From a plasmid, in the sequence record NZ_CP090789.1: a DNA stretch of 64,000 bases, one strand, 5' to 3'. Numbering within the stretch: the first letter of the stretch is position 1; every line of letters begins with the position of its first letter. A program made the translations under genes and the position numbers. The notes below the pieces were generated by a model, which was given only the letters and a program-made list of their open reading frames with translations, did not search any database and had not been told where the DNA came from. This document shows positions 1-64,000 of the stretch, piece by piece.

Positions 1-1
1 T

Positions 2-592
2 CAGCGCACTGCTCTTGGGCCGACAATTCCGATTTGGCTGGATCTCGTATTCGCGATGATTTTGAGTGATGCACCCAGCTTCTCTCGCCGACTGTGGGTC
101 AACATGGACGAGCTGGCGTCGATCGGCCGACTGTACAGCTTTGAGCCGGCTGTTTCGAAGGGGCGAAAGCACGGGCTCTGCGTTGTGGGCGGCCTGCAAG
201 ATGTGGTGCAACTCAAGATGAACCTGGGGCAGGATCCGGCCGACGCGGCCCTTGCCTGTTTCCGCAGTCTGCTGGCCTTGGGTGGGGCGAATGCTCACAC
301 GACCAAGCGCCTCGCGACGATGTTGGGCAGCCATGACGTCGAGCGGCATCCGATCGGCGTGAATCCGCAGTGGTGGAATCTCAATACGCGCGAGCGGAAG
401 ATCGACCGCGACGAGCTACTGGTGACGCCGTCGGAATTGGCGAACCTTCCTGACTTACAGGGTTATCTCAAGTACGGGAAGGATTGGCCCCTCACGAAGG
501 TGAAGTTCGGAGCTCGCGACTATCCGGTGCGGCATCCCGATTTCTTAGCCATGGACCTGCCTGCGATCGCAAACCTGATCATGGCGACATGA
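2..592 (+). CDS. Type IV coupling protein (TraG/VirD4 family), C-terminal fragment; 5' end lies outside the window
   Basis: ORF runs open from the window edge. The C-terminal pattern RE..LLTPSEL.NLP.L.GYLKYG.DWPL.KVKF matches the conserved TraG/VirD4 tail. Its position is consistent with being the last gene of the VirB-type T4SS operon that starts at 59.9 kb if the replicon is circular. Confidence 0.5.
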   Translation, partial: QRTALGPTIPIWLDLVFAMILSDAPSFSRRLWVNMDELASIGRLYSFEPAVSKGRKHGLCVVGGLQDVVQLKMNLGQDPADAALACFRSLLALGGANAHTTKRLATMLGSHDVERHPIGVNPQWWNLNTRERKIDRDELLVTPSELANLPDLQGYLKYGKDWPLTKVKFGARDYPVRHPDFLAMDLPAIANLIMAT

Positions 593-639
593 CCGTGAAT
601 ATTGAATCCACCAGCTACGGGCAACATCAAGGAGAAGCG

Positions 640-1914
640 ATGGCCGTAACTCATGAGTATCGATTCGACGATGTGTTGGTTGCAGCCAACGCGCCGGATC
701 TGCAGGACTATCTTCGAGACGCGCACGGCGGGAAGGAACGGCCACTATGCATGTGCACGTCGGCCGGCGTTCCGATGTACATCGCTCGTGTCGGTGAGCA
801 TTTCGCGATCAAGCGGATGCCGAACACCGGCGCCATACATGCTCCCGAGTGTGCCTCGTACGAGCCGCCTGCCGAGCTGTCCGGCCTGGGCGAACTGAAG
901 GGGCAAGCGATTAAGGAGAACGTCGAGGAGGGCGTCACCGAATTGCGTTTGGACTTCGCGCTTTCGAAATCCGGCACCCGGATGACGCCCGAGCCTTCCG
1001 GTGTGCAGGGGGATACCGTTCGTACGGACGGCGCGAAGCTGACGCTGCGCGGCATGCTGCACTACCTCTGGGATGAGGCGGGCCTCAACCGGTGGCATCC
1101 CGCGATGGACGGCAAGCGAAGTTGGTACGTCGTTCGGAGAGCGCTGCTGCAGGCGGCCTTCGATAAGGTATCGAAACGTGCGCCGCTTCAGCAAAATCTG
1201 TACATCCCCGAAACGTTCTCGCTCGATCGCGAGACCGAGATCGCGCAGCGTCGAATTGCGCACATGGCCGATCTTGTTGCACCGGGCAAGACCAAGAAAA
1301 TGATGATCGTGATCGGGGAGGCGAAGGAGATCACGGCGTCCCGATATGGCTTCAAGATCGTAGCGAAGCATCTGCCGAAGTTCCCGTTCATGATGAACGA
1401 GGATCTGCACCGGCGATTGCAGAAGCGATTCGCAAACGAGCTGGCGCTCTGGGACAGCATGGAGGACACGCAACTGGTCTTTATTGGCACATTCTGGATG
1501 GGGCCGACCGGCGTTGCGACGCTCGAGGCGCTTTCCGTGATGGTCGTGTCCGCGAACTGGATCCCCTTCGAGCACACCTACGACAAGCTTGTTCTCGACG
1601 CGCTCACATCGGGCAGCCGTCGATTCGTGAAAGGGTTGCGATACAACCTTGCAGATGACAAGCCCCTGGCGACCGCGGTGCTGGTCGACGTCGACGGGCC
1701 GCCGACGGCCATGTACATCTGTCCTCCTGGCGACGATGAAGAAGCAGATCAGGCGCTTGACGAATTGATCGAATCGAGTGAAATGCCTGCGTGGATCTGG
1801 CGAGCGGGCGATGAGATGCCCGTCTTTCCGCCGGCGGGCGAAAATGCAGATCGGATTGCGACGACCGCTGCCGAAGGCCGGCGCGCGGACAGCGAGACCG
1901 ATTCGGCATGGTGA
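640..1914 (+). CDS. DUF1173-like conserved conjugative-element protein (alternative start ATG 589, overlapping the upstream stop as ATGA)
   Basis: 424-aa ORF with a strong AAGGAG RBS 6 nt before ATG 640. The N-terminal RPLCMCTSAG cysteine motif matches what I remember of DUF1173 proteins, which co-occur with relaxase/coupling genes. The 484 start in the ORF track is an out-of-frame-looking extension across the traG tail. Confidence 0.5.
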   Translation: MAVTHEYRFDDVLVAANAPDLQDYLRDAHGGKERPLCMCTSAGVPMYIARVGEHFAIKRMPNTGAIHAPECASYEPPAELSGLGELKGQAIKENVEEGVTELRLDFALSKSGTRMTPEPSGVQGDTVRTDGAKLTLRGMLHYLWDEAGLNRWHPAMDGKRSWYVVRRALLQAAFDKVSKRAPLQQNLYIPETFSLDRETEIAQRRIAHMADLVAPGKTKKMMIVIGEAKEITASRYGFKIVAKHLPKFPFMMNEDLHRRLQKRFANELALWDSMEDTQLVFIGTFWMGPTGVATLEALSVMVVSANWIPFEHTYDKLVLDALTSGSRRFVKGLRYNLADDKPLATAVLVDVDGPPTAMYICPPGDDEEADQALDELIESSEMPAWIWRAGDEMPVFPPAGENADRIATTAAEGRRADSETDSAW

Positions 1915-2059
1915 AGAAGCAAAAATACCGAAAGATCGATATTGCTGCTTTTAATAAAAGGGACAAGTCGTTACAATCTGAAAGATTATCGTCGCGTTTT
2001 TATTCTTATCGGAACTGCATAGCGCAAATCCTTATTAAAACGGACCTACAAAAGAAAAA

Positions 2060-2089
2060 CCCCCGCCGGCAAGCGAGGGTTGTTCTTGG
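2060..2089. terminator. Imperfect GC hairpin (CCCCCGCC-GGCAA-GCGAGGG) flanked by an A5 run on the 5' side and TTGTTCTT on the 3' side; possible bidirectional intrinsic terminator in an AT-rich gap
   Basis: Seen directly: 7-bp stem with one mismatch/wobble. A T-run follows on the minus strand (AAAAA on plus) and a T-rich stretch follows on the plus strand. Confidence 0.3.
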
Positions 2090-2350
2090 TGGCGCCCAAC
2101 ATGCTACAGCGAAAGAGAGCCAACCGGTCGAATGGATGGCCCGATTCTATCGAATCTCCAAAGCGTGTCAAGCGTCGTCTGTAGCCGCTCCTTCTACCTA
2201 AAGAGTGCATAGATGACTCAAACCGCCCGCTGCGGGGCGATGCCCCTTTGTGCGCGGCCGCTTTGTCGTTTCCGACGGCCGCGCACCTTACATCTCGCAA
2301 GCACCCGCAAAGCGGGACTGGAACACTGCGCCCAATAACGGAATCGCGCA

Positions 2351-3220
2351 GTGACGCCCCCCCTCGAGCTCCCGGACGTGTTCCAGGCGACGCAATCGGC
2401 CATTGCGCCGGCGGCCGCCGCACGCGCTGACGATGCGACGCGGACGGTTGATTCCGTTCGTCGGGAGCGCGCGTGGCCGACGGATCTGGCGGAGCCACTG
2501 AAAGCGAATTCTCCGCGGATACTGCGGACGCTGAATGTCCGGCTGCAGCGCTATATTGCGGCTCCCGCAAAGTGGTTGCCGTCTCTGAACGCAGCCAATG
2601 GAAGCCGTCGACAGCAACGCAGTGAGCGACGCGTCGCGTGCGTCCAACTTCTCCGTGCATTGATCAAATACTGCGACCTCGCTTCGCTGCGGGTCGGGGC
2701 GCCTGGTGCGCAGGGGTGGGTCGACTTGACGCTCCCATTCTTTGCCTGCCAAGCGGGACTGCAAATTCGGCGCGCGGAGCGGGCGCTACGTGATCTGCAG
2801 GCGGCCGGCCTGGCCAAGGTGCGCCGGCAATGTGAGCGGCAAGAAACCGATCAAGGCGAGCGGTATAAGGGCCTCGCGGCGATCAAGTACCTTCCGCCGT
2901 CACTCTTCGAAGCGTTTGGCATGGGCGCGTGGCTTCGTCATGAGCGTGTCCGAGCGCATCTGCGCGCGCAGCGTCGATTGGCGGCCGCACGTAAGCGCGA
3001 TCGTCGTGTCGCACTCGAGATGAACCAGTTGCGCGCTATCGGCGGGTCGGTCGGCCGCCGCAAACGCTCGTCGCAAGAGCGGATTGCGGTGCCGGATGCG
3101 GACTTCGAGCGGATGATCATGCTTCGTGCCGGTCAGATCAAGGCTCGTCAACCCGACCTGGACCGTGAGGCGTGCTACGAGCAGGCACGTCGCGAATTGG
3201 CCTCTCCGTGCCGCACGTAG
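2351..3220 (+). CDS. Hypothetical basic protein; possible winged-helix DNA-binding or replication/partition-related protein
   Basis: 289-aa ORF with a GTG start, Arg-rich with coiled-coil-like RAERALRDLQAAGLAKVRR segments. No family confidently recognised. Confidence 0.4.
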   Translation: MTPPLELPDVFQATQSAIAPAAAARADDATRTVDSVRRERAWPTDLAEPLKANSPRILRTLNVRLQRYIAAPAKWLPSLNAANGSRRQQRSERRVACVQLLRALIKYCDLASLRVGAPGAQGWVDLTLPFFACQAGLQIRRAERALRDLQAAGLAKVRRQCERQETDQGERYKGLAAIKYLPPSLFEAFGMGAWLRHERVRAHLRAQRRLAAARKRDRRVALEMNQLRAIGGSVGRRKRSSQERIAVPDADFERMIMLRAGQIKARQPDLDREACYEQARRELASPCRT

Positions 3221-3484
3221 CGGTCGCTGTTTCCACTCTTTCCTTCTTTCTCTAGCTGATCGCGCCCGCCGTGAGGGTAGTGAGCGGACGCGCACAGATT
3301 TTCGTGCCGCTTTGGGTGCGAGCTCGCGTCGCTTACACGTCGAATTTCGCGGTTTTGGAGATCCGATTCGCGTTGTGCCCCACTGGGGTGTGGATAAATT
3401 CCCTTAAATGTCGGGACGTGTGCTCCTTAATTGTCGGGTCTTAATCAGATCCCATCTCTAACAAGAAGAGTGAAATCCAGCCCC

Positions 3485-3520
3485 GCGGCTTCGCCGCGAG
3501 GTATCACGCGGCGAAGCCGC
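3485..3520. repeat. Perfect 14-bp inverted repeat (GCGGCTTCGCCGCG / CGCGGCGAAGCCGC) with an 8-nt loop
   Basis: Seen directly. Lies in a ~1-kb ORF-poor gap downstream of the relaxase gene. No T-tract follows on either strand, so a protein-binding or structural site is more likely than a terminator. Confidence 0.6.
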
Positions 3521-3570
3521 TTGTCGAAATGGTGGTAGGCGAGCCCCAAACTTCGGCGAGCACGGGCGCT

Positions 3571-3591
3571 GCGTCAGCCAAAGGCTGACGC
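3571..3591. repeat. Perfect 9-bp inverted repeat GCGTCAGCC-aaa-GGCTGACGC
   Basis: Seen directly. Second strong hairpin in the same non-coding gap, followed by a GCGCGCGCGTGCGCGC alternating tract near 3645. Confidence 0.5.
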
Positions 3592-4298
3592 ACCACCACG
3601 TACGCGTAAATCGAGAGCGCCCGGCTCGCCGGCCGCTCTCTCAACGCGCGCGCGTGCGCGCCAACGCCTACCACGCAAACTGGACCCACCCGCCGAGCAG
3701 TCTGCAGAAGAGGGGGTAGACCTTGGGACGGGCGGGCCTCTGGTGAGACTTTCGAGGACGTTGCGGCGCTATCGCGTTGGTCCCGAGGCAGTCTCGACCC
3801 TATCGGGGACCGGCCGCTGGCAGTGGCTAGAACAGGTTCTATCCCGGCAGGATTGTCCAGATCTCGCTGGCCGACGACGAGGTGCACTCGCCGGCCGTGA
3901 CCCTGGCATTCGGCGCCGGACGTGGTCACCTTGCGCGCGATCGGGCGCAAGCACGGGGTCAGCGCGGTCGACGCCATCCTCGGCGGACGTCGAGATAGAC
4001 ACGCAGAACTGACGAAGCGCGACCTACGACGCGTTGCATAGAGCTCGAGCTGGTCGACGTACGGTTCGGTTCTCAGCGGCGGTAACGCGGCCCACCTTGC
4101 GAGAAATTCGCGGGAGATTCGAGCCGGAATGGAAACCCTGGTAGGACGAGATGGCGCGCGGAAGAATTGACGTGCCGCAGTATTGGCGCGGGCTTTCTAC
4201 TCACAAATTCGGAACCGGCTAGTGTTGTTTCAAACTCAGGCCGGAAAATCCAAATCGGAGAATAAAGGTGCAAAGGCGTGAATGGTAAATCCCACCAT

Positions 4299-7121
4299 TT
4301 AATCACGCACGCCTCGGCCACCCCGTCGATTTTCATTGGACTGCTCGCGCTCGATTTCACCCACGCCGGCGGCCTTCCGCTGCCGCTGCAGATATTCGGC
4401 GCGGGCTGCTGCGCGTTCCGCCGCGCTCATGCCTGCGAACGGCTTCTTGTTGATTCGCACACGATCTGTCTCGGCGCGGTCGGCGCTCGAATGCCGCATA
4501 TTTTCGACAATCGCTTCCGCTCGCGCTTGCCCGCTCAGCGCGACCAATGCCTTCCAGGCACGATCGTCCCGGCTTGCGAGGTAAGCGAGACGACCGCGGA
4601 TTGCCGGATCGATATGCTCGAGCGCGGACCCTGACCGCTTAAGTTGAGCGCGCTCCTTCGCCTGCAGCGGCCGGTTATCCGCACGTGCGCGCTGCCGCTT
4701 GTCGAGCGCGTCGACGTATTGGTCCACGGCGTTATCGAGCGTCACTGGTTGTCGGCGAACCGGTGACGATGCGGCGCTCGCGGTCCGTCGAAGAGCGAGG
4801 GTATGTCGGTAGCCCCGCTCGGCGCCGAGTTCGGTTTCGGGTCGAACACCGTAATACGCGCTGAACGACTTTTCATCAACACGCGACAACGCGCGACTCA
4901 GCGCAGCGGCATCGGCAAACTCGTCCTTCCCGGACGCAAGTGTCAGCGATGTCTTGTGCCGCGTCATTGCAACGTAGGCGAGCTCCGCATGCAGACTCTT
5001 GGTCGCCAGGATGTACGCACGATCGACAGTCATGCCCTGGCTCTTGTGGATCGTCAGCGCGTAGCCGTAGTCGATTTCGCCATACGTCGCAGAGTCGATC
5101 GAAATGCTGCGACCGTTATCGAGGCGCACGTGTAGGATCGACCCGGGCTTCGAGCTTTGCTCTCGAGCCTCGATCCGCTCGATGGTTCCAAGCGAGCCGT
5201 TCTTTACGTCGATATCGTAGTCGTTCCGGAGGAACATGATCCGCTCGCCGGCCGCCAGCATCATGGTACGCGAGTGCTGGCTCTCAGCCTGGTCACTACC
5301 ATCGACGCGCTCGACCAGCTGAACCGCGTGGTCGCTGCCAAGTTCCCCGCGCGCACGAAGGGCCGAGCGGATCGCGGTGTTGAGCCCGTCACGTTGAGCA
5401 TTTGTGTGCGTCAACAAGATCTGCGAATCGCCACGGTATGCGTCCCGGTCTGCCATGAATTGTGCGACGAGCATGTCGCGCGCAGCAGCGAGCGATTCGA
5501 ACAATTGGACCGATCCACGTTCCGCATAGGCCGACACCGCGGCCGGAATTTCATGCCTAGACAATGCCTCGGATGCCTGACGTTGCCAGTCTTCCTTCTG
5601 GCGCTTGATCTCGGTTAGGCTCGACAGCGCATTCACGGCTTCGGCCTTCTTGCTGACGGCGCGGAACGCGTCGCCGGCGTCAACCGCATGCAGCTGATAT
5701 GCGTCGCCGACCATTCTAATGCGGGCATTGGCCCTTTCGATGTGACCGAGCAGCTTCTCCATTTGCCGAGAACCGACCATCCCGGCCTCATCGACGAAGA
5801 CCACCGTTCGCTCGTCAAGTATTAAGCTCCCGCGATCCAGAGAGCCGAGCAGGCTGTGCAGCGTCCGACTTTGAATGCCGGCATCGCGCTCCATGTCGTC
5901 AGCGGTTTTCCCTTGGAGAGCCGCGCCGAGGACGCGGAAGCCATCGGATTCCAGCGCTTCTCGTGCGGCCTTGAGGACGTAGCTCTTCCCCGTCCCGGCC
6001 GCGCCGTTCACGACGACAAACTGCCGATCTGATACGAGAAGAGAAAACGCCGCATCTTGGCCGGCATTGAAGTTTCGCGAGATCCGCAGAACGTCGTGAC
6101 GAGCCATGGTCCCGGATCGCGTCGGGACGTTGGAGAGACGCTCGGCGCGTGCAACGAGCCGATCCTCAAGTTCCTGAAGCTCGCCGGAAGTAAACCAGTC
6201 GCCTTCTTTGCCGGGGACGCTCAGCGCGATCAACTCTTTCGAGTTCATCATGCGAGCATAAACTTGGCGGAATTGCTCTTCTCCGTCAGTGTTGCGGAAA
6301 ACGAATTGCTCGACGTCGCGACGCGAGAATATCGACTTGGTCGCCGTTAACGCGTGCACACCAATCGACGGATTGATCAGAAGACGTTTGCCGTTGCGTT
6401 CGGCCCGCGCGCGATTCTCGGCCAGCACGTTTTCCATTACGCCCCGTTCACCGGCGTAGCGGGCGACACCAACCTTGAGCGAAGGCTCAAGTTCGATACC
6501 GAGCGTCTTGTAACTCCGATGGTCGATGCGAGCCTCGATGCCGTGTCGTGCCATGAAGTGATTTGCGGTCACCGCCCATTCCTCGCGGACGTCGACCACG
6601 AACTGTCTGCTGCTCAGATAGCGGTCTTTGCCAGCCCCGCCTTTCTCAGGATGCTCGCGATTCCAGCGACGAAAGAACTGCTCGGGATCTCGTGGAATCC
6701 CGTCGTTCACGCGCTCCGTAAACATGATGTGGGCGTGAGGCTGTTCCAGACCATCGCTCGCAGCGGGGTTGTGGATTGCCCAAGAATAGGCGTGGCGTTC
6801 ACCGAGCGTGTTCTGGACAAACTCCCGAACCAATTCGACGCGCTGCTCATCGTTCAATTCGCGCGGGATGGAAACCTCGATCTCGCGGTACGGACGACCG
6901 TTGACTCGCTCGTACTGATCGGCAGCTTGCCAGAAAGCGCTCGGATCATGCTCGGCCCATGCCGGCATGTTTCCGCTCTCAGACATCTTCAGATCGCCGC
7001 GTTCCTCGTATCGCCCACCACGCGAGATATAGGCGTAGTGATCCTCACGTGCGATGTACTTGGCATGCTCGCCTGCCTTGGCAGCTTTGCCTGGTTTGAC
7101 GCTGAGGTGGTAGGTCGACAC
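4299..7121 (-). CDS. traA: Conjugative relaxase/helicase, TraA-like: MobA/MobL-family relaxase N-terminus fused to a RecD/TraA-type helicase
   Basis: 940 aa with a GTG start. The N-terminal MSTYHLSVKPGK...KYIAREDHYA signature and the HAHIMF histidine triad are typical of MobA/MobL relaxases. A Walker A motif (GAAGTGKSY) and helicase motifs sit in the central/C-terminal part. Architecture matches Ti/rhizobial TraA. Confidence 0.85.
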   Translation of the reverse strand: MSTYHLSVKPGKAAKAGEHAKYIAREDHYAYISRGGRYEERGDLKMSESGNMPAWAEHDPSAFWQAADQYERVNGRPYREIEVSIPRELNDEQRVELVREFVQNTLGERHAYSWAIHNPAASDGLEQPHAHIMFTERVNDGIPRDPEQFFRRWNREHPEKGGAGKDRYLSSRQFVVDVREEWAVTANHFMARHGIEARIDHRSYKTLGIELEPSLKVGVARYAGERGVMENVLAENRARAERNGKRLLINPSIGVHALTATKSIFSRRDVEQFVFRNTDGEEQFRQVYARMMNSKELIALSVPGKEGDWFTSGELQELEDRLVARAERLSNVPTRSGTMARHDVLRISRNFNAGQDAAFSLLVSDRQFVVVNGAAGTGKSYVLKAAREALESDGFRVLGAALQGKTADDMERDAGIQSRTLHSLLGSLDRGSLILDERTVVFVDEAGMVGSRQMEKLLGHIERANARIRMVGDAYQLHAVDAGDAFRAVSKKAEAVNALSSLTEIKRQKEDWQRQASEALSRHEIPAAVSAYAERGSVQLFESLAAARDMLVAQFMADRDAYRGDSQILLTHTNAQRDGLNTAIRSALRARGELGSDHAVQLVERVDGSDQAESQHSRTMMLAAGERIMFLRNDYDIDVKNGSLGTIERIEAREQSSKPGSILHVRLDNGRSISIDSATYGEIDYGYALTIHKSQGMTVDRAYILATKSLHAELAYVAMTRHKTSLTLASGKDEFADAAALSRALSRVDEKSFSAYYGVRPETELGAERGYRHTLALRRTASAASSPVRRQPVTLDNAVDQYVDALDKRQRARADNRPLQAKERAQLKRSGSALEHIDPAIRGRLAYLASRDDRAWKALVALSGQARAEAIVENMRHSSADRAETDRVRINKKPFAGMSAAERAAARAEYLQRQRKAAGVGEIEREQSNENRRGGRGVRD

Positions 7122-7151
7122 GGGAACCGGGTTGAGCGCTGTTTTCGGGTT

Positions 7152-7190
7152 GTTTCTATGCTAGCATAGAAACGCGTAAGCGCGCGTTGT
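7152..7190 (+). promoter_or_regulatory. Putative oriT: perfect 22-bp palindrome GTTTCTATGCTAGCATAGAAAC followed by an RSF1010-like nick core GCGTAAGCGCGCG
   Basis: Seen directly, 30 bp upstream of the relaxase start and between divergent relaxase and accessory genes. In RSF1010/R1162 the oriT is an inverted repeat ending in AGAAACCGG followed by TAAGTGCGCC|CT. Here the inverted repeat ends AGAAAC-GCG and is followed by TAAGCGCGCG. Confidence 0.6.
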
Positions 7191-7436
7191 ACTTCCCTGT
7201 AGACACGGGTTTTTGCGAGCTCCCTAGAGACCTGCGGTTTTGGGGTTTCAGATCGTGAAATGGGGTTGGATCGCTGGCGCGACGTCGGTATCGTCGGGAG
7301 GTGTGTGGTCTCGACGGTGCTGCATCAGGTCCAGTCCTCCATACGGGAGGGCTGGACTGCGGGCAGTAGCACATCGGACGATTTAGGTGCGGCTGCTGCG
7401 GAGTCGAATTCGTTTTTTTTGGGTGAGGTAGAACCT

Positions 7437-7871
7437 ATGTCACGTCCCGAATGGTTGGCGGTTCGGTTGCAGTTCATCAAGGGTCTGAATTCTCCGACCG
7501 AAGCACAGCGGCTGCTCGTTGAATTGGCTGAGCGGCCCGAACTCGACAAGTCTGACGCGCGGGTGCTCGACCAGTTGATGCGGATGGAACGTATCAACAT
7601 GAAGGCCGATGAGGCGAAGGCGGAGACGGAAAAGCTTCTGCGCGCGCGCCGTCTTGAACAAGATAGGGCGCGCGCGAAGGCACACGCGGAGTTGGGTGCT
7701 GTGGTGGCGGGAGTCGGATTTCCGCTGGAGCGGGACTTGTTGGCGGGCGTGCTGCTCGAAGCGCTCGAACGCCTCAAGGCCGACCCGGCGTTGCGCACGG
7801 GTTGGAGTTCGCGCGGCGTGGCACAGGCGAAGCCAAGCGATGCGGAGGAGAAAAAGGCCGACGCGGCCTAA
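7437..7871 (+). CDS. Small relaxosome-accessory-like protein (TraC/TraD/MobC-position gene), divergent from traA across oriT
   Basis: 144-aa ORF from the internal ATG with a GAGGT RBS. The listed ORF starts earlier at 7260, but the upstream part has no RBS and overlaps the oriT region. The protein is acidic/coiled-coil. Assignment is by position only. Confidence 0.45.
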   Translation: MSRPEWLAVRLQFIKGLNSPTEAQRLLVELAERPELDKSDARVLDQLMRMERINMKADEAKAETEKLLRARRLEQDRARAKAHAELGAVVAGVGFPLERDLLAGVLLEALERLKADPALRTGWSSRGVAQAKPSDAEEKKADAA

Positions 7872-7928
7872 GCCGGGTCGGCCCTGCATTGCTTCTTCGG
7901 TGGCCCGGTCTAACGGGCCACCGTGTCG

Positions 7929-9920
7929 TTACTGACCGTCCGGTGCGTCTGCTGCTTCCGCCTCACGCGTCGGGTGTTCGATCGGGAAAGTCGATTCCCG
8001 ATTCGTCAGCACATCTGGAAGCCATCCCGATTCAACCAGTTGCATTTCGGCCGCTGCGGCGGCATCTCCCTTCTTCATCGAACCCAGCGGCATTGCGGCC
8101 GTCGCCGAAACCGCCTGTGCCATTACATCGACGATGCGCTGTTTCGACACGTGGTTGAGGTAACTCGTCTGCGTCGGCTTCCAGTAGCGCACCATGTCCA
8201 CGTCGAGCACGTCGGCCAGCGTGTTGACGGCGTGCGGCTTGTTCTCCCGCGCGATTCCGTTGACCATCGCCGCAACGCAGAAGGCAAACAGGCCCGACAG
8301 AGTGTCGTCTGTCGCTTCCAGCAGCCACGGCAGCAAGTGGCGCAGTTCGTTCGGCATCGTTGCCGCCCATTTCGTGCGCTCGGCGTCGATGATCCGCCAT
8401 GCCGTACTGTCGGTCATGTCATCCGCAACGCTGGAGAGTTGGTCCAGACTCGGCCGGAAAGTCGCTTCGAGCGCGTGGTATTCGCGCCAATGATCGTCAA
8501 ACTGTTCCTCGAACACGTCAGGAATCATCGTGTACAAGAGGTAGGCCATCGCCACGTCCGGGCGCTTCGCAAGCTCCGCCTGCACAGCAGCAGTGCGATG
8601 AGCAGTCAGCCGAACGCAGAGAGTTTCGCTGTGGACGGGGCGGGCTTTCGTCGTCCGCTCGGCCTGCTCGCCGTGCTGACCACCGGAAACAGCGGCGGCG
8701 ACTTCCTGCGGTTTGACAACGCCGCGCCTGACTTCAAGTTCGCCATTTGCGTCGATCCAGACTTGCGCGCCAGCACCGGCTTTTTGCTCGTCGGTCCATA
8801 CCTCACAACGTTCTTCGAACGCGTCCAGCGCTGCCTGAGCGTCGCGCACGGCTTGATGGAGCACGTCGCCGTCGGCGTCCGAATCTTCCGTATCGTAGTG
8901 CGCGTCGAGCGCAGCATCCGCACTCTGGCACGCCTGTTCCAGCTTGCGATGTTCCGCTTTCTCCTTCTTCGTCAGTTCGCGGCGCTCCGGGTCCAACTGG
9001 CGCACACGCATCGCCATGAGCGCCTCTCGTCGTACTGCCGCGTCCACCCACGCCCAACCCTCGGCGCGCACTTCCTCGGCGGCGGCCGTCAGCTTTTCCA
9101 CGGCAAGGCGGTTTAGCAATTCGAGGTCGGCCACAAATCCGCCGTTTCCGTCGCCGCTGAACAGGTCGCGTCGCACATATCCGCCCGCGTCCTCGTAGGC
9201 GTCGAGGCCGATGAATCGCGCGAGGGAATTCGTGGCCGCATTCACTTCGGCTTTGGTGATGACCGCCCGAATCTCGCGGGGGCTGCGCTGCCACTCCTGA
9301 ATCGATTCGAACCAAATCCGCTCTTGTTGTTCGGTGTCGTCGGACAGTGCGAGCGCGCACGCCTGCTCGTAATCCATCCCGTCATCACGAAACACTTCTA
9401 GCAGCTTCGGCGAAATGTTCGCCAGCTTCAATGCGCGACGGACAACCGTTTCTGACACGGAAAACCGAGCGGCAATGTCGGGAATTGATCGGCCCTCCGC
9501 AATGAGTTCGCGGAACGCGACGCACTGGTCGGCGATGTGCATCCCTTCGCGCTGGACGTTCTCCGCAAGCGAGATCGCCAGCGCTTCGCCGGCGGAGACG
9601 ATCAGCACGGGCACGAGATCCGTATCCGACCAGCGGCCTCGGGATTTCAGGAGGTCCAGTCCGCCCAAGCGGCCTTGGCCGGCGCAGATTCCGAACGGAC
9701 GAAGGCCGTTCCTTTGTCCATCTTCATCGATCGGATGCCCTACGAGGTTTTGCAGCAAGCCGTTAGCGTCGATGTCGTCAGCAAGCGCGGGGATGTTCTT
9801 GGCGGGCTTCTTCCGCACGTTGCGGGGTGACACGCACAGCTGGCCAAATGGGATGTAGTTGATTTTCCCGAACGTGTACGGGACGGGGTTGGCGAGGATC
9901 GTATCTGCTACTTGGTTCAC
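7929..9920 (-). CDS. Large ParB/Srx-domain (ParB-like nuclease domain) protein of plasmid leading regions
   Basis: About 664 aa from GTG 9920 with a GGAGA RBS. The N-terminal ParB-like box (GLLQNLVGHPIDEDG...RRAL..A) is recognisable, followed by a long acidic C-terminal region. The ORF track extends the start to 9962 through the inverted-repeat arm. Confidence 0.7.
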   Translation of the reverse strand: MNQVADTILANPVPYTFGKINYIPFGQLCVSPRNVRKKPAKNIPALADDIDANGLLQNLVGHPIDEDGQRNGLRPFGICAGQGRLGGLDLLKSRGRWSDTDLVPVLIVSAGEALAISLAENVQREGMHIADQCVAFRELIAEGRSIPDIAARFSVSETVVRRALKLANISPKLLEVFRDDGMDYEQACALALSDDTEQQERIWFESIQEWQRSPREIRAVITKAEVNAATNSLARFIGLDAYEDAGGYVRRDLFSGDGNGGFVADLELLNRLAVEKLTAAAEEVRAEGWAWVDAAVRREALMAMRVRQLDPERRELTKKEKAEHRKLEQACQSADAALDAHYDTEDSDADGDVLHQAVRDAQAALDAFEERCEVWTDEQKAGAGAQVWIDANGELEVRRGVVKPQEVAAAVSGGQHGEQAERTTKARPVHSETLCVRLTAHRTAAVQAELAKRPDVAMAYLLYTMIPDVFEEQFDDHWREYHALEATFRPSLDQLSSVADDMTDSTAWRIIDAERTKWAATMPNELRHLLPWLLEATDDTLSGLFAFCVAAMVNGIARENKPHAVNTLADVLDVDMVRYWKPTQTSYLNHVSKQRIVDVMAQAVSATAAMPLGSMKKGDAAAAAEMQLVESGWLPDVLTNRESTFPIEHPTREAEAADAPDGQ

Positions 9921-10127
9921 GGTTTTTCTCCGGTTATCGCCTACAGCACACCGCCGAGGCATAAAATAATTATAGGACGAAACGTCCTTATAGTGTCGGA
10001 TTTAAATAAAACCCACAAACCTTTATCGGGTATTCATATTATTTTGCGTATAGGGACGAAACGTCCTATAATTACAACCATGCCCTAGCGATTCCGCCGT
10101 GGGCGATAACCGGAGAAAAACCGTGAA
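9916..10127. promoter_or_regulatory. Divergent control region bounded by perfect 26-bp inverted repeats that contain the RBS and GTG start of both flanking genes; it holds two copies of a 13-bp core GGACGAAACGTCC inside TATAGGACG-AAA-CGTCCTATA palindromes
   Basis: Seen directly. Arm 9916-9941 is the exact reverse complement of arm 10102-10127 (GGCGATAACCGGAGAAAAACCGTGAA). Palindromic sites lie at 9971-9992 and 10049-10072. Both divergent ORFs therefore begin with the same peptide (G)DNRRKTVNQV. Confidence 0.7.
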
Positions 10128-10542
10128 TCAAGTTGAACTGGAAGTGAAGCGTTACGAGTGGCCCGATCATCAGCGCGCGGCCTTCTTCCCGCATTATCTG
10201 AAGCGTCGAGCGGCATGTGCGCAATTGGCCGTCGTGCGCTGGGCCAAAATTCTGTTCCCGGCCTATACGACGTCCGGCTGGCACTTTTATGGGCTGGAAT
10301 CCAAGGGCTTCTATGTCGCTCCGCTGCTGCTGAAGGACGAACAAATCGAAGTCGGTGGCCACCGCATGAGCGCCGATGCGTTCGGCGTACTGGTTACGCT
10401 GGCGGCTCTGGAGGAAATGGGGGAGTCGGAACTGTTCACCGCGTTGCATGGCTTTGCTTGCCTTCACGATGAGGCACGGGCAATTCTCGGCGGCGGTGAG
10501 ATCGCCCGCGACGAGATGATTTCGGCAGAAATTCCGTTCTAA
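10123..10542 (+). CDS. Hypothetical protein divergent from the ParB-like gene; possible KlcA/ArdB-like antirestriction protein (weak)
   Basis: About 139 aa from GTG 10123 (or GTG 10099), with an RBS identical to that of the ParB-like gene. Size and leading-region context fit small antirestriction proteins, but no motif is confidently recognised. Confidence 0.45.
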   Translation: MNQVELEVKRYEWPDHQRAAFFPHYLKRRAACAQLAVVRWAKILFPAYTTSGWHFYGLESKGFYVAPLLLKDEQIEVGGHRMSADAFGVLVTLAALEEMGESELFTALHGFACLHDEARAILGGGEIARDEMISAEIPF

Positions 10543-10583
10543 CGACATGAGGCAACCCGGCGGAAACGCCGGGCTAAGGCACA

Positions 10584-10787
10584 ATGATCTATTCGATTAG
10601 CGAAGTAGAGGCCGCGATCAACATCTGGCGGAACCGGCTCGAATCTGGCGACGATGCGGCGCTGTGCGCCCCGGCGCGTGCGCTGGCCGAGCCGTACGGG
10701 CTGATGGTGTATGAAGGTCGCGAAACGATCAGCGATCATGAGATGACGGCGAAGGCTCGCGAAGCAATGGCTGTGCTCGTTGCCTGA
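10584..10787 (+). CDS. Small hypothetical protein (67 aa)
   Basis: ORF with a weak RBS and a codon-usage-consistent frame. No recognised domain. Confidence 0.3.
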   Translation: MIYSISEVEAAINIWRNRLESGDDAALCAPARALAEPYGLMVYEGRETISDHEMTAKAREAMAVLVA

Positions 10788-11105
10788 CGCCGCCTGCGCG
10801 ACGAGTGCAGCGCGGATACCCGCGATAGACCCTGTGCTTGCCGCGGGCGAGGGGAGACCCTCCCTCCTGCAAGCCGGGGTTTTGTTGCTCGACCAGGTGT
10901 CGCGCGCGCCGCGCGCCCGGATCGAGGCGCACGGGTGCCCCGCGCCCGCGTAGGCGGGCGCAAGGGAGAGCGCCGGCCCGCCGCAACGCGGCGGGACGAT
11001 CCGGCTCAGCCTTCGATTATCGGCATGGGGTAGTCAAGCGGCCGTGAGGCCGCGTGTTTCCTCCGCGGCGAAGCCGTGGGGGCTGGATATGGGATGGACT
11101 GAAAA

Positions 11106-11381
11106 ATGACGCAAGATCTACGGGCCACTGTGCGGCCCGAATGTTTGCAACCGGCGCGACTGTGGATGGAACCGACGGCGGGTGAAATCCGCCTGGTGCT
11201 CGATCGCTGCGGATTCACGCGACGAAACGCAAGCATTTTCCTCGGCATCGAAGAGACCGGCCGAAGCGTGGGCCGCTGGCTCAGCGGGGAGCACTCGATT
11301 CCCTATTCGGCCTGGGCGCTGCTTTGCGCCCGGGCCGGTCTCGGAAACATATGGGAAGAGGGCGGCACCGACGCGTCGTAG
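11106..11381 (+). CDS. Small helix-turn-helix DNA-binding protein (XRE/Cro-like)
   Basis: 91 aa. The segment IRLVLDRCGFTRRNASIFLGIEETGRSVGRWLSGEHSIPYSAWALL looks like an HTH. Confidence 0.45.
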   Translation: MTQDLRATVRPECLQPARLWMEPTAGEIRLVLDRCGFTRRNASIFLGIEETGRSVGRWLSGEHSIPYSAWALLCARAGLGNIWEEGGTDAS

Positions 11382-11741
11382 CGTCGGCTCCGCCCGCGGC
11401 TTCTATACCTTCATGTTCGCGTGAGAGGGTTTGTTTTCGATCGCGCCGGCGCCGATCAGGTCACCGGCCTGGTCGGCGCCGGCGCGATCGAATTACGAGG
11501 ACGGTGATGCCGGCCTTCAAACGCGGCCGCGGAACATTTGGCCGGCGCGGAAGGCTGCACGCATCGCGTGTTCGATATCGGAAATGCGAACCTCCTCCGG
11601 CGTGTACTCCGGAATTTCGCGGTCAATGATCGGATGGCCAAAGGTTGATTCGGCGATTGCGTTCAACACAGCGTCAACAAGGTAGCGTTCCATGGTATGT
11701 CCAGTTCGGTGGCCCGCGGCGCTTGGCGCCGCAGGCAGTTT

Positions 11742-12386
11742 TTAGGCAGCGATGGCGAGGCGGTCGATCTCTAGCCGGTCGCAAGCAGCGGCGTAGTAGG
11801 TCGGATCGAGCTCGATGCCGATGTAGTAGCGGCCGAGCTCGCGCGCGGCAACGCATGTCGAGCCCGACCCAGCGAACGGATCAAGGACGACGTCGCCAGG
11901 GGCCGTGTACGTCTCGATGAGTCGCTTGAGGCACGGAACCGGCTTCTGCGTGGGATGGTGCCGATTGCCGGAATATTCCCAGCGCATCACGTCAGGCAGC
12001 GGCGTAGCCGGCACAGCCGGCTGGCCCTTCGCGAGCACGTACGCGGATTCGTGGCGGTACGCGACAAAGCGCGATTTCGACGCATAGGACTTCGCGAAAA
12101 CGATGTGGCCGACGACGCGCAGGCCCGCGCGCTTCCACGCGTCGAAAAAGCGGTCCGTTTTCGTCCAGCCGTAGAAGCTCACGCAAAGCGTGTTCGGCTT
12201 CATGACGCGGTACACCTCCGCGAATGCCGGCGCCAGCCAGTCCGATTTCACATCGTTTGCGATCGAGCGCCCGGAGCGATCGTGATAGTTGACGAGATAG
12301 GGCGGGTCAGTCAGGACGAAGTCGACCACGCCGTCCGGAATGGACGGCAACACTTCCAGGCAGTCGCCGTTATAGAGAAAGCTCAT
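11742..12386 (-). CDS. Orphan beta-class DNA methyltransferase (N6-adenine or N4-cytosine type)
   Basis: 214 aa. The DPPY catalytic motif (motif IV) precedes the FAGSGST SAM-binding motif (motif I), the beta-class order. No restriction endonuclease partner is visible nearby. Confidence 0.85.
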   Translation of the reverse strand: MSFLYNGDCLEVLPSIPDGVVDFVLTDPPYLVNYHDRSGRSIANDVKSDWLAPAFAEVYRVMKPNTLCVSFYGWTKTDRFFDAWKRAGLRVVGHIVFAKSYASKSRFVAYRHESAYVLAKGQPAVPATPLPDVMRWEYSGNRHHPTQKPVPCLKRLIETYTAPGDVVLDPFAGSGSTCVAARELGRYYIGIELDPTYYAAACDRLEIDRLAIAA

Positions 12387-12807
12387 GTATGCGCTCCACA
12401 GTTGGGGGGCGGATAGCGCGTTTCCGTGTGCGGCTCCGAAATGTCGCTACCCGGCGCTTGCGAGCGCCGCGCAGGGGTTGCCGGTCAAGGGACCGTGGAA
12501 TAACGGGGAGGCAGTCCGTAGGAGGGCACCGTTTATGCCGCGAAAGCCCTTGAAAGAGTGGGCGCGCGCCGGAGCGTGCGGGCCCGTTCTGGCCGGCGAA
12601 ACCAGCGCGGCGATCGTTTGCGACGGGTAGCGACATCCATTTAGAACCCCGGGCGCTTTATCTCCTTTCGGGCGTGGTTAGAGCCACTAGCCGAGGCCTG
12701 GAGGGGGAGGTTCGGCGTGCGGTTACTCATGAGGGCGGGCCTCGGTTTATGGGCCGCCCGATCTGGAGTGCGCCGCGCGCCCGGAAGGGGATAGGCTGCG
12801 GGCTGTG

Positions 12808-12826
12808 ACCATCGTCGATGCTCAGG
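12808..12826 (-). terminator. GC hairpin GCCCCGGC-atg-GCCGGGGC immediately downstream of the 12858 stop; candidate intrinsic terminator with a weak U-tract
   Basis: Seen directly: perfect 8-bp stem with a 3-nt loop, about 30 nt after the stop of the fused methyltransferase gene. Confidence 0.35.
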
Positions 12827-12857
12827 AACAGGCCCCGGCATGGCCGGGGCTTCGAAA

Positions 12858-14831
12858 TTACGCCGTCAGGATCATCAGCGCGGTATTGACGGAGCTTGCA
12901 GACTCGGCGAACGTATCGGCCGGCAGGTCCACCCACTCTCCACCGTGGGCCGCCACGAGACGCTGAAGCGCTTCACGCCGGCGCGGACCATTCGCGCAGA
13001 CCGCCACGAGTCGGCCACCTGGCTTGAGCATCTCGAGCGCATGCCGAATATGCCGAATGTCATCGCCGTGCGAGAACGGTGGGTTCATGACGATCCGGTC
13101 GAATGGTGTCGGCGCCACGTACGTGAGGAAATCCGTGTTGATCACGTCGGCGCCGGCCTCGCTGACGCGCAGGTGATCGCACAGGCGGGCGCTGATCTCG
13201 ACGGCGGTCCGCACCGCAGCGCCACCCGTCGCCTCGCGGATCGCGCGCAGGATCCGGCCGGTGCCGGCACTCGGTTCGAGAACGGTATGTCCCGGCTCGA
13301 TCGCGGCCAGCTCGACCATGCGCGCAGCGAGTGATACGGGCGTGGGGAACAGCTGCGAGGCGCTCACGACCTGCACCCCATGCTTCAGCTGCTCACGCAT
13401 TGCATTGAACTGCGCGCCGTCGTCGCCGGCGGCCGCGTGCTCAGTCGTCGAGCCGTTCGTCGGAACGGTGGTCACATCGCTCGGGCGCTCGACGGATGCG
13501 GCTGCCGTGAGATCCGGCGCGGCGAGCTCATCCGTGTTTCCAGCCGGCGAGATTGCCGGCGGGTTGACGCGTTTAACGTCGGTCAGGTAGACCGCCACCA
13601 ATGCACCGCGGTGGACCACCGAACGCACGCGGTGCCGGCCGACCGCGCTAGCGACGTCCGCTGCGCCCTTGATGTCCGGCCGATACCTGCCCGGTCGAAC
13701 GGCGCCGGCGCCGAGCTCGCGCGAACCCTTGTAGTCGCGATGCGTGGCGTCCCATTCGGCCTTGGTCATTGCGTGAAAGCCGGTACCGGGGTAGTTGCAA
13801 AGGGGCGGCAGCTTGCTTGCTGCCTTCACCGTGGCCGCCACTTCGGCGGACGGAGCGCGGTAGTCCTTGATTTCTTCGATGCCCCGTACCGGCACGAATC
13901 GCGCGTTGGTGGTCACGCTGCAGATTGCGCCGGCGGAGCGATTCACGCGCGTCACCACAAGCCACTCGCCGCGTACGAGTACCTGGCCCCCGGGCACGAT
14001 GTCGAAACCATCGGCCTTGATGCCGCCTTGTTCCGCGAGCATCGCGCGCTCGTAGTTCAGTCGGCAATCGTAATGCGCAATCCAGCGTTCCCAATGTGCG
14101 CGATTACGTCCTTCACGCTCGAGGTACTGGTCACAGGTCGCGCGGAAGTTATCGGGGTCCGCGTTGATTGCGCTCCAAAGGCCGTGCAGACTCGACGCCG
14201 AAGCCACCATGAGGGCACGCTCTGCGGTCAGCGTCGGCGATCGCAGCGCATCAGCTGCAGCCTTCAGGAGATCGAGGCTACGCGTGCACTTGCGGCGGTC
14301 GGCCTCGATGCGCTTAATCCGACGATGGCGGACGTCCGCACGCTCCTTGTATTTCGCGTGTTGCAGCGCCCCCGCTGCGCGGCGCTCCCAATATTCGTGG
14401 GTGTCCCACATCGAGACCGCTTTGCGCATGGCGTTGTCGATGCGCTCCGCATCGCGTCGCGCGCGGGCTTCGCTGTGGTGACCGACCAGGATCGGCTGAC
14501 CGAGTGGGATATGCTCGGTGATCGATGTGACGACGGCATGCGCGGCCTTCGCGTCCGCCGCGCGCCGTTCGCTATAACCATCGAATCGGTCGGCACGCTC
14601 TTCCGCGCGTTCGACGAGCGACGTGTCCTCGTCGTCGATTTCGCCGCACAGCTCGATGAGAAGATCTTCGCGGGCCGGCGTCCAGCTCGGCGCGACGAAC
14701 AGATCCTGTTTCGGCGCGAACCGGAACCCGGCATCGTGAACACGTCGATACAGGCCTTCCTCGAGGCGCGCGGTGCTGTACAGACGCAGCTTGTTGTCGT
14801 CGGGGGAATAGGTTGCCGTCAGGTGTTGCAT
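12858..14831 (-). CDS. Fusion protein: conserved plasmid-associated N-terminal domain (DUF3560-like) plus a C-terminal class I SAM-dependent methyltransferase with an NPPF motif
   Basis: 657 aa from ATG 14831, with a GGAG RBS 5 nt upstream (the ORF track extends to 14987 without an RBS). The C-terminus has motif I VLEPSAGTGRIL and motif IV NPPF, which are amino-methyltransferase signatures. The N-terminal ~400 aa match my memory of DUF3560 proteins found next to methylases on plasmids. Confidence 0.7.
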   Translation of the reverse strand: MQHLTATYSPDDNKLRLYSTARLEEGLYRRVHDAGFRFAPKQDLFVAPSWTPAREDLLIELCGEIDDEDTSLVERAEERADRFDGYSERRAADAKAAHAVVTSITEHIPLGQPILVGHHSEARARRDAERIDNAMRKAVSMWDTHEYWERRAAGALQHAKYKERADVRHRRIKRIEADRRKCTRSLDLLKAAADALRSPTLTAERALMVASASSLHGLWSAINADPDNFRATCDQYLEREGRNRAHWERWIAHYDCRLNYERAMLAEQGGIKADGFDIVPGGQVLVRGEWLVVTRVNRSAGAICSVTTNARFVPVRGIEEIKDYRAPSAEVAATVKAASKLPPLCNYPGTGFHAMTKAEWDATHRDYKGSRELGAGAVRPGRYRPDIKGAADVASAVGRHRVRSVVHRGALVAVYLTDVKRVNPPAISPAGNTDELAAPDLTAAASVERPSDVTTVPTNGSTTEHAAAGDDGAQFNAMREQLKHGVQVVSASQLFPTPVSLAARMVELAAIEPGHTVLEPSAGTGRILRAIREATGGAAVRTAVEISARLCDHLRVSEAGADVINTDFLTYVAPTPFDRIVMNPPFSHGDDIRHIRHALEMLKPGGRLVAVCANGPRRREALQRLVAAHGGEWVDLPADTFAESASSVNTALMILTA

Positions 14832-14865
14832 GTGTGCTCCAGGTTGGTTTTTGCTGACCGGGACC

Positions 14866-15335
14866 CAAGATTCTGAGTCCCCGCGTATTGGGTTCTGTCG
14901 AGTCGGCGTGCTGCGCTTCGCAGCTGCCGCCGGTCCCCTTAGTTCGTCGTCCCGCGAACGGACGAGCGCCGGCCGGCGCCGGGTCAAGGGATCACGCGCG
15001 GGGTGGGGCGGGAGGGAGCGCAGCGCACGACACGGCCTCGCGCGCCTTGACGCGGCAAAGGCCGGCGCTACGGTCGCGGAACTAGGACGACGAGCTCAGG
15101 GGACGGGAAGGTCGGTAGCGGCCGCATGCCGATGAGGCAGAACGCCGCGCGCGGCGAGCGCGCTATCTGAGGCGCGAAGCGGCTCAGGTGGACATGGGGT
15201 GGCCAGCGCCGGGGCGTGCTGCGGGACGCAGCTCGGCCCCTAGAGCGTGGTGGGGTATCCGGGCCGCGGAGAAAGCGGCTCGCGTGGCAAAGCGATCACG
15301 TCGGTTTGGTGCGCGAGCCGGCGCGGCTCGGCTCG
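14866..15335. repeat. Copy A of a ~470-bp structured direct repeat (about 95% identical to 18140-18612), immediately upstream of the minus-strand methyltransferase-fusion gene
   Basis: Seen directly by alignment of the two regions. It contains an 18-bp long-range imperfect inverted repeat (14935-14952 with 15085-15102), the 14-bp palindrome GCGCCGGCCGGCGC, and other GC hairpins. The ORF-track entries inside it (14830..15135, 15188..15475 and twins) are duplicated shadow ORFs. Confidence 0.8.
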
Positions 15336-15702
15336 ATCCGGTTGCTCCGGGCCATGAGAAAAGGGGCTTTCGCCCCTTCCCTTACCGCAGCACCACGCAC
15401 ATGCGCCGTGGTGTCCACCAGACCAGAAGCGCGTATTCATTGCTGAAAAACTCCGCGTTGTCGTGGTCGATGTAGATCACTGGATCGATCATGGTCATCT
15501 CCTTTAAATGTGGGACCGCGAACATGCGGTCCCATCTTTATTTATGCGTGCACGCCGAATCGGCGCAAAAAATCCGGGCCGCCGACAACTACCCGAACTC
15601 GACCGGCCGCGCCGGTGCTGCGCAAGCCATGCCTCGGCAGTTCTTGCCGCCGCTAAGGCGACCGGTCTGTCTGCCCACCGGGGCACGTGTCCTCTGCCTC
15701 CA

Positions 15703-17532
15703 TCACGAGTCGAAGGCAAACTCGAAGGTGGTTTGCGCCCCAGCCGTCGTAGCCTTGTGCGCCCAGGCATGCCGCGCGTTGTCCGGCAGGTCACCAAAGC
15801 GCACCCCTTGCTGGACCAGCTGCTCGGCGTTGTGCCCGAGATTTAGGCCGAGCCGGTCCTTGAAGTCGGTGCGTCGCGCCACCTCATCGTGCTTGAGCTG
15901 CTGCTTGTGGGAAAGCGTCAGCGCGCCGTAGCTCAGATACCACCGATAGCCGGCCGTGATTCCGCCGGGATGAAAACCGCGATCGTGCATGTCGGCCAGT
16001 CGATCGGCCTCGAATTCCAGGATCATCTCGGCCGACTCGACATCGACGTCGAATCGCGTGCCCGTCCGAACCTCCCATGTGCTCTTGCCGTCACCGAGAT
16101 CCATGACTGTCGGCGCGCAGGGCGAGCGCTCGGTCAATGCTTCGAACAGCGGGTCACGAAAGCCCGTCCACTGATCCGCTGTTTCGTCCCATTCAGTGCC
16201 GACCTTCAGGAAAAGTGGTTCCGGCAACGGTGCCGGCGCGACCGGCGTGATTTCCGGAACGGAATAGCTCATGCCACGCTCGCAGATGTCGCGGTAGTCT
16301 GCCCAGATCGCGAAGGGCGCCGCGAGTCCCTGCAGGGACTGCATCGCGTCGACGGCGATCATCATCGGTAACGGTAACGTCTGGAATTTCGGGCGCGTCC
16401 CGGCGCGCCGCGCGCGGATCCTCTCCTCTCGATCGATTGTCAGCATGTACCGGACGAGCTCGCGGACGGTCGCGGCGCCGAACGTATCGGGCTCGAGGCA
16501 GATGTACCCTTCTCGGATCGTGCGACCGACCCAGTTGCGGCGCGACCAGTCGTAGCGGATTGCGCGGATGAATCGATTCAGCTGCTGCAGACCGCGCGCA
16601 TAGGCGTAACGATCTCCGTCGAATCGGATCATCTCGGCAAGCGACCGATCATCGGCTTGCTGGCAGGTCCAGCAGCCGGTGCGTGCATCGCAATGTCCGC
16701 GGCGCACGCGCTTGCCGGCGGACGCCTCCTCGAAGGTGAGATCCGACACGATCGCGCAGCTGCTGTTACCGGCATGCGCGTAGATCCGCTTCGTCTCATC
16801 GAAATCCGTGTAGCTGTCGCGCAGACCGGACGATACTTCGCCAATGAACTCCCAGACGTCTTCGGTCGACCAGCCCGCAATCGGGCAGAGCGTGAGCTCC
16901 CCGTCACTGTTGCGGACCGGCGTATCCGCGCGATCGCCGCGCGCGGTCATCTTCGCTTTGCGCCGCTCGCTCTCTTCGAACCGTGTGCCGAGCAATACGA
17001 CCGGCTCGGCATAACCGGCCTTCCGTGCCTCGCGGTACAGCTGGTTGCGGCCGACGCGGCTCGGCTCGATTTTCAACGAAACCGAGCAGTCGGAGTTCGT
17101 GCCAGCGTAGCTTGGCAGGGCGCGGCCGGTCAGCACAGCCAGCTGCCAAGACGTCGCAAGCGACGGCGCCACAACCTGCACGCGGACGTCGAAGCCGTGC
17201 TCGCGACCGAACGCCCCCATCTTCTCGAGCTCACGCAGTGCATGCTCGACCATTTCAGGCGACTCCACCAGGGTGTCAGCCGTGATCACGCAGACGAGCG
17301 GCCGGCCGCCGGCGGCCGCGTGCAGGCGGGCGGCATCAAGCGCGAGACTGGTCACGACTCCGCTATCCTTGCCCGCGCTGAATTGGCAAATCACCATTCG
17401 GTTGTCGGTGAAAAGCGCCCCCAGCGCTTCGATCGCGCGCGCAACGCGCTGGTCGAGAGAGGGGCGCATTTCGGCCTGCAGGAACATTTCGACCGTTTCC
17501 ATCGAATTCAGCCGAAATACCAGACGTTGCAC
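15703..17532 (-). CDS. PAPS-reductase/PP-loop ATP-pyrophosphatase family protein (DndC/IbrA-like) with a large C-terminal extension; start uncertain (GTG 17532 or ATG 17502)
   Basis: SGGKDS-like PP-loop QFSAGKDSGVV near the N-terminus, a Cys cluster CDARTGCWTCQ, and roughly 350 aa of unassigned C-terminal sequence. Proteins of this type accompany ParB-like genes on mobile elements (IbrAB) and act in DNA sulfur modification (DndC). Confidence 0.65.
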   Translation of the reverse strand: MQRLVFRLNSMETVEMFLQAEMRPSLDQRVARAIEALGALFTDNRMVICQFSAGKDSGVVTSLALDAARLHAAAGGRPLVCVITADTLVESPEMVEHALRELEKMGAFGREHGFDVRVQVVAPSLATSWQLAVLTGRALPSYAGTNSDCSVSLKIEPSRVGRNQLYREARKAGYAEPVVLLGTRFEESERRKAKMTARGDRADTPVRNSDGELTLCPIAGWSTEDVWEFIGEVSSGLRDSYTDFDETKRIYAHAGNSSCAIVSDLTFEEASAGKRVRRGHCDARTGCWTCQQADDRSLAEMIRFDGDRYAYARGLQQLNRFIRAIRYDWSRRNWVGRTIREGYICLEPDTFGAATVRELVRYMLTIDREERIRARRAGTRPKFQTLPLPMMIAVDAMQSLQGLAAPFAIWADYRDICERGMSYSVPEITPVAPAPLPEPLFLKVGTEWDETADQWTGFRDPLFEALTERSPCAPTVMDLGDGKSTWEVRTGTRFDVDVESAEMILEFEADRLADMHDRGFHPGGITAGYRWYLSYGALTLSHKQQLKHDEVARRTDFKDRLGLNLGHNAEQLVQQGVRFGDLPDNARHAWAHKATTAGAQTTFEFAFDS

Positions 17533-18098
17533 TGATGGACGGCATCACGCGTAAAGCTCTCGCGGAGTCCTGGTTCGAGCTCGCTGTTCGCAAGAATCCG
17601 TTCGAACAAGTTGAGGATACGGACGCATGCGTCGCCGACGTGCGAATTGGAATCGCACTCCAAGATCTCGGTGTCGAGCTCGGTCCACAGCGCCGCGTTG
17701 ATCTTCTGCCGCACAGTGCCTTTCGTCGTCGGCTCGTCTCGTTCCTCTTCTGGTGGGACCGGGAAACCCGCAGCCGCGAGCTCGCGACGCGCCTGGTCGT
17801 CCCATCGAGTCGGCGCTTCGGCGTCGCATCGGAATGCATACCGGATCGCGGCCTCGCATTCCGGTGTTCCTTCCTCGGTCTCAACCTTCACGGCAACCTC
17901 AAAGTAGTTGCCGAAGCCATGCGTGCAGGCCCGGACAATGAATCGTGCTCCCTGCGGTGGCTCACCCAGCGCCCGCGTAATCACTTTGATGAAGGCGCGA
18001 CACTCCGCGCGGCTGCGATCTTGATAGTTCTCGTTTCCCAGCTGAACGCACGGCTCGTTGGCCGGCGAAGGCCCACAATCAATAATCAGTTTGTACAT
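17508..18098 (-). CDS. Cys-rich hypothetical protein (196 aa), translationally linked to the downstream PAPS-reductase-like gene
   Basis: Good AGGAAG RBS before ATG 18098. Its stop overlaps or abuts the PAPS-reductase-like ORF. At least 9 cysteines. No recognised domain. Confidence 0.5.
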   Translation of the reverse strand: MYKLIIDCGPSPANEPCVQLGNENYQDRSRAECRAFIKVITRALGEPPQGARFIVRACTHGFGNYFEVAVKVETEEGTPECEAAIRYAFRCDAEAPTRWDDQARRELAAAGFPVPPEEERDEPTTKGTVRQKINAALWTELDTEILECDSNSHVGDACVRILNLFERILANSELEPGLRESFTRDAVHQCNVWYFG

Positions 18099-18139
18099 GC
18101 TCTTCCTCTCTGGCGTACCGCGCGACGCGGTGTTAGCTG

Positions 18140-18612
18140 CCCGGGCTCCAAGATTCGGAGTCCCGACGTATTGGGTTCTGTTGAGTCGGCGTGCTGCGCT
18201 TCGCAGCTGCCGCCGGTCCCCTTAGTTCGTCGTCCCGCGAACGGACCAGCGCCGGCCGGCGCCGGGTCAAGGGAACACGCGCGGGGTGGGGCGGGAGGGA
18301 GCGCAGCGCACGACACGGCCCCGCGCGCCTTGACGCGGCAAAGGCCGGCGCTACGGTCGCGGAACTAGGACGACGAGCTCAGGGGACGAGAAGGTCGGTA
18401 GCGGCCGCATGCCGATGAGGCAGAACGCCGCGCGCGGCGAGCGCGCTATCTGAGGCGCGGAGCGGCTCAGGTGGACATGGGGTGGCCAGCGCCGGGGCGG
18501 GCTGCGGAACGCAGCGCGGCCCCTAGAGCGTGGTGGGACATCCGGGCCGCGGAGAAAGCGGCTCGCGTGGCAAATCGATTACGTCGGTTTGGTGCGCGAG
18601 CCGTCGCGGTCC
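18140..18612. repeat. Copy B of the ~470-bp structured direct repeat, immediately upstream of the minus-strand Cys-rich/PAPS-reductase operon
   Basis: Seen directly. It carries the same internal long-range inverted repeat and GC palindromes as copy A. Confidence 0.8.
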
Positions 18613-18705
18613 GGCTGGATCCAGCTGCGAAAAGAAACTCGCCCCGGTTTCAGTGCCTAGCTATTTGAGTAAGCGAACCTGATCTGATAGCTTCTTACTC
18701 GAGAA

Positions 18706-19152
18706 TTGACCTTCGGCAAATACAAGGGCACGGAAGCTCGAAAACTTCTGTTCGACGATCCAGCCTACGTCCGCTGGCTTCTAGGAGAATCCGGCGCCTC
18801 GGGAGGCATGCTGGCAGCGCAGAAGGAGTTCACGCGACTCATCGCGGCACTCGATAAGAAACCGTTTGCCGGCGACTGCGCCGGCGGCTGCAAACAGCCA
18901 GCGACCAGGGCGAGTGCGTATGCAAACAGCCCGACACTCTTCTCGTGGTGCGACGATTGCGATCCGTATTCGAAGGGGGCGCTGGCGGGCAAGTTGCGCA
19001 TCGTCAGAACGTATGCGGACGCAGAGCGCCACGTCAATTTGACCGCCGAAGGCCATAGGGCCACGCTCAAAGCAATCATCCGCGAACTGGCAATGGAAAA
19101 AGGCATGGCGAAGCGGTTTACGGCATCGGCCCTTGCGGCATTCCTTCCATGA
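18706..19152 (+). CDS. DUF3820-like protein (FGKYKG motif family), TTG start
   Basis: The N-terminus MTFGKYKG..DPAYVRWLL resembles the DUF3820 domain family. 148 aa. Confidence 0.45.
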   Translation: MTFGKYKGTEARKLLFDDPAYVRWLLGESGASGGMLAAQKEFTRLIAALDKKPFAGDCAGGCKQPATRASAYANSPTLFSWCDDCDPYSKGALAGKLRIVRTYADAERHVNLTAEGHRATLKAIIRELAMEKGMAKRFTASALAAFLP

Positions 19153-19678
19153 GACAAGCATAGCGACTAAGCGCTGCTCGCCAGTTTTCTGGCGACCTGA
19201 AAACGATTGATGAATACAATTATGTAAAATTATGGATACCTAATCGATTTGAGTCCCGCCAGCGCCAATGAAATATCGATTCCGCGACACCGCATCGACC
19301 GATCGGGTATCCACCTGCGTCGACCGGCCAACGCGACCGTACTAGATTCCCGTGTCAGAGGACCGTCATGCGCCGAGCTTCAAATTGCAGCTTGCTACCG
19401 TCCGCAAACACACAGATGTCCACGCACAGTTGCGGAGCCTCTATCGCTACAGCGAGGTCACACGCGGTGTCAAATGCTCTGCACACGTCGGCGTCCATGC
19501 TGATGCACTCGGCGGTGGTGTATTGCGGTCGGTCCATCATCCTTTCCCTGTTTTCCGGTATCCGTGCGCTTTAGCGGCGGTTGTCGCCTTCGATGATCAG
19601 AAGCCTCGCGTTTTCCTTCCAAATTGCATTAACGGCCTCAGCGACTGCTTCTGACAAAATAATAGTACCGCTGCGGTA

Positions 19679-20122
19679 CTATGTCAAAGCTTTTATCAGT
19701 TGCTCAACAATCTGGGGAGCAAGCGTCACGCCGCGGGCGCTCAACTCTGCCGGTAGTACGGTGCGCATCATGTGACGGCGCACTGCCAAGGGGATACGCT
19801 CCAGTGCATAACCGGCTTCTGCCATTTTGGCGGGCCAATTATGTCGGTATGCCGTGCCGCACGCAGCATTGATCTCGTCAAGGGTTTGCTTGAGCGGTTT
19901 GCCAGCGGCCGCCTCAATTTCCAGCCAGCGCTCGAAGAGGCCTTTAGAGAGTTTATCTAGTACCATAGCGGTACTGTATACCATACGCGCCGTCAAATAG
20001 TCTCCTCGAAGATTCGGGACAGAATGGCGCGGCCCAGAAAAGCAACCATCGGATAATTCGGCGCCGCGCCGATCCGGTACCCTTCCACCGTATCGCAATA
20101 TCTCGGCGATGATCGTGCTCAC
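19679..20122 (-). CDS. Hypothetical protein in a lower-GC patch; possible remnant of a recombinase N-terminal domain
   Basis: ORF in an AT-richer segment flanked by AGTACC-N5-GGTACT palindromes. Weak resemblance to integrase core-binding/SAM-like domains. Low confidence. Confidence 0.3.
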   Translation of the reverse strand: MSTIIAEILRYGGRVPDRRGAELSDGCFSGPRHSVPNLRGDYLTARMVYSTAMVLDKLSKGLFERWLEIEAAAGKPLKQTLDEINAACGTAYRHNWPAKMAEAGYALERIPLAVRRHMMRTVLPAELSARGVTLAPQIVEQLIKALT

Positions 20123-20441
20123 TGAACTACAAAACCTACAGGCTCAACTTCGCGAATTGAATGCTCGGCTCGCGGACGTGAAGAACGACGAAAGGCAGGC
20201 GTATTTAGCCCGAGTCCAGGAACACGTTGCCCTCTACGGCATTACCGAAGATGAACTGCTCTGCGCAGCTGGCTTCCGGAAAGCGCGCAGATCGCGGGCG
20301 CAAGCGAAGTACTACGACCCCTCGTCGGGTAAGCAATGGTCTGGATTCGGCCCGCGACCGAAATGGCTGGAAGGCAAGAATCTCGACGACTACCTGATTG
20401 AGCGTGCTGCGAAACCGTGGTGGCCCGGAGAAGACGCCTGA
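20109..20441 (+). CDS. hns: H-NS family nucleoid-associated protein (plasmid-borne 'stealth' H-NS-like)
   Basis: 110 aa with an N-terminal coiled-coil and the C-terminal motif KYYDPSSGKQWSGFGPRPKWL, typical of H-NS/Bv3F DNA-binding domains. An AT-rich upstream region precedes it. Confidence 0.75.
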   Translation: MIVLTELQNLQAQLRELNARLADVKNDERQAYLARVQEHVALYGITEDELLCAAGFRKARRSRAQAKYYDPSSGKQWSGFGPRPKWLEGKNLDDYLIERAAKPWWPGEDA

Positions 20442-20571
20442 CGACGCGCGCAAGTGAATTTCGCACCGATAGAGTGCTCCACGGTCGGGGCTTACCTGAC
20501 GACAGCGATCGCCACCGGCAACCCGATACTTGCGTTACCCTGTTTCGGTACGGTTGCCCTGGGAGTCGGCG

Positions 20572-21483
20572 ATGTGCTATTCGGCAAAGATCCAAACCAA
20601 CTATCGTGAGTACGCGCGACGTTACGGTGCCGACATGGACATCGAGACATTCCGCCATCTGTTCTTCGCGCGCGCGGCCGGAAGCGACATCAGAATTCCG
20701 AAGGCGGTCGACGCGGCGCTCGTAGGTGTCGACGAAGAAATCTCGGCGGCGATCGCTGCGTATCGAAGCCAGCGAACACGGAAGCTGGAGACCGATCTGT
20801 TCGAGCAGCGAGCGCGCCTCGCCGCGGCCGAGAAGAAGCTCGCCGTGAAGACCACGAAGAAGGCGACCGAGGACGTCCGGATCGCCACGGACAAGATCGA
20901 TGCGGCAACGCGCGGGCTCGACGATCTTCGCCGGCAGGACCTGCAGGAGCGTGATTCGCGGATCTTCCCCGGCTGGTATGCGCCCGTGCTGATCGAGCTC
21001 GAAGGCAAACGCCTAGTCGTGCCGATGCGGTATCGGTGCCGCATACCGGGCTGGACCGAGGCGGACGAAAAACAGAAGCCGGCAACCTATAATGCCCGCT
21101 CGGATTCGCTCGCCACGGCCTGGCGCAAGGTCTTCGGCTTCACGCATGGGCTCCTGCTCGTCGACGCTTTCTTCGAAAACGTGCGGCGCGACGGCCAGAA
21201 CGTCGTGCTTCGCTTCGACCCGACGCCCCCGCAACACATGCAAGTCGCCTGCCTGTGGACCCGCACCGAGATCCCTGGCGCCGACGATTTGTGGTCGTTC
21301 GCGGCGATTACCGACGACCCACCGCCGGAAGTGGCGGCAGCGGGCCACGACCGATGTATCGTCCCCATTAAATCCTCGAATGTTGACGCGTGGCTCGCAC
21401 CACATCCAAGCCGGCGCGCGCAGCTGCGCGAGATCCTGGCCGACCGCGAGCGGCCCTACTACGAGCACCAGCTCGCAGCGTAA
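20572..21483 (+). CDS. SOS response-associated peptidase (SRAP/YedK family) with a ~100-aa coiled-coil insertion
   Basis: Start MCYSAK (the catalytic Cys2 after the initiator Met is the SRAP hallmark) with a GGAG RBS. Conserved NARSDSL...LVDAFFE and FPGWYAP motifs align to YedK. An insertion lies between the N-terminus and the core. Confidence 0.6.
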   Translation: MCYSAKIQTNYREYARRYGADMDIETFRHLFFARAAGSDIRIPKAVDAALVGVDEEISAAIAAYRSQRTRKLETDLFEQRARLAAAEKKLAVKTTKKATEDVRIATDKIDAATRGLDDLRRQDLQERDSRIFPGWYAPVLIELEGKRLVVPMRYRCRIPGWTEADEKQKPATYNARSDSLATAWRKVFGFTHGLLLVDAFFENVRRDGQNVVLRFDPTPPQHMQVACLWTRTEIPGADDLWSFAAITDDPPPEVAAAGHDRCIVPIKSSNVDAWLAPHPSRRAQLREILADRERPYYEHQLAA

Positions 21484-21518
21484 ACGCGGGGGTTGGTGGG
21501 GCGGTTATCTCTGTCATA

Positions 21519-21538
21519 TACTGTACAAACATACAGTA
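21519..21538. promoter_or_regulatory. LexA (SOS) box TACTGTACAAACATACAGTA (CTGT-N8-ACAG) upstream of imuA
   Basis: Seen directly, between the SRAP stop (21483) and the imuA start (21557). It matches the E. coli/Betaproteobacteria LexA operator consensus. Confidence 0.7.
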
Positions 21539-21556
21539 TTTTGCGTAACCGACCCC

Positions 21557-22273
21557 ATGCACCCCGCCCTCGCCCATCCTGAAGTCATCCACCCGGCCCT
21601 CTGGCGCGCCAGTCAGCTGGCGCGCTCGAGCGTGCGCGGCGTCGACACGGGCCATCCGGAACTGACGGCCGAACTGCCCGGCGGCGGCTGGCCGGCCGGC
21701 GCGCTGATCGAGCTGCTCGCGCCGCAGCCGGGCATCGGCGAGCTTCGGCTGCTGGCGCCGGTGCTCGCGCGCGCGGCCGGCAAGCCGGTCGTGCTGATCC
21801 AGCCGCCGCATGCACTGCAACCGCTGGCGCTCGCGTACTGGGGCATCGACCCGTCCGGGTTCGTGACGCTGCCGGCGCCGCGAACGGCCGACGCGCTGTG
21901 GGCCGCCGAACAGGCGCTGCGTGCCAGCACGTGCGCTGCCGTGCTGCTCTGGCAGCCGCATGTCCGTGCGGACGCATTGCGGCGACTCAACCTGGCCGCG
22001 CAGAGCGGCCAGGCGCTGTTCTACCTCTTCCGGCCGGCGGCCGCCGCGCGCGATGCGTCGCCGGCGCCGCTGCGGCTCGCGCTGGCGCCGAAGCGTGACG
22101 GCATCGATGTCACGTTCGTGAAGCGCCGCGGGCCTGCACGCGATGCGCCGCTGTTCGTTCCCTTGTCACCCTCGCCGATTTTGTTGAACCGCCATGCAAG
22201 TCTGGATCGGCGTGCATCTGCCGCACCTCAACCTCGAAGTGTTCCGGCCGCGATCGCCGGCGCCGTCGCCTGA
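21557..22273 (+). CDS. imuA: ImuA (SulA/RecA-fold translesion-synthesis accessory protein)
   Basis: Motifs ALWRASQLAR...LPGGGWPAGALIELL are typical of ImuA. It is the first gene of the cassette downstream of the LexA box and overlaps the imuB start. The ORF-track start at 21092 is an out-of-frame-like extension into the SRAP gene. Confidence 0.7.
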   Translation: MHPALAHPEVIHPALWRASQLARSSVRGVDTGHPELTAELPGGGWPAGALIELLAPQPGIGELRLLAPVLARAAGKPVVLIQPPHALQPLALAYWGIDPSGFVTLPAPRTADALWAAEQALRASTCAAVLLWQPHVRADALRRLNLAAQSGQALFYLFRPAAAARDASPAPLRLALAPKRDGIDVTFVKRRGPARDAPLFVPLSPSPILLNRHASLDRRASAAPQPRSVPAAIAGAVA

Positions 22274-23672
22274 CGATGCGCGCGGGCTCGTCGTGCTCGA
22301 GGGCGGCCGCGTCGTGGCGCTCGATCGCGCCGCGCGTGCGCTCGGCGTGGTCGCCGGCATGCGCCGCGGTGGCGTGCTCTCTCTCGCACCGGACGCGCAG
22401 ATCCGCGAGCGTGACGCCGCGCGCGAGCGCGAGCTCGTGCTCGGGGTTGCTTATGCGCTCCTGCAGTTCACACCGAGCGTCGTCGACGCCGAGGAAGCCG
22501 TGGTTGTGCTCGACGTGACCGCGAGCCTGCGCCTGTTCCACGGCATCCGCGCGCTGCGCCAGCGTGTGCGCGATGTCGTCGCGTCGTTCGGCGTCACCGC
22601 GGCGATATCCGTCGCGTCCTCGGGTCCGGCCGCGTGGATGGTCGCCCGCGGCCTGCGCGGCGGCCTCGCGCTGTCCGCGCGATCGCTGCGCCGCGCGCTC
22701 GCGCGCGTGCCTCTCGTCGTTGCGCCGGACGCCCGGCGCTACGCGAACTGGTTCGAGGATCTCGGCTGCGAAACGCTCGCCGATCTGCAGCGCTTGCCGC
22801 GCGCCGGGTTGAAGAAGCGATGCGGCACGCAACTGCTCGACTGGCTCGACCAGGTCGCCGGCACCGCGCCGGCCGCCTACGACTGGCTCGAAATGCCGCC
22901 GTCGTTTGACACGCGCGTCGAACTGATGGACCGCGTCGAGCACGCCGAGGCGCTGCTGTTCGTCGCGCGCCGGCTGATCCTGCAGCTGACCGGCTGGCTC
23001 ACCGCTAAGCAGCTGGACGTCGCCGCGTTTGCACTCCTGCTCGAGCACGAGCGCGGGCGGGACGCGATCGCGCCGACCGAGATCGAAATCGCGTTGGGCG
23101 CCCCTACCCGCTTCGAGGAGCACCTCACCCGGCTCGTCAAGGAGCGGCTCGGCCACGTCGAGCTCGCCGGGCCCGTGATTGCCGTGCGCCTAGTCGCCCA
23201 CAGCGTGCAGGAAGCTGCCGCGCCGAGCGACTCCCTGTTTCCCGAGCCCGGTGGCACGCCGCAGGATCACGCACGGCTGCTGGAACTGCTGACGGCGCGG
23301 CTCGGCTCCGAGAACGTACTCGTCGCAGCTCCCATGGCCGACTACCGTCCCGAGCCGGCCGCCCGATGGGTGCCGATGCGTGACGCGCCGAAGCCGTCGC
23401 CGCTGCCGTCGGACCTGCCGCGTCCGGCCTGGCTGCTTGGCAGGCCTGTGCCGTTGCTCACACGCGAGCATCGCCCGTTTTACGGCACGCCGCTGCGCAT
23501 GGTGTCGCCTGGCGAGCGCATTGAAGGTGGCTGGCAGGATGGGCAGACCGTGACGCGCGACTACTTCGTCGCCGAGGACGACAACGGCATCTGCTACTGG
23601 ATCTACAAGGAGCGGCCGACGGCCAGCGACGAAAGCGACGCGCGCTTCTTCCTGCACGGCCTGTTCGGCTGA
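22194..23672 (+). CDS. imuB: ImuB (inactive Y-family polymerase-like protein)
   Basis: The N-terminus MQVWIGVHLPHLNLEVF resembles ImuB. 492 aa. It sits directly upstream of dnaE2. Confidence 0.8.
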   Translation: MQVWIGVHLPHLNLEVFRPRSPAPSPDDARGLVVLEGGRVVALDRAARALGVVAGMRRGGVLSLAPDAQIRERDAARERELVLGVAYALLQFTPSVVDAEEAVVVLDVTASLRLFHGIRALRQRVRDVVASFGVTAAISVASSGPAAWMVARGLRGGLALSARSLRRALARVPLVVAPDARRYANWFEDLGCETLADLQRLPRAGLKKRCGTQLLDWLDQVAGTAPAAYDWLEMPPSFDTRVELMDRVEHAEALLFVARRLILQLTGWLTAKQLDVAAFALLLEHERGRDAIAPTEIEIALGAPTRFEEHLTRLVKERLGHVELAGPVIAVRLVAHSVQEAAAPSDSLFPEPGGTPQDHARLLELLTARLGSENVLVAAPMADYRPEPAARWVPMRDAPKPSPLPSDLPRPAWLLGRPVPLLTREHRPFYGTPLRMVSPGERIEGGWQDGQTVTRDYFVAEDDNGICYWIYKERPTASDESDARFFLHGLFG

Positions 23673-23678
23673 TCCGGC

Positions 23679-26600
23679 ATGGACGCCGGCAGCTTCGGCG
23701 CCCTGCCCGCGTACGCGGAACTTCAGGTCGCCTCCGATTTTTCGTTCCTGCAGGGCGCGTCACGCGCGGAGGAATACGTCGCGCGCGCGGCGCAGCTCGG
23801 CTACAGCGCGATCGCGATCACCGACGAGTGCTCGCTCGCCGGCGTCGTGCGCGCGCACGTCGAAGCGAAGGCAGCGAACATGCCGCTGATCGTCGGCTCG
23901 CACTTCCGGCTGACGGCCGCGGACGGCGCGCCCGCGCTCGCCTTCACTGCGCTGGCGATGAATCGCGACGGTTACGGCAACCTCTGCGAATTCATTTCGC
24001 TCGGTCGCATGCGCGGCAAGAAAGGCACGTACCGGCTGGCGCCACTCGATCTCGAACACCCGGAAGCGCCGTACACGCACCTGCGCGGCCTGCCCGACTG
24101 CGTCGCGATCCTGTCGCCCGACTTCCCAGCCAACGAGCAACGCCTTGACGCGCAGGTCGAATGGTTCGCGCGCGTGTTCGGCAATCGCGCATGGGTCGCG
24201 CTGACGCTGCACGCACGCGCGATGGACGACATCCACCGCGGCGTGGTCGAGCGCGTCGCCGCGCGGCACGGCGTGCCCGTGGTGGCCACCAGCTGGCCCC
24301 TCATGCACGTGCGATCGCGCAAACCGCTGCAGGACGTGCTGACGGGGATCCGGGTCGGCCGGCCGGTATCGGAGTGCGGGTACGAGCTCGCGCCGAACGC
24401 GGAGCGTCACCTGCGGTCGCGTCTGCGGCTCGCCAACCTCTATCCCGCCGGCGCGCTCGAGGAAACCGTACGCGTCGCGCGGCGTTGCACGTTTTCGCTC
24501 GACGACCTGAAGTACGAGTATCCGGATGAACTGGTACCGGCCGGCACCGATCCGGCGACGTACCTGCGCGAGCAGACCTACATCGGCGCGCGCCGGCGCT
24601 TTCCGGCCGGCATCCCGATCGACGTCCAGGCGCAGATCGAACACGAGCTGCAGCTGATCGCCGACCTGAAATACGAGGCGTATTTCCTGACCGTCTACGA
24701 CATCGTGCAATTTGCGCGCGAGCAAGGCATCTTGTGCCAGGGACGCGGCTCGGCTGCGAACTCGTCCGTTTGCTACTGCCTCGGCGTGACCGAGGTCGAC
24801 CCGTCGCGGCAATCGATGCTGTTCGAACGGTTCATCAGCAAGGAGCGCAACGAGCCGCCGGACATCGACGTCGATTTCGAGCATCAGCGTCGCGAAGAGG
24901 TCATGCAGTACATCTACCGCAAGTACGGCCGCGATCGCGCAGCGCTCACGGCCGCCGTCACGACATACCGGCCACGCAGCGCACTACGCGAAGCCGGCAA
25001 GGCGCTCGGCGTGGATCCGGCGATCGTCGATCGCGTCGCGAAGCAGCACCACTGGTTCGATTCGCGCGCGGATCTGCTGCAGCGTTTTTCCGAGGCTGGC
25101 CTCGACCCCGACGCGCCGCTGAATCAGCAGTGGGCCGCATTTGCCGCGCAGCTGCTCGGCTATCCACGGCACCTGTCGCAGCATTCGGGCGGCTTCGTGA
25201 TCAGCCGCGGCAAGCTCACGCGGCTCGTACCGGTTGAAAACGCAGCGATGGAGGATCGCTCGATCATCCAGTGGGACAAGGACGACATCGAGGCGCTCGG
25301 GATTCTGAAGATCGACGTCCTGGCCCTCGGGATGCTGTCGATGGTACGCCGCGCGCTCGACATGATCTCGGAGAAACGCGGCGAGACATTCGAGCTGCAG
25401 GACATTCCAGCCGAGGACAAGGCGACCTACGACATGCTGTGCGATGGCGACAGCATGGGCGTGTTCCAGGTGGAATCGCGCGCGCAGATGTCGATGCTGC
25501 CGCGCCTGCGGCCGCAGTGCTTCTACGACTTGGTGATCGAAGTCGCGATCGTGCGGCCGGGCCCGGTGCAAGGCGGGATGGTGCATCCGTTTCTGCGCCG
25601 GCGCCAGGGGCTGGAGCCCGTCACGTTTCCGTCGGAAGGCATGGAGAAGGCGCTGGCTCGCACGCTCGGCGTGCCGATCTTCCAGGAGCAGGTGATGCAG
25701 GTCGCGATGCTGGCGGCCGGCTTCTCCGCCGGCGAGGCCGACCAGCTGCGCCGCGCGATGGCGGCATGGAAGCGCAAGGGGGGCCTCGAGCCGTACCACG
25801 AACGCCTGGTGAGCGGCATGCTCGAGCGCGGCTACGATCGCGAGTTCGCGGAATCCATCTTCGCGCAGATCAAGGGCTTCGGCGAGTACGGCTTTCCGGA
25901 GAGCCACGCGGCCAGCTTCGCGCTGCTCGTCTACGCGAGCGCCTGGCTGCGCCGACACGAGCCGGCCGTGTTCCTGGCCGCGCTGCTCAACAGCCAGCCG
26001 ATGGGCTTTTACACGCCGTCGCAGCTCCTGCAGGACGCGCGGCGTCGCGGCGTTGAGGTGCTGCCCGTCGACGTCAACGTGAGCACATGGGATTCGGCGA
26101 TCGAAGGCCCGACAACGTCGGCGCCCGTGCGTCTCGGCTTCTCGCTATTGCGCGGCATGCGCGAGGACGTCGCCGGCCGCATCGAGCTCGCACGCGCTGC
26201 GCGGTCATTCGTCGACGTCGCGGATCTCGCGCGCCGCGCGCGGCTTGATCGGCACGACCTGCAGGTGCTCGCGCGCGCGAACGCCCTCCGCTCACTCGCC
26301 GGCGGCAATCGACGCGCCGCGCTCTGGCTGGCCGCCGCCGCGGTCCCCGATCGGGATCTGCTGCGCGGCACCGAGCGCGACGACGCGGTGCCGGCACTGC
26401 CGCAAGCATCGGAAGGCGCGGAAATCGTGACGGACTATCGTTCGATGGGCTTCACGCTCGGCCGGCATCCGCTGGCGCTGCTGCGCGAACGCCTGGCGCT
26501 CGATCGCCTGCAGTCGGCCGAACAGCTGCAGACGTTGCGCAGTGGCCAGCTCGCGCGCGCGTGCGGACTGGTTACGGTACGGCAGCGGCCGGGCACGGCG

Positions 26601-26828
26601 AACGGCGTACTGTTCATGACGCTCGAGGACGAGACCGGCCAGGTGAATGTGATCCTCTGGCCCGGCCTGCTGGAAAAGTTTCGGAAGGAAGCGCTCGGCG
26701 CCGCGCTGCTTGCCGTCTATGGTGTATGGCAGGCCGAAGGGAAGGTGCGGCATCTGATTGCGAGCAAGCTCGTCGACAGAACTGAACTACTCGGTGCACT
26801 GCCGACGACGTCGAGGGAGTTTTGTTAA
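23679..26828 (+). CDS. dnaE2: Error-prone DNA polymerase DnaE2 (ImuC)
   Basis: 1049 aa. It has the N-terminal PHP motif [17 protein letters not shown], polymerase III alpha core motifs and an OB-fold C-terminus. It is the third gene of the imuA-imuB-dnaE2 cassette. Confidence 0.9.
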
Positions 26829-27403
26829 ATTTGCGCCGGCGCGGCGGAGGCCCGAATTGCTGCCAGTTCTTCGTCACCAAGCGCGGGGAGTTCAACGGCC
26901 GTCACGATCTCTGGGAGAGCAGCCATGATCGCTGTCCATTCGTTCACCGCGCTTTCGTGATATGCCCTCCTTTGCTCATGGCCATTGCCCTCGTTCGTCG
27001 CTTCCGCGATGCAATGTGCGCGCACCTCGGCGTGACCGATCGCTTGCCATACTGCCTGGCGCGCTCCTAGGGCGAGATAGAGGCAGTAATCGTCCATCCA
27101 TGCCTTGCAATCATCGATCACAGATTGATTGTCGCGAGCCGACAGAAGCCCCTTTACCTTCTTGAATGCTTGTTGATGTGCATCCATGCGCTTGTCTGCA
27201 ACAAGCGTCCGAAGCGAATGACGCTGTTTGGATACCTCAATTATTTCGGCAAATTGATGTTTGATTTCCTCCTGCCGTCTGGTGATCTCGGCAATGTCCT
27301 CCTTTGTCGCCAGATTTTCCCCCTTCTTACGGAAGTATCCTGGCAGAAATTCCTGTGCGAGCAGAATGATCCCTGCACCAGCGAGCACCCCAATCAAGCT
27401 CAT
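26825..27403 (-). CDS. Hypothetical membrane-anchored protein (192 aa) in a lower-GC segment
   Basis: N-terminal transmembrane helix and a coiled-coil body. No recognised family. Confidence 0.4.
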   Translation of the reverse strand: MSLIGVLAGAGIILLAQEFLPGYFRKKGENLATKEDIAEITRRQEEIKHQFAEIIEVSKQRHSLRTLVADKRMDAHQQAFKKVKGLLSARDNQSVIDDCKAWMDDYCLYLALGARQAVWQAIGHAEVRAHCIAEATNEGNGHEQRRAYHESAVNEWTAIMAALPEIVTAVELPALGDEELAAIRASAAPAQI

Positions 27404-27418
27404 TGTCTTTCCTCGAGT

Positions 27419-28513
27419 TTAAAGACGTTGATCGTCAAGCGTTGATTCGGACGTGAGGCGCGGCATCTTCAACAACTTCGCCTTGTAGCTAAACACGTCG
27501 CTCTCATCGATGTCGAATCGGCGCAGCCAATCATCGCTTTCGGCAGTCGTATCAAAGTATGGTGCGGCGGCCCCCATCAATCCGCGCTGCAAGCGCCACA
27601 CAGTCTTCGCTCGAATAGCCTTCAACGCATTGTTGAGGACCACGTAGTTCGCAGGTGCGACGGGCGGCCCCTTCCCTGACTCATCGGCTGCGCCACCGGG
27701 CTCGGGTTCGGGGCCGGCCTGAATCACGACCCCACCGTTCATGTCGTACAGCGCGAACCAGTCCGGCGGCAGTTCGCTTCGTAGCGCTGCGATCCCGCCC
27801 GCCTGCTCCAACAGCGACTTGTCCAGGCACGTGAGCCAAGAAACCGTTTTCAGTTTCGATCGCAGGTGCGTCGCGTTGAGCAGCGGATTGCCGACGTCGA
27901 GCGCCAGGTAGCGCCGGGCCAACCAGTATTCCGTCGGTGTGTTGGCCTCAGCTTCCGTCAGGCTCAGATTCACCGCGAATCCGGCATAGCCGTTGTAGGC
28001 GTTCAGCCGTTTCGCGAAGTCGACGAACAGCTGCTGGAACGCGCGAGGATGGGCGACCAGAAATGGCACAGGCACCGAGAAGGTCAGTGCGCTGGCGCCC
28101 CCTTCGGCCATCGCTTCCTCGTACTCCAGGATCCCGAACACGCGGAACTCCCACAGCCCTGCATCCTCAGCCTTTTCGCCGGAGGACAGGTAGGCCGTAA
28201 CGCCCGCGTCGCCGCGCGCGCGGAACGCCTTCGGGTCCACCTGCCCATCCTTCAGCTGCACGGGCATCCGGCCGTCCTGCGTGAGCCAGCGAAGGCGCGG
28301 TCCCGCGTAGGCCGCATACGCCGCGAAGCAGTTTGCAATCTCGCCCTGCACGGCTTCCTGATACGCGTTCGGAAAGAACAGCGCCGCGCGCACGACCATC
28401 GCTGCGCCGACGTAGTCGTGACGCTGCTTCGGCAGAAGCATGCCCCCTTTCAATAGGGCGTCAGTTTGGGCATTCTTCGCCCACTCGATCAGTGCTTGTT
28501 CGTCCATGGTCAT
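27419..28513 (-). CDS. Putative immunity protein for the upstream nuclease effector
   Basis: 364 aa from ATG 28513. This start overlaps the effector stop by 1 nt (the ORF track extends it to 28630). Its position directly after a PAAR-effector pair is the canonical immunity-gene slot. No family recognised. Confidence 0.5.
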   Translation of the reverse strand: MTMDEQALIEWAKNAQTDALLKGGMLLPKQRHDYVGAAMVVRAALFFPNAYQEAVQGEIANCFAAYAAYAGPRLRWLTQDGRMPVQLKDGQVDPKAFRARGDAGVTAYLSSGEKAEDAGLWEFRVFGILEYEEAMAEGGASALTFSVPVPFLVAHPRAFQQLFVDFAKRLNAYNGYAGFAVNLSLTEAEANTPTEYWLARRYLALDVGNPLLNATHLRSKLKTVSWLTCLDKSLLEQAGGIAALRSELPPDWFALYDMNGGVVIQAGPEPEPGGAADESGKGPPVAPANYVVLNNALKAIRAKTVWRLQRGLMGAAAPYFDTTAESDDWLRRFDIDESDVFSYKAKLLKMPRLTSESTLDDQRL

Positions 28514-29277
28514 CAGAATAGCGGAATCGGGCTCGGCGATGGGGCAGGCGCAGCTCCGTCGGGCGGCCGTGGGCCGAAGACGCTGCGTGAACGTTTCGTC
28601 GCGCCCTCGAGCTCGTCGAACGGGCTCCACGGGGCCGGCTTCGACGCGCCGTCTGTGGCATCTCTCGGCGCGGGCCCGAGTACCGGAAATTCGCTGGTCT
28701 TCTCCTGCTTTTTCCCGTCGTCGTCAGGGCACCCGCAATCCTCCGGCGTCAAAAGGACGGCAGCTGCATTGGGGCCGGCGATAAGTTCGTCTTGCCTTTG
28801 ATGCCGCGTTGAATACGAATCGCCCTTGAACTTCATTTCGACGACGGCGTCCAGATTGTCCTGGGTCGGCTCCTTCGCCGGATCCTTGACGATCACCACA
28901 TCGGGGATCCGCACGTTGCCGACGCCGCGCTCGTACTTTCCGACCCAGTTGTCCTCGATCCATTGAGGGAGCCAACCGTGCGTCTTGTTCGGCGTGCGCG
29001 GGCTCATGATCGGTGTGGGTGGACGAACCGTCATGAGGTACTTCACCTCGGGTTTGTAGATGCTGGTCTTAAAGTCCGGGTCGTCCTGCTTGAGCTTTGA
29101 GGCGACGCAGATCTGTCGAAGATCTTTGCCGTCCACCGACTGCGGCGGATTGTTCTTGCACGAGCACATCAGGCTGCACAGCTTCGCCTGATCTTTGGGC
29201 CGCAGCTTCGAAGTCAGGTAGACCCGACTGGTTTCGCCGTCGCCGGGCGCCGTTCCTCCGATCGACCACTTGCTCAC
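28513..29277 (-). CDS. PD-(D/E)xK-type nuclease-like toxin/effector following PAAR
   Basis: GTG start 29277 overlaps the PAAR stop as GTGA. The core IPDVVIVKD...DAVVEMKF fits a PD-(D/E)xK D...E.K nuclease motif. The C-terminus is Pro/Ala-rich. Confidence 0.5.
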   Translation of the reverse strand: MSKWSIGGTAPGDGETSRVYLTSKLRPKDQAKLCSLMCSCKNNPPQSVDGKDLRQICVASKLKQDDPDFKTSIYKPEVKYLMTVRPPTPIMSPRTPNKTHGWLPQWIEDNWVGKYERGVGNVRIPDVVIVKDPAKEPTQDNLDAVVEMKFKGDSYSTRHQRQDELIAGPNAAAVLLTPEDCGCPDDDGKKQEKTSEFPVLGPAPRDATDGASKPAPWSPFDELEGATKRSRSVFGPRPPDGAAPAPSPSPIPLF

Positions 29278-29804
29278 GCTTCGGCACTCCCGTCGCCGTG
29301 AAACGTAATCGACGCGGGCTCGGCAGACTCGTGCCACTGCGTGAAGCCTTGGGCGTCGGTCTGGCCGGAGATCATGGAGCCATCCGGCGCCTGGAACGAG
29401 TACGGGTGGTTGGGAACGGGGCTTCCCGTTTCGCTATTCAGGACTTGGAACCGGCCGCGGTACCTATCGGTCGCGCTCGGATCCTGTTGCGGGACAACGT
29501 TCTTTCCGCCGCCAATGCCGCCCGCAGCACCGGACACCTGCTCGACATGCGCAGAGCCTTGCGATGCGATCAGCGAGGCGCCGCACGCCGTCTTGTCCCC
29601 TTCGGTCGCCACCGGGCGGCCGCCGAAGGTCATGCTTCTCACCTTCACGTCGACGATCGGATAGACGCCACCGCATTTCGGACATGCCACCATGTCGCCG
29701 AGTAGTGCGACGGGTTTGCCGAACATCATGTTCGTTGATGTGCAGGCGAGTACACGTCCACCATGCGACGTCGTATCGCCTTCGCGAATAAACGCGTAGG
29801 TCAT
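29274..29804 (-). CDS. PAAR-domain protein (T6SS spike tip)
   Basis: 176 aa from ATG 29804 with a GAGG RBS. The motif TSHGGRV...ACPKCGG...DGD is typical of PAAR repeats with conserved Cys/His. No other T6SS core genes are present in the window. Confidence 0.8.
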   Translation of the reverse strand: MTYAFIREGDTTSHGGRVLACTSTNMMFGKPVALLGDMVACPKCGGVYPIVDVKVRSMTFGGRPVATEGDKTACGASLIASQGSAHVEQVSGAAGGIGGGKNVVPQQDPSATDRYRGRFQVLNSETGSPVPNHPYSFQAPDGSMISGQTDAQGFTQWHESAEPASITFHGDGSAEA

Positions 29805-30273
29805 AGCCAGCCCTCGGATTGTTATGTCGGACGAATTTAGCACCAATTCGCTACCGCACATCACCCTCGCCGGCTCGATCAACCGTCAAAGTTTGTTAGC
29901 TGCGCTCGAAAATTCGGTGCGGCGTCAAAACAATGAGAGCTGGCGTGGGTCGCGCTCTGGCACCGCCGGCGGACGCGTACCGCCCCCAACTTTGCGCATA
30001 CGCACGATCAGCGGCACGACTTTGTTGCTCACCGTGAGGGTGACCTCGAATGCAGTCAAATTTGGCGTATCGAACGTCGGCATCCGCTTCCAGATCGGTC
30101 GCCATTCTAGTTTTCGCATACGCGAGTGCAGCTGCTCCTTGCTCGGTCCCGGGACAGATGCCGCGACGAATTGCGCGAGCGGCGCTGGTACCCGCTCGGG
30201 AGGAAACGACTCCGGAAGTCCGAATGAAACAAGTTCAAGCGTCGCTGCCACGGTGCTCTCTCCCGATCGAAAG

Positions 30274-30708
30274 TCAAGAAATCAGTTCAAGATGCTTCGC
30301 GCCATTCGGCACGGCGTCGACAACCAAGCGCCTGTCAAAGGTCGCCAACTTGCCTTTGTGTGCGCGCGCGAGCGCGAGGAGGTAAGTGTCGGTCAGCTGA
30401 GCCGATGACAGCAAGCGCGTAGCATCGACGTGCTTTTCGTCGAGCAGGCTCACATCGTCCGACCAGAACGTGTGCCCGGTATGAGACCGTAGTTGTGCAA
30501 CAAGCGGCGCAACGGATGCCGGAGATCCCATCGTGTTCGGGTATTTCGGATTGCCGATAATTCGAAGCACGCCGTTTTCGGTGAGCGGGCACGTCGCCCA
30601 CGCGGAATGGCCTACCCGGCCAAACCACGCATGCGCCGGCTCGTGTTGAACGTGTGCCGGGTCGAGCAAAGCAATGAGTACGTTGACGTCGAGAAGGTAG
30701 GCCATCAA
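30274..30708 (-). CDS. vapC: PIN-domain toxin VapC
   Basis: The N-terminus MMAYLLDVNVLIAL has the PIN acidic residues. 144 aa. Its start overlaps the vapB stop. Confidence 0.8.
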   Translation of the reverse strand: MMAYLLDVNVLIALLDPAHVQHEPAHAWFGRVGHSAWATCPLTENGVLRIIGNPKYPNTMGSPASVAPLVAQLRSHTGHTFWSDDVSLLDEKHVDATRLLSSAQLTDTYLLALARAHKGKLATFDRRLVVDAVPNGAKHLELIS

Positions 30709-30932
30709 AGCGAGTCGTCGCGAAGTTGATTAACGGTATCAAGGGTGACCGGACGGGCCGTCGCGGAAACCGGCATCAACGGCAAGCCGTTTCGGCTCGA
30801 CTGGTTCGTTGTCCCGCGCTGCAGGGCCGCACGGGCGAGATCGGAAATGACCTTCCCGATACTCGTGCCGGGCTTTGCACGCTCCCGCGCGAAGGCAAGG
30901 ACGTCGTCGTCGATATCAATAGTGGTACGCAT
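30705..30932 (-). CDS. vapB: VapB antitoxin
   Basis: Small ORF beginning MRTTIDIDDDVLAFA, a typical VapB/AbrB-like antitoxin N-terminus, directly upstream of vapC. The upstream region carries a CATCA(A/G) low-complexity tract at 30960-31017. Confidence 0.65.
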   Translation of the reverse strand: MRTTIDIDDDVLAFARERAKPGTSIGKVISDLARAALQRGTTNQSSRNGLPLMPVSATARPVTLDTVNQLRDDSL

Positions 30933-31276
30933 ATGGCGCTCCTTATAAGCATCAAACATCACGCATCATCATTATAGCGACGCATCATCAAACATCAAGC
31001 ATCAAGCATCAAATGTGTTGTAAACGCTGCTGCCGGACGCTATACTGGCCGCGCACCTGAAACAACAGGCGCCGGGTTTGGCGACCCGAACGGTTAATGC
31101 GCACAGCCGCGTTCTGCGGCTTTTTTGTGCGGTATGCCTTTGCACGTCGGTTTCTATGGGCGGGCCTGGGTGGGGAGACCTTCGGGTCTGCCGGTGTTCA
31201 TTAGCCGCCGGTTCGCCAACCCCGCTCTGCGCCCGCTCACCCCGTTTGGCGACGGGAGCGGGTTGAAACCCTGCTA

Positions 31277-32491
31277 ATGAGGCCGCCCATGCACAGCCAT
31301 CCTTCCGTTGCGCGTATCGCGCCGCGCCTTACCCTCCCCCGCCTAATCGCATTGGCCCTCGCTCTAGGTGCCACTAGCACGTCCGCGTGGATCTCGATCG
31401 TCGCCGGTATTGAACGCGGCGGCACATCCGCCGAACGGATCGCGTGGGCCGCTGTTGCCCTCGTCGTCCTACTTGCCGCCCACCTTCTACCCGCCTTGAC
31501 GCGGGGCGAGCCGCTGCAGCTCAAATTGCCTGCGATGGCGCTCTGGTTGGTGTGCCTCGTTGGCACTGGCTACGGCCACGCGACGTTCTTCTTGTCGGCC
31601 CAGCAACACGCTGGTGCGCGGCGAGCAAGCGCAATCGAGACTGTCGAACCGAATGCGCCGACCCAAGCCGAGCTGGGCCGGCCGCGCGATGTCGTCGCAC
31701 GCGACCAAGCCCGAGTGACGCAATTACTCGCCAACGCGCGCGCCGAAAGCTGCGTGACCCGCTGCGCACAGCTGCGCGCTCGGCGGGAAGCGCTCGCGGC
31801 CCAGCTAACCGCGCTTGGCGTCGAGGCAGAAATGGCGCAGCGGCGCGAACAAGCAGCCGATCGCGTGGAAGCCGAGCGCCAGCTGACACGCGCCCGCAAG
31901 GATAAGGCTCGCATCGACCCGGTTACCTCACGGGTTGCCCAGCTTTTCGCCCTCTCCCGCGATGGTGTCGATCTCGCGATCGCGCTGCTGTTCGGGCTGC
32001 TGCTCGAGTGCGTCGCGTGCCTTGGCTGGCTGCAAGGCTTGCCTCGGCGCGTGGACGCTCCGGTGGGCGGCCTTGATCCTGCAGGTCGAGATGAGCCGCG
32101 GAGCGGCCCTCGTCACGGCTCTTCCCACGACTACCGGCCCACCGAGCAACCAGTCACCGACGTCGCGGCTGTAGAGAGCACGCCTGTCATGCAGACGCAG
32201 GAGGCGCTCGCCCCACTCGAATCGACGGTCGATCGCTTGGCGGCACTACCCGCGATCGACGCTGACGTGCTCAGGCTCGCAAACGCGATAGCCGCCGGCC
32301 ACGTCCGGGCGACGGTGGCCGACATTCGTCGCTACATGCGCTGTTCTCAGGCCCGAGCGTCGCACCTGCGTCGCCGCGTGCTGTCGCTGGCCGACATCGA
32401 CACGCCGGCCGTCATCGACCGCGAAGCCGTCGACACGGTCACACCGTCAAGGCCGCGTCTGGTGCATTCGCTGCCGGCGCGCGTCGCATAG
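31277..32491 (+). CDS. Hypothetical polytopic membrane protein with a coiled-coil/acidic cytoplasmic segment
   Basis: 404 aa with several hydrophobic helices at the N-terminus and again at aa ~210-240. No family recognised. Confidence 0.45.
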   Translation: MRPPMHSHPSVARIAPRLTLPRLIALALALGATSTSAWISIVAGIERGGTSAERIAWAAVALVVLLAAHLLPALTRGEPLQLKLPAMALWLVCLVGTGYGHATFFLSAQQHAGARRASAIETVEPNAPTQAELGRPRDVVARDQARVTQLLANARAESCVTRCAQLRARREALAAQLTALGVEAEMAQRREQAADRVEAERQLTRARKDKARIDPVTSRVAQLFALSRDGVDLAIALLFGLLLECVACLGWLQGLPRRVDAPVGGLDPAGRDEPRSGPRHGSSHDYRPTEQPVTDVAAVESTPVMQTQEALAPLESTVDRLAALPAIDADVLRLANAIAAGHVRATVADIRRYMRCSQARASHLRRRVLSLADIDTPAVIDREAVDTVTPSRPRLVHSLPARVA

Positions 32492-32590
32492 ACCGCCCGA
32501 ACCACCCGGCTCGGTACCGGCACGCCTCAAGTTTTCTCGAAGGCGTGCCGATGAACAGTTTCTACACACAAATACAGAGGAAACGCCAAA

Positions 32591-33142
32591 ATGCGGAAAA
32601 CCTTGCTCGTCGCGGCCGCCATCGGCTCGTTCAGTTCCTTCGCACTCGCGAGCTCGCCTGCCGCGGCCCCGGACACCGTTCATGTGAAGCTCGAAGTGAA
32701 GTCCAACCTCTACGGCTCATTCACTGAGGAGCGCGACGTCCCGGTCGGCCAGCCGAGCGTGTTTGAGCGCACCAGCGGCGAGCATAAGCGCGTTGACTAC
32801 AGCGGCCCGTGCAAAGTCGATCTGCCGGTCGGCATGCCTGCGACGATTCTCGATCGCACCCGGATCGTAGTCGCGCCGTTCGGTGGTCCCGACGACGGCA
32901 AGATTTTCGCGCAAACCAGCATAGAGGCATCGAAGTTCACGGGCCGGCGCGAAACCGAAGTCAAGAATTGCGGTACCGTCGCGTTCGGTAACAGCACCCA
33001 TGCAGAGTTCGGCAACACCTGGCGCTATCGACTCGGCCACGCCGAAACGGTCTACCAGGCTGACGAGTCACCGATGACCGCCGCGGCACACAACCTGATC
33101 GTCAAGCTGACCTTCACGCCGGCGGCGTCTAAGGCCGACTGA
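32591..33142 (+). CDS. Secreted hypothetical protein with a signal peptide
   Basis: N-terminal MRKTLLVAAAIGSFSSFALA signal sequence. 183 aa. Confidence 0.5.
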   Translation: MRKTLLVAAAIGSFSSFALASSPAAAPDTVHVKLEVKSNLYGSFTEERDVPVGQPSVFERTSGEHKRVDYSGPCKVDLPVGMPATILDRTRIVVAPFGGPDDGKIFAQTSIEASKFTGRRETEVKNCGTVAFGNSTHAEFGNTWRYRLGHAETVYQADESPMTAAAHNLIVKLTFTPAASKAD

Positions 33143-33449
33143 CGCGAACCGCGCGATCGCTAGCGATGCCCGCCGCTCTCCGGCGGGCATCGCAGCTAAC
33201 GGAAAGCACTTTGAACGTGATGCTAGCAGCACGAAGACCGGTGCGTTCAGCCACTCGCGGCCACGTGTATTCGGCGGGTTATCCGCCTTGGTGATCAGGG
33301 GTCCGCCACGCTCACGGGCTGCCACACGAGGCGTCGACCGCTCGACACGGCCCCGCGCGGAACGGCGCAGGACGGACACTGAATCGTCGTCACCCCGATA
33401 ACGACCCAGCGAAATTGGCGGGTGTCGGCATCCGGCAGATGAGCGGGTG

Positions 33450-34160
33450 CTAGGAGCGCTCCAACGCATCTGCAAATTCGTCCCAAAACCTGATCGTCGA
33501 CGCACCGTATGCCTTGATGTCCCCCACGGTTAGATACAGGTCTTCACCCGACATGGGCCGGTATACGCTCGGGGTGACACGGAACGGCATCGCAGCAAGC
33601 TGTCCATTCATTCGGGTGGGGTCGAAAAAATCGGGCCGTTGCGCCTTCAGGATATCGGCCGACTCGCCATCGGCATGCTTCACGGTGTTCGCGACTACAC
33701 GCAATTGGTCGATGTCCGACCAGGTCGAAAGTTGGGAAAGGTCGATCCCTGTTGCAGCAAGCCGCTTTCTCAGCACGGACAGCTTCAAGAGCGCATTGCT
33801 GTGCTCTTCGGTCGGATCCAGCATTTCCTTCCGGTGAAACGCCAGCAGTTGCTGCTCCCACGTGTGGTAGAGCATTGGGGCAAACGAATTGACGAGTGCC
33901 TGCCGGATCGCATCCATGCCGGCATAGTAGTCAAAGCCCGCTTCGAACGCCGCTTGTGCAAGCATCGATTCGTCGGCAGCATCGTGCTCGATTGGCATCG
34001 ATACCAGGTCTTGGTAGGTCTGCTCTCGAAGCGCCGTCGCTTCAGCCTCGATACCGTCGAAGGACGGGAGCAGGCGCTCCTCGAGCACCTGCAAGGTTCG
34101 CTCGAGATGTGGTTTGAAGCTCGTCCTGAAGTATCCGCGCCAAAAATTCGCGTTGTGCAT
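33450..34160 (-). CDS. Hypothetical protein (start probably at MHNANFW, position 34160)
   Basis: ORF with moderate-GC codon usage. No domain recognised. Confidence 0.35.
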   Translation of the reverse strand: MHNANFWRGYFRTSFKPHLERTLQVLEERLLPSFDGIEAEATALREQTYQDLVSMPIEHDAADESMLAQAAFEAGFDYYAGMDAIRQALVNSFAPMLYHTWEQQLLAFHRKEMLDPTEEHSNALLKLSVLRKRLAATGIDLSQLSTWSDIDQLRVVANTVKHADGESADILKAQRPDFFDPTRMNGQLAAMPFRVTPSVYRPMSGEDLYLTVGDIKAYGASTIRFWDEFADALERS

Positions 34161-34206
34161 ATCACCGTTCTCTTCTTGCTTCGCAACGTGTCGCCCAGGA
34201 TTGCTA

Positions 34207-36039
34207 CTACGACTGCATGAGGCGTGCATGGTATTTCGCGATTTCTGCGCGGCGGCGCTTTTCCTCTGCGGTCACGTAGACCGACGTCGTCTGCAGTGAC
34301 GCGTGGCCGAGCAACTGCTGGACGACGTCGAGCGGCACATCGGTGGCCACCGACTGCGTGCCGAACGTATGGCGGAACGCGTGCGGCGACAAGCCCGCCA
34401 GCCGCCGGCGTTCCGGCTCGGTCAGATCCGGCACCGTCTCGAGCAGCTGCTCGACCGCCCATTGCACCAACCCGCGCGCGCCCCGCACTGAGTACCCGAC
34501 CGTCGCCTTTATCGCTGTGCCGTCGCCGTCCTCGCGCGCGAACTTCTCGTACGCCCGCGGCGTGCGCGGAATCACCAGTGGCGCGACCAGGGCCAAGGCC
34601 GGCTCCGCCGCGTCGTCCGGCGCGTCGAAATCCAGTCCACGATCCTGCCAGTGCGCCCGGAGCGCGTCGACGCACGAGCGGCTGATCGGCACGACCCGCT
34701 CCTTTTTCCGCTTGCCGATCACGCGCAACTCCCAGGTTGCCGGAATCTCGCCGTCGGCCGGATGCCACTCCAGCGCATCACGGGCGGCACTCACCGCCTC
34801 GGCGATGCGCAGGCCCGCGTCCCCCATCAGCAGCAGCAGCGCGCGCGCTGCACGCCAGCGGGACGCGTTCGGTCCCGATCCTTCGCTCCTGTCGGCCAGC
34901 ACGGCACGCGCCCGCGTCCACAAGTCGAACGGTAAGGCGCGACCGACCTGCAGGCGCTTCGCGCGCTGGATCGGCTTCGGATCGACCACGGCCGACCACG
35001 GATTACCCGCGAGGTAGCGCACCTGCACCAGCCATTCGAACGCCGCGCGGATTGCCCGGATCGCGTACCGCTGGCTGTCGAGTGACAGGCCAGCCGGTGT
35101 GAACGGGCGCCAGCGACCTGAGGCCCGCGACACGGCGGGACCGGTGAATGCCGCCGACGGCGCGGCGAGAAACGCCTTGTACGCCTCGCAATCGTCGACC
35201 AGCAGCGCCGACAACGCGACGCCGCGCTCGACGACGGCCCACAGCACCAACCGCTCAAGCTCCCGCCGGTACGCGCGCTGCGTCGCTTCCTGGCCAGCGT
35301 AGCGGCTCAGGTAGGCGCGCACTGCCGCGAGATCGTGCGACGCCTTGATATAGGGAAACAGCGGTGAGCGGTTGGCACCGCTTGCCCCCGACAACGGGTG
35401 CGGCACCGCCATCCGCTCCAGCGGCACCAACTGGCCGCGCACCGGCTCGATCGCCTGGCCGACGTCGGCCAGCGGTTCGGCCGTGTCGACATCGACGTCG
35501 ACCGACAGACCGATCGTCACGGCGTGTCGGCGCAACCACGCGACCACCACGCGCGCCCGGCCAGCGCCCACGCGCGGCACCGAGCGCCACCAGCTGCCGC
35601 CGCGTCGATTGCAGAGTGCGACGAGCTCGCCGATCGTCACAACGCCCTCGCCGGCCAGGCGCTGCGCTACCAACGGGCGAAGCCAGCGGCTCACCGGGTG
35701 ATCGGCTGCCGGCGCCGCAGTCGCCCACGCGCCGGCCACCTGCTCGATCATCTGCAGGGACACGGGCGTCAGGCGCGGCTCGCCGTACTTCGTGATCGCC
35801 GCCTGCAGATGCGCGACGAGCACCGACGAGCCCTGCTGAAGCGCGTGTGCGATCAGGTCGTCACGCATCGTGCGCAGCAGCCGTTCGACCTCGAGCGGTT
35901 CGGTGGTGTCGGTGTCGAAGTAGAGCCGCGCGATCGTCGCGATCGGCAAGCCTTTCACGCGTGCGCGTAGCGCCGTGAATTCGGTGCGGCTATAGGTGCG
36001 CAGCGGGGGCAGCGTCAGCTGCTGAGGTCGGTTTGCCAT
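34207..36039 (-). CDS. Tyrosine recombinase/integrase (610 aa) with an extended N-terminal region
   Basis: The C-terminal catalytic block ...HAFRHTFGT...LLGHASLQTTSVYV carries the R-H-R-Y family residues. The long N-terminus is typical of island/plasmid integrases. Confidence 0.85.
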   Translation of the reverse strand: MANRPQQLTLPPLRTYSRTEFTALRARVKGLPIATIARLYFDTDTTEPLEVERLLRTMRDDLIAHALQQGSSVLVAHLQAAITKYGEPRLTPVSLQMIEQVAGAWATAAPAADHPVSRWLRPLVAQRLAGEGVVTIGELVALCNRRGGSWWRSVPRVGAGRARVVVAWLRRHAVTIGLSVDVDVDTAEPLADVGQAIEPVRGQLVPLERMAVPHPLSGASGANRSPLFPYIKASHDLAAVRAYLSRYAGQEATQRAYRRELERLVLWAVVERGVALSALLVDDCEAYKAFLAAPSAAFTGPAVSRASGRWRPFTPAGLSLDSQRYAIRAIRAAFEWLVQVRYLAGNPWSAVVDPKPIQRAKRLQVGRALPFDLWTRARAVLADRSEGSGPNASRWRAARALLLLMGDAGLRIAEAVSAARDALEWHPADGEIPATWELRVIGKRKKERVVPISRSCVDALRAHWQDRGLDFDAPDDAAEPALALVAPLVIPRTPRAYEKFAREDGDGTAIKATVGYSVRGARGLVQWAVEQLLETVPDLTEPERRRLAGLSPHAFRHTFGTQSVATDVPLDVVQQLLGHASLQTTSVYVTAEEKRRRAEIAKYHARLMQS

Positions 36040-36071
36040 CGATCAGGCAGCAAGGCCGGGGTGACGTTCCG

Positions 36072-36365
36072 TCATTGGAGCACTCCTTTTTCGATCAACC
36101 AGTTCCATTGCGCATGCAGGAGATCTCGAAGTTCGTCGTCATGCAGCTCGATGTATGTGCGAACGATGAACGACTGAAGGTGTTGAAGCGGCGTCAAGCC
36201 ATTAGCATCGCCTACCGCCGTCTCGCCATTTCGAACGGCACTGAGGACCATGTCCACACCATCGCGAAACGAGTCGATGGTGACCCGATCGTGCGCGTCC
36301 AGCGGCATCAACCGGCTGCAGCTGACGATGTACTCGCGAACGTGTCGGATCTCTGGAAAGGTCAT
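36072..36365 (-). CDS. Small hypothetical protein (97 aa), last gene of the Abi-like operon
   Basis: Overlaps the stop of the upstream gene by 4 nt. Confidence 0.35.
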   Translation of the reverse strand: MTFPEIRHVREYIVSCSRLMPLDAHDRVTIDSFRDGVDMVLSAVRNGETAVGDANGLTPLQHLQSFIVRTYIELHDDELRDLLHAQWNWLIEKGVLQ

Positions 36366-37300
36366 TGCACGGCCTTCGGCGACACTTGGCCGTCACCGTT
36401 CTTGTGCCGATCGATCAGGAAAATTGCGGCGGCCGCGCAGGTGTTCTTTGCCAACATGCCGAACGCCGCATCGAGGGGGGCGAAGTGGCTGGTCGCGCCG
36501 TGCGCGGTGCCGAAGTGCGTGCGCAGTGCAGCCGCCCCGCCACAAATGGACGCGACGCCTCCGAGCAGCTGCTTCAGATCCGGCTGCAATTCCGGTAGAG
36601 CCGGCAAGCCTAGGTTGCTCAGGCACTCCTTGAGCAGCGGCGATAGCGACTTATCCTTGGGAAGTGCAACGCCGCGCTCCCTCAGGATCGCGGCGCACAC
36701 CGACTCCAGCATTCGCGTTGAACGCGTGAGCGCGTCCGCCGTTTCCACATGCGTGGCGTCGAGCGCGTCTTGCCAGTTCTTCGCCACGGCATCGCTGTTC
36801 AGCGCCGCCAGGCTTGCCGTCATCTGGTCGTTGATTTCGCTCGAATCGGCCGAGAGTATGCTGTCGAGTGCCGCATGTGACTGATCGGCATACCCCTTCC
36901 GCTTATTCAATTCGGCACCGAGATTGGCGAGTAGCGATTGCAGCGGCTCTATCGCCAGCACGCGGTCGAGCCACAACTGCGAACAGTTGGCGATCGGCTT
37001 CCGATGGTAGGAGCGCTCCTCTTCGGCAAGACCCATCGCGTCGTCCGACATGTCCTCATCCGAATGGCGGTAGAGCACAAGGAGCTCTTCGCCGTTGTAG
37101 CACAGTCGGCCATAAACACCTTCGCCTGGCGCGTCGTACTTGAGCATCGTGTCATTGCCGGTGACGTAAATCTGTCCGTCACCGAACGCGGCGTTCAGGT
37201 CGGCCTCCAACTGCTTGGCCTTCGTGAAGAGCCCGGCTCGGCTCGCCTGAGTCTCTTGGTGCAGGGCGGCCAGCGCCTTGATCGAATTTTCGGACGTCAT
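36362..37300 (-). CDS. Abi_C-like (abortive infection C-terminal domain) protein
   Basis: About 312 aa from ATG ~37300. The ORF-track extension to 37579 is Arg-rich GC-frame sequence. The C-terminal motif LRTHFGTAHGATSHFAPLDAAFGMLAKNTC resembles the Abi_C signature. Confidence 0.5.
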   Translation of the reverse strand: MTSENSIKALAALHQETQASRAGLFTKAKQLEADLNAAFGDGQIYVTGNDTMLKYDAPGEGVYGRLCYNGEELLVLYRHSDEDMSDDAMGLAEEERSYHRKPIANCSQLWLDRVLAIEPLQSLLANLGAELNKRKGYADQSHAALDSILSADSSEINDQMTASLAALNSDAVAKNWQDALDATHVETADALTRSTRMLESVCAAILRERGVALPKDKSLSPLLKECLSNLGLPALPELQPDLKQLLGGVASICGGAAALRTHFGTAHGATSHFAPLDAAFGMLAKNTCAAAAIFLIDRHKNGDGQVSPKAVQ

Positions 37301-37551
37301 CAGGCGGTCACCGTCCGTTTCGCATAGGCCAGCGCCTCGAATCGGGCGCGGTCGCCACGCACGCGGGTCGGATCGACTGCGTCGATCGTCGTGACGAGCG
37401 CATCCCACAGCGCCAGTGCGCCGCGTGCTTCGCCCATTGCAAGTCCGAGGCCGTAGGTTCCGATCTCGCACGCAGCCGCGCGTTGCGTCGCGTCGCGGAT
37501 CTCGCGCTCGGCGCGGTTCGTGAGGGTTTCGTAAATCAAGGTCATCTTCAA
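37300..37551 (-). CDS. Small hypothetical protein (83 aa, TTG start), stop overlapping the Abi-like start
   Basis: Translationally coupled arrangement. No domain recognised. Confidence 0.3.
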   Translation of the reverse strand: MKMTLIYETLTNRAEREIRDATQRAAACEIGTYGLGLAMGEARGALALWDALVTTIDAVDPTRVRGDRARFEALAYAKRTVTA

Positions 37552-37575
37552 GGGTTCTTGTGAATGGGAATGCGG

Positions 37576-37983
37576 TCAACCCGCGACGAAGGCACCGGCA
37601 TAACCAAGCGCGATCGCGCGACGGTACGCTTCTTGGACGGCGGCCGGCTGCTCGGTCAACGGTTGGTCGTTTGCCGACCCGGGATGGTAAGCGCTGAAGC
37701 CGTCAACTTCCGTGACCCGGCGTGCCATCAGGGTTGCCGGCAAGTCGTCGCCCAGGCACAGCGTCAGCTCGTGATCGTCGAAGTAACCCAACGGCACAAT
37801 GTCATCGGACGCGACAGTCGGCGCCGGTGAAGCGGCCCACGCGGTCGACCAGCGAACCTGTTCGGCGGGCGTGCCTTCATTCACGAGCTTCGAGCCAGTC
37901 AGGACGATGCCCCACTCGCCAAATTCGATCAGTGGGCCGGGAATCGTGATGCGCTCGACGGTACTGCGAGGGTGATAAGTCAT
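37576..37983 (-). CDS. Hypothetical protein (135 aa)
   Basis: Plausible operon member. Confidence 0.35.
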   Translation of the reverse strand: MTYHPRSTVERITIPGPLIEFGEWGIVLTGSKLVNEGTPAEQVRWSTAWAASPAPTVASDDIVPLGYFDDHELTLCLGDDLPATLMARRVTEVDGFSAYHPGSANDQPLTEQPAAVQEAYRRAIALGYAGAFVAG

Positions 37984-38129
37984 GGTGGTGTGGTCTCCTG
38001 CAGGTTGATCAGTAGATTCGGCTGTTCAGTTGAACAGCGTCGATAGCGTACTAAGCAAGACGGCCAGGGCCGTCAGGCCGGCGGCGATCATGTTCAAGGT
38101 CGCCAGCCCTTGCGACCGGGACGGCGAGC

Positions 38130-38939
38130 TCATGGCCGACGCTCCATGGGTTCCGCCGCGCACTCGGGGACAGTCGCAGCAGCCGCGCTAGGTGTCGCGG
38201 AAGGGAGCGCGCCGGTTCTGAGCAGTGCAGCCGAGCGTCGATCGAACTCGTTAGGCCGAAGCGCCATCCGGACCCGGTGGCACCATCGTGGCCAGCGCGA
38301 AAACACGAAGCGATCGAGGAAGTAGTTCGCCAGCGTCGCGTGCTCGACGCACAGCCGCCAGTCCGCGTAGCGCTGCGCGTCGGAGGTCGGGATGGAAACG
38401 AACCGTGCCCGGCCCTCGACCCCTGCTCCTGGGGCTGCCTCGTACGCGACGCGACGTGCGCCCATGCTGTCCTCGAAGGCGCGGTGAATCATCTGGCACT
38501 GGGACAGGTGGCTGTACAGGCGGGGGTCGATGTCGGACAGCTGGCCGATCGCCGGCGTGTGCAGCGCGAACAGGCTCGGCCGCCGATCGGCGAGCTTCCC
38601 GACCACGAACATGACCCGGCCCTTGGCCCGAAGCGGTGGGTCGACGCCCGCCACCTGCTGCGACGCCTCGGCGGCTCGCGCCAGGCTCATGCCGGCCGCG
38701 GTCAGCTGTTGCAGGTCGGGCAAGATCATGCCGGCCGCGATGCGGCGTTCGCGACTGCGGGCGGCGCCGGCCACGATCCATGCGCCGGCCACGCCGAGCA
38801 GACCGCCGGTCGTCGCACCGATCAGGGTCTGCCAGCGGTCGAGCTGGTCCCAAAAGCCGTCCGGCGCGGCGGCCGGGACCGACACCGGCTGGCACATCTG
38901 CGCGGCCGTGGCGGTCAGTTGATAGAGCATGGCGGTCAT
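38130..38939 (-). CDS. Hypothetical single-pass membrane protein (269 aa)
   Basis: N-terminal transmembrane helix followed by a cytoplasmic domain. Co-directional with the flanking genes. Confidence 0.4.
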   Translation of the reverse strand: MTAMLYQLTATAAQMCQPVSVPAAAPDGFWDQLDRWQTLIGATTGGLLGVAGAWIVAGAARSRERRIAAGMILPDLQQLTAAGMSLARAAEASQQVAGVDPPLRAKGRVMFVVGKLADRRPSLFALHTPAIGQLSDIDPRLYSHLSQCQMIHRAFEDSMGARRVAYEAAPGAGVEGRARFVSIPTSDAQRYADWRLCVEHATLANYFLDRFVFSRWPRWCHRVRMALRPNEFDRRSAALLRTGALPSATPSAAAATVPECAAEPMERRP

Positions 38940-38986
38940 CTCAGGTGTTGTTCTCAGACAAGGTCGTGTCGATCAGCGAGTGCGCT

Positions 38987-39424
38987 TCAGGTCGCGAGGC
39001 CGTGGTCGGCCAGGAATCGCTCGAGGCGCTGCAGGATGTTTTTGCCGAATGCAACCATCTCCAATCGCGTGCCGTCCGGCCAGCTCACCCACCGCTCCCC
39101 GTCGTCGTTGATGGCGACCGCGTTGATGGCTGCCCCGCCTATGGCACCGCTGTTGTGGTCGGTTGCCGGGTCCGGCCGCTTGAACTCCAGTTTCATGTGC
39201 TTCGCCTTGTTGGCGACGTCCGCGCAGAGCAGCAGGTCCGGCTCCTGCCGCAACGCGTGACGGTCGGCTTCAGCGATTTCCCCTTTGAGGTAGTCGGTGA
39301 CGTGGTACGCAGTGACGAAGAAATTGAACACGTGGTCGATCGACGGCTCGCGGGCCAGGCGGGCGAGCTCGCGCCGAGCCTTGCGCAGCATCGCCGCGGC
39401 GTCCGTCAGTTCGAAAAAGCCCAT
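38987..39424 (-). CDS. Hypothetical protein (145 aa), first gene of a minus-strand operon
   Basis: ATG 39424 with a GAGAGG RBS 6 nt upstream. The ORF-track extension to 39640 lacks an RBS. Confidence 0.45.
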   Translation of the reverse strand: MGFFELTDAAAMLRKARRELARLAREPSIDHVFNFFVTAYHVTDYLKGEIAEADRHALRQEPDLLLCADVANKAKHMKLEFKRPDPATDHNSGAIGGAAINAVAINDDGERWVSWPDGTRLEMVAFGKNILQRLERFLADHGLAT

Positions 39425-39877
39425 GCGTGACCTCTCGGGGGCCGCCCGCCCCTCGCGGGGCGGCCCAAGGTTGAACAACCTGCAGCCCGCAAGGTATCCG
39501 ACTCGGAGACGGCGCACCACAGGGACACGGGTCGCGGCCGCTACGCCGCGGGACTCACAGGGGCTGCAGCCGCGCAGTTGCGCGAACAGCAGCCCGAGCA
39601 TCAGGACGGACACCGCCCAACCCCGCCAATCATCTGGCATGGGACACCTCGCTACCGGATAGCCGACCGGGTCGCCCGCCGGCGGTCTCGGGGCAGGTCG
39701 CGCATCGGCCTGCGCTTCGTATAGCTCGGCCGAGCCGCGTGTTCGACGCCAAACCGCCGAAACTGCGCGAACCTAGGGAAACTACCTACTTTCCGCCCCT
39801 CCCCGCTCAGGGCCAAAGCGCACTCTCGGGATTCTATGGGATTAAATGCAATGCCGCTAATAAGAATTAGCGGCATT

Positions 39878-39906
39878 GAGTGGCTTAAAAGAAAAACCCG
39901 ACCGCG
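39878..39906 (-). terminator. Intrinsic terminator on the minus strand after the 66-aa gene (stem CCCGGC.../...GTCGGG followed by T5CT4); an adjacent perfect 11-bp inverted repeat AATGCCGCTAA/TTAGCGGCATT lies at 39850-39877
   Basis: Seen directly: GC stem plus a T-run on the minus strand. Confidence 0.45.
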
Positions 39907-39925
39907 GCCGGGTTCTTGCTGCATC

Positions 39926-40126
39926 TTACTGCTCGACGTTGCTTTGCGTGACCGATTTCGGCAGTGGAACACCCCATTCCGTCATCAGTTTCGCTGCTCC
40001 GTCCCAGATGAGATCGAGAACGTGGCCGTCCTCGTCATCTGGATCCAAGTGTTGGTCCTTGGCGGATTCCCGCCAAGCTTCATGCCAAGCTTCTTCGCGC
40101 TTGGCTTCTTCAAGGTCGATCGACAT
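39926..40126 (-). CDS. Small acidic hypothetical protein (66 aa)
   Basis: GGGAG RBS upstream and a terminator directly downstream. Confidence 0.4.
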   Translation of the reverse strand: MSIDLEEAKREEAWHEAWRESAKDQHLDPDDEDGHVLDLIWDGAAKLMTEWGVPLPKSVTQSNVEQ

Positions 40127-40519
40127 TGGATCGGCTCCCTACTGGTTTGCCGCCAGGTCTGCTCACTGCCACGGCCGCCGGGCGCTTCACGCCACGATAG
40201 CGATCTCGCGGGTTCCGGCGCCGCAATTTTACAGAACCAGGAGCCATTCGTCACTCCCGGACCGGCTGCGGTCCTCAGGGCGTCGCCCCAAGCGGCTTGG
40301 CGGGCCTTTCTCGGTCCACGGTTCTCGCCGGCTTCTGCGTCCACGCAGCGCATGAAAATACGGTTCGCGCAGCTGGCCTGTCTGGCTTAAACCTCCATCG
40401 CGCCCCGCTCGAGTTCTTTGAGCGCGATCGCATCTGTCTCCGCCTCGCCCATCGCTAGCTTTGCCTCACTTCGGGAATCCGCCGCGTCGTTGCGCGGCAA
40501 ATTAGCTGCGTAGTTTCGT

Positions 40520-41270
40520 ATCAGCTCATACGATAGCTATCCGATAGCTTATGCCGCAATAGCCGGAGCCCACGACAAGCCCGAACGCTCGCGTCTCAGC
40601 GAGATTGATAGACGATATCGGATAGCTATCTGATAGCATCGTCGCGCCATTAAGGACCGGTTCCGTTGAAGCAGTCACCGGCGGGTCACCGCCCTGTCAT
40701 GGCGACCTCAGTAGTTGTGCAAGGGCATTCCGCCGCTTTAGGCGGTATCGGATAGCTAGCTAGTAGCCACCTGATAGCGCAGGTCAGATCTCTGCGTCTT
40801 TACGATGCGCCGAAGCGGGCTTACCCGTACCGCCCCAATAAAAGCTATCGGATAGCTATCTGATAGTAGCGGTAGCGTACCCCGTGACTGCGTCCGGTCC
40901 CGTAGTCACGGCAGAGTCACGGTCTCCGTGACTCCATTGTCACGCGTAAGGCAAACGACGTGACTGGGCCGTAGCGTCAAAGGACGGGTCTCCGCTTACC
41001 TTGATATCCGCTAGCTATCTGATAGCCGAGATCTCCAAACAAGATAGCTGATAGCTATCCGATAGCATCAGCGCTTGAAAAACAATCATCGGTCACCGCT
41101 CGGCCAGCTTGCGGCTATCCGATAGCTACCTGATATCATTCCGATACATGGCCCGCGCGGTATTGGAAGCTATTCAATGCAGGCTCGGTTCGAAGTATGC
41201 GCCATGGTATCCGATAGCTATCGGATACCTATTGTCTCCCTTTATCGGGTAGCTATCCGATAGCTTACGT
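40520..41270. repeat. Centromere-like repeat array upstream of parA, built from the 10-bp palindrome GATAGCTATC and GATAGC half-sites in direct and inverted orientation
   Basis: Seen directly. At least 9 clusters such as CGATAGCTATCCGATAGC, GGATAGCTATCTGATAGC and GGTAGCTATCCGATAGC. Confidence 0.75.
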
Positions 41271-41292
41271 TTGATGCACGGAGGTACAACTG

Positions 41293-41979
41293 ATGCCAGT
41301 TATCGTATTCGTTAGCCCTAAGGGTGGGGTCGGAAAGACGACCTCCGCCTTGGTCTTGGCGGACCAACTCGCTCGCCAAACAGAAGTTACCGTCATTGAT
41401 GCAGATCCGAACAAGCCGGTCGCGATGTGGGCCGCAGGGGGCGCTAAGCCGGAAAAGCTGCATGTTGTCTCTGACGCGGACGAAGAAAACATCATCGACA
41501 AGATCGAAGAAGCTGCAGCGAAGACGCCTTTTGTGATCGTCGACCTCGAAGGCACTGCTGCAAAGATCGTCATTCTTGCGGTAAGCCAGGCGGACCTGAT
41601 TGTGATCCCAATGCAGGGATCGCAGCTCGATGCCTCTCAAGCATCTCGTGCTCTCAAGGTCGTGCAACAACAGGAAAAAATGTCCCGTCGGAAGGTTCCA
41701 TATGGCGTGCTCCTGACGCGGACAAGTCCCATCATCAGGACCAAAACGATGAAGCATCTGACGGGCTCTTTTGAATCAGCTGGGATTGATCTCTTCTCCA
41801 CGGAGTTGAACGAGCGTGAAGCATTCAAGGCGATGTTTTCGTTCGCCGTTCCGCTCGACAAGCTTGATCCAAAAGAAGTATCGAACCTCGACAAAGCCGT
41901 CGCCAACGCCGAAGAGTTCGCGAGCGAAGTTATCGCGAAGCTGCGGAAAGAAATGGCTCAATCGCAACAGGTGGCATAA
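41293..41979 (+). CDS. parA: ParA/MinD-family partition ATPase
   Basis: Deviant Walker A motif VSPKGGVGKTT, 228 aa, GGAGG RBS. Confidence 0.85.
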   Translation: MPVIVFVSPKGGVGKTTSALVLADQLARQTEVTVIDADPNKPVAMWAAGGAKPEKLHVVSDADEENIIDKIEEAAAKTPFVIVDLEGTAAKIVILAVSQADLIVIPMQGSQLDASQASRALKVVQQQEKMSRRKVPYGVLLTRTSPIIRTKTMKHLTGSFESAGIDLFSTELNEREAFKAMFSFAVPLDKLDPKEVSNLDKAVANAEEFASEVIAKLRKEMAQSQQVA

Positions 41980-42420
41980 ATGGAGCGCAAAAGTCCATTT
42001 GACTTGGCTGGCTTTGAGCCGCGCCAACCTAGTCGACAAGAAACTCGGCCTTCTCCCGAGGTAGTGGACCGGATCGCGGCAGAGACGGGCTTCCCGAGCA
42101 GATCCCCAGCGCTCGATTCCAAAAGCGGCGGTGGTGGAGTAGCGGAGACGGAGCCCACCTTCGCACCGGTCAGTGCGCGAACAGTTGCGACGGTGAGCTC
42201 GCAAGCAGCCGCGAGATTCGAATCAGGACCGACGGACCTCCCCGCAGATAATCGTCGGAGAACCGGCCGGAACATTCAAAAGAACTTCAAACTGACCGCT
42301 CAGAACATCGTCGACCTCGAGTTCGAAGCTTCTCATGCGCGGATCACGTTCGGCGAGGTCGTCGAGCGAGGGATCGCTGCAATTCGGAAACTCCGTGAAA
42401 TGGGGATAGACGATTACTGA
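41980..42420 (+). CDS. Small centromere-binding partition protein (ParG/ParB-like)
   Basis: 146 aa immediately after parA (stop and start abut). The C-terminal basic, RHH-like segment RRTGRNIQKNFKLTAQNIVDLEFE fits type Ib partition adaptors. Confidence 0.55.
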   Translation: MERKSPFDLAGFEPRQPSRQETRPSPEVVDRIAAETGFPSRSPALDSKSGGGGVAETEPTFAPVSARTVATVSSQAAARFESGPTDLPADNRRRTGRNIQKNFKLTAQNIVDLEFEASHARITFGEVVERGIAAIRKLREMGIDDY

Positions 42421-42485
42421 TTCCCCTCTGATAGCTAGCTGATAGCTAGCTGATAGCTATCCGATAGCCATCGGATACTAGCTAG
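42421..42485. repeat. Second block of GATAGCTAGC/GATAGCTATCCGATAGC repeats immediately downstream of the par operon
   Basis: Seen directly: CTGATAGCTAGCTGATAGCTAGCTGATAGCTATCCGATAGCCATCGGATACTAGCTAGG. Confidence 0.7.
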
Positions 42486-42819
42486 GGCAAAAGAAGGGGT
42501 AGCGGCGCGACTCGAGAGATCGGTTAAGGACTTTCTATCTCTACTTAGAGCAAGCCCCGTAGGGGCGCGCAGGCCCGTAAGGGCGTGGCCGCGGGGAGGC
42601 GGTGGGCAACTTGGGGACCCCGGAGCGAAGCTTCCGGGGCTGTGCACAACCCTGTGTTGTGCGCAGCCAAGTTGTCCACGGACGGGCGCGATACAACCGC
42701 TTGCCCTTGATAGCTCACTGGTGTTGTTATTTAAGAAACAACAACCTTTTAAAACCTTTAGGACGCTGAGATGCCCACGGGACGTGCCTTTGCGGGCATA
42801 TAGGTCGTACTTTGTGGGT

Positions 42820-43560
42820 CGTACGGTCGGAGTCTATGGGGCCGTATCGGACTGAATGGTCGGGCTTTATGGGAAAGGTCAGGGTTCATGGGGTGAATTA
42901 GAAGGTTCAAATGTACGTCATAACCCCCTGAATCTATGAAGTTTTCAATGCCGTCCTCTCAGAGGTCATGGTTTGTGGGGCGATGGGTCGGCGTTTGTGG
43001 GGCATGGCTTCGCAAACTTGGTGAAACTCGGTGCGCATGGTCGAAAAGTCGTTCTTTATGGGGCGGACATGCGCGGAGAGTGACCGCTAACACACGCGTA
43101 AGCCATTGATTCACAACAAGCTAGCAAGAGGTCATGGTTTGTGGGGCGGCTGGCCGATGTATCGGCCGGCAGTTCTTGCGCTGCAGAAAGGTCATAGTCT
43201 GTGGGGCGGAGGCCGCGCCTCGACTGCTCTACGCCTCCGGCTAACCTCTCCCCCCGGGATCGGCGAAAAGTCATGGTTTGTGGGGCAACCCGACAAAGTA
43301 GACGAGGTGCCACGCGAGTTTAGAAGTCGTGGTTTGTGGGGCGCGTAAAAGGTCGTGGTTTGTGGGGAGTCGAAAGGTAATGGTTTGTGGGGGGGCGGGC
43401 GAAAGGTCGGTGTTTATGGGGAATTCAGTGCGCCCGTCCATGAGCTGGATACGCGGCTGACCGTGACGTTCGAGACGCCGCACTAATAGGTCATGGTTTA
43501 TGGGCAGCCGAAAGGTCGGGATTTGTGGGGATGACATCAAAGGTCATGTTGTTTGGCTTG
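42820..43560. repeat. oriV iteron array: about 15 copies of the ~20-bp iteron AAAGGTCATGGTTTGTGGGG(C), with degenerate variants, upstream of repA
   Basis: Seen directly. An AT-rich segment with the GTTGTT-N-AACAAC inverted repeat lies at 42700-42760. Confidence 0.8.
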
Positions 43561-43609
43561 AAGGCATTACCTTTCGCGTCTAGAATGAAGCGCAAAACGC
43601 GAGGTAATA

Positions 43610-44830
43610 ATGGGATCACCAAAAGCAGCTTCGACCGCGAGCTCAAACGCGGTATCCACTGAGCTTCGCAAGCATGTCGCGACGGTCCACGTAGGGGGTG
43701 ACCTCGGGCTCCTTGATCGCAAGCTGGTGAACGTCTTGGCCTTGAACGCTTACGACGAACTACTTACCAAGAAGACACATTCAATCCCAGTCAGAATCAT
43801 GAGCGAAATGCTCGGATTCGATAGCAAAAATACCGACGCGCTGAAGAAGGCGCTCAAGAAGATCACGACTACGCCGATCGAGTTTGACTTGCTGCACGCG
43901 AGTGGCGAGAGTGACTGGGACGTGTCGACGTTGCTAAGCCACGCAGGTATTAAGAACGGGGTTTGTACCTACGAGTACAGCAATTGGCTGGCAAACAAGC
44001 TAGCCAATCCGGACATCTACTTGCTGATCAACATCAACGTGCAGAAGCAGTTCAACGGTGCATATGCCCTCGCGCTGTATGAGAATTGTCTGCGCTTCAA
44101 GCGCACCGGATCTACGGGTTGGATTTCCGTGGAAATGTGGCGGAAGCTGCTTGGCGCAGAGGCAAGCACCTACGACGAGTTCAAGCATTTCAATGGCGAA
44201 GTGATCAAGAAGGCGGTGAAGGAGGTCAATACCGTTTCCAATATCATTGTGACGCCTGAATATAGGCGCGCCAACCGACGCGTAACAGACATCAGATTTC
44301 TGATAGAGGAGAACCCTCAAGCGTCCGTCTACGACGGGAACGATGACACTGAGCACGCGGCGATCCGGTCTTCGGAGACATACCGGCGCCTTCGCGATCT
44401 CGGCATCGCGGATCGCCTCGCGACGCTATGGATCCAGCAAGAGCCAGACCGAGCCGCAAGGGCTGTTGACTACGTCGAGGACAAACGCCGCCGTAACCAG
44501 ATTAAGGGCAACGCTGCGGGCTATCTACGAACTGTTTTCGAAGGCGGTAGTAGCCTAGAGGTTGATTCGGCGCCGCCACGCGAAAAGGCAGGGCAGCCCG
44601 CCGTCGCCAGTAAAGAGCGTGAGACTGAAGCGGAGCAACGGGCGGCAGCAATCTCCGCCGCGATCAGAGCCCTTACGACAGAGGAGCGGCATGCATACGT
44701 GATGCAGTACGTTGCTGATGGTGGGAAGGCAACGTCCTACTTGGAAGCGAACGCCACGTTTCGGAATGTGCTGGAGCGCACCGCGTACACATCGTGGTTG
44801 CGAGCGAAGATCGGGGCGACCCTCGGGTGA
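43610..44830 (+). CDS. repA: Iteron-type plasmid replication initiator (RepA, Rep_3-like)
   Basis: 406 aa directly downstream of the iterons, with a GAGG RBS. The central region resembles winged-helix initiators. Assignment rests on context plus general similarity. Confidence 0.7.
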   Translation: MGSPKAASTASSNAVSTELRKHVATVHVGGDLGLLDRKLVNVLALNAYDELLTKKTHSIPVRIMSEMLGFDSKNTDALKKALKKITTTPIEFDLLHASGESDWDVSTLLSHAGIKNGVCTYEYSNWLANKLANPDIYLLININVQKQFNGAYALALYENCLRFKRTGSTGWISVEMWRKLLGAEASTYDEFKHFNGEVIKKAVKEVNTVSNIIVTPEYRRANRRVTDIRFLIEENPQASVYDGNDDTEHAAIRSSETYRRLRDLGIADRLATLWIQQEPDRAARAVDYVEDKRRRNQIKGNAAGYLRTVFEGGSSLEVDSAPPREKAGQPAVASKERETEAEQRAAAISAAIRALTTEERHAYVMQYVADGGKATSYLEANATFRNVLERTAYTSWLRAKIGATLG

Positions 44831-44911
44831 ACGGCTGATAACCAAACGAATGGTTGCAATGGCTCGGAGTGGGCCACCGTCTCGGTCCGCATCCGATAAA
44901 GCTGTAAGCGG

Positions 44912-45163
44912 CTATTCGTCGGACTCGTTCGGTTCAACGCCGCGTTGATGCCATTCGAGAATTTCTCGAACATACGCCCGGCCCATTGCGGGAAGTGCCC
45001 GAAAGTCTGATGATTCGGAGGGAAGTAACCACTTATCCAGGGTGCGGATTGGAACGCTGATGCGCGCGGCAAACTCGGCGCGCGTCATACCGAGCACCTC
45101 CATTGCATGGCGGAGCTCATCTTGCTGCGATACGTCGACGGACTTCTTCTTTCTCGTGGCCAT
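44912..45163 (-). CDS. Small HTH regulator, paralogue of the 58356..58634 protein
   Basis: 83 aa from ATG 45163. The two proteins share the block QQDELRHAMEVLGMTRAEFAARISVPIRTLDKWLLPSESSDFRALPAMGRAYVREILEW, about 55% identical over 60 aa. Confidence 0.5.
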   Translation of the reverse strand: MATRKKKSVDVSQQDELRHAMEVLGMTRAEFAARISVPIRTLDKWLLPSESSDFRALPAMGRAYVREILEWHQRGVEPNESDE

Positions 45164-45485
45164 GTGTTGGCTGAGTGGCCTGGATACCAGGCAAATTGTT
45201 ATCTCAACTGGCGTGCCTCGACCCATCGCGCAGTAGTGCTCGATGCGTTTGTGAAGATGTTCGGAGCACGCCGCGTTCCCCCTTCCTGCTTGCCATATCC
45301 CCGGTGGGGATATAACATGGAGCGGTGGCGATAGTGTATCTGAACAGTGTAGCAGCGGATAGTTCGCGCTCACCCGCACTCCCGCTGACCACGGTTACGT
45401 ATGAAAAATCTGAGGTATTTGGTCGCATCCGCAGTGCGTTGCTCCGGAGCGGCCCCGTTTATCGCCGTTCCTGCTACCCACCGAC

Positions 45486-45848
45486 ATGAGATCTATCAGC
45501 GTTGAAAAGATCCTCGTTGCGAAGCGACACGCGATGGGCTTGTACTTCCATGTCGTCTGTCCGTTTGATGACGACGATGGGTATGACAGGTTCTTGTCGT
45601 TCCGATCGAGTGAAGAGATGGTTGCGAGTGAAGAGTGGGGCGACATCACTCTTCAGGCCGCGTCCAGGCTATACGCGCTCGAGCAGCTGCAGAAAATTGT
45701 CAGAAGCGAAGCCATACGTACCTTGTGCGTTTTCCTCGACGTCAGCCCGGACATCGCCGCGACGGCGCTAGCCCGCGTCAAGACCTCAGGCTCTGGCGAG
45801 ACGGGCATTTATACCCGCTGCCGATACGATGGCGTAATTTTCGAATAA
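45486..45848 (+). CDS. Hypothetical protein (120 aa)
   Basis: ORF only. Confidence 0.35.
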   Translation: MRSISVEKILVAKRHAMGLYFHVVCPFDDDDGYDRFLSFRSSEEMVASEEWGDITLQAASRLYALEQLQKIVRSEAIRTLCVFLDVSPDIAATALARVKTSGSGETGIYTRCRYDGVIFE

Positions 45849-45867
45849 CGGTAGAGAAGAGGGCACA

Positions 45868-46476
45868 ATGTCACGATCCGGTTACAGAGAAAGAACGGCG
45901 ACAGCGGCGCTGCACGGCGGTCAGGTTTCCCGCTCAGTCCGCGATGACTGGGCGGGCGTCGAGCCCGCGCATACATACAAAGAATGCGCGCCCCAGCTTG
46001 TGCTTCGACCCGACGGGGCACAGCTCGTGCCGACAGTCTCGCGACTGCTTATTGAGCTCGTTGCTCTGATATCGATCGCAAGGTACGCTCATTTGCACCA
46101 TTGGAACTTTCCTTGGTGGCTCCCTCTTGGAGCAGCGACAATTCTCTTTGCCCGCGCCGGCTGGATTTGGTTGGGGCTGAAGACTGACAGCGCCGTAGTT
46201 GACCGGGCCAGGATCACCTTCCATCGCGGCGTGCTAAATCGGGCCTCTTCGAGTGTGGAGTTCGCGAGAATTCAGAACGTTCTGGCGTATCAAGCCTGGT
46301 GGCAGCGGCCGTTCCGAATCGGCACGGTGCTGATTCAGACCACCGACAGGTCGTCGAAGAATTGGGCGATCGCAGGCGTGTCGCGCCCGCATGAGATGCG
46401 CGAGCGCATCCTCCGTGCCGCACTGGCGACACGCCACTATCACGGCACTTCTGAAGCCCTTATTGGGGCGTTGTGA
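45868..46476 (+). CDS. Membrane protein with a bacterial PH (bPH_2/DUF304-like) domain
   Basis: Two transmembrane helices followed by RITFHRGVLNR...IQNVLAYQ...RIGTVLIQT, typical of YdbS/YdbT-type PH domains. Confidence 0.5.
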   Translation: MSRSGYRERTATAALHGGQVSRSVRDDWAGVEPAHTYKECAPQLVLRPDGAQLVPTVSRLLIELVALISIARYAHLHHWNFPWWLPLGAATILFARAGWIWLGLKTDSAVVDRARITFHRGVLNRASSSVEFARIQNVLAYQAWWQRPFRIGTVLIQTTDRSSKNWAIAGVSRPHEMRERILRAALATRHYHGTSEALIGAL

Positions 46477-46662
46477 CAGAACCGCTAAAGTTCTGGCTGC
46501 TACTGCCGTAATCCGAAGAAGACCCCGACTGGGGGGCGTCGGAGCCACTCCGGTCGCCCCCAGTTCACATTCCCGCCCCTCCTGTTTCTCCTCGAGCGCC
46601 AGCCGCCGGCGGCCGATTCAATCCGGCCGCGAAACGTCAAATTGTAACAAACCCACCGCTGT

Positions 46663-46683
46663 CCCCAATGGGGATATATAATA
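46663..46683 (+). promoter_or_regulatory. Conserved 21-bp motif TCCCCAATGGGGATATATAAT (a near-palindrome adjacent to a TATAAT -10 box); copy 1, upstream of the pil cluster
   Basis: Seen directly. It recurs at 58649-58669 with the centre flipped (CCCCATTGGGG). Confidence 0.5.
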
Positions 46684-46896
46684 GCGTCGCTCTGGTGCGG
46701 CCCAGCTTCCCGGCGCCGACGCCTCCCGCGTGATTTGAATCATTCGCGTTGACGTTTGATGCTATTCATCGTATTGTTTGATGCGATCCGTTGTCACGAA
46801 TCGTATCAAACGTGAAAAAAACCGATGAAGCGTGGAAGGCTGCCGGCCGACGTGGCATTACTCGTCCTTTCTTTGATTACGAGGAAAGGGTCAGAT

Positions 46897-47175
46897 ATGC
46901 CCGCGGTAACGAGAAAGGAGCTGCTGCAACTTGGGCAGGTTTTCGCGAGCTACGAAAAGTCCCCGTTGGCGATTTCGTTGAAAGAAGTGTCGATCGATGG
47001 GAATCGCTGGTGGCGAATGGTCGTGACTTTGCCGGACGGCCGAGAGTTTGACGTTCAGACTGCGCTGGCGAAAACGAAGTTGTTCCGCAGGGCGGATATC
47101 GCCCTCGACTTCGTGAAAGACACCCTGCCCAGCGTGGCCGACGTACGATTCGAGTTTTCGAAGCAGGAACAGTGA
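46897..47175 (+). CDS. Small hypothetical protein at the head of the pil operon
   Basis: ATG with an AGGAAAGGG RBS. 92 aa. Confidence 0.4.
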   Translation: MPAVTRKELLQLGQVFASYEKSPLAISLKEVSIDGNRWWRMVVTLPDGREFDVQTALAKTKLFRRADIALDFVKDTLPSVADVRFEFSKQEQ

Positions 47176-47267
47176 TGTAGGGAATTTACAGCCTGAACAG
47201 GTGTTGGCGCACCTGGAAAGGAAGTGGCCGCATCAGGTGTTGGCGCACCCGATACGGCCTGACCAGT

Positions 47268-47885
47268 GTGAAATTTGCGAGCTCACCCATGGCTGCCCGT
47301 ATTCTACGGCAACAATGGCGCTGCGGCGCGTCCTTACGCGTCGCGGTCGCGTCCGTTTTGTTACAAGTTGTACCCGCGCACGCTGATTGTCTAGACGACG
47401 CGGCGGCGTACCACCGCGTCAATCCATTGCTGCTCCGGTCAATCGCGGCGGTTGAGTCCGGCTTCAACCCATCGGCATTGAACGTCAACAGCAACGGGTC
47501 GACGGACCTCGGTCTGATGCAGGTCAATTCGTGGTGGTTGCCGAAACTCGCACCGTATGGAATTACGCGGAACGATCTGCTCGACGCGTGCAAATCCGCC
47601 TACATCGGGGCGTGGATTCTCTCCCAAAACATCGCAAAGCTGGGTCTGACATGGACGGCCGTTGGCGCGTATAACGCCGTCACGCCCGCAAAACGGATGC
47701 GCTATGCGCGTCGCGTGTACGACAAGCTCACTCAACTTTCTCAAGACACTGCCAGCCCTGGCCGTGTCCCGCCTGTAACGCAACAAACTCGTGCCCGGAT
47801 TCAGGCGGCTTCGCCGCGCGCGTGCTCAACGCGCGCGGCATTTTCTATTCCAGAGTGCAACCAGCAAAGTGAGGTCATGCAATGA
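47268..47885 (+). CDS. Lytic transglycosylase (SLT domain; R64 PilT-like or VirB1-like)
   Basis: The motif AAVESGFNPSALNVNSNGSTDLGLMQVNS carries the catalytic Glu and the Ser/Thr of family 1 lytic transglycosylases. A signal peptide is present. Confidence 0.75.
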   Translation: MKFASSPMAARILRQQWRCGASLRVAVASVLLQVVPAHADCLDDAAAYHRVNPLLLRSIAAVESGFNPSALNVNSNGSTDLGLMQVNSWWLPKLAPYGITRNDLLDACKSAYIGAWILSQNIAKLGLTWTAVGAYNAVTPAKRMRYARRVYDKLTQLSQDTASPGRVPPVTQQTRARIQAASPRACSTRAAFSIPECNQQSEVMQ

Positions 47886-48391
47886 CTAGAGGTGCGATGG
47901 CCGGGCGCGCCGTGTTGCTTTCGCTATCGACGCTCGCGCTGAGTGCATGCGGCGCGCCAGCTTATCACTCGATCGGCCTGCAGGATGCGTCGATCCCAGC
48001 AACAGAAGTTGTCGTGGTCGACGATGCCTATTTCAAGCCTCTGAAGAATAAGCGACGTGCTGCGACGTCCGTTGAAGTGAACTCCGGCGTAGCCGTGGCC
48101 GCGGCAGGGAGCCCGCAAGGTTTCGAGCTCAAGGCAACGGACCGAACCCTCGCTGTTGCACTTAAGCGGTGGGTGGAAGGCGAAGGCGGGACGCTGCGCT
48201 GGGAGAGCCCGATCGAAGTGCCGATTACGGCCGATAGCCGTGTGCCCGGTGACTTGCCGAACGCATTGTCTACGGTACTGCACGCAATGACGGACGCCGG
48301 ATATCCGTTGACCGTTGCACAAGTCTCCGGACGAAAGGTTTGGATAGTCCTTGACGCGCCGAGCGACGAACCGAAGAAGGAGAAGAAATGA
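47882..48391 (+). CDS. Pilus lipoprotein with a TcpQ-like domain (PilL-like)
   Basis: LSAC lipobox. The C-terminal LKRWVEGEGGTLRWESP block is similar to TcpQ/PilL. Confidence 0.5.
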   Translation: MTRGAMAGRAVLLSLSTLALSACGAPAYHSIGLQDASIPATEVVVVDDAYFKPLKNKRRAATSVEVNSGVAVAAAGSPQGFELKATDRTLAVALKRWVEGEGGTLRWESPIEVPITADSRVPGDLPNALSTVLHAMTDAGYPLTVAQVSGRKVWIVLDAPSDEPKKEKK

Positions 48392-48876
48392 ATTCAGCCA
48401 GTAAAAGCCTCACAGTTTTCTTCGGAGTCCTTTCTTGGTCTGCGGCCGTTGCTGCGGTTGAAGTCGGTGGTGCAGGCCCGAGCAGCGTTGTGCATATCGC
48501 GCCGTATAGGGGCGCTGTGGTGCGCGGTGCTGAGCTAAGCGCTCAGACCCATGGCGTTTCGACGACGACATCGACCGCGCCTATTGAGGAACCGACCGTT
48601 GTTGCGACACCCGACAAAGGCATCGAAGCGTTTGCCCTGGTGGCTGGGAAGTCGATTCAATCCCAGCTTCAATCGTGGGCTGTGCGTGCGGGATGGACGG
48701 TTGTTTGGGATGTACAGCAAGACTGGATCGTACCGAACGCCGCGACTTTTGCCGGCGATTTTGTTTCGGCTGCACAACAGGTCGTCGAAGCCCTCGCGTC
48801 GAACGGTGCAGATGTCCGTGCTGATCTCTACACCGGAAATCGGTCGATGGTGGTTCATCAAGCGGGGAATGAATAA
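48388..48876 (+). CDS. Second TcpQ-like domain protein
   Basis: Signal peptide. The motif LQSWAVRAGWTVVWDVQQDWIVP parallels that of the preceding gene. Confidence 0.45.
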   Translation: MNSASKSLTVFFGVLSWSAAVAAVEVGGAGPSSVVHIAPYRGAVVRGAELSAQTHGVSTTTSTAPIEEPTVVATPDKGIEAFALVAGKSIQSQLQSWAVRAGWTVVWDVQQDWIVPNAATFAGDFVSAAQQVVEALASNGADVRADLYTGNRSMVVHQAGNE

Positions 48877-50519
48877 TGGGCGCAAGCACTTTGTCACGAG
48901 TAACGGTCGCAGTGACGGTCCTATCGACCGTCCTTTCTGGCTGCGGCTTGCAGCAGATCACACATTTACAGGAATCGATCGCCGACGAAGCGAAGGATCA
49001 GGCGGCGTCCAAACCGGCAGCGCGCACGGTCGTGCGGGTTCACGGTTCTTCGTGGTTGATGGGGGAAGAGATCCGCGCAAGCAAGCCGCAGCCAGCGATC
49101 TACGAGACCGACATCGTCTTTAATCGTCCCGTTAGATCGCTTCAGGACGTCGCTGATTGGATCAGCAGCCGCGTTGGCGTGCGAGCGGTTGTCGACCAGT
49201 CCGCGCTTACTGTGACGCCGGCGGTTCCTATATCGACTAGCCCAGCGAACTCTGCTGCGTCGGGCATTATGCCGCCGCTGCCCCCTGGCATGCCGATTGG
49301 TGGGGCGCCTATTACGCCGATGACCGGTACGGCAACCGGCCCGCTGGATGGAGGGCGCGAGTTCCGATACAGGGGCCCTTTGAAAGGTCTGTTGGACCGG
49401 GTCGCAACTGCATACGGAGTGTGGTTCAACTACCGCGATGGCGTCGTGACGTTCTATCGAACCGAGACCCGGACTTTCGACGTGTCGAGCCTCAATGAGG
49501 GTTCGACTATGAATGGCTCGATAACGACACAGGATTCCTCTGCCGTCGGTGGATCCAACACCCTCGCGACGTCGAGCGTGGGAGGTTCAAGTAGCGGCCA
49601 GACGATGACGCTGTCGGCGTCCGTGAAGCCGTGGGATACCATCGAAGCGACCGCGAAATCGATCGCGGGTCCGGGCGCAGAGGTTCACTCTGACCGAGAA
49701 CTCGGCGTTATCACCGTAACCGGAACGCCACCGCAATGTGATCGGCTCGATCGCTGGATCAAAGACCTCAACGCTCGATTCTCAAAGCAGATCGCGATCG
49801 ACGTCCACGTATACGAAGTGCATCGCGCCGAGAACGAGAACTACGGCGCCAATCTTGCACTCGCTTACAAGCCAGGCAGCGGGCACACTGGTATCAGCTT
49901 TACTGGCGCGTCGGTTCCGAAGGTATCTGGCGCTGCATCGGCCATGTCCCTCGGCGCTACGATTCTCAGTGGGCCGCTCGCTGGGTCAAACGCAGCGATC
50001 CAAGCGCTCTCTTCCCTGGGCAATGTATCTCAGGTTGTGCAGCGGTCTGGTGTCACGCTGAATGGTAAGACGTTGAATCTTCAGGCCTCGACCAATCAAG
50101 ACTACGTCAATCAAACACAGAGCACCCTAGCAGCGAACGTCGGAGCGACGAGCGGCACTCAAACTGCAACAGTGACGCCTGGATTCACGGGCGCGTTTCT
50201 GCCGAGTTTTAAGGACGGAAAAATCTACGTGGTATTCGACATGACGATGTCGAACCTCACAGCACTCGAGCCATATCCACCGAACCCGAAAGAGAACCAG
50301 GCAGCCGTGCAGCTGCGCACGCTACAACAGTCTCGATTCCAGCAATCCATCTCGTTGAAATCGGGCGAGTCGCTCGTGATCACCGGGATGTACCAACAAA
50401 CCGCCAGCGTCAACAAGAACGGCGTCGGGGCGCCCTCGTTTCCGTTGCTAGGAGGGGGCGTCGACGCGCAAAAGAAGGACACGATTCTCGCGATCGTTAT
50501 CTCCGCACGACTCCTGTGA
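48876..50519 (+). CDS. pilN: Type IVb pilus secretin lipoprotein (PilN family)
   Basis: LSGC lipobox and a C-terminal secretin domain ending ILAIVISARLL. 547 aa. Confidence 0.8.
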   Translation: MGASTLSRVTVAVTVLSTVLSGCGLQQITHLQESIADEAKDQAASKPAARTVVRVHGSSWLMGEEIRASKPQPAIYETDIVFNRPVRSLQDVADWISSRVGVRAVVDQSALTVTPAVPISTSPANSAASGIMPPLPPGMPIGGAPITPMTGTATGPLDGGREFRYRGPLKGLLDRVATAYGVWFNYRDGVVTFYRTETRTFDVSSLNEGSTMNGSITTQDSSAVGGSNTLATSSVGGSSSGQTMTLSASVKPWDTIEATAKSIAGPGAEVHSDRELGVITVTGTPPQCDRLDRWIKDLNARFSKQIAIDVHVYEVHRAENENYGANLALAYKPGSGHTGISFTGASVPKVSGAASAMSLGATILSGPLAGSNAAIQALSSLGNVSQVVQRSGVTLNGKTLNLQASTNQDYVNQTQSTLAANVGATSGTQTATVTPGFTGAFLPSFKDGKIYVVFDMTMSNLTALEPYPPNPKENQAAVQLRTLQQSRFQQSISLKSGESLVITGMYQQTASVNKNGVGAPSFPLLGGGVDAQKKDTILAIVISARLL

Positions 50520-51103
50520 GGCCGACGATGAAATTCGCTCAAAGCTTTGCCATGCCAATCTTCGCAATCGTCGCGAGCCTTTCAGCTCATGCCGGCCCCG
50601 CTGCGGCCCCTATCGCGCCGTCGACAGTTGTGAAGCCTGCAGCGCAACCAGATGCGCAAATGCCAGGCGCGATCAAGGGTGGACAACCGCTAGATGTAGC
50701 CGAGTCAGATGGGGCGCGACTTGCGTCGATCCAGAGGCGGATTCCGATCCTTGAAGCCGAGAAGCGCATCGCCGAGCTCGAGAAAGCTATACGCGACGCC
50801 AACGCCTCTACTGGACTCACCGCTATCCCGGCCGGCGTGCCGGCGCCTGTGGGCGGGCCTCCTGGCTTCAATCGTGTTCCATCGAATCCGCCTATGGAAC
50901 TCGATAGTGGCTTTGTGGAAGTCAAAGGCATCGACTCATACAACGGGAAGTTTTGCGCCACGCTGGCGGCCGCAGGCCGCGTCGACGATGTGCATGTGGG
51001 AGACACGTTCGCCGGATGGCGTGTGGTGAAAATCACGGCCGCGGACGTCACGGTTACTCGGCGACGAGCTGGGAAAACCGAAACTCGCGTGGTGAGGCTT
51101 TAA
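50516..51103 (+). CDS. Periplasmic pilus biogenesis protein (PilP/PilO-like), Pro-rich
   Basis: Signal peptide and a Pro/Ala-rich linker. Overlapping ATGA coupling with the secretin gene. Confidence 0.45.
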   Translation: MRPTMKFAQSFAMPIFAIVASLSAHAGPAAAPIAPSTVVKPAAQPDAQMPGAIKGGQPLDVAESDGARLASIQRRIPILEAEKRIAELEKAIRDANASTGLTAIPAGVPAPVGGPPGFNRVPSNPPMELDSGFVEVKGIDSYNGKFCATLAAAGRVDDVHVGDTFAGWRVVKITAADVTVTRRRAGKTETRVVRL

Positions 51104-51104
51104 C

Positions 51105-51821
51105 GTGCTCGAGATAATCTCGCTTCCGGAGGTCCGGAAACCTTTCGTGATCGGTCTAATTTGGCGCTATGAAGAGCATGCGCCTTCGCTGGGTGTGCTC
51201 CGAAAACTCGCCGAATCTGACGGCGCTTGGGGGATCGTACGCAAAAGCGCACATGGCGTTGTGCAGGTCGGACAGGGGGAGCCAATCCCAGGGTGTAAGG
51301 CGGGCGAGTTTCGTTCGCTCGCCGCGACGATTGCCGACGCACATCCCCAGCCATGGGTCGGGCGCTATGCGCTCGGCGATGGCCGCGAGTGGCTCGTGGC
51401 AGTTCATGATGAGCACGGAATCTTGCCTGACGGCGACCGAGTCGGTACGCCGGAGGAGATTGACGAGGCAATCCACGGGTTCGGTTCCGAAAGCGAATGG
51501 AATCAGGTTAGTGGGGGAATCGACGATCTCGTTGATCTGGTCCGGGGCGCTCGCAAAACGCCTGCTCTGCAGGATCTTACGGTAGGGCCGTGGCGTCGCT
51601 GGGGTGTCCCGGCGGCCTGCCTTTCATTAGTTGCGGTAGTAGGAGCGGTAGGCGCGATCGTGCACGCCCGTCAGGTAAGGCTCGACGAGCAGGAGCGAAC
51701 TGCAAGCATCCGGGCGTTCAACCAGAGGCAAGCGGTGGCCGCACAAGCTGCTCGTGCTGCATCACCGTGGGCACACGACGCAGGTGCGAATACGGTGATC
51801 CGTACGTGCGGCGATCGATAG
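51105..51821 (+). CDS. Pilus biogenesis membrane protein (PilO-like); ends at an in-frame TAG, with the next ORF in the same frame
   Basis: Transmembrane segment near aa 170-195. The reading frame continues after the TAG at 51819-51821. Confidence 0.45.
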   Translation: MLEIISLPEVRKPFVIGLIWRYEEHAPSLGVLRKLAESDGAWGIVRKSAHGVVQVGQGEPIPGCKAGEFRSLAATIADAHPQPWVGRYALGDGREWLVAVHDEHGILPDGDRVGTPEEIDEAIHGFGSESEWNQVSGGIDDLVDLVRGARKTPALQDLTVGPWRRWGVPAACLSLVAVVGAVGAIVHARQVRLDEQERTASIRAFNQRQAVAAQAARAASPWAHDAGANTVIRTCGDR

Positions 51822-51851
51822 GACAGTCAACGCTTCGAACGTGATGGCTGG

Positions 51852-52343
51852 TTGATATCGAGTTGGAGCTGTGAAGTGCATGCCAGGAAAGTGAGCGTGA
51901 ACGTTGGCTGGAATAGGGCCGGCGGCCTCGCTGCCGATGCGCCTGGATCGCTCGAAGCTGGTGGCGAGCGCTCGGTCGAGACCATCGATGGCCCTTCATT
52001 GCCGGCCGCCGCCGCTGGGAATGCACTAATTGAATCCGAAGCCCGCCGCGCAATCTGGACCTTCGCGCAAAAGTACGGTCTGAAGCTGGTATTGACTGGC
52101 GGTGGGATGCCGAAACTTCCAGGTTCGTCCGTAGCAGACGATGCCGCTCCGATGTGGGGAGTTACTACCGTTACTTTCCAGACATCAGCTCCGCCATGGA
52201 TGCTCGGAGCGGACTTCGACGAAGTTCCGGCACTTCGTGTGCAATCGATATCGTTCGATTTCCAAAAACAAATGTGGCACATCGAGGCTGATATGTACCA
52301 CTCGATCCACGCAGTAACAGCCGGCACAAGGGCGAGAAAATGA
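51852..52343 (+). CDS. Pilus biogenesis protein. Either the continuation of the 51105 ORF past an in-frame TAG, or a separate gene starting at GTG ~51888 after an AGGAAA RBS
   Basis: Same frame as the upstream ORF, and its stop overlaps the ATPase start (ATGA). Confidence 0.4.
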   Translation: MISSWSCEVHARKVSVNVGWNRAGGLAADAPGSLEAGGERSVETIDGPSLPAAAAGNALIESEARRAIWTFAQKYGLKLVLTGGGMPKLPGSSVADDAAPMWGVTTVTFQTSAPPWMLGADFDEVPALRVQSISFDFQKQMWHIEADMYHSIHAVTAGTRARK

Positions 52344-54214
52344 GCGAGGGAATTGTACGTGCCGCCGTTGCGTTGGGAGAGAGCGCACGCCAGATTGAGC
52401 CATTGCGTCGCGACGGGGAATCCAGGGTCCACTCAGCGCTGCGTGCGCGGCAACAATCCACCGATTCGGGTGACGACAGGGCGAGTCTTGGGATGGTCGA
52501 ATTTCCGGAGCCGCCGACGCCGATTAAGCCCCAGGTTTTGTACTCGCGGCATATCGGAAAGGGATTTGCCGACGCCGTTGTTGCGCTCGGAATGATGCCT
52601 GCAAAACAGTTGGTTCAAGGGGAAACGCGCGCAGCAGAGACAGGTCGAACGTTGGAGGAGGTGCTTGTCGAGTCAGGACGGTTGACGGTGGAGCAGGTCC
52701 GTGACGTTCATCAGGCAATCTCGCGCGACCTGTTCGTGGACCAACGGCTCAAGTTCAACCCGGCATTCCTCACATGGACGCGAGACCTGAAGCGCGCGGG
52801 CATTGACGCTCGCGTTGAGTATGTTTCGGCCGAACGGCTTGCCGCACTCCGCGATGCAAACGGGGGCGAGGTAGCAGGACCAGTGGCGAACGATCAGCGG
52901 ACGTTGCAACGGACTCGGCAACTCTTTGCATCGCTCGCTGCCATGGGCATCAACGACCTCGCGATCACTACTAGGAAGCAACATACCGAGATCCAAGTTC
53001 GGTATAGAGGCGACATTATGGATGTCGTCGATTCCCACCTAAGTATGGATCGCGCCAGCGGCGAAGAAATGATTCGGTGCATTTGCACCGGGTTGTCGAC
53101 GTCATTCGATTCCTACTACAAGCCGACCGAGTTTCAGAACGGACAGATCGACGGAGCAGTGTTCGGCGACGTCGGGATGGACAGCGTGCGCTTTATTCGA
53201 GGCCCGGCCTGGCCCGACGGCGTGGGTGGCTTCCTTAGAGCGCGCCTTCAGTATTCCGAGCATGAGTCCACGCGGCGAGCGGGAAGGGTCGACACTCGCC
53301 CGTTGAAGCTCCGTGTTCCTGCAAAGCCGGACGGCGAGCCGCAGTTTGCGAAGATGGGGTTCACGGCGCGCCAGATTAGCTTGATCGACGAGATCCTCTG
53401 GAAGCCAATGGGGCTGTTTATCGTGCTCGGTCCCACGAACAGCGGCAAGACGACGACGATCCACGAGCTGCTTAAGCATCAGAAGCGGCTATTCCCGGCA
53501 ACCAGTCAGATCGCGATTGAGAACCCGACGGAACTGCCGATGCCCTGGGCGCTACAGCTAACCACCGACGACTTTGTTGAGTACGTGGCGCACGCCCTCC
53601 GCATGGATCCGGACACGATCGTGGTTGGTGAGATTAGACGGTCCCCTGAGGCGCTTGCCGCGATGCATGCTGGGCGAACCGGCCACTTCGTCGTCTCGAC
53701 GCTGCACGAGAACGATCCATTCGGTCTGATCGATCGACTTGAGGGGCTTGATGTCGAGGAGTTGCCGCGACGGGTAACGTGTGCGCCGGGCCTGCTCGCT
53801 GGCTTCATGGGCCAACGTGTCGTGCCGATCTTGTGCCCGACGTGCCGGCGCCCGCTCAATCCCAGTCATGACCTGCCGCCTCATATTGCGAAGGCGTTGC
53901 CGAGCTGGGGCGATACCTCATTAATGAACGTTCGGGGGCCGGGTTGCGAGACGTGCGACGGCAGTGGCGTCATCGACCGGCGCGCCGTTGCGGAAATAGT
54001 AGTCGCCACCCCTCAGTTGCTCGACGATCTGCGCGTGCACGGGTCCGCAATTGCCGCTAAGAATCATCGCGCCCGGCCGGGTTCCGATCTGTCCATGCTC
54101 GAGAACGCGATGAAGCTGGTCACCGACGGAGTTGTGAGCCCGATCGACGTTCACAGAAATGTGGCCGAGATCGTTGAGATTGCACAAGTGCGGGGGCCAC
54201 GTGAAGAAAGTTAA
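52340..54214 (+). CDS. pilQ: Type IVb pilus assembly ATPase (GspE/PilB family; PilQ-like)
   Basis: Walker A GPTNSGKTTT, Asp/His boxes, and the tetracysteine CPTC...CETCDGSG. Confidence 0.85.
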   Translation: MSEGIVRAAVALGESARQIEPLRRDGESRVHSALRARQQSTDSGDDRASLGMVEFPEPPTPIKPQVLYSRHIGKGFADAVVALGMMPAKQLVQGETRAAETGRTLEEVLVESGRLTVEQVRDVHQAISRDLFVDQRLKFNPAFLTWTRDLKRAGIDARVEYVSAERLAALRDANGGEVAGPVANDQRTLQRTRQLFASLAAMGINDLAITTRKQHTEIQVRYRGDIMDVVDSHLSMDRASGEEMIRCICTGLSTSFDSYYKPTEFQNGQIDGAVFGDVGMDSVRFIRGPAWPDGVGGFLRARLQYSEHESTRRAGRVDTRPLKLRVPAKPDGEPQFAKMGFTARQISLIDEILWKPMGLFIVLGPTNSGKTTTIHELLKHQKRLFPATSQIAIENPTELPMPWALQLTTDDFVEYVAHALRMDPDTIVVGEIRRSPEALAAMHAGRTGHFVVSTLHENDPFGLIDRLEGLDVEELPRRVTCAPGLLAGFMGQRVVPILCPTCRRPLNPSHDLPPHIAKALPSWGDTSLMNVRGPGCETCDGSGVIDRRAVAEIVVATPQLLDDLRVHGSAIAAKNHRARPGSDLSMLENAMKLVTDGVVSPIDVHRNVAEIVEIAQVRGPREES

Positions 54215-55301
54215 ATTGCCCTGGCGGCATCGCCAGAAGATTTACGACATCGCCGAAGGCCTGCTCGGAGATAGTGAAAAGGGGGCGAAGGGAGAGAAGA
54301 AGTTAGTCGACATCCTCACGGACTATCGGAAGAGCTTATTGCAACGCGACGCAAGTAGCAGGCTTCGGCGCATTCTTAGGGTCAACAGTAGGGCCGCTAC
54401 TGCGGTCGGTCAAGTCGAGAAAGCAGTGCGCGGCGGGCGCTCTTTCACGGTTGCAATGGGCACATCGCTTAGCCCGATGGAGCGGACAATCATCGGATCC
54501 GGTGAACGATCGAGCATGCTTCCGAGCGCGATGCGAATGGTGCTCGAGCTCCAGCAGATGCTTGGCGACATCAGGTGGCAATTCGTATCGAGCATGTCCC
54601 AGCCGGTCGTGTACGTGCTCGCGATTTATGGATTTCTGCTTGTCCTGGGTGGTTTCGTCGTGCCGCAGTACGAGATGTTCTATCCCTCCGAAAAATGGAC
54701 AGGCTGGGCTGCCGTGATGCTCGGCCTCTCGAAAGTCGCTACTGGCTGGGCGCCACTTGCCGCATTAGTGGTGTTCGTGGTGGCACTTGTGACAATCGTT
54801 TGGGCTCTGCCGCGCTGGACAGGTAGGGGCCGTGTCTTCGCCGACAAATACGTCTTTCCGTTTAATTCATATCGGTATGTCAGCGAGACGGCTTGGCTCC
54901 TGACGTTTGCCGTGCTGCTTAAGTCGGGGGTCATCGACAAGAGCGCGCTTTCGGAACAGATGCAGTTTGGGTCGCCTTGGCTTGCGTCTCGGCTGAAACC
55001 GATCCGTGACGGAATCGTAGGCGGCAAATCGCTTGCAAACGCCATGCAGGGAGCGAAGACGGGGTTTCCCGCGTTCGACCTTGTCGAGGCAATCAGATCG
55101 CGTGAGGACTCGGATGAATTCGCAGAAAGGATTGAGGCTGTCGCGCGCAAGGAAATGGTGCGTATGCGGCGCCGCTTCATTGCTACGAGCGTCATGTGGG
55201 GCGCGGTGCTTTTCGTCGTGTTGATAGGGGTTGTGTTCGTTTTGCAGCTCGGTGTGAACGACCTTACTACCGAAAGCGCGACAGCTGTTGGGTCTTTTTA
55301 A
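54201..55301 (+). CDS. pilR: Inner-membrane platform protein (GspF/TadB/PilR family)
   Basis: Polytopic protein. The start is uncertain: GTG 54201 after a GGGGG RBS, or TTG 54216. The track's 54159 start overlaps the ATPase gene. Confidence 0.65.
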   Translation: MKKVKLPWRHRQKIYDIAEGLLGDSEKGAKGEKKLVDILTDYRKSLLQRDASSRLRRILRVNSRAATAVGQVEKAVRGGRSFTVAMGTSLSPMERTIIGSGERSSMLPSAMRMVLELQQMLGDIRWQFVSSMSQPVVYVLAIYGFLLVLGGFVVPQYEMFYPSEKWTGWAAVMLGLSKVATGWAPLAALVVFVVALVTIVWALPRWTGRGRVFADKYVFPFNSYRYVSETAWLLTFAVLLKSGVIDKSALSEQMQFGSPWLASRLKPIRDGIVGGKSLANAMQGAKTGFPAFDLVEAIRSREDSDEFAERIEAVARKEMVRMRRRFIATSVMWGAVLFVVLIGVVFVLQLGVNDLTTESATAVGSF

Positions 55302-55326
55302 TCCTTCAAAAGAAGAGGTATGAATC

Positions 55327-55830
55327 ATGGATGCAATTCTCGCTAGATTGGCATACATAGCACTGGGTCTTCTCGCACTCGCGGGTGTGGGCGTGGCAAG
55401 CGTATCCGCGTTCTCCGCGAACAAGGCGTCGCAAATGGTGACGGATGTCTCGCATCTCATCACGAACGCGCGATCAGGCTTCGCGCAGAACGGTAATGGC
55501 TATACCAATTTCACGACGGCAAATGTGCCGGACATGATCGACTCGCGCATCGTGCCGTCGAATATGGTCCGGAATGGCGCGACAGTGGTAGACGTATGGG
55601 GTAACTCCATCACCTTTGCAAGCGCAAATAATGGAGCGCAAGGCCTCCTCACGTTTGGCGGTGGCGGCTCCGAAACAAAGGACCAGTGCGCGGCGGTGGT
55701 CGCCGGGATGAAGGATTACGTTTCTCTCGCGGTGGCGGGCACGACATTCACTCCGGCCAATCCGCCTGACAAAGTGACGGCGTCGAAAGCGTGCACCGAC
55801 AGCGCTGCCATTGTCGTCACTATTCAATAG
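55327..55830 (+). CDS. Type IVb prepilin-like protein (PilS-like)
   Basis: Hydrophobic N-terminal segment LARLAYIALGLLALAGVGV and a C-terminal Cys pair. 167 aa. Confidence 0.5.
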   Translation: MDAILARLAYIALGLLALAGVGVASVSAFSANKASQMVTDVSHLITNARSGFAQNGNGYTNFTTANVPDMIDSRIVPSNMVRNGATVVDVWGNSITFASANNGAQGLLTFGGGGSETKDQCAAVVAGMKDYVSLAVAGTTFTPANPPDKVTASKACTDSAAIVVTIQ

Positions 55831-55846
55831 CGCGTAGGGGGCCTGC

Positions 55847-56329
55847 GTGGGGTACGCACTATTTCCGCTAGTCATCCTGATGGTCTTCGCGGGGCTCATC
55901 GCTCAGGCGGGCGGACTTGCAATGAGTACGCTCGGCGCTGGCCCGGTCGGACTTGCGGAGACGAACGCAGATGTTGCTGCGGACCGCGCCGTCTCATACG
56001 CCGACGCTTGCGTTCGCACCGCGATCGCGAATCCCGGACTTACCGGTGAGTCCATCGTGACGCAGCTTCCGCTCGGAGTGATCGCGCCGCACGGAGCCGT
56101 TTGCAAGATTGACGCGGCTCCAAATGGCGGGCGTGTCGTGTACGCCTGGGCACCGGTTGTTCCTGGCGCGATCGAAAAAATTCGCGCAGTTACGGATGCG
56201 GGCGAGACGTGGTTCGTGATTTCGACGGCGCCAGGGGTGGCAAGCGGAATCGTCGACGGGGCAACGCATACCGTCCCGGCCGCGGTTCCGTTTCGGAGCG
56301 TGCTGTATCAGGCGGAGGTTAGGCCCTAA
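55847..56329 (+). CDS. Pilus-associated hypothetical protein with an N-terminal pilin-like hydrophobic segment
   Basis: MGYALFPLVILMVFAGLIAQAGG followed by two Cys. 160 aa. Confidence 0.4.
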   Translation: MGYALFPLVILMVFAGLIAQAGGLAMSTLGAGPVGLAETNADVAADRAVSYADACVRTAIANPGLTGESIVTQLPLGVIAPHGAVCKIDAAPNGGRVVYAWAPVVPGAIEKIRAVTDAGETWFVISTAPGVASGIVDGATHTVPAAVPFRSVLYQAEVRP

Positions 56330-56332
56330 ACC

Positions 56333-57607
56333 ATGGAAGCAATCCTCGGAATTCTTGTCGCGCTCGCTCTCTCGACTATGAGTGTCGGCGGCCTATTGAC
56401 TTGGTCGGCACAAGGGGCGGCTAGCGTGAAGAGCGCCGTCGCGGCGGGGCAACAGCGGCAGATCAACAAAGCGGCGGAGCAGTACATAAAGGACTTCGGT
56501 GCGACCTTGATCCAGACGGCCACCGCGGGCGCGCCACTCATCATAACGCCGGCGATGCTGCGGAACTCTGGCTACTTGCAGCAGGGAGTCGCCGACACGA
56601 ACGCGTTCAGGCAAAGCTGGGTACTACAGGTAAAGCAGCCGTCACCCGGCCAGCTGCAGGCGATCGTTACGTCTGAAAACGGTGACGCGATCGAGGCGAA
56701 GCAACTGGTGCAAGTAGCAGCCCAAACGGGCGCGCAGGGCGGCTTCATCCCCTACACGCGCCAGATGGGGGATGCGACGATGGATGCGAATACTGCAGTC
56801 GGCACCTACGGCGGATGGCGCATCGCAATGGCGGGATGGCGCAATCCAGGTAGTGGGCATCTCGCTTCCCTCTTGAGCTTTGGCGGAGCCGCCGGAGTTG
56901 GGAACGGCTACCTGTATCGCGTCAGCGTTCCAAATCGGCCGGACCTGAACACCATGCAGACAGCCTTAGGCATGGGCGGGAACGACATCAACAACGCAGG
57001 GACGATCAATGGAAACCGGGCGAAGTTCGGGGGCCGAATTGCGACCAACGGTATGAATCCCGACGACATGCCGGCCGGATGGGCAGGCGGTGTTCGCACG
57101 GGTGACGTATATGCGGGCGGAACCATTGCAGCTGGCAATGGAGGGGCAACACCGGCTGGCATGAACGTTAACGGGGATATGTGGGCGGATCGACTGACCT
57201 TCAACACCTCTGCATCCTGCTCATGGAACCAAATCACAGTGCGCGATAACAACCAGGCATTCGTATGCAATCGCACGGGCCAATGGGTGCCGATCAGCAA
57301 TTTGGTGGGAAACCTGACGACAACCGGTCAGTACGCTGGCTACTACAACGGATGGGGCGTGACACCACCGTCGTGCGGGCCCGGCGGGAGCGCGTGGTTT
57401 TCGATCACGCCGGTCACCACGGCTGTCGAATTTGCGAACCATAACCCACCGATCTCTGGCGCCGTGTATCAGATGGGTTGGAACGGTAGCCAGTGGGTCT
57501 TGCAAATCTTCGACGTATTGGCGGACGGTAACCGTACCCGAATCAACGACGAGCTCGGTCTCCAGGCGGACATCCGCGTCGGCTGCAGCTTTGGCAATGG
57601 AGCTTGA
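56333..57607 (+). CDS. Minor pilin/tip adhesin (PilV-like), Gly/Asn-rich
   Basis: Prepilin-like N-terminus MEAILGILVALALSTM and 424 aa. The position matches pilV of R64-type clusters. No shufflon repeats or rci recombinase are visible. Confidence 0.5.
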   Translation: MEAILGILVALALSTMSVGGLLTWSAQGAASVKSAVAAGQQRQINKAAEQYIKDFGATLIQTATAGAPLIITPAMLRNSGYLQQGVADTNAFRQSWVLQVKQPSPGQLQAIVTSENGDAIEAKQLVQVAAQTGAQGGFIPYTRQMGDATMDANTAVGTYGGWRIAMAGWRNPGSGHLASLLSFGGAAGVGNGYLYRVSVPNRPDLNTMQTALGMGGNDINNAGTINGNRAKFGGRIATNGMNPDDMPAGWAGGVRTGDVYAGGTIAAGNGGATPAGMNVNGDMWADRLTFNTSASCSWNQITVRDNNQAFVCNRTGQWVPISNLVGNLTTTGQYAGYYNGWGVTPPSCGPGGSAWFSITPVTTAVEFANHNPPISGAVYQMGWNGSQWVLQIFDVLADGNRTRINDELGLQADIRVGCSFGNGA

Positions 57608-58332
57608 AGGGAGAGACTATGGGCAAGCGCTACCTATTTGCACTTACAGCGATCGCGTTCGTTACGTCGGGCCATCTAAGTCACGCACAGGTTGTTTCCC
57701 AGCCCGTCGCTACGCCGACCGTACCTGGATGCTTTGCTCCCCGTTCGTGGACGGCAAGAGACGGCTACTACCAGTGCCTGATGCCACCGGTGAATCCGGG
57801 TGGGACATCGCCCGGCGGATCAGATCCGGTCGACGCCGCGCTTCAGGTCTGTGGCTCGATCTTGGACAGACTCGATAACTTCCTGAAGTCGGCCTCGATC
57901 GATATGCAGCCGGTAGCGACGTGGACGCCATCCGGTGGAGACTACCTGATAACGACCAACCACATCGCGTGGTCTACGAGTCGTGGAAGCTTCATCCCGA
58001 CGTACAACACTGCGAACGGCGGCAATCTTGGGCAGGTGCTCCGCTCGTCGAGCACATACGTCGTGTCGAACGCGACGACATACGGTGCGATCGCGGTATC
58101 GCGGCCGGGCTGGTTCTCATCTCAGTTTGGCACTGGCGTTTGGGACCAATATCTCTGGATTGCGAGCTGCCTCTATACACCCGAGAGGCAGCAAGTGCTG
58201 CTGACGTGGAAGAACTGGATGGGGTACGACGTCAGCGCTGGTTGGACGCCCTGTCCGATCTACGGCAATAGCAGCGGGACCGTCTGCTGGGATAGCGCAC
58301 GTAAACAGGGATTGGGGGGCAACCGCTGGTGA
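57604..58332 (+). CDS. Secreted Cys-containing hypothetical protein (signal peptide)
   Basis: MGKRYLFALTAIAFVTSGHLSHA signal peptide. Overlaps the PilV-like stop (ATGA). Confidence 0.45.
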   Translation: MKGETMGKRYLFALTAIAFVTSGHLSHAQVVSQPVATPTVPGCFAPRSWTARDGYYQCLMPPVNPGGTSPGGSDPVDAALQVCGSILDRLDNFLKSASIDMQPVATWTPSGGDYLITTNHIAWSTSRGSFIPTYNTANGGNLGQVLRSSSTYVVSNATTYGAIAVSRPGWFSSQFGTGVWDQYLWIASCLYTPERQQVLLTWKNWMGYDVSAGWTPCPIYGNSSGTVCWDSARKQGLGGNRW

Positions 58333-58355
58333 AAAGATTCAGGTACGGGGATGCG

Positions 58356-58634
58356 ATGGTGGGGAAAGGCAATCGCGGTGAGCAGCAGTTGTCGACTGAG
58401 CTCGACTCACATGAGGCAAGGAAAGAATTGGACTCTCTATCGCAGCAGGACTTACTTCGACTTGCGATGAAGGAATTGAACCTGACGCGTGAAGGGATAG
58501 CCGCAAGGATCCACGCGCCTTTGCGGTCATTGAACAAATGGCTCTTGCCGGAGAACTCGGCCGACTTTCGGCCCATGCCTGACCTCGGGAAGGCGTTTGT
58601 TCGGGACATCATCCGATGGAACAGAAAATCCTAA
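58356..58634 (+). CDS. Small HTH regulator, paralogue of 44912..45163
   Basis: Shared conserved block LTREGIAARIHAPLRSLNKWLLPENSADFRPMPDLGKAFVRDIIRW. Lies immediately upstream of the second copy of the palindrome/-10 motif. Confidence 0.5.
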   Translation: MVGKGNRGEQQLSTELDSHEARKELDSLSQQDLLRLAMKELNLTREGIAARIHAPLRSLNKWLLPENSADFRPMPDLGKAFVRDIIRWNRKS

Positions 58635-58648
58635 AAAAATGGTTGATA

Positions 58649-58669
58649 GTCCCCATTGGGGATATATAA
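58649..58669 (+). promoter_or_regulatory. Copy 2 of the 21-bp motif TCCCCATTGGGGATATATAAT (palindrome plus TATAAT), about 50 bp upstream of the lipoprotein/T4SS operon
   Basis: Seen directly. Confidence 0.55.
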
Positions 58670-58719
58670 TGCGCATGGGTGACGATTACCCATATCTTCA
58701 ACTAGGAGAGAAAAGAAAA

Positions 58720-59859
58720 ATGAATGGCCAGGGCAAAAAATTCTCGCTGACCGTGATTAGCGTGCTTGTAGCGGGGGCGCTCGCCGCATGTGGTGGCGGT
58801 GGCGACGGCGGCAGCGGTGCCGGCAATAGTCCGACGACCGGAGGTGGTGGGAACACGGGCGGTACTAACCCGCCCGCCAGCACCAGCGCGCTCCCTCCGC
58901 AGACCTCGGTGCCGGCCGCGACGTATCCGGATCAAAGCGCTACGGCGACACTCTATGCGGCGATCAATAGTTACCGGCAAGCTCTTGGTGTTGGGCTCCT
59001 TCGTCAAGACGCCGCACTCGATGCGGCCGCCTCGGCGCATTCGAAATACGAGCAGACCAATCTCTTGAGCAGCGCGTTGCAGGCGCTCGGACATGACGAA
59101 GTCAGCACGTTGCCCGGATTTACCGGTGCATGGCCGCTGCTTCGGGCGCAAACAGCCGGCGCGCCCAAGTCACAGTTCGTTTCCGAAGTGGTGGCTGCCA
59201 ACTTCAGTGCGAGCGGGGACGTGGCAAACGCTCTTGGCTGCTGGACGCAACTCGTCAATACGGTCTACCACCTCGTGAGCGTGACTGCGAACACCGAGTC
59301 TGTGGGCGTCGGTGTGGCGACACCGTTGCAGGCGAATAATCCTGCCTACTTCTGCGTGATGGATCTTGGAACGTCGACGGGCCTTACCCGCTCACCGGAT
59401 CCGTCGAGTGCGGTCGACCTGAATGGGACGCCGTCGGAGGGCGGCCAGCAGGTCGATACGAATCTCGTAGTGACATCCCCTTACGATGGTGAATCAAATG
59501 TGGCGACCCGGATGTCCGCGGAATCGCCGAATCCTGCGAGCGACCTCTCGCAGCCGGGGCGCCCGATCATGGTTCGGGTGAATGCTGCTCAAAGCAATAA
59601 GCTGACCGCGACTTCGTTCCAGCTGACGGATGCATCGGGCGGGGTAGTGACGGCACGTCTTCTCCTGCCTGCGTCAGCTGTCTCCGGATCCGCGTCCGGT
59701 GCGATCGCTGACCCGAACAATCTCCTTCCGGCCGGTACGGCATTCCTGATTCCGACCGCGCCGTTGCAGCCGAATACTCGATACACCGTAACCTTCGCCG
59801 GCGCGCGTGACGGCTCCCCGCGAAACAAGACTTGGTCTTTCGTCACCGGAGCAAACTGA
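58720..59859 (+). CDS. Lipoprotein with a possible CAP/SCP-like domain and a Gly-rich linker
   Basis: Lipobox LAAC after MNGQGKKFSLTVISVLVAG, with an AGGAGAGAAAAG RBS. Central YRQALGVGLLRQDAALDAAASAHSKY resembles CAP-domain N-terminal helices. Low confidence. Confidence 0.45.
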   Translation: MNGQGKKFSLTVISVLVAGALAACGGGGDGGSGAGNSPTTGGGGNTGGTNPPASTSALPPQTSVPAATYPDQSATATLYAAINSYRQALGVGLLRQDAALDAAASAHSKYEQTNLLSSALQALGHDEVSTLPGFTGAWPLLRAQTAGAPKSQFVSEVVAANFSASGDVANALGCWTQLVNTVYHLVSVTANTESVGVGVATPLQANNPAYFCVMDLGTSTGLTRSPDPSSAVDLNGTPSEGGQQVDTNLVVTSPYDGESNVATRMSAESPNPASDLSQPGRPIMVRVNAAQSNKLTATSFQLTDASGGVVTARLLLPASAVSGSASGAIADPNNLLPAGTAFLIPTAPLQPNTRYTVTFAGARDGSPRNKTWSFVTGAN

Positions 59860-59866
59860 TCTAGGC

Positions 59867-59896
59867 GTACCACCCACACGCACGTGTGGGTGGTAC
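59867..59896 (+). terminator. Perfect 14-bp stem hairpin GTACCACCCACACG-ca-CGTGTGGGTGGTAC downstream of the lipoprotein gene
   Basis: Seen directly. No U-tract, so it may be a Rho-dependent, attenuator-like or protein-binding site. Confidence 0.4.
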
Positions 59897-59939
59897 TGCT
59901 GTGTCTGAGTAGTACAACTAATTTAGAGAGGAAATAGAG

Positions 59940-60302
59940 ATGTCGAAGCGAATTCAATTGCAGCGGATGAAGGCAGGGAAGACGCGTAGCCGTGCGATGT
60001 CCGTAGTCGGACTGGCGTTGCTGGCAAGCGGTGCGTTCGCGCTGCCGCAGTACGCGCACGCAGCAAGTAGCTACGGTACGTTGACCCAGCTCATCAAGGA
60101 TCTCGTGACCTGGCTGTTTATCGACGGCGGTCCGTACATCTTCATGGCGACGCTCGGCATCATCTGCATCATGGTCGGTAAGGGCTGGATCCACATCAAA
60201 TCCGGCGTCATCACGGTCGTTGTGTGCTTCCTCTTCTTCTGCGTACCGGCCGCCGTCGTCTATCTGAAGCAGCAAGCGGCTACCGCTATCAACAACGGCT
60301 GA
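59940..60302 (+). CDS. virB2: T4SS pilin (VirB2/TrbC-like)
   Basis: 120 aa with a long signal peptide and two hydrophobic helices, placed directly before virB3/virB4-like genes. Confidence 0.6.
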   Translation: MSKRIQLQRMKAGKTRSRAMSVVGLALLASGAFALPQYAHAASSYGTLTQLIKDLVTWLFIDGGPYIFMATLGIICIMVGKGWIHIKSGVITVVVCFLFFCVPAAVVYLKQQAATAINNG

Positions 60303-60320
60303 GCGCCCGGGAGGATAGAG

Positions 60321-60605
60321 ATGGAGCCGGAAGTTACCGAAATCCCGGTCGGACTGGTACAGCCATGGATGCTCTGGCATTGCCTCGCGGAGTTGTTCCT
60401 CGCCTCATGGATGCTCCCTGCCGTCATCTTTCTGTTCTGGCGGAACGTGTGGGTTCTGGCGTTAATACCGGTCCTCTTGATCGCCTCCTATCTCATCACC
60501 GCGCGAGACAAATTCGCGCTTGCGGTCTGGTATGAAAGCGCGGGGTCTGCGGTGAGATCCCGCGCGCGCGCTTACTGGAATGGAACGAAGACGTATGTCC
60601 CTTAA
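60321..60605 (+). CDS. virB3: VirB3/TrbD-like protein
   Basis: 94 aa with two transmembrane helices. Overlaps the virB4 start. Confidence 0.6.
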   Translation: MEPEVTEIPVGLVQPWMLWHCLAELFLASWMLPAVIFLFWRNVWVLALIPVLLIASYLITARDKFALAVWYESAGSAVRSRARAYWNGTKTYVP

Positions 60606-63111
60606 TGCTCTCGAGCGCTATTTCGACGGATCCCCGCTTCCGCACCAATCGGAAGGCGATCGCGATCAGGCAGCCGATCTGAAACTCGTGAAAGAAATCC
60701 CGTTCGGTGTCGACTCGTACTACAACGAGCATACGTTGAACACCATCGATGGCGCGAAGATCCAGATCATTCGCCTGACGGGGCTGTCGGCCGAGATGCT
60801 GGATGGATTCGGCATTCAGCACTATAAGCGTGGCCGCAATGAGGCTCTGCGCGCGATCTCGGATAGCAACGTCGGCATCTACGTTCACGACATTCGGCGA
60901 AAACAGGTGGTTTGGCCGGCTGGCGAGTACAAGTCGTGGTTCTCGCGCGTGCTCAACGACCGGTTCAGGGATCGCTATGAACAGGCGCCGCTCTATCGGC
61001 ATGAGATCTATATCTCTATTGTCCGATATCGTCATTACAGCGGCTCCGCTGGGCTTGTCGAGCGTGTCTTTAGCGCGTTTGATCCGACGGGGGGGCTCGG
61101 CCGAATGGAACGTGAGGATCGTCAGGTACGCGATCTCGAAGACAAGGTTAAGTCTCTCATGACGTCCCTGGCGCACTATGCGCCAGTCCGCCTTGGAGCC
61201 GTGGAGACGCCCGACGGAACATTTTGCGAGCTCGCGCGTTTTCTGCGATATCTCGTGACGCTCGAGGACGGCCCAGTCAGAGCTGGATCGTATGACCTCG
61301 CACAGGCGATCGCGACGGCCTATGTTCAATGCGGAAGGAGCAGTGTCCTGGGGAAGGGGGTCCTGGAAGTGAAGGGCCTGAACCACTGGCGGGTCGGGCA
61401 GGTGCTCGCGATGTCGCAGTGGCCAGCGGGGTCGCGCGCGGGCATGGGAGACGCATTTCATCGCGCCGACGCGGAGATGATCGTTACGCAAAAGTTTTTC
61501 CCGATAGACAAGCTCGATGCAAACCTGCAAGCGGCCACCTATGAGCGTCGTCTTGGGCACGCGCGAGACACAGCCGAGCAGGCCCAGCAAATCGCCAACG
61601 TTTTGAAGCGGCAAGCGGCGAATCGCTCCGTCAGTGGAACGCATCATATGAGCGTCCTGGTACATGTACCGGTCAACTCAACGCTTGCAGACCCCGAAGG
61701 CGAAGCGCTCAACAATCTCGATGACGCGGTGAGCCGTGTAGGTGAGGTATTCAAGGGGTGGGGCGTCCCTCCTATCGTCGAGACGACAGGGATGGAGCGC
61801 GCCTTCTGGTCGCAAATTCCTGGCGCCTCGAAGCGCCATAACGGCCGCGTTGGCAAGATTGAGACGCTGCAATTTGCCGACTTCGCATCAATGCATGGAT
61901 ATCCACAAGGGCGATTCGACGGCCTCTTGTGGGGCGAGTGCTTGCTGATTCTTCCGACTGAAGGCGGCACGGTTTACTGCTTCAACTTCCATGAGAGTCG
62001 ACCCGGGATGGTACCCGGTCACCTCAACGTAGTAGCGAAGACCGGCGTCGGGAAAACAACTCTCGTCGCGATACTGGTAAGCCAGGCAGACAAAGTCGAG
62101 CCACGTGTTCTTTGGTTCGACCGCTACGATGCTGCGACTGTGTTCTTCGAGGCCATGAATGGTCGTCAAATCATCCTGGGCTCCAATCAGTCTCTCGGCA
62201 ACCCGTGCAAGATGGACGACACACCAGCAAACCGAGCGATGCTTCGCGATCTTATCAAGATGATGGCGGAGTGCTACGGGTACAGCGTGACGATCGAGGA
62301 CTACGCCAGGATTCAGAAGGCGGTTGAGGACAACTTCGACGAAACAAAAACACCGTTCAAGGACCGGCGCCTCCGCAACATGATGTGGCAGTTTGGACGC
62401 GGAACGCCGCTCTACGATGCGTTGCAGATCTGGGTCGAGGATGGCGAAAACGCTGCGGTGTTTGATGGCGACGAGGACGATACGCTTGATCTGTCATCAA
62501 ATCGGCACGTCCGCGTCGAGATGAAGCATGTCATGAAAGACAAGGATGCTCGCCCGGAATTGCAGATCTACACCGGCTACCTTACGCATCGGTTCGAGCA
62601 AACCCTCGATGGCACGCCGACGATTGTCGTATGGGATGAGGCGCAGATTCTGGTCCGCACCGCCTTTTGGGCTCACAAGATCGAGACGTATAGAGAGACG
62701 TTCAGACGGCGAAATTGCGTGACCGTATTCATCACGCCGGATCCGAAGGCGCTGTACTACCCGGTCGAAGCAGTGATGAAACAGGCCGTCTACACCATTT
62801 ATCTGGCAAACGACCAAGCTACGCCCAAGGACTACATCGAGAACCTGTACTTCTCGACCTCAGAGTTCGAGTTCGTGCGGGACTCATCTCCGCAAAGCTA
62901 CAAGATGCTTATCAAGCCCGGATCAGGCCCGAGCGTACGGGCGTCTTTCGCCATGTCCGACATGGCGGATCTGATCCCGGTTCTCTCCTCGAACGACAAA
63001 GCTTGCGAGCTGATGAATCAGGTCCGAGCCGAGCTCGGAACGAACGAGCCAGAGAAGTGGGTGCCGGTGTTTTGTGCGCGTGCGGCTGCTGCCCGCACGC
63101 ATAACGTTTGA
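60595..63111 (+). CDS. virB4: VirB4/TrbE-family T4SS ATPase
   Basis: About 838 aa. Walker A GVGKTT and the Walker B/DEAQ region VVWDEAQIL. The start ATG overlaps the virB3 stop (ATGtcccTTAATG). Confidence 0.85.
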   Translation: MSLNALERYFDGSPLPHQSEGDRDQAADLKLVKEIPFGVDSYYNEHTLNTIDGAKIQIIRLTGLSAEMLDGFGIQHYKRGRNEALRAISDSNVGIYVHDIRRKQVVWPAGEYKSWFSRVLNDRFRDRYEQAPLYRHEIYISIVRYRHYSGSAGLVERVFSAFDPTGGLGRMEREDRQVRDLEDKVKSLMTSLAHYAPVRLGAVETPDGTFCELARFLRYLVTLEDGPVRAGSYDLAQAIATAYVQCGRSSVLGKGVLEVKGLNHWRVGQVLAMSQWPAGSRAGMGDAFHRADAEMIVTQKFFPIDKLDANLQAATYERRLGHARDTAEQAQQIANVLKRQAANRSVSGTHHMSVLVHVPVNSTLADPEGEALNNLDDAVSRVGEVFKGWGVPPIVETTGMERAFWSQIPGASKRHNGRVGKIETLQFADFASMHGYPQGRFDGLLWGECLLILPTEGGTVYCFNFHESRPGMVPGHLNVVAKTGVGKTTLVAILVSQADKVEPRVLWFDRYDAATVFFEAMNGRQIILGSNQSLGNPCKMDDTPANRAMLRDLIKMMAECYGYSVTIEDYARIQKAVEDNFDETKTPFKDRRLRNMMWQFGRGTPLYDALQIWVEDGENAAVFDGDEDDTLDLSSNRHVRVEMKHVMKDKDARPELQIYTGYLTHRFEQTLDGTPTIVVWDEAQILVRTAFWAHKIETYRETFRRRNCVTVFITPDPKALYYPVEAVMKQAVYTIYLANDQATPKDYIENLYFSTSEFEFVRDSSPQSYKMLIKPGSGPSVRASFAMSDMADLIPVLSSNDKACELMNQVRAELGTNEPEKWVPVFCARAAAARTHNV

Positions 63112-63125
63112 ACGGGGAAGGACCA

Positions 63126-63791
63126 ATGATGAAAATCAAAAGGAACCTCGCTGCCGGAGCGATTCTCGCGGCTGCCGCATTCGGTGTGCAGACGGTTCAT
63201 GCGACTGGGGTTCCGACTGTCGACGTCGCGACGATCGCGCAACTGAAGCTGCAGTACGACACCCTGATGGACATGCTGAAGAAGGCGAAAGACCAATATC
63301 AGGCCGTTACCGGTGTGTACTACAGGGGCAAGCAGGTAGTCGATTCGGCGAGGGAGATCGCGGACGCAGTTCCGGGAAGCTGGCAGGACATCGTGAATCT
63401 GCAAAAGAGTGGGAAGCTGGGACAGCTGACGTCGAATTACGAAACCATCATTAACACACTGCCAGTGGAGCAGTTTGCAGACAAGAGGACTGCTGCGAAC
63501 TACAAAATGGCAACGGACGCTGTTCGAAACGGGCTCGCTATTAGTCAGTCGCTATACGACGAGGCACAGGCTCACATCGAAAATTTCAAGCGTCTGGCGA
63601 GCCAGGTTGATACGACCTCGAATGTCAAGGATGCGGCCGATCTGCAGAACGCTATGTCCGCCGAACTCGGGATGGCGCAGGCGAGCCAAGCGAAGCTGGC
63701 CGCGATGTCCGCTCAATTGATCGCAAACCAAGTAAACGAAGTGAACCAATCTCGCGCGGACCGCGAACGATTTTTCACCCGCTCCAAATAG
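63126..63791 (+). CDS. virB5: VirB5/TrbJ-like protein
   Basis: Signal peptide MMKIKRNLAAGAILAAAAFG and a coiled-coil body. Position after virB4. Confidence 0.6.
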   Translation: MMKIKRNLAAGAILAAAAFGVQTVHATGVPTVDVATIAQLKLQYDTLMDMLKKAKDQYQAVTGVYYRGKQVVDSAREIADAVPGSWQDIVNLQKSGKLGQLTSNYETIINTLPVEQFADKRTAANYKMATDAVRNGLAISQSLYDEAQAHIENFKRLASQVDTTSNVKDAADLQNAMSAELGMAQASQAKLAAMSAQLIANQVNEVNQSRADRERFFTRSK

Positions 63792-63807
63792 TGGACCACA
63801 TGAGGTA

Positions 63808-63936
63808 ATGATGAAGCTCAAAGTTGCGGCTCTCGCTCTCGCGATAATTCTCGGCGGTTGCGCCCATGCTGGCGCGATCCAGAAATCACCATGTGCATGC
63901 GAATTTCACCAGCTCGCTAAGCATTCCTATGTGTAA
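63808..63936 (+). CDS. Small lipoprotein (42 aa; VirB7-like or TrbK entry-exclusion-like)
   Basis: GAGGT RBS and an ILGGC lipobox. Too short for the ORF track; found by reading the sequence. Confidence 0.4.
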   Translation: MMKLKVAALALAIILGGCAHAGAIQKSPCACEFHQLAKHSYV

Positions 63937-63958
63937 TAGAAATTGAAGGAGCATTGAC

Positions 63959-64000
63959 GTGACCCTTGAACAAGTCATACAGGACATCTTCAACCGCGCG
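63959..64000 (+). CDS. 5' end of the next T4SS gene (GTG start after a GAAGGAG RBS); truncated by the window edge
   Basis: Strong RBS with a 7-nt spacing. Only 14 codons are visible. Confidence 0.25.
   Translation, partial: MTLEQVIQDIFNRA

Follow-up and report, generated by a model that had tools for sequence, protein, structure and literature searches.

Genes and features at the locus

The DNA analysed here is a 64-kb stretch of plasmid record NZ_CP090789.1 with a G+C content of 61.5%, and it is this whole stretch that we call the window. It comes from a Burkholderia plasmid whose closest records are B. contaminans pB1701, 93.5% identical to the window across 6800-7900, and B. pseudomultivorans pINT23. 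The intergenic region at 7122-7436 separates two divergent genes, a relaxase gene (traA) on the minus strand and a gene for a TraD-like protein on the plus strand, and holds a perfect inverted repeat without a spacer between its arms, followed at once by a short spacer and a predicted nick region (Table 1). An open reading frame that overlaps this element on the minus strand (7156-7374) was rejected, as its frame breaks in pINT23 and B. multivorans.

Table 1. Positions of the predicted transfer origin, its neighbouring genes and other features of the window
Feature	Position	Strand	Basis or remark
Type IV coupling protein gene, 3' end, TraD_Ftype-like	1-592	+	NCBIfam TIGR02759, 3e-18
traA, 940-aa relaxase-helicase	4299-7121	-	GTG start 7119-7121; Pfam MobA_MobL 2.8e-30, AAA_30 1.8e-52
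22-bp inverted repeat GTTTCTATGCTAGCATAGAAAC, arms GTTTCTATGCT and AGCATAGAAAC	7152-7173	+	Perfect, 11-nt arms, spacer-free; predicted relaxase recognition hairpin
Spacer GCG	7174-7176	+	Read from sequence
Spacer GCG plus nick region TAAGCGCG/CGTT	7174-7188	+	Predicted nick G7184/C7185; aligned base for base with RSF1010
TAAGCGCGCG	7177-7186	+	Read from sequence
Block TAGACACGGGTTTTTGCGAGCTCCCTAGAGAC	7196-7240	+	Conserved only among B. cepacia-complex plasmids
Hairpin GTCCAGTCCTCC-ATAC-GGGAGGGCTGGAC, 12-bp stem	7330-7358	+	Conserved only among B. cepacia-complex plasmids
T8 tract	7413-7420	+	Just upstream of traD ribosome-binding site
traD-like accessory gene, 144 aa	7437-7871	+	Pfam PF06412 TraD, 5.2e-05, above gathering score; ATG 7437
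Predicted leading region	7929-18098		Pfam and NCBIfam matches; pINT23 annotation
ParB-like gene, large protein	7929-9962	-	Predicted leading region
Antirestriction gene, PF03230	10099-10542	+	Predicted leading region
DUF3717 gene	10584-10787	+	Predicted leading region
Orphan N6/N4 DNA methylase gene	11742-12386	-	Predicted leading region
DUF3560-methyltransferase fusion gene	12858-14987	-	Predicted leading region
PAPS-reductase-like gene	15703-17532	-	Predicted leading region
Rep_3 initiator gene	43610-44830		Preceded by iterons, 42.8-43.6 kb
Type IVb pilus genes	48.9-57.6 kb
VirB4-like ATPase gene	60580-63111

At its N-terminus TraA has a relaxase domain of the MobA/MobL (MOBQ) kind and behind it, as judged by Pfam, a RecD-like SF1 helicase; with 577.4 bits it scores just below the cutoff (590.45) of the TraA_Ti model TIGR02768. 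Over residues 3-194 it can be aligned to the relaxase domain of RSF1010 MobA (PDB 2NS6, E 1.2e-36), and in this alignment the predicted catalytic residues Y31, E80/E82, H117 and H129/H131 stand opposite MobA Y25, E74/E76, H112 and H120/H122 (MobA numbering from PMC6856555). When the relaxase domain was used as a tblastn query, it was 47-52% identical to MobA/TraA proteins of small enterobacterial and Acinetobacter plasmids and 43% identical to RSF1010-type MobA, but only about 30% identical to Ti TraA. The earlier note on this DNA had placed a MobA/MobL-family TraA relaxase 30 bp from the palindrome, and both parts of that statement hold: the domain is among the Pfam matches listed in Table 1, and the distance from the palindrome edge to the GTG start codon is exactly 30 nt.

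On the other side of the element, the TraD-like protein is probably a relaxosome accessory protein. It is not a MobC: it falls in PF06412, the Ti TraD family, and BLASTP against RSF1010 MobC found no detectable similarity (E 0.48). Homologues of this protein, 41-92% identical in amino acid sequence, adjoin the element in all 15 loci of the conservation set described below, and in Acinetobacter and Klebsiella relatives, too, the relaxase gene has a TraD-annotated neighbour. The relatives' traD genes are annotated from the position equivalent to 7437, with one annotated from 16 codons upstream. We rejected a start at ATG 7260, the alignment upstream of 7437 being rich in indels.

A two-part motif that occurs once in the window

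A perfect 22-bp palindrome ending in AGAAAC, then 3 nt, then TAAGCGCGCG, as read previously, were all found in place. Since the G+C content of the window is 61.5%, G+C-rich palindromes are not rare in it, and when the window was simulated 400 times with a first-order Markov model, 15 of the runs (about 4%) contained perfect palindromes of at least 22 bp, every one of them G+C-rich. The palindrome at 7152-7173 has a G+C content of at most 40%, and perfect palindromes of at least 22 bp with so low a G+C content appeared in 0 of the 400 simulations. The composite motif AGAAAC-NNG-KAAN-YGCGC has one copy in the window and none in 100 dinucleotide-preserving shuffles. By itself, the 9-mer KAAN-YGCGC of the nick region is at chance level (25 matches in the window, with 28 expected), and therefore significance comes from the combination of the two parts and from conservation, not from TAAGCGCGCG alone. 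Allowing up to two mismatches over the whole 64 kb, we found no second copy of the hairpin-plus-nick motif beyond the one at 7168-7185, nor did the 64 kb hold a second copy of the palindrome half-site.

It could be argued that the palindrome is a product of chance without a function, given that about 4% of simulated windows hold a perfect palindrome of this size. Against this, no simulated palindrome was A+T-rich, and the element is invariant over 15 loci with diverged flanks, always lying between traA and traD. We give a functionless palindrome next to no probability, and the conservation data exclude a chance origin. The statistical case rests on the two parts combined and, above all, on conservation.

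Conservation of the element in Burkholderiaceae

Alignment of the traA-traD intergenic regions of eight Burkholderia and Paraburkholderia plasmids showed that all 22 positions of the palindrome and most of the following 12 nt are invariant, while the remaining spacer is largely unalignable between clades. A scan for the exact palindrome in one genome per species, covering 185,579 species, added seven loci, of which one is in Caballeronia and the other six are in Paraburkholderia. At each of the seven, the palindrome lies between a TraA homologue, 30-40 nt away, and a TraD homologue, and a ParB-like gene comes next in five of them, namely the five that extend far enough.

The resulting conservation set holds 14 distinct sequences from 15 loci in Burkholderia, Paraburkholderia and Caballeronia. 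Over these 14 sequences the mean pairwise identity is 1.00 for the palindrome (at seven of the 15 loci the palindrome is identical by construction, as it was itself used to retrieve them; the other eight, the window included, were retrieved via the relaxase region) and 0.90 for the next 12 nt, as against 0.51 for the 45-nt left flank and 0.53 for the 33-nt right flank. Conservation of the core NNG-(T/G)AA-N-CGCGC is one-sided and always on the side away from traA (15 of 15 loci), and gene order and strands at all 15 Burkholderiaceae loci are the same as in the RSF1010-type locus. Of the plasmids in PLSDB, 13 have a relaxase domain that shares 70% or more identity with that of the window, and each of them carries the element. 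Even between relaxase domains with no more than 71% identity, the palindrome does not vary at its centre.

Considering the gene that follows traD, the palindrome might alternatively be a parS-like or KorB-like site for the ParB-like protein (7929-9962), which is encoded two genes away. The consensus arms of chromosomal parS are TGTTTCAC and GTGAAACA, which the outer arms TGTTTC...GAAAC of the palindrome recall, and the order TraA, palindrome, TraD, ParB-like gene is kept in the five scan loci that reach far enough. Partition-related proteins have also been reported to bind the oriT regions of NAH7 (PMC12421886). However, the half-sites are spaced 11+11 here and 8+8 in parS, the palindrome is a single copy in 64 kb with no further half-sites, and RSF1010 and small Mob plasmids share its arms with no ParB gene in the stretches read. 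Moreover, a separate repeat array at 40.5-42.5 kb is a better candidate for the centromere. Taken together, we regard a partition site at this position as very unlikely.

A probable RSF1010-type oriT and its predicted nick site

The feature that best accounts for the element is an origin of transfer. In all of 11 lineages (the window, three other Burkholderiaceae variants, two Acinetobacter plasmid types, small plasmids of Klebsiella, E. coli and Salmonella, a Proteus IncQ1 plasmid and the RSF1010 type) the pattern GTTTCT...AGAAAC, N3, (T/G)AAN-YGYGC is found directly upstream of the relaxase gene. RSF1010 and nine further related lineages have the same outer 6 bp of the stem, GTTTCT/AGAAAC, as the window. 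The inner stem varies by lineage yet stays complementary (C/G, CAAT/ATTG, ATGCT/AGCAT), which is the pattern that would be expected of a hairpin under selection. For example, the sequence upstream of the relaxase gene reads GTTTCTATGCTAGCATAGAAAC-GCG-TAAGCGCGC in the window, GTTTCTCAATGAAATTGAGAAAC-GTC-TAAGCGCGC in the 5.7-kb A. baumannii plasmid, GTTTCTCGGAGAGAAAC-GCG-GAAGCGTGC in the 47-kb Acinetobacter plasmid (also given as CTGTTTCTCGGAGAGAAAC-GCG-GAAGCGTGC) and CCAGTTTCTCGAAGAGAAAC-CGG-TAAGTGCGC in the RSF1010 type.

The nick of RSF1010 has been mapped experimentally to TAAGTGCG/CCCT (PMC4814116). When the window sequence AGAAAC-GCG-TAAGCGCG/CGTT is set against AGAAAC-CGG-TAAGTGCG/CCCT of RSF1010, the spacing is the same, with matches at 16 of 21 positions. 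Carrying the RSF1010 site over base by base predicts a nick in the plus strand between 7184 and 7185, and we hold this exact position, which comes from homology to the mapped nick, to be rather probable. The RSF1010 nick had previously been given as TAAGTGCGCC/CT, which would put the nick in the window 2 nt further on (between 7186 and 7187); with the RSF1010 nick at TAAGTGCG/CCCT, this placement has to be shifted to 7184/7185.

From these comparisons we conclude that the core at 7152-7188 is very probably an RSF1010-type (MOBQ1-like) oriT, belonging to a Burkholderia plasmid that looks self-transmissible. The earlier proposal of an RSF1010-like oriT between the relaxase and accessory genes thus appears well founded, being supported by the homology of the relaxases, by the geometry of the locus, by the agreement in stem base, spacing and core, and by the conservation of the element within diverged flanks. 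In the literature searched, we found no Burkholderia oriT of the MOBQ/TraA kind, the only Burkholderia oriT paper being on a MOBF plasmid, Ptw. The element is what a specialist would expect beside a MOBQ relaxase gene, an expected feature that was previously unannotated. At the same time, it is not a replication origin, because the iterons and the Rep_3 gene lie elsewhere.

We also weighed whether the true nick could lie elsewhere, for example in the gene-poor stretch downstream of traA (3221-4298), with 7152-7186 being a relic or a secondary site. This 1.08-kb stretch has no convincing gene, its open reading frames break frame in relatives, and it contains inverted repeats, one of them perfect with 14-bp arms (3485-3520). 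On the other hand, it is without the hairpin-plus-nick motif, which in the 64 kb is found at 7168-7185 only; it is only 78-82% identical in the closest relatives, with no block comparable to the invariant palindrome; and every related lineage examined has the motif directly upstream of the relaxase gene. A nick away from the palindrome is, in our estimate, highly improbable.

Other features of the intergenic region

The rest of the region contains three further features (Table 1). The block at 7196-7240, which includes a weak terminator-like hairpin followed by T5 (7196-7214), is possibly an accessory-protein or promoter region. The T8 tract, to which the earlier note had also drawn attention, is present as described; pB1701, pINT23 and B. 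multivorans either lack it or differ there, so that it is not conserved in relatives, and nothing singles it out. A scan of 6900-7700 for sigma-70 promoters found none, and the only other signals there were weak terminator-like hairpins.

The hairpin at 7330-7358 follows the predicted nick by about 145 nt and precedes traD by 79 nt. Its stem is identical and its loop variable in four B. cepacia-complex plasmids, its DNA fold has an energy of -14.4 kcal/mol (z -4.15), and the stem has T.G wobble pairing on the plus strand only. It is not a dispersed repeat, and an Rfam search in E-value mode over 3100-7600, which includes it, found no match. It could be a separate strand-specific element, acting on the entering strand or in the traD leader. 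A role as a single-stranded promoter or priming site seems unlikely, considering that only about 145 nt, containing no gene, separate the hairpin from what would be the 5' end of the transferred strand.

A possible second use of the palindrome

Both RSF1010 and Ti plasmids are known to have autoregulation at oriT (a 2007 study by Cho and Winans is cited in PMC4700958). The palindrome might be mainly a duplex operator for a dimeric protein that controls the traA and traD promoters, either instead of or besides serving as a hairpin; candidates for the bound protein are the TraD-like protein, an upstream Crp/Fnr-like regulator, or TraA itself as an autorepressor. The palindrome is perfect and spacer-free with all 22 positions invariant down to 71% identity of the relaxase domains, and it lies only 30 nt from the start of traA, which means that traA transcription crosses it or begins near it. 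In addition, MobA of RSF1010 requires only the base of the stem (PMC4814116), so that the invariance of the palindrome centre exceeds the known need of that relaxase and hints at an additional constraint. What speaks against an operator is that a mapped oriT has homologous counterparts of both the outer arms and the nick core adjoining them on one side, and that an operator alone leaves unexplained why the conserved flank is asymmetric and held at a fixed spacing, that of RSF1010. We also found no promoter-like hexamers, and by inspection the palindrome is unlike CRP or FNR sites. A predominantly regulatory palindrome therefore seems to us rather unlikely.

Perhaps the site has both uses, with a single-stranded hairpin for nicking and rejoining by TraA and, as a duplex, an operator or docking site for a dimeric TraD-like or ParB-like protein. 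We raise this because the symmetry is perfect and spacer-free and because the centre is invariant across relaxases that are only 71% identical. Judged jointly with the strand-specific role suggested above for the 7330-7358 hairpin, such a double use is distinctly unlikely in our view; if true, it would couple the initiation of transfer to the control of the divergent tra promoters.

Predicted transfer and its consequences

Returning to the oriT, a course of events can be proposed from the homology with RSF1010/R1162. The relaxase domain of TraA would recognise the plus-strand hairpin of the 22-bp repeat, namely its base and the adjacent single strand, with the TraD-like protein helping to open the DNA. 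TraA would then cut TAAGCGCG/CGTT at 7184/7185, leaving Tyr31 joined to the 5' phosphate of C7185, and its RecD-like helicase would unwind the plasmid as the coupling protein passes the complex to a type IV secretion system. The plus strand would enter the recipient 5' end first, beginning at traD, followed by the anti-restriction/methylase region, with traA and the inverted repeat last, as the RSF1010 model has it, and the regenerated hairpin and nick site would permit rejoining after one round. What the analysis shows directly is the sequence features with their conservation, the homology of relaxase and site, and the arrangement of the genes; that the site is nicked, exactly where and on which strand, and what TraD does are inferred from comparison with these relatives.

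Transfer is predicted to run rightward from 7185, through traD and into the 7.9-18 kb segment. Leading regions of plasmids are reported to be enriched in certain gene families, methylases and anti-restriction genes among them, whose orientation makes the transferred strand their template (PMC11541004). The genes found in this segment fit that description in part: the ParB-like, methylase, DUF3560 and PAPS-reductase genes are on the minus strand, in keeping with the rule, and the antirestriction and DUF3717 genes are not. Beyond them lies a mutagenesis cassette of the imuA/imuB/dnaE2 type. The content and orientation of these genes thus back rightward transfer independently, but only partly.

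The plasmid looks self-transmissible, as the window includes a coupling protein gene, type IVb pilus genes and a gene for a VirB4-like ATPase. The coupling protein would be what the relaxosome docks to; pB1701 and pINT23 have its gene annotated in full length at the same position. At the same time, MOB-suite typing (via PLSDB) lists six of the seven relatives examined as "non-mobilizable", although these relatives have a gene for a relaxase and, wherever the sequence read extended far enough, one for a coupling protein. For this reason, the transfer potential of plasmids in cystic-fibrosis- and plant-associated Burkholderia is probably underestimated.

These results provide a concrete oriT prediction, with nick and direction, for a plasmid family of Burkholderia, Paraburkholderia and Caballeronia. 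The predicted polarity makes the anti-restriction, methylase and ParB-like genes candidates for establishment functions. More generally, the pattern GTTTCT...AGAAAC, N3, KAAN-YGYGC is usable in searches for MOBQ1-like oriTs.

Comparison with known systems

Among the closest known systems is RSF1010/R1162 (IncQ1, MOBQ1), which has a mapped nick and a MobA of known structure (2NS6). The two systems share the hairpin base GTTTCT/AGAAAC, the distance of 3 nt from AGAAAC to the core, and a core TAAG-N-GCG/C, with the inverted repeat lying 5' of the nick on the nicked strand. The homology between their relaxase domains (E 1e-36, about 43% identity) includes the catalytic residues, and in both loci a relaxase gene on the minus strand is followed by the repeat and nick and then by a divergent accessory gene on the plus strand (mobA and mobC in RSF1010). 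There are differences as well. The palindrome of the window has perfect 11-bp arms and a paired centre, while in RSF1010 a 3-nt loop separates 10-bp arms that contain one mismatch; at one core position the window has a C (TAAGCGCG) and RSF1010 a T (TAAGTGCG); and the bases 3' of the nick are CGTT rather than CCCT. The fusion partner of the relaxase is a RecD-like helicase here and a primase in RSF1010, and the host is a large conjugative plasmid rather than a small mobilisable one. The accessory protein also differs, being of the TraD family instead of MobC, which is a difference between relaxosomes and not between DNA sites.

Outside Burkholderiaceae, the relaxase domains closest to that of TraA are those of Acinetobacter and small enterobacterial MOBQ plasmids (47-52% identity). 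Acinetobacter plasmids of 41-47 kb, which are typed as conjugative (MPF_T) and which we take to be of the pNDM-BJ01 type, have the same long TraA and a divergent TraD, and the core 9-mer of the 5.7-kb Acinetobacter plasmid is identical to that of the window. The inner stem and loop of the Acinetobacter and enterobacterial sites, on the other hand, differ from those of the window. The papers searched held no experimental nick mapping for these sites, which are read here from sequence.

The earlier note had also likened the element to pTi-type oriTs. For Ti and At plasmids (MOBQ2) the likeness extends to the relaxase-helicase architecture of TraA (TIGR02768, 577 bits, just under its cutoff), to the TraD-family gene beside oriT and to the nick core TAATTGCGC, which fits KAAN-YGCGC and follows an inverted repeat, in this comparison with one pAt sequence read directly; the Ti oriT core has itself been described as related to that of RSF1010 (PMC4700958). 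The likeness does not extend to the repeat, since the Ti inverted repeat ACGCGTCGC...GCGACG is unrelated to that of the window. Moreover, Ti plasmids have traC, whereas next to the oriT of the window there is no TraC (PF07820) homologue but only TraD, which has an N-terminal extension of about 75 aa relative to Ti TraD. The module thus joins an RSF1010-like relaxase domain and oriT to a Ti-like relaxase-helicase/TraD architecture, a combination that it has in common with the 41-47 kb Acinetobacter plasmids.

Sequence between the probable oriT and traD

Between the predicted RSF1010-type transfer origin (oriT core, 7152-7188) and the divergent accessory gene traD lies a hairpin whose stem is unchanged, and whose loop differs, among four B. 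cepacia-complex plasmids. It was not found in the Paraburkholderia loci, had no match in Rfam, no dispersed copies and no T-run 3' of the stem. A minus-strand open reading frame overlaps both this hairpin and the 22-bp palindrome of the oriT core, and was considered as a gene; it is unbroken in the B. contaminans plasmid pB1701 and fragmented in the B. pseudomultivorans plasmid pINT23 and in B. multivorans, which argues that it is probably not a gene.

In two related plasmids, from P. ginsengisoli (L006, 3475-4278) and B. gladioli (L007, 3554-4375), the conserved oriT core is separated from traD by an inserted HNH endonuclease gene.

Other features of the window
Feature	Position	Strand	Location or content
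Stretch without convincing gene	3221-4298		beyond the 3' end of traA; about 1.08 kb
72-aa ORF	7156-7374	-	overlaps palindrome and hairpin
Hairpin GTCCAGTCCTCC-ATAC-GGGAGGGCTGGAC	7330-7358		oriT-traD interval
Mutagenesis cassette	19347-27000		SOS-response-associated peptidase, imuA, Y-family polymerase and error-prone polymerase genes
Arrays of GATAGCTATC(C/T) repeats	40528-41268; 42426-42483		11-bp phasing; either side of ORF 41293-41979
Iteron-like direct repeats (AAAGGTCRTGGTTTGTGGGG)	42800-43565		about 10 copies, directly upstream of Rep_3 gene
Rep_3 initiator gene	43610-44830		
Type IVb pilus genes	48876-57607		secretin, PilO-like, T2SSE ATPase, T2SSF, shufflon-type PilV N-terminal region
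VirB4-like ATPase gene	60580-63111		after type IVb pilus genes

Regions on either side of the transfer locus

The gene-poor stretch downstream of the relaxase gene traA shows 78-82% identity with the closest relatives. In pB1701, pINT23 and B. multivorans its open reading frames are disrupted by loss of frame. At 3485-3520 it contains an inverted repeat whose 14-bp arms match perfectly. The mutagenesis cassette is on the side of oriT that is predicted to lead in transfer, and many Burkholderia plasmids have it at about 91% identity. Separately, two 96% identical copies of a 300-nt direct repeat (14846-15145 and 18129-18428, 3283 nt apart) flank two adjacent genes of the predicted leading region, one of them PAPS-reductase-like.

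Replication, mobility type and pilus genes

The iteron-like repeats beside the Rep_3 gene are probably the replication origin. The GATAGCTATC(C/T) arrays, which include the longest perfect palindrome in the window (24 bp, 41206-41229), may serve as a centromere or a regulator-binding array.

MOB-suite typing in PLSDB scores six of the seven related plasmids examined as non-mobilizable, the B. gladioli plasmid being the only one typed MOBQ. The relaxase gene is present in all seven, and the coupling-protein gene in each of the three whose examined stretch extended to its position.

The type IVb pilus genes of the window form a thin-pilus set resembling that of IncI plasmids, here on a plasmid whose relaxase is of the MOBQ type.

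Follow-up and report, generated by a model that had tools for sequence, protein, structure and literature searches.

Genes and features between the oriT and the translesion cassette

The window, by which we mean the whole stretch of 64,000 nt of the plasmid record NZ_CP090789.1 that was analysed, has a type IV secretion system, a coupling protein and a type IVb pilus encoded within or beside it, and the plasmid therefore appears to be self-transmissible; a second relaxase or oriT may exist elsewhere on the plasmid, beyond the window. The interval followed up here runs from 7437 to 26828, and its features, together with those of the adjoining oriT, are as follows.

4299-7121, minus: relaxase gene; MobA/MobL (MOBQ) nuclease domain at the N-terminus, joined to a RecD-like AAA_30 helicase
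7152-7190, plus: oriT core; inverted repeat GTTTCTATGCT/AGCATAGAAAC (7152-7173), then GCGTAAGCGCG/CGTT, the slash marking the predicted nick
7437-7871, plus: relaxosome accessory gene, 144 aa, oriT-adjacent, divergent from the relaxase gene; weak similarity to Ti-plasmid TraD
7929-9920, minus: ParB-like protein, 663 aa; full-length homologue of IncI/F YfhA
9910-10133, plus: near-perfect palindrome of 224 nt between the parB-like gene and ardB; long hairpin as ssDNA; inverted repeats I2 and I6
10123-10542, plus: KlcA/ArdB-family antirestriction gene, 139 aa; on the strand not transcribable from the T-strand
10584-10787, plus: DUF3717 small protein, 67 aa (PF12512, E 2e-21, Pfam)
11106-11381, plus: XRE-like small ORF; start probably near 11166
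11517-11693, minus: putative small gene, an open frame of 58 aa, flagged in the initial annotation
11742-12386, minus: orphan N6-adenine DNA methylase of the beta class, 214 aa, with a DPPY motif; YfbB / M.EcoGIX / M.BceJIII leading-region family
12441-12636, plus: T-strand hairpin of 196 nt, immediately upstream of the 214-aa methylase gene; inverted repeat I1
12858-14831, minus: 657-aa protein with DUF3560 and, C-terminally, a gamma-class (NPPF) N6-adenine DNA-methylase domain
14846-15288, plus: conserved element, copy 1, directly upstream of the DUF3560-methylase gene; core 14930-15107
15703-17502, minus: DndC-like PAPS-reductase-family protein, 599 aa; orphan
17508-18098, minus: Cys-rich protein, 196 aa, 9 Cys; first gene of an operon with the DndC-like gene
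18130-18571, plus: conserved element, copy 2, directly upstream of the Cys-rich/DndC-like operon; core 18213-18390
18706-19152, plus: 148-aa ORF with an ExoX-C-like N-terminal motif; weak Pfam and NCBIfam matches
20115-20441, plus: H-NS family protein, 84% identical to the annotated pBPSE01 H-NS; first gene of the H-NS/SRAP/imuABC module
20572-21483, plus: SRAP (SOS-response-associated peptidase; Pfam SRAP, E 3e-17), 86% identical to a pBPSE01 protein
21521-21536, plus: perfect LexA-type SOS box CTGTACAAACATACAG, 20 nt before imuA
21557-26828, plus: translesion cassette of imuA (21557-22273), imuB (22194-23672) and dnaE2/imuC (23679-26828)

The ParB-like gene, the two methyltransferase genes, the PAPS-reductase-like gene and the Cys-rich gene of the initial annotation are all found on the minus strand, at the coordinates listed. 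The ParB-like protein aligns end to end with IncI YfhA (31% identity, E 9e-69, BLASTP) and matches the NCBIfam ParB models and phrog_7783 (E 1e-86). The 214-aa methylase (N6_N4_Mtase, E 1e-36, Pfam) shares 60% identity with IncI yfbB and 60-65% with the “DNA methylase” carried by more than 5000 enterobacterial plasmids, most of them conjugative, and methylases of the YfbB / M.EcoGIX / M.BceJIII type have been reported to have a single-strand-specific activity and a protective role (PMC7736820). The DUF3560-methylase, the start of which was set by a pB1701 CDS of 95% identity, combines DUF3560 (E 7e-37, Pfam) with methylase domains, and its C-terminus matches the methylase domains of giant phage proteins and of M.TaqI. 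The DndC-like protein is matched by PAPS_reduct (E 2e-8, Pfam), by PRK06850 and by the NCBIfam DndC model TIGR03183, the last with an E of 2e-27 and 96 bits, which is far under the 290-bit cutoff; no dndA, dndD or dndE lies near its gene, and no relative was found by sequence in the PDB. The Cys-rich protein has no family match in Pfam, NCBIfam or phrog, and in the leading regions of Paraburkholderia dioscoreae pI and pBPSE01 its N- and C-terminal halves correspond to small ORFs that are separate from each other. The small 58-aa frame is indeed open, but its match to DUF6900 (E 0.0011) falls below the cutoff, its ribosome-binding site is weak, and no homologue was found at the corresponding loci of the closest relatives.

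Four plus-strand genes had been overlooked, i.e., those at 10123-10542, 10584-10787 and 18706-19152, and the ORF within 11106-11381. The first of these belongs to the KlcA/ArdB family (PF03230, E 7e-10, Pfam), is 31% identical to IncI yfeB, and is labelled “antirestriction protein” in pINT23 and pB1701 (97-99% identity). The classic leading-region genes, which had been described as lacking, are thus lacking only in part: queries with the IncI ssb, psiB, psiA and ardA genes found no match in the window (tblastn, E > 0.05), but an antirestriction gene of the KlcA/ArdB family is present on the plus strand. In pBPSE01 and P. dioscoreae pI, the DUF3717 family is encoded on the strand that faces the oriT, the XRE-like ORF is 97% identical to a pB1701 CDS annotated as an XRE family regulator (phrog_8351, E 4e-16), and the 148-aa ORF is annotated as a plus-strand CDS in pB1701.

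The H-NS, SRAP and imuABC genes are also present as initially annotated, on the plus strand. The three genes of the cassette, which match Pfam IMS and DNA_pol3_alpha, are 88-95% identical to annotated pBPSE01 genes, and the SOS control proposed for them is supported by the perfect LexA-type box directly ahead of imuA, one of only two exact CTGT-N8-ACAG motifs in the window. The H-NS/SRAP/imuABC block is kept together as a unit in many plasmids of Burkholderia, and it is a separate plus-strand module, with imuABC as the distal boundary of the island. The H-NS gene, which had been counted among the anti-defence content, belongs to this module and is not one of the genes oriented for expression from the T-strand, and H-NS, which had been taken for published leading-region content, is not found in the main text or the supplementary tables of PMC11541004.

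The gene content initially described therefore stands, and the minus-strand bias, claimed for the full interval, holds within 7.9-18.1 kb, where approximately 7.0 kb of minus-strand coding sequence faces 0.9 kb on the plus strand and all five large genes lie on the minus strand, but not beyond it: over the whole of 7437-26828, plus-strand coding sequence (approximately 8.4 kb) exceeds that of the minus strand (approximately 7.0 kb). Five co-oriented genes on their own provide weak statistics (p ~0.03), and the orientation bias is convincing only once the relatives are added, given that 45 genes in a row face the oriT in P. dioscoreae pI, and at least 30 consecutive annotated genes lie on the oriT-facing strand of pBPSE01, with one short gene as the sole interruption, just before the relaxase operon.

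The origin of transfer and its predicted polarity

The relaxase, with its MobA_MobL (E 3e-30) and AAA_30 (E 2e-52) domains (Pfam), provides the link to a well-characterised system, as its N-terminal 250 aa give a full-length match to MobA of R1162 (PDB 2NS6, E 8e-37); the fusion partner is a RecD-like helicase here, in contrast with the primase of the RSF1010/R1162 MobA. The oriT motif occurs once in the window, where none is expected by chance, and is kept beside the relaxase gene of pINT23. The nic substrate of RSF1010 has been mapped biochemically as CAGTTTCTCGAAGAGAAACCGGTAAGTGCG/CCCTCCC (PMC4814116), and the two origins have an identical stem base (GTTTCT/AGAAAC), an identical distance of 11 nt from the repeat to the nick, and nick cores that agree in seven of eight bases (TAAGCGCG here and TAAGTGCG in RSF1010, with TAAGYGCG in common). 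They differ in the bases 3' of the predicted nick, which are CGTT here and CCCT in RSF1010, and in the repeat arms, which are 11 bp long without a loop here, whereas RSF1010 has a shorter stem and a GAA loop. Based on this similarity, the nick is predicted to lie on the plus strand, between 7184 and 7185.

The arrangement of the genes is also that of an IncQ1 plasmid, in which the relaxase gene lies on one side and reads away, and the nicked strand leads into the accessory gene. The accessory gene found here (PF06412, E 4e-5, 23.8 bits where the cutoff is 22.3, Pfam), which is annotated as a plus-strand CDS in pINT23 (87% identity), is divergent from the relaxase gene, as it is in RSF1010/R1162. 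Given a nick at this position on the plus strand, everything to the right of it would enter the recipient first, and the relaxase gene, which reads away from the oriT, is predicted to enter last. As the plus strand would be the one transferred, the minus-strand genes could be transcribed directly from the transferred strand. The comparison with a characterised MOBQ oriT, which the initial annotation had proposed as a check, thus agrees with the polarity that it assumed, with the island side of the oriT predicted to enter first.

Hairpins ahead of the minus-strand genes

A long hairpin is found ahead of every minus-strand unit, with four in total, at 9910-10133, 12441-12636, 14930-15107 and 18213-18390. 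These structures had not been seen in the initial annotation, and they constitute the strongest evidence of the analysis. A role as terminators of these same genes is ruled out by their position, which is upstream and not downstream. Their over-stability as single-stranded DNA is significant in the palindrome (z = -12.4, with a DNA fold of about -63 kcal/mol), the methylase-upstream hairpin (z = -4.1) and copy 1 of the conserved element (z = -5.7), and a sliding fold of the 64-kb window placed 19 of the 25 most over-stable plus-strand segments within 7.7-18.7 kb, with the element hairpins missing from the top list of the minus strand.

In the palindrome, each arm covers the start of a flanking gene, with its ribosome-binding site and codons 1-4 (VNQV), and the right arm contains TTGCGT (10044-10049), a 17-nt spacer and TATAAT (10067-10072); it is equally stable on both strands (-62.8 vs. 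-60.9 kcal/mol). The methylase-upstream hairpin is more stable on the T-strand (-69.4 kcal/mol) than on its complement (-56.9 kcal/mol), and in its apex it shows homology to the T-strand sequence ahead of the IncI yfbB, with the blocks GACCGTGGAATA and TATGCCGCGAAAGC..CTTGAA in common (local alignment z = 5.9), which makes it a candidate class-3 ssDNA promoter; a -35-like TTGAAA is present, with no convincing -10 in this hairpin. The remaining two hairpins are the cores of the conserved element, the two copies of which are 96% identical (direct repeat D1) and carry, in the right arm, a -35-like TTGACG and a -10-like TACGGT (15047-15052 and 15069-15074 in copy 1; 18330-18335 and 18352-18357 in copy 2). 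The TACGGT of both copies is a weak hexamer, and TTGACG-16-TACGGT would, as a duplex, point away from the gene. Sigma-70 sites were not enriched in a scan for consensus promoters.

The conserved element is widespread, being found in at least 120 genome stretches of Beta- and Gammaproteobacteria, on plasmids and chromosomal elements, and in 251 PLSDB plasmids, of which 223 are typed as conjugative, with no copy under an annotated gene. It has no match in Rfam or in the IncI locus with the leading genes ssb, psiB and ardA, no description of it was found in the literature searched, and its conserved motifs do not appear in the supplementary text of PMC11541004 that was searched. pBPSE01 carries 11 copies and P. 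dioscoreae pI 13, the latter spaced every 2-3 kb; in both plasmids, all copies have one orientation and each lies just upstream of an oriT-facing gene. In the plasmids examined, the copies are confined to the interval that the oriT bounds on one side and the translesion cassette or replicon on the other. In a sample from these genome stretches, the first ORF behind the element encodes a DUF932 protein in 56 of 77 cases and a ParB in seven. The distance to the start codon of the next gene is nearly fixed, at 89-139 nt, and in the window copies the repeat stops only 15-32 nt short of the start codon and therefore includes most of the leader.

Within the motif TTGACN-16-TAC(A/G)GT, both TTGAC and TAC(A/G)GT are invariant or nearly so and the variable spacer covaries, with the -10-like hexamer placed exactly 17 nt past CCTTGAC in 75 of 76 copies. 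In the stem, 95.4% of the cells are paired, in comparison with 34-50% in slid controls, the structure having been derived from the same alignment that was scored, and pair changes on both sides were counted in 81 cells against 26 +/- 4 in shuffles, none of 500 of which reached 81, a statistic that overstates independence, since the copies are related by descent. The T-strand folds better than its complement in 28/28 and 78/78 copies, with mean gains of 9.3 and 11.7 kcal/mol, respectively, and G.T pairs outnumber A.C mismatches by approximately 98 to 16. Judged by these sequence properties, the best reading of the element is that of an additional class of ssDNA promoter.

A putative leading region and its counterparts

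Taken together, the stretch from the predicted nick to approximately 19.2 kb is probably the leading region, transferred first, of a conjugative Burkholderia plasmid, with protective genes that would be expressed from single-stranded DNA. In the mechanism proposed here, the plus strand would be nicked and enter the recipient with its 5' end first, and the entering single strand would fold into the four long hairpins, in the right arm of which a -35-like hexamer lies proximal to the loop and a -10-like hexamer nearer to the base of the stem, clearly so in three of the four. Because these hexamers sit in the right arm, RNA polymerase would use the left arm as its template and exit the base of the stem into the adjoining minus-strand gene. 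This would provide an early, transient expression of the YfhA-like ParB, the M.EcoGIX-type methylase, the DUF3560 methylase, and the Cys-rich and DndC-like proteins, ahead of the synthesis of the complementary strand, and these proteins may modify or shield the incoming DNA against the restriction systems of the recipient, an activity that we infer for each gene from homology. The formation of the duplex would remove the hairpins and end this expression, and only then would the plus-strand klcA/ardB-type, DUF3717 and XRE-like genes be expressed. As the klcA/ardB gene, the sole well-established assignment to an antirestriction family, could not be read from the T-strand, the logic of “anti-defence first” fits the methylases, but not this gene.

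If the polarity were reversed, the island would enter last and its minus-strand genes would lie on the non-transcribable side, which is very improbable: the nick position does rest on similarity, the four bases 3' of it are unlike those of RSF1010, and relaxase-proximal leading regions are conceivable in principle, but the order of repeat and nick fixes the nicked strand, with TAAGNGCG not found after the repeat on the reverse strand, and the relaxase domain is closely homologous to MobA, in a gene layout identical to that of IncQ1. The hairpins, moreover, are stable on the strand predicted to be transferred, and MOBF relatives with the same elements have their oriT, relaxase operon and leading region in the standard arrangement. 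This one-strand stability, found in 78/78 copies of the element, is also unpredicted for a duplex protein-binding site or a mobile palindrome, and thus weighs against the reading of the region as an ordinary accessory segment with no special role in transfer, in which the shared gene orientation would follow from operon structure or from the direction of replication, and the hairpins would be REP/MITE-like repeats, terminators or duplex operators of the ParB- or XRE-like regulators. That reading, which we regard as unlikely, has in its favour that only five large genes are co-oriented in the window and four smaller ones are not, that the palindrome upstream of the ParB gene is equally stable on both strands, as a duplex operator or divergent promoter would be, and that the element is multi-copy, like mobile repeats; it is contradicted by the restriction of the copies to the interval between the oriT and the translesion cassette or replicon, in one orientation and at a fixed distance from the start codon, by a stem that covaries while the promoter-like hexamers stay invariant, and by gene families that are those of IncI/F leading regions.

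A reading that is itself compatible with a leading region, and that we consider possible but doubtful as the main function, is that the hairpins are ssi (single-strand initiation) signals, which would primarily prime the synthesis of the complementary strand, rather than drive gene expression. Many evenly spaced, co-oriented copies, such as those of P. dioscoreae pI, would suit discontinuous priming, a strand-specific stability would suit any function that acts on ssDNA, and Frpo and ssi elements have been reported to yield both primer RNA and mRNA (PMC7736820, PMC12672017). On the other hand, the nearly fixed distance to the start codon, the inclusion of most of the leader in the window repeats, and conserved hexamers of fixed spacing that resemble a sigma-70 promoter, and not a recognition site of PriA or primase, all weigh against this reading. 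The two roles are not exclusive, because the Frpo of F performs both, and the reading of the hairpins as promoters of a leading region is retained here.

The content of the island resembles that of published leading regions, as the initial annotation had claimed, with homologues of yfhA, yfbB and yfeB/klcA, and with the ParB, DUF3560/methylase and PAPS-reductase families, which are tabulated in PMC11541004. Of that interpretation, the polarity and the leading-region homologues are supported, the lack of classic genes is true of ardA, ssb and psiB only, and the place given to H-NS and the “unusual” mutagenesis cassette need correction. The islands described by Samuel et al. (Nature 2024, PMC11541004), where MOBQ elements were among those with an enrichment, typically end in umuDC, 90.3% of these being oriented against transcription from the T-strand, and the imuABC module, which fills the same place in the same orientation, closes the present island as umuDC does, and is therefore not unusual. 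As in those islands, orphan methylases, antirestriction and uncharacterised genes lie between the oriT and an opposed translesion operon; the boundary differs in being the LexA-controlled imuA-imuB-dnaE2, after H-NS and SRAP, and no toxin-antitoxin, anti-CRISPR or SOS-inhibitor genes were recognised in the present island.

The leading regions of IncI1 and F plasmids (ColIb-P9, pESBL and F) are likewise adjacent to the oriT and away from the relaxase gene, with genes that read towards the oriT from the transferred strand and long T-strand hairpins upstream of the transcription units; the yfbB (60% identical), yfhA (31%, full length) and yfeB/klcA homologues and the apex sequence of the methylase hairpin are common to both. 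The present region differs in having a MOBQ-type relaxase and an RSF1010-like oriT, rather than MOBF or MOBP, no ssb, psiB, psiA or ardA, an inverted klcA-type gene, additional DUF3560-methylase, DndC-like and Cys-rich genes, and two of its four hairpins in a family for which the IncI locus gives no detectable match. From RSF1010/R1162, the present plasmid is set apart by the T4SS, the coupling protein and the type IVb pilus encoded within or beside the window.

As for the hairpins, 5'RACE has validated the ssDNA promoters of pESBL that lie upstream of M.EcoGIX (class 3), klcA, ardA, ssb and psiB (PMC12672017). Like these class 2 and 3 promoters and the Frpo/ssi elements (class 1), the Burkholderia-type element is a long, imperfect T-strand hairpin with its -35-like and -10-like hexamers in the stem, upstream of leading-region genes and repeated along the region in one orientation; it differs in having no match in the IncI locus or Rfam, in being known from sequence, and in spanning Beta- and Gammaproteobacterial replicons, mostly ahead of DUF932/ParB operons. 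The same order of oriT, island and H-NS/SRAP/imuABC is found in pBPSE01, where the relaxase is of the MOBF type.

Plasmid identity and gene map

Judged by its matches, the sequence is that of a Burkholderia-type plasmid, with pINT23 of B. pseudomultivorans as its closest match in the plasmid collection (89% identity, 40% of the query), and pB1701 of B. contaminans is 93% identical to the window at 11.7-19.1 kb. The plasmid appears to be self-transmissible, because a type IVb pilus cluster and a type IV secretion system are matched in other parts of the window, where matches to a replicon with ParA were also found. As the high GC content yields many spurious frames, the gene calls were anchored on matches to Pfam, NCBIfam and PHROG families together with CDS annotated in related plasmids, which were mapped back by tblastn; gene calling based on GC3 was abandoned, given that it did not separate real from spurious frames in a sequence of 60-70% GC. 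The genes named in the initial annotation were recovered in their places through these family matches and relatives' CDS, although its list had overlooked an antirestriction gene, a DUF3717 gene and an XRE-like ORF, all on the plus strand.

Genes and ORFs of the oriT-proximal region
4299-7121, minus strand: relaxase
7437-7871, plus strand: TraD-like accessory gene
7929-9920, minus strand: ParB-like protein
10123-10542, plus strand: antirestriction protein (PF03230)
10584-10787, plus strand: DUF3717 protein
within 11106-11381, plus strand: XRE-like ORF
11517-11693, minus strand: putative ORF of 58 aa, from the initial annotation
11742-12386, minus strand: N6_N4 methylase, 214 aa
12858-14831, minus strand: DUF3560-methylase
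15703-17502, minus strand: PAPS-reductase/DndC-like protein
17508-18098, minus strand: Cys-rich protein, 196 aa
18706-19152, plus strand: ORF of 148 aa
20115-20441, plus strand: H-NS
20572-21483, plus strand: SRAP
21557-22273, plus strand: imuA
22194-23672, plus strand: imuB
23679-26828, plus strand: dnaE2

The minus-strand ORFs 7440-7889 and 10072-10584, which lack family matches, were rejected as genes because the overlapping plus-strand frames have the TraD-like and antirestriction matches and are annotated in relatives, and the minus-strand ORFs 12370-12636 and 12641-12841, which overlap a conserved hairpin and are without family support, are probably not genes either. The minus-strand bias, which had been claimed for the whole interval 7437-26828, holds for 7.9-18.1 kb only, where all five genes of at least 196 aa lie on the minus strand and coding sequence amounts to about 7.0 kb on that strand and 0.9 kb on the other; taken over all of 7437-26828, more coding sequence lies on the plus strand.

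Several other features were observed in and around this region. A perfect 25-bp palindrome with a 7-nt loop (11436-11492) separates the convergent XRE-like and 58-aa ORFs; it folds with high stability on either strand and resembles a bidirectional terminator, its Rfam match being a chance miRNA. The segment at 19200-20110 is low in GC (about 55%); the best sigma-70 consensus match in the scanned 7100-20600 (TTGACA, 17-nt spacer, TATTAT) is found on the minus strand at 19687-19659, and two minus-strand ORFs without family matches occur here, one of 61 aa (19355-19540) with a good ribosome-binding site, the other a possible ORF of about 100 aa within 19679-20122. Directly past dnaE2, 27400-33200 holds PAAR domain, VRR-NUC, type VI immunity, VapC toxin and CopG regulator matches, i.e., type VI secretion-related and toxin-antitoxin cargo by the annotations of other Burkholderia plasmids. 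Two segments, 3441-3700 (left of the relaxase) and 40800-41260, fold with unusual stability as ssDNA whichever strand is taken, and the latter, which adjoins the replication/ParA region, may consist of origin-related repeats.

Predicted transfer polarity and content of the probable leading region

The relaxase combines a MobA-like domain with a RecD-like helicase. Its N-terminal domain is a full-length homologue of R1162/RSF1010 MobA (PDB 2NS6, E 8e-37, residues 2-184), with which the HxHxM histidine motif is aligned, and Pfam MobA_MobL is also matched. Thirty bases beyond the relaxase start codon, a perfect 11-bp inverted repeat, GTTTCTATGCT/AGCATAGAAAC, is followed by GCGTAAGCGCG; this RSF1010-type repeat and core occupies plus-strand positions 7152-7184 and points away from the relaxase gene. 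The biochemically defined nicking substrate of RSF1010 is CAGTTTCTCGAAGAGAAACCGGTAAGTGCG/CCCTCCC, and its relaxase remains on the 3' fragment after cleavage (PMC4814116). The stem base GTTTCT/AGAAAC and the 11-nt distance from repeat to nick are common to both origins, and the RSF1010 nick core TAAGTGCG/CCCT agrees with the core of the window, TAAGCGCG, at 7/8 bases, whereas the bases 3' of the nick differ (CGTT in the window, CCCT in RSF1010). The combined repeat and core motif occurs once in the window, with 0 occurrences expected by chance, and is kept next to the pINT23 relaxase.

An IncQ1 and an IncI plasmid from the plasmid collection served as comparison sequences for the oriT layout and the leading region. 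In the IncQ1 plasmid, reading the nick strand 5' to 3', mobB and repB (the mobA region) lie upstream on the opposite strand and mobC lies downstream, and the window has the same layout. By homology, the nick is predicted on the plus strand between 7184 and 7185, and the plus strand would enter the recipient 5' end first, so that the region to the right of the nick would be the leading region and the minus-strand genes would have the transferred strand (T-strand) as their template. The comparison with a characterised MOBQ oriT, which the initial annotation had proposed as a check, supports its view that the island side goes first. The methylase genes and those of the ParB-like, DndC-like and Cys-rich proteins are all in the orientation readable from the T-strand, while the antirestriction, DUF3717 and XRE-like genes are in the opposite one.

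Several of these genes have relatives in known leading regions. Over 5000 plasmids, the majority of them conjugative and enterobacterial, encode a "DNA methylase" with 60-65% identity to the 214-aa methylase of the window (DPPY motif), whose identity to yfbB of the IncI plasmid is 60%; the window protein appears to belong to the M.EcoGIX/M.BceJIII family, which has a promiscuous, single-strand-specific m6A activity and shields the plasmid pESBL on entry (PMC7736820). An alignment of the ParB-like protein with IncI YfhA spans both from end to end (31% identity, E 9e-69), the antirestriction protein is a distant relative of IncI yfeB/klcA, and the C-terminal domain of the DUF3560 protein, with an NPPF motif, is similar to M.TaqI as well as to methylase domains from giant phage proteins. 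The reported lack of the classic ssb, psiB and ardA genes stands as far as IncI-type ssb, psiB, psiA and ardA are concerned, but must be set against the presence of the PF03230 antirestriction gene. Samuel et al., whose study covers MOBQ elements, list the ParB, DUF3560/methylase-domain and PAPS-reductase families in their table of leading-region families, but not H-NS (PMC11541004), which gives no support to the earlier placing of H-NS among the leading-region genes. The gene families assigned here by homology point to the enrichment in anti-restriction and orphan-methylase genes that is expected of an anti-defence island.

The DndC-like protein scores 96 bits against TIGR03183, far under the cutoff of 290, and no dndD- or dndE-like genes were found in the island by Pfam and NCBIfam searches, for which reasons it is referred to as DndC-like only; a PDB sequence search with this protein returned no match. 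The Cys-rich protein looks like a fusion, given that a 117-aa leading-region ORF of the related Paraburkholderia dioscoreae plasmid pI, a separate frame there, corresponds to its residues 6-117, and a separate small ORF of another relative, pBPSE01, to its residues 87-196.

At the distal end, imuA, the Y-family-like imuB and dnaE2 form one plus-strand operon behind a perfect LexA-type box located 20 nt ahead of imuA (21521-26828 with the box), which supports the SOS control of the cassette that had been proposed. In many Burkholderia plasmids, H-NS, SRAP and imuABC form a set that moves independently of the island genes. The plasmid pBCJ2315 was uninformative as a leading-region comparison because its imuABC adjoins trfA (first 50 kb). 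A second exact CTGT-N8-ACAG palindrome, similar to a LexA box, lies outside the island at 38022-38037 (CTGTTCAGTTGAACAG).

Hairpins ahead of the oriT-facing genes

A repeat search identified a long inverted repeat directly upstream of each minus-strand transcription unit.

Hairpins upstream of minus-strand transcription units
9910-10133: before the parB-like gene; ssDNA fold z = -12.4
12441-12636: before the 214-aa methylase gene; ssDNA fold z = -4.1
14930-15107: before the DUF3560-methylase gene; ssDNA fold z = -5.7
18213-18390: before the Cys-rich/DndC-like operon; same element as 14930-15107

The hairpins at 14930-15107 and 18213-18390 each form part of one copy of a direct repeat about 450 nt long (copies at 14846-15288 and 18130-18571, 96% identical), referred to here as the element. 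When a 220-nt DNA fold was slid along the whole window, 19/25 of the most over-stable plus-strand segments fell within 7.7-18.7 kb, and the methylase-upstream and both element hairpins were absent from the matching minus-strand list. Long hairpins specific to the predicted T-strand are found upstream of leading-region genes, as expected of ssDNA promoters of the Frpo/ssi type, and -35-like and -10-like hexamers in the stem that would point into the gene are present in the element and in the ParB-upstream palindrome, though not as a pair in the methylase hairpin. A generic sigma-70 and terminator scan gave no promoter enrichment and left the candidate hairpin promoters unflagged because it demands at least 4/6 matches per hexamer, and an Rfam scan of 7-27 kb at E <= 1 returned chance miRNA-hairpin matches only.

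The methylase-upstream hairpin is more stable on the T-strand (-69.4 kcal/mol) than on the complement (-56.9 kcal/mol), and its apex has GACCGTGGAATA and TATGCCGCGAAAGC..CTTGAA in common, in the same orientation, with the T-strand upstream of IncI yfbB (local alignment z = 5.9). As the pESBL hairpin upstream of M.EcoGIX is a "class 3" ssDNA promoter validated by 5'RACE (PMC12672017), the hairpin of the window is, on this likeness, probably its homologue; a -35-like TTGAAA is present in it, and no convincing -10 was seen. The ParB-upstream structure, on the other hand, is a near-perfect 224-nt palindrome of equal stability on both strands, with TTGCGT, a 17-nt spacer and TATAAT in its right arm. 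In duplex form, this motif would drive the plus-strand antirestriction gene, and in hairpin form it would drive parB. Each arm takes in the ribosome-binding site of its flanking gene and the four opening codons, and hence both ParB and the antirestriction protein begin with VNQV. This duplication suggests an inversion of the antirestriction/DUF3717/XRE block through recombination at a hairpin; the DUF3717 gene is oriT-facing in pBPSE01 and in P. dioscoreae pI.

The element itself is found in 251 plasmid records, 223 of them typed as conjugative, from hosts which include Burkholderia, Pseudomonas, Citrobacter, Enterobacter, Klebsiella, Salmonella, Ralstonia and others; it occurs at up to 14 places per record, none of which falls under an annotated feature. 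Profile searches recovered 11 copies in pBPSE01 and 13 in P. dioscoreae pI, uniform in orientation and each directly upstream of an oriT-facing gene, inside series of 30-45 genes that share one orientation. When one genome per species was scanned for the exact pattern, the element was placed in at least 120 genome stretches of Beta- and Gammaproteobacteria, a lower bound, many of them chromosomal contigs. Among 77 sampled copies, the ORF that comes first behind the element encodes a DUF932 protein in 56/77 cases and a ParB in 7/77, usually starting 89-139 nt from it. Single copies on chromosomal contigs of Variovorax, Comamonas, Achromobacter, Delftia, Pseudomonas, Stenotrophomonas and others nearly always immediately precede a DUF932 gene with a ParB-like gene after it, and they may indicate where integrative conjugative elements have their leading end. 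No matching Rfam family was found, nor was this hairpin class found in the literature searched, and its conserved motifs were not found in the searched portion of the supplementary text of Samuel et al. (PMC11541004).

Across 29 aligned copies, which are of common ancestry and were scored on the alignment from which the structure was derived, the arms pair in 95.4% of cells, as against 34-50% with the partners slid, and pair changes on both sides number 81 cells versus 26 +/- 4 in shuffles, with 0/500 shuffles reaching 81. The covarying pairs are located in the variable spacer (at columns 104/201, CG in 10 copies, GC in 7 and UA in 7), and the right-arm blocks beside it, CCTTGAC and CTAC(A/G)GTCGCG, are invariant or nearly so. 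These blocks make up the signature TTGACN, 16-nt spacer, TAC(A/G)GT; in a broader set, a -10-like hexamer stands exactly 17 nt after CCTTGAC in 75/76 copies (TACAGT in 40, TACGGT in 26). For this 79-sequence set, RNAalifold on a MAFFT alignment was set aside, its consensus being poor because the arms were misaligned, and single-sequence DNA folds were used instead. All of the broader-set copies folded better on the predicted T-strand than on the complement (78/78, mean 11.7 kcal/mol), as did 28/28 distinct plasmid copies (mean 9.3 kcal/mol), and the helices hold G.T pairs and A.C mismatches at about 98 to 16.

The -35-like hexamer is closer to the loop and the -10-like hexamer closer to the stem base. 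In the folded single strand, the right arm would be the non-template, and the polymerase would read the left arm toward the stem base and into the minus-strand gene; in duplex DNA, the promoter-like motif of the element points the opposite way. The Frpo and ssi promoters have been described as following the same logic (PMC7736820, PMC12672017).

A role of the hairpins in priming rather than transcription would not exclude a promoter role, since Frpo does both. That they are ordinary repeats or duplex operators is disfavoured by their orientation, the fixed spacing to the start codon, the covariation and the asymmetry between strands. That asymmetry bears on the polarity of transfer as well, given that the strand on which the hairpins are stable and the oriT comparison both argue against a reversed direction, in which the island would enter last.

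Proposed course of entry and comparison with known leading regions

With the predicted polarity and the reading of the hairpins as ssDNA promoters, we infer the functions of the island and its hairpins as follows. The relaxase would nick between 7184 and 7185, the plus strand would enter and its hairpins would form, and, ahead of complementary-strand synthesis, the host sigma-70 RNA polymerase would then transcribe the genes for the ParB-like protein and for both methylases as well as the Cys-rich/DndC-like operon. By analogy with M.EcoGIX, the methylases would modify the incoming DNA. After duplex formation, the hairpins would be gone and conventional promoters active, including that of the klcA/ardB homologue, and the LexA-controlled imuABC module would stand outside this early programme.

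It is quite possible, if somewhat doubtful, that the element of about 450 nt represents an undescribed, widely distributed class of ssDNA promoters which, in Beta- and Gammaproteobacteria, organises the early expression of genes on integrative elements and conjugative plasmids, typically before DUF932/ParB operons, and which has been multiplied in Burkholderiaceae plasmids into 2-14 cassettes, providing entry-specific control of uncharacterised enzymes, among them a DndC-like protein by which the single strand might be chemically modified on entry. If the element is a true ssDNA promoter, it would mark leading regions, and hence the polarity of transfer, where oriT is unmapped; it would point to the genes expressed first (DUF932, ParB-like, DUF3560-methylase and DndC-like), which would be candidates for new anti-defence or establishment functions; and it would offer targets against plasmid establishment. 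The genus Burkholderia includes cystic-fibrosis and melioidosis pathogens. The locus would carry the anti-defence logic of leading regions over to a MOBQ-type plasmid of this genus, and reveals a conserved strand-specific hairpin, with invariant promoter-like hexamers, in hundreds of plasmids and chromosomal conjugative elements.

Among the known hairpins, homology of the element to F Frpo/ColIb ssi (class 1) was not found, its profile giving no match in the IncI leading-region locus, and of the hairpins of the window, only the methylase-upstream one has blocks in common with IncI, which would place it in class 3. The island as a whole is probably a further example of the published oriT-adjacent anti-defence leading region. 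In the published islands, oriT lies at one end and an operon of the umuDC type at the other, with 90.3% of these operons oriented against T-strand transcription (PMC11541004); the imuABC cassette corresponds to this operon in position and orientation, so that the translesion cassette at the island boundary, regarded as unusual in the initial annotation, is to be expected. The same architecture is seen in pBPSE01 (MOBF), where oriT is followed by about 25 kb of oriT-facing genes, H-NS/SRAP/imuABC and the replicon. The variant features of the present island are its MOBQ/RSF1010-type oriT context, the replacement of umuDC by imuABC at the boundary and, above all, the widespread class of hairpins with a promoter signature.

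Follow-up and report, generated by a model that had tools for sequence, protein, structure and literature searches.

The divergent gene pair analysed here lies on a Burkholderia plasmid (NZ_CP090789.1, in a window of 64,000 nucleotides), and its locus is a mirror-image version of the KorC circuit known from broad-host-range plasmids, not a new mechanism. The locus is probably built of two head-to-head promoter-leader cassettes, from which both genes would be expressed in a burst in a new host and then be shut off by KorC. Each cassette runs from a weak -35 through a 13-bp KorC-type operator, which fills the spacer, and an adjoining TATAAT -10 to a leader of about 43 nt, which opens with a stem-loop and leads through the block TAACCGGAGAAAAACC to a GTG start. 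The rightward copy would drive ardB/klcA, a DUF3717 gene and korC, and the leftward copy would drive a ParB-like gene. On arrival in a cell without KorC, once the DNA is double-stranded, both promoters would fire and produce a burst of anti-restriction and ParB-like protein (zygotic induction), and as KorC accumulates its dimer would sit on both operators and block RNA polymerase, giving negative feedback. These kinetics of burst and shut-off are inferred from the arrangement of the sites and genes. The common leader would provide both messages with the same 5' structure and translation start. The 26-38-bp inverted repeat would be a by-product of the mirror arrangement, and its near-perfection would be upheld by purifying selection on the ribosome-site block together with repeated copying from arm to arm.

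The exact 26-bp inverted repeat described in an earlier note on this DNA was borne out by the sequence check: positions 10102-10127 are the exact reverse complement of 9916-9941 (TTCACGGTTTTTCTCCGGTTATCGCC), and the arms lengthen to 38 nt at 92% (9910-9947 and 10096-10133). No further copies of the repeat were found in the 64-kb window, and none of the 100 shuffled controls yielded even a single repeat match. The spacer of 160 bp between the arms has a GC content of 41% vs 61.5% window-wide. Each outer arm contains the 3' half of the leader hairpin of its own side, a GGAG Shine-Dalgarno sequence and a GTG start with three codons. In the left arm, which is read on the minus strand and belongs to the ParB side, these are CTCC (9928-9931) and CAC (9918-9920) when written on the plus strand; in the right arm, on the plus strand and on the ardB side, they are GGAG at 10112-10115 and GTG at 10123-10125. 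Both arms are kept in 13 loci. The ardB start is GTG 10123 (+) and the ParB-like start is GTG 9920 (-), each after GGAG-N7, and the same GTG starts are used in the NCBI annotation of relatives. Consistent with the GTG start, the tblastn alignment of IncP-1 KlcA begins at residue 1 of the ardB product. Longer ORFs from ATG 9962 and GTG 10099 were rejected on the basis of that annotation and that alignment, and because an in-frame stop lies upstream of the start in several relatives (15 nt before it in L017). Whether the true starts might lie outside the repeat was looked at, and they fall inside it. A translation-initiation region common to both divergent genes is supported, with ribosome-binding site and start codon inside the repeat as claimed earlier, but the coding part within it comprises about three codons (M-N-Q-V) and not eight. 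The peptide (G)DNRRKTVNQV, which had been thought to open both proteins, is an artefact, since its '(G)DNRRKTV' part is 5' leader that had been translated.

Folding of the leaders gave a stem-loop on each side, at 10082-10104 on the plus strand for ardB (GCCC...GGGC with an inner GCG/CGC stem) and at 9939-9960 on the minus strand for the ParB side (GCCUCGGC...GCUG-AGGC). One common stem-loop fold was obtained in 26/26 leaders of 13 loci when each leader was folded separately, and the stems show compensatory changes between orthologues. RNAalifold predicted no consensus structure for the 26 leaders, in which a bulged base shifts the alignment register.

The ParB-like gene (7929-9920, minus strand) encodes 663 aa from the GTG and is of a type widespread in plasmid leading regions. 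Its divergent neighbour (10123-10542, plus strand, 139 aa), previously called hypothetical, is an ardB/klcA anti-restriction gene (PF03230, E 6e-10), the product of which is 34-36% identical to IncP-1 KlcA. Between ardB and korC lies the DUF3717 gene (10584-10787, plus strand, 67 aa), which is conserved in L001-L005 and L017. The korC homologue (11106-11381, plus strand, 91 aa) is the candidate repressor of both promoters and showed 49% identity to KorC of IncP-1 pB12 over 86/91 aa (E 9e-26). No Pfam or NCBIfam model names this protein, relatives of which are annotated by NCBI as XRE-family regulators, and the gene is found downstream of ardB in eight related loci (L001-L005, L009, L014 and L017). 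Co-transcription of korC with ardB is suggested by this order; korC may also have its own promoter, because a gap of 318 bp, GC-rich and with weak terminator-like hairpins, parts it from the DUF3717 gene. The palindrome 3' of korC (11436-11492, 25-nt arms at 96%, 7-nt loop) is probably a two-way terminator closing the operon, as judged by its form.

Two exact GGACGAAACGTCC sites lie between the divergent genes, at 9975-9987 and 10054-10066, and there are no more than two such operators within 64 kb. Twin 13-bp sites had been described before; the two copies are there, but they are 79 bp apart from start to start rather than 80, and they are not true palindromes. Each core has the 5+3+5 inverted-repeat form GGACG-AAA-CGTCC and falls short of a full 13-bp palindrome, since both copies carry the central AAA on the same strand; the TATA arms beside the cores are imperfect (TATAGGACGAAACGTCCTTATA and TATAGGGACGAAACGTCCTATA). 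Each site in the window directly adjoins a perfect TATAAT. The left candidate operator abuts the leftward -10 (TATAAT, 9969-9974, minus strand), a position as in IncP-1 klcA/kleA, and this promoter of the ParB-like gene has a weak -35, GACACT, at 9992-9997; its transcripts would start at about 9961-9962. The right candidate operator abuts the -10 of the rightward ardB promoter (10044-10072, plus strand; -35 TTGCGT at 10044-10049, -10 TATAAT at 10067-10072) and occupies its 17-bp spacer, and transcription would start at about 10079-10080. The mirrored co-regulation proposed earlier agrees with this anatomy, in which the twin sites have the form and position that a dimeric repressor of both divergent promoters would require. 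A consensus promoter scan of the window called neither promoter, both -35 hexamers scoring below 4/6. The -35 elements are weak, that of the ParB side most so, which counts against a promoter pair.

As for the protein that binds these sites, the ParB-like protein itself or a KorB-type regulator had been suggested, by which a ParB protein would bind the twin palindromes and autoregulate the divergent pair. The ParB-like protein has a weak match to a ParB HTH, below the Pfam threshold (E 0.0011), and its gene is one of the two regulated genes. However, NZ_CP048463.1, a complete plasmid and one of three with another gene on the left side of the locus, retains korC and the two operators and has no ParB-like homologue (best tblastn E 1.4), and therefore the ParB-like protein is not the operator binder; the window moreover has neither the KorB operator O_B (TTTAGCSGCTAAA) nor a parS-like site at up to 2 or 3 mismatches. 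Autoregulation by a ParB protein is thus very improbable. Instead, the form and position of the sites are those of KorC sites, matching the KorC-operator layout of the IncP-1 klcA/kleA promoters, and the ardB strand also carries the gene for a KorC homologue. By homology and operator layout, this KorC homologue is the likely regulator of both promoters, which it would bind and repress.

Repression of the promoters of klcA, kleA and kleC by KorC has been reported, as has a KorC site between -35 and -10 in pOXA-48 (PMC12365149). Among the genes of RP4, klcA shows the strongest induction in newly formed transconjugants (PMC7314908). The IncP-1 plasmids RK2, RP4 and pB12 resemble the window in having the KlcA/ArdB gene first in the operon with korC, encoding the 49% identical KorC, downstream, so that the order klcA-klcB-korC parallels klcA-small gene-korC. 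In the IncP-1 kilC/kilE promoters a palindromic operator likewise sits in the interval from -35 to -10, in contact with the -10 (TTGAC(G/A)-..TAGGACATTTTGCCCTAATAT for klcA and kleA of pB12, TTGCGT-A-TAGGGACGAAACGTCCTATAAT in the window), followed by a leader with a GC stem-loop, then ACCGGAGAA and the start. The entire promoter-to-start cassette is repeated before more than one gene in IncP-1 too, and in pB12 klcA and kleA are preceded by nearly identical operator-to-ATG stretches, with ACTACCGGAGAA, that run in direct orientation. However, the IncP-1 copies are direct repeats kilobases apart, whereas those of the window are inverted, head to head and 160 bp apart. The window promoters also differ in their operator core (GGACGAAACGTCC), in lacking the KorA operator (GTTTAGCTAAA in pB12) and the KorB operator, and in controlling, as second gene, a ParB-like gene of the leading region instead of kle. 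In the IncU plasmid RA3, KorC controls klcAp and the opposed pair orf02p/orf02prev (PMC7414963, PMC9455977), i.e., oppositely oriented promoter pairs, and orf02p and klcAp arose from duplication (PMC9455977, PMC7414963). Unlike in the window, KorC of RA3 acts globally, together with KorB, on the replication, stability and transfer modules, and a mirror duplication including ribosome-binding site and start codon is not described there (PMC7414963, PMC9455977). The KorC of the window looks local rather than global, because only two operators are present in 64 kb.

The repeat is conserved in related plasmids, a point on which the earlier note had made its proposal depend. Thirteen loci in Burkholderia, Paraburkholderia and Caballeronia retain the mirror layout, the ParB-like proteins among them falling to 48% identity. 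In 26/26 modules of these loci a GGnCnnnnnGnCC site and a TAnnnT -10 are separated by 0-1 nt, and the start codon follows after a further 45-50 nt. The Caballeronia locus L015 has TAGGGCACTTTGCCCTA on both sides, and L003-L005 retain the cassette before a left gene that is an unrelated 81-aa ORF. Cross-arm complementarity holds in 87% of cells, with 13 pairs altered on both sides, and the covariation score was 0.192 vs 0.093 for shuffles (reached by 0/500) and 0.03-0.08 for slid controls. The arms are 0.92 identical within a plasmid vs 0.72-0.79 between orthologues. Both sides of L016 have an ardB-type leader and both sides of L017 a ParB-type leader, which is direct evidence that copying from one arm to the other can happen. 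The leader stems are homogenised between arms and the loops between them mostly are not; because a single contiguous conversion tract would not spare loops, some selection for arm identity beyond the promoter-pair account may be at work. Flip-flop inversion between the arms found no support, as each type of leader loop, ardB or ParB, remains with its own gene across clades.

An alternative lies at the RNA level, where a single small RNA or RNA-binding protein would act on the shared block (3' stem, TAACCGGAGAAAAACC and GTG) and co-regulate translation or stability of both messages, and this common trans-acting factor would keep the arms identical. In favour of it, the leader stems and the Shine-Dalgarno block resemble each other more closely within one plasmid than across orthologues, the loops drifting; conservation of ACCGGAGAA extends to IncP-1, and the same stem-loop is present in all 26 leaders. 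However, neither a candidate factor nor an antisense promoter was found, no Rfam family matched, the asymmetry between sense and antisense leader folding was not significant (p = 0.22), and the whole-leader replacement in L016 and L017 means that arm-to-arm copying does occur. We regard a shared RNA-level factor as decidedly unlikely.

The other reading of the arm identity concerns conjugative transfer. A candidate transfer origin at 7152-7190 (plus strand) consists of the palindrome GTTTCTATGCTAGCATAGAAAC followed by GCGTAAGCGCG/CG, resembles the nick region of RSF1010 (compared with the substrate sequence in PMC4814116) and is conserved in L002-L005 and L017. A nick at the position inferred in this candidate implies that the plus strand would be transferred and that the locus would lie about 2.7 kb into the leading region. 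It had been proposed that the arms pair on the transferred strand into a stem that sequesters the start sites; this is not supported, because DNA is not translated, and at most a hairpin could rebuild a double-stranded promoter. In that form, the incoming plus strand would fold from 9910 to 10133 into a 224-nt hairpin serving as single-strand promoter for the ParB-like gene, with the right arm as non-template (TTGCGT-17-TATAAT) and the left arm as template, so that the gene is transcribed before second-strand synthesis, as with the Frpo/ssi elements of F and ColIb-P9, and the mirror symmetry would be selected for pairing. The putative position in the leading region and the templating of the ParB-like gene by the presumed transferred strand would fit, and the DNA folds of either strand reach -61 to -63 kcal/mol (z about -10 to -11) with the -10 fully paired. 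Thus the window shares with Frpo/ssi a leading-region setting and a long imperfect hairpin with a paired -10 and a gene templated by the transferred strand. Long hairpins also lie just upstream of other minus-strand leading genes (12441-12636, 14930-15107 and 18216-18387), cross-arm complementarity is maintained through changes on both sides, and stems are homogenised while loops are not. However, the -35 (10044-10049) is located toward the apex of the hairpin, where the structure is irregular, with bulges and no clean duplex, and remains unpaired, unlike in Frpo (PMC11541004), and the second arm of the window is itself a working-looking promoter and leader for the divergent gene. The covariation of the inner arms is already accounted for, because two operators track one repressor, and IncP-1 carries the same cassette as a direct repeat, in which no hairpin is possible. 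Furthermore, the -10 hexamers differ between arms in L014-L016, an AAA/AAA bubble and large internal loops occur in the window clade, and the changes in L004 and L005 fit the local leader stem and not arm-to-arm DNA pairing. Rfam gave no match, its sub-threshold plant microRNA-precursor matches meaning 'long hairpin' and nothing more. A single-strand promoter is therefore unlikely here, though if real it would be a new type for the biology of plasmid establishment. Equally doubtful is a two-mode pair, which as duplex would be a KorC-repressed divergent promoter and as single strand one rebuilt promoter. If true, the rebuilt promoter would fire ahead of second-strand synthesis and in one direction only, toward the gene for which the transferred strand is the template, this being the ParB-like one or, in other plasmids, small leading-region genes; selection for pairing would then explain why the arms stay identical across Burkholderiaceae plasmids, and two ordinary head-to-head promoters would have yielded a new single-strand promoter design.

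For the KorC-repressed cassette pair, the burst-then-repress circuit of KorC and klcA is already known from IncP-1 and IncU plasmids, and what is new is its setting: plasmids of Burkholderia, Paraburkholderia and Caballeronia with a Ti-type relaxase carry it in their leading region, isolates from cystic-fibrosis-related species among them. The promoter acts with its leader and ribosome site as a single portable cassette, which is retained while the downstream genes are swapped. Such loci may offer candidate operator/repressor pairs for Burkholderiaceae plasmids and a natural, compact and symmetric repressible two-way expression unit. They are also a clear example of two inverted regulatory copies in concerted evolution, and a caution that a perfect inverted repeat over start codons need not be a purpose-built structure.

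Plasmids of P. aeruginosa and Rhizobium with related ParB-like genes lack the divergent ardB arrangement. A genome scan with the ArdB protein and a first metagenome pattern (-10 plus arm) gave no matches, and a protein word-index search with ArdB returned 3 close clusters and no more. A second metagenome pattern recovered two true relatives, L012 and L013, and also gave two unrelated hits that were rejected, L011 as a chance match and L010 as a long, perfect palindrome, rich in AT, where a contig ends.

The mirrored structure in the window is real and conserved, being found at 13 loci, and the reading that fits best is that of a known element, the klcA-type promoter cassette under KorC control, in mirror-image form. 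Direct sequence comparison bore out the exact 26-nt inverted repeat claimed in the earlier note (9916-9941 and 10102-10127, exact reverse complements), which grows to 38 nt (9910-9947 and 10096-10133) when three mismatches are allowed. No further copy of the 26-mer was found in the 64-kb window, and 0/100 shuffles gave a match. The 160-bp spacer has a GC content of 41%, as compared to 61.5% for the window, and carries GGACGAAACGTCC exactly at 9975-9987 and 10054-10066. The description of twin 13-bp palindromic sites is thus right as to the two exact copies, but their spacing is 79 bp rather than 80 bp, each core is a 5+3+5 inverted repeat whose AAA centre lies on the same strand in both copies, and the adjoining 'TATA' arms are imperfect.

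The right-hand gene, previously called hypothetical, encodes an ArdB/KlcA anti-restriction protein (PF03230, E 6e-10) with 34-36% identity to IncP-1 KlcA, and the left-hand gene encodes a ParB-like protein of 663 aa, of a type carried by at least 5000 plasmids, conjugative for the most part. Both genes start with a GTG 7 bases past GGAG, at 10123 (+) and 9920 (-). The NCBI annotation of all relatives gives the same starts, and the alignment with IncP-1 KlcA begins at residue 1; longer ORFs are excluded by an in-frame stop or the lack of an upstream start codon in L012 (a metagenome contig) and in the distant plasmids L015, L016 and L017. With the starts set at these positions, inside the repeat, the repeat spans three codons besides the Shine-Dalgarno sequence and the start codon. 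The two genes therefore do have a translation-initiation region in common, but not a peptide of about eight codons, as DNRRKTV is translated leader.

The 13 loci are the window, five close plasmids (L001-L005), Burkholderia sp. Ac-20353, two metagenome contigs (L012 and L013) and the distant plasmids L014-L017 of B. contaminans, Caballeronia and Paraburkholderia fungorum, in which the ParB-like proteins show 48-58% and the ArdB proteins 34-36% identity. A divergent pair with mirrored cassettes was present in 13/13 loci, which answers the question of conservation in related plasmids. In all 26 cassettes a 13-bp GGnCnnnnnGnCC site and a TAnnnT -10 are separated by 0-1 nt, and the start codon follows 45-50 nt downstream. 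The operator sequence depends on the lineage, e.g. GGTCATTATGTCC, or GGGCACTTTGCCC in Caballeronia, to which the IncP-1 operator is close; judged from the sequences, these differences are as would be expected from a co-evolving repressor.

That repressor had been proposed to be the ParB-like protein itself or a KorB-type regulator. We found no homologue of the ParB-like protein in the complete plasmid NZ_CP048463.1 (best E 1.4), which nevertheless retains both operators and korC, and neither a KorB operator nor a parS site in the window; the ParB-like protein is therefore cargo and not the operator binder, and a KorB-type regulator is likewise not favoured. In the B. multivorans plasmids L003-L005 an unrelated ORF of 81 aa takes the place of the left gene, and the cassette is kept. 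At locus positions of about 4150-6023 in these plasmids, the ParB-like gene is replaced by six to seven hypothetical genes of 49-101 aa, which all lie on the strand that the transferred strand templates. The breakpoint is no more than a few codons away from the GTG that is shared, which suggests an exchange of cargo behind a promoter-leader cassette that stays in place; these small genes are candidate anti-defence genes. Another match, L010 (MJUJ01000848.1), was rejected as a chance hit to the search pattern. It holds an unrelated AT-rich near-perfect palindrome of about 250 bp (about 1651-1907) at the end of a 1.9-kb contig; possible explanations are an assembly fold-back artefact and a hairpin telomere.

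A korC homologue lies at 11106-11381 on the + strand, that of ardB, with 49% identity to pB12 KorC over the whole length (E 9e-26), and the order ardB/klcA, small gene, korC parallels the klcA-klcB-korC order of IncP-1. Upstream of both klcA and kleA, pB12 has TTGAC(G/A)..TAGGACATTTTGCCCTAATAT, then a GC stem-loop and ACTACCGGAGAA, with the ATG a few bases further on; the window has TTGCGT-A-TAGGGACGAAACGTCCTATAAT, a stem-loop and then ATAACCGGAGAAAAACCGTG, in the same order. The klcA, kleA and kleC promoters are repressed by KorC, whose site in pOXA-48 lies between -35 and -10 (PMC12365149). In fresh transconjugants no gene is induced more strongly than RP4 klcA, which is under repression by KorA and KorC (PMC7314908), and in RA3 KorC acts on oppositely oriented promoter pairs, two of its target promoters being duplication products (PMC9455977, PMC7414963). 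pB12 carries nearly identical copies of the whole cassette (operator to ATG) ahead of klcA and kleA, in direct orientation, and a ribosome site and start common to two genes are therefore a known trait of the regulon. The new feature is the head-to-head orientation, which makes the cassette duplication an inverted repeat. We found no account of this circuit in Burkholderia-type plasmids in the searchable literature, and there is a modest chance that something more novel lies at the locus. Between the DUF3717 gene and korC, 318 bp of GC-rich non-coding DNA (10788-11105) contain two weak terminator-like hairpins, and korC may be served by a promoter of its own, as in RA3, and not by the ardB promoter alone. 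Between the korC end and a convergent 58-aa ORF (11517-11693, - strand, weak DUF6900 match), a near-perfect palindrome at 11436-11492 (25-nt arms, 96%, 7-nt loop) is probably a two-way terminator.

The window also encodes TraD and, by domain search, a relaxase of the MobA/MobL type that includes a helicase domain (4299-7121, - strand). The candidate transfer origin (7152-7190, + strand), a perfect 22-bp palindrome GTTTCTATGCTAGCATAGAAAC followed by GCGTAAGCGCGCG, is closely like the inverted repeat and nick region of the RSF1010 nick substrate CAGTTTCTCGAAGAGAAACCGGTAAGTGCG/CCCTCCC (PMC4814116). It is kept in L002-L005, and a Paraburkholderia fungorum plasmid whose relaxase is annotated as Ti-type TraA matches it at 95% over 39 nt. 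By analogy with RSF1010, the + strand would be nicked near 7184/7185 and enter the recipient 5' end first, which would place the locus about 2.7 kb into the leading region. Its neighbours are typical leading-region cargo, including the ParB-like gene, ardB, the DUF3717 gene, an N6/N4 methyltransferase, a DUF3560-methyltransferase fusion and a gene that NCBI calls PAPS-reductase-like in close relatives. In this leading region, KorC control of the mirrored pair would give the two establishment genes a burst of expression followed by shut-off.

In 26/26 leaders, a stem-loop (-7.6 to -15.5 kcal/mol; z mostly -2 to -3.7) extends from a few bases past the predicted transcription start to just before (C/U)UAACCGGAG, so the 3' stem half makes up the outer arm together with the start codon and the Shine-Dalgarno block. 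Compensatory changes are seen between orthologous leaders, GGCCGUGGC...GCUGCGGUC in L012 corresponding, for instance, to GGCCUCGGC...GCUGAGGUC in L014. In a comparison meant to reveal whether the hairpin works at the RNA level, sense folding was favoured over antisense by 4-6 kcal/mol on the ParB side, the overall difference being not significant (p = 0.22). The predicted transcription starts, 9962-9960 and 10080-10082, both fall on a conserved CATGCC, and the messages would begin with AUG; on the ardB side CCC TAG follows, giving a two-codon mini-ORF, and on the ParB side the AUG shares the reading frame of the gene and precedes its GTG by 14 codons. Other lineages have GTGGCC at this position, as part of the leader stem.

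Cross-arm complementarity reached 87% of cells in a nine-sequence alignment, with 13 pairs changed on both sides, and the covariation score was 0.192 versus 0.093 for shuffles (0/500 reached it) and 0.03-0.08 for slid controls. Among eight lineages, arm identity was 0.92 within a plasmid versus 0.72-0.79 between orthologues, and stem identity 0.85-0.86 versus 0.50-0.61; the leader loops are homogenised in two lineages only and otherwise show 0.25-0.58. L016 has an ardB-type leader on both sides and L017 a ParB-type leader on both sides, a plain case in both plasmids of copying from one arm to the other. The perfect repeat is 26 nt long both in the window and in L015; in L016 it measures 29 nt (leader only), in L017 at least 43 nt and in L014 only 11 nt, and this patchiness favours sporadic copying over a fixed functional stem. 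The outer arm would be copied between sides from time to time, the 5' stem half on each side would then adjust to pair with the copied arm, and purifying selection would keep the ACCGGAGAA block, conserved even in IncP-1; selection for arm identity as such may act besides. The perfect repeat that spans the start codons follows from the mirror arrangement and inter-arm copying and is not a purpose-built element.

The idea that a stem on the transferred strand hides the start sites fails, as a DNA stem cannot hide them from ribosomes. If the incoming strand forms a hairpin, this could instead rebuild a duplex promoter, as in Frpo/ssi elements (PMC11541004, PMC7736820), a reading that we consider unlikely. 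The region 9900-10143 does fold strongly as DNA on either strand (-61 to -63 kcal/mol; z about -10 to -11) with the -10 fully paired, and the ParB-like gene is on the correct strand, but the -35 lacks clean pairing, the -10 hexamers differ between arms in several lineages, and some changes fit the local leader stem better than arm-to-arm pairing. Moreover, operators tracking one repressor account for the inner-arm covariation, and the IncP-1 cassette works as a direct repeat. Long hairpins likewise precede the other minus-strand leading-region genes, which speaks for such a promoter. An imperfect one at 12441-12636 (47-nt arms, 79%; -81.7 kcal/mol as DNA, z -4.8), 91-97% conserved in L001-L003 and L005, lies directly upstream of the N6/N4 DNA methyltransferase gene (11742-12386, - strand, 214 aa) and is a candidate leading-region site for single-strand promotion or priming. 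Two further copies of a hairpin, 98% identical, lie at 14918-15120 and 18201-18403; the hairpin is nested and GC-rich, about 180-200 nt long (z -6.6), and has TTGACG-16-TACGGT in the right arm. Each copy closely precedes an operon of the leading region on the minus strand, in one case the DUF3560-methyltransferase gene and in the other a 196-aa ORF with a 609-aa ORF behind it, the latter annotated by NCBI as PAPS-reductase-like in relatives. Such repetition of hairpins in front of leading-region genes recalls the Frpo/ssi repeats of F and ColIb-P9.
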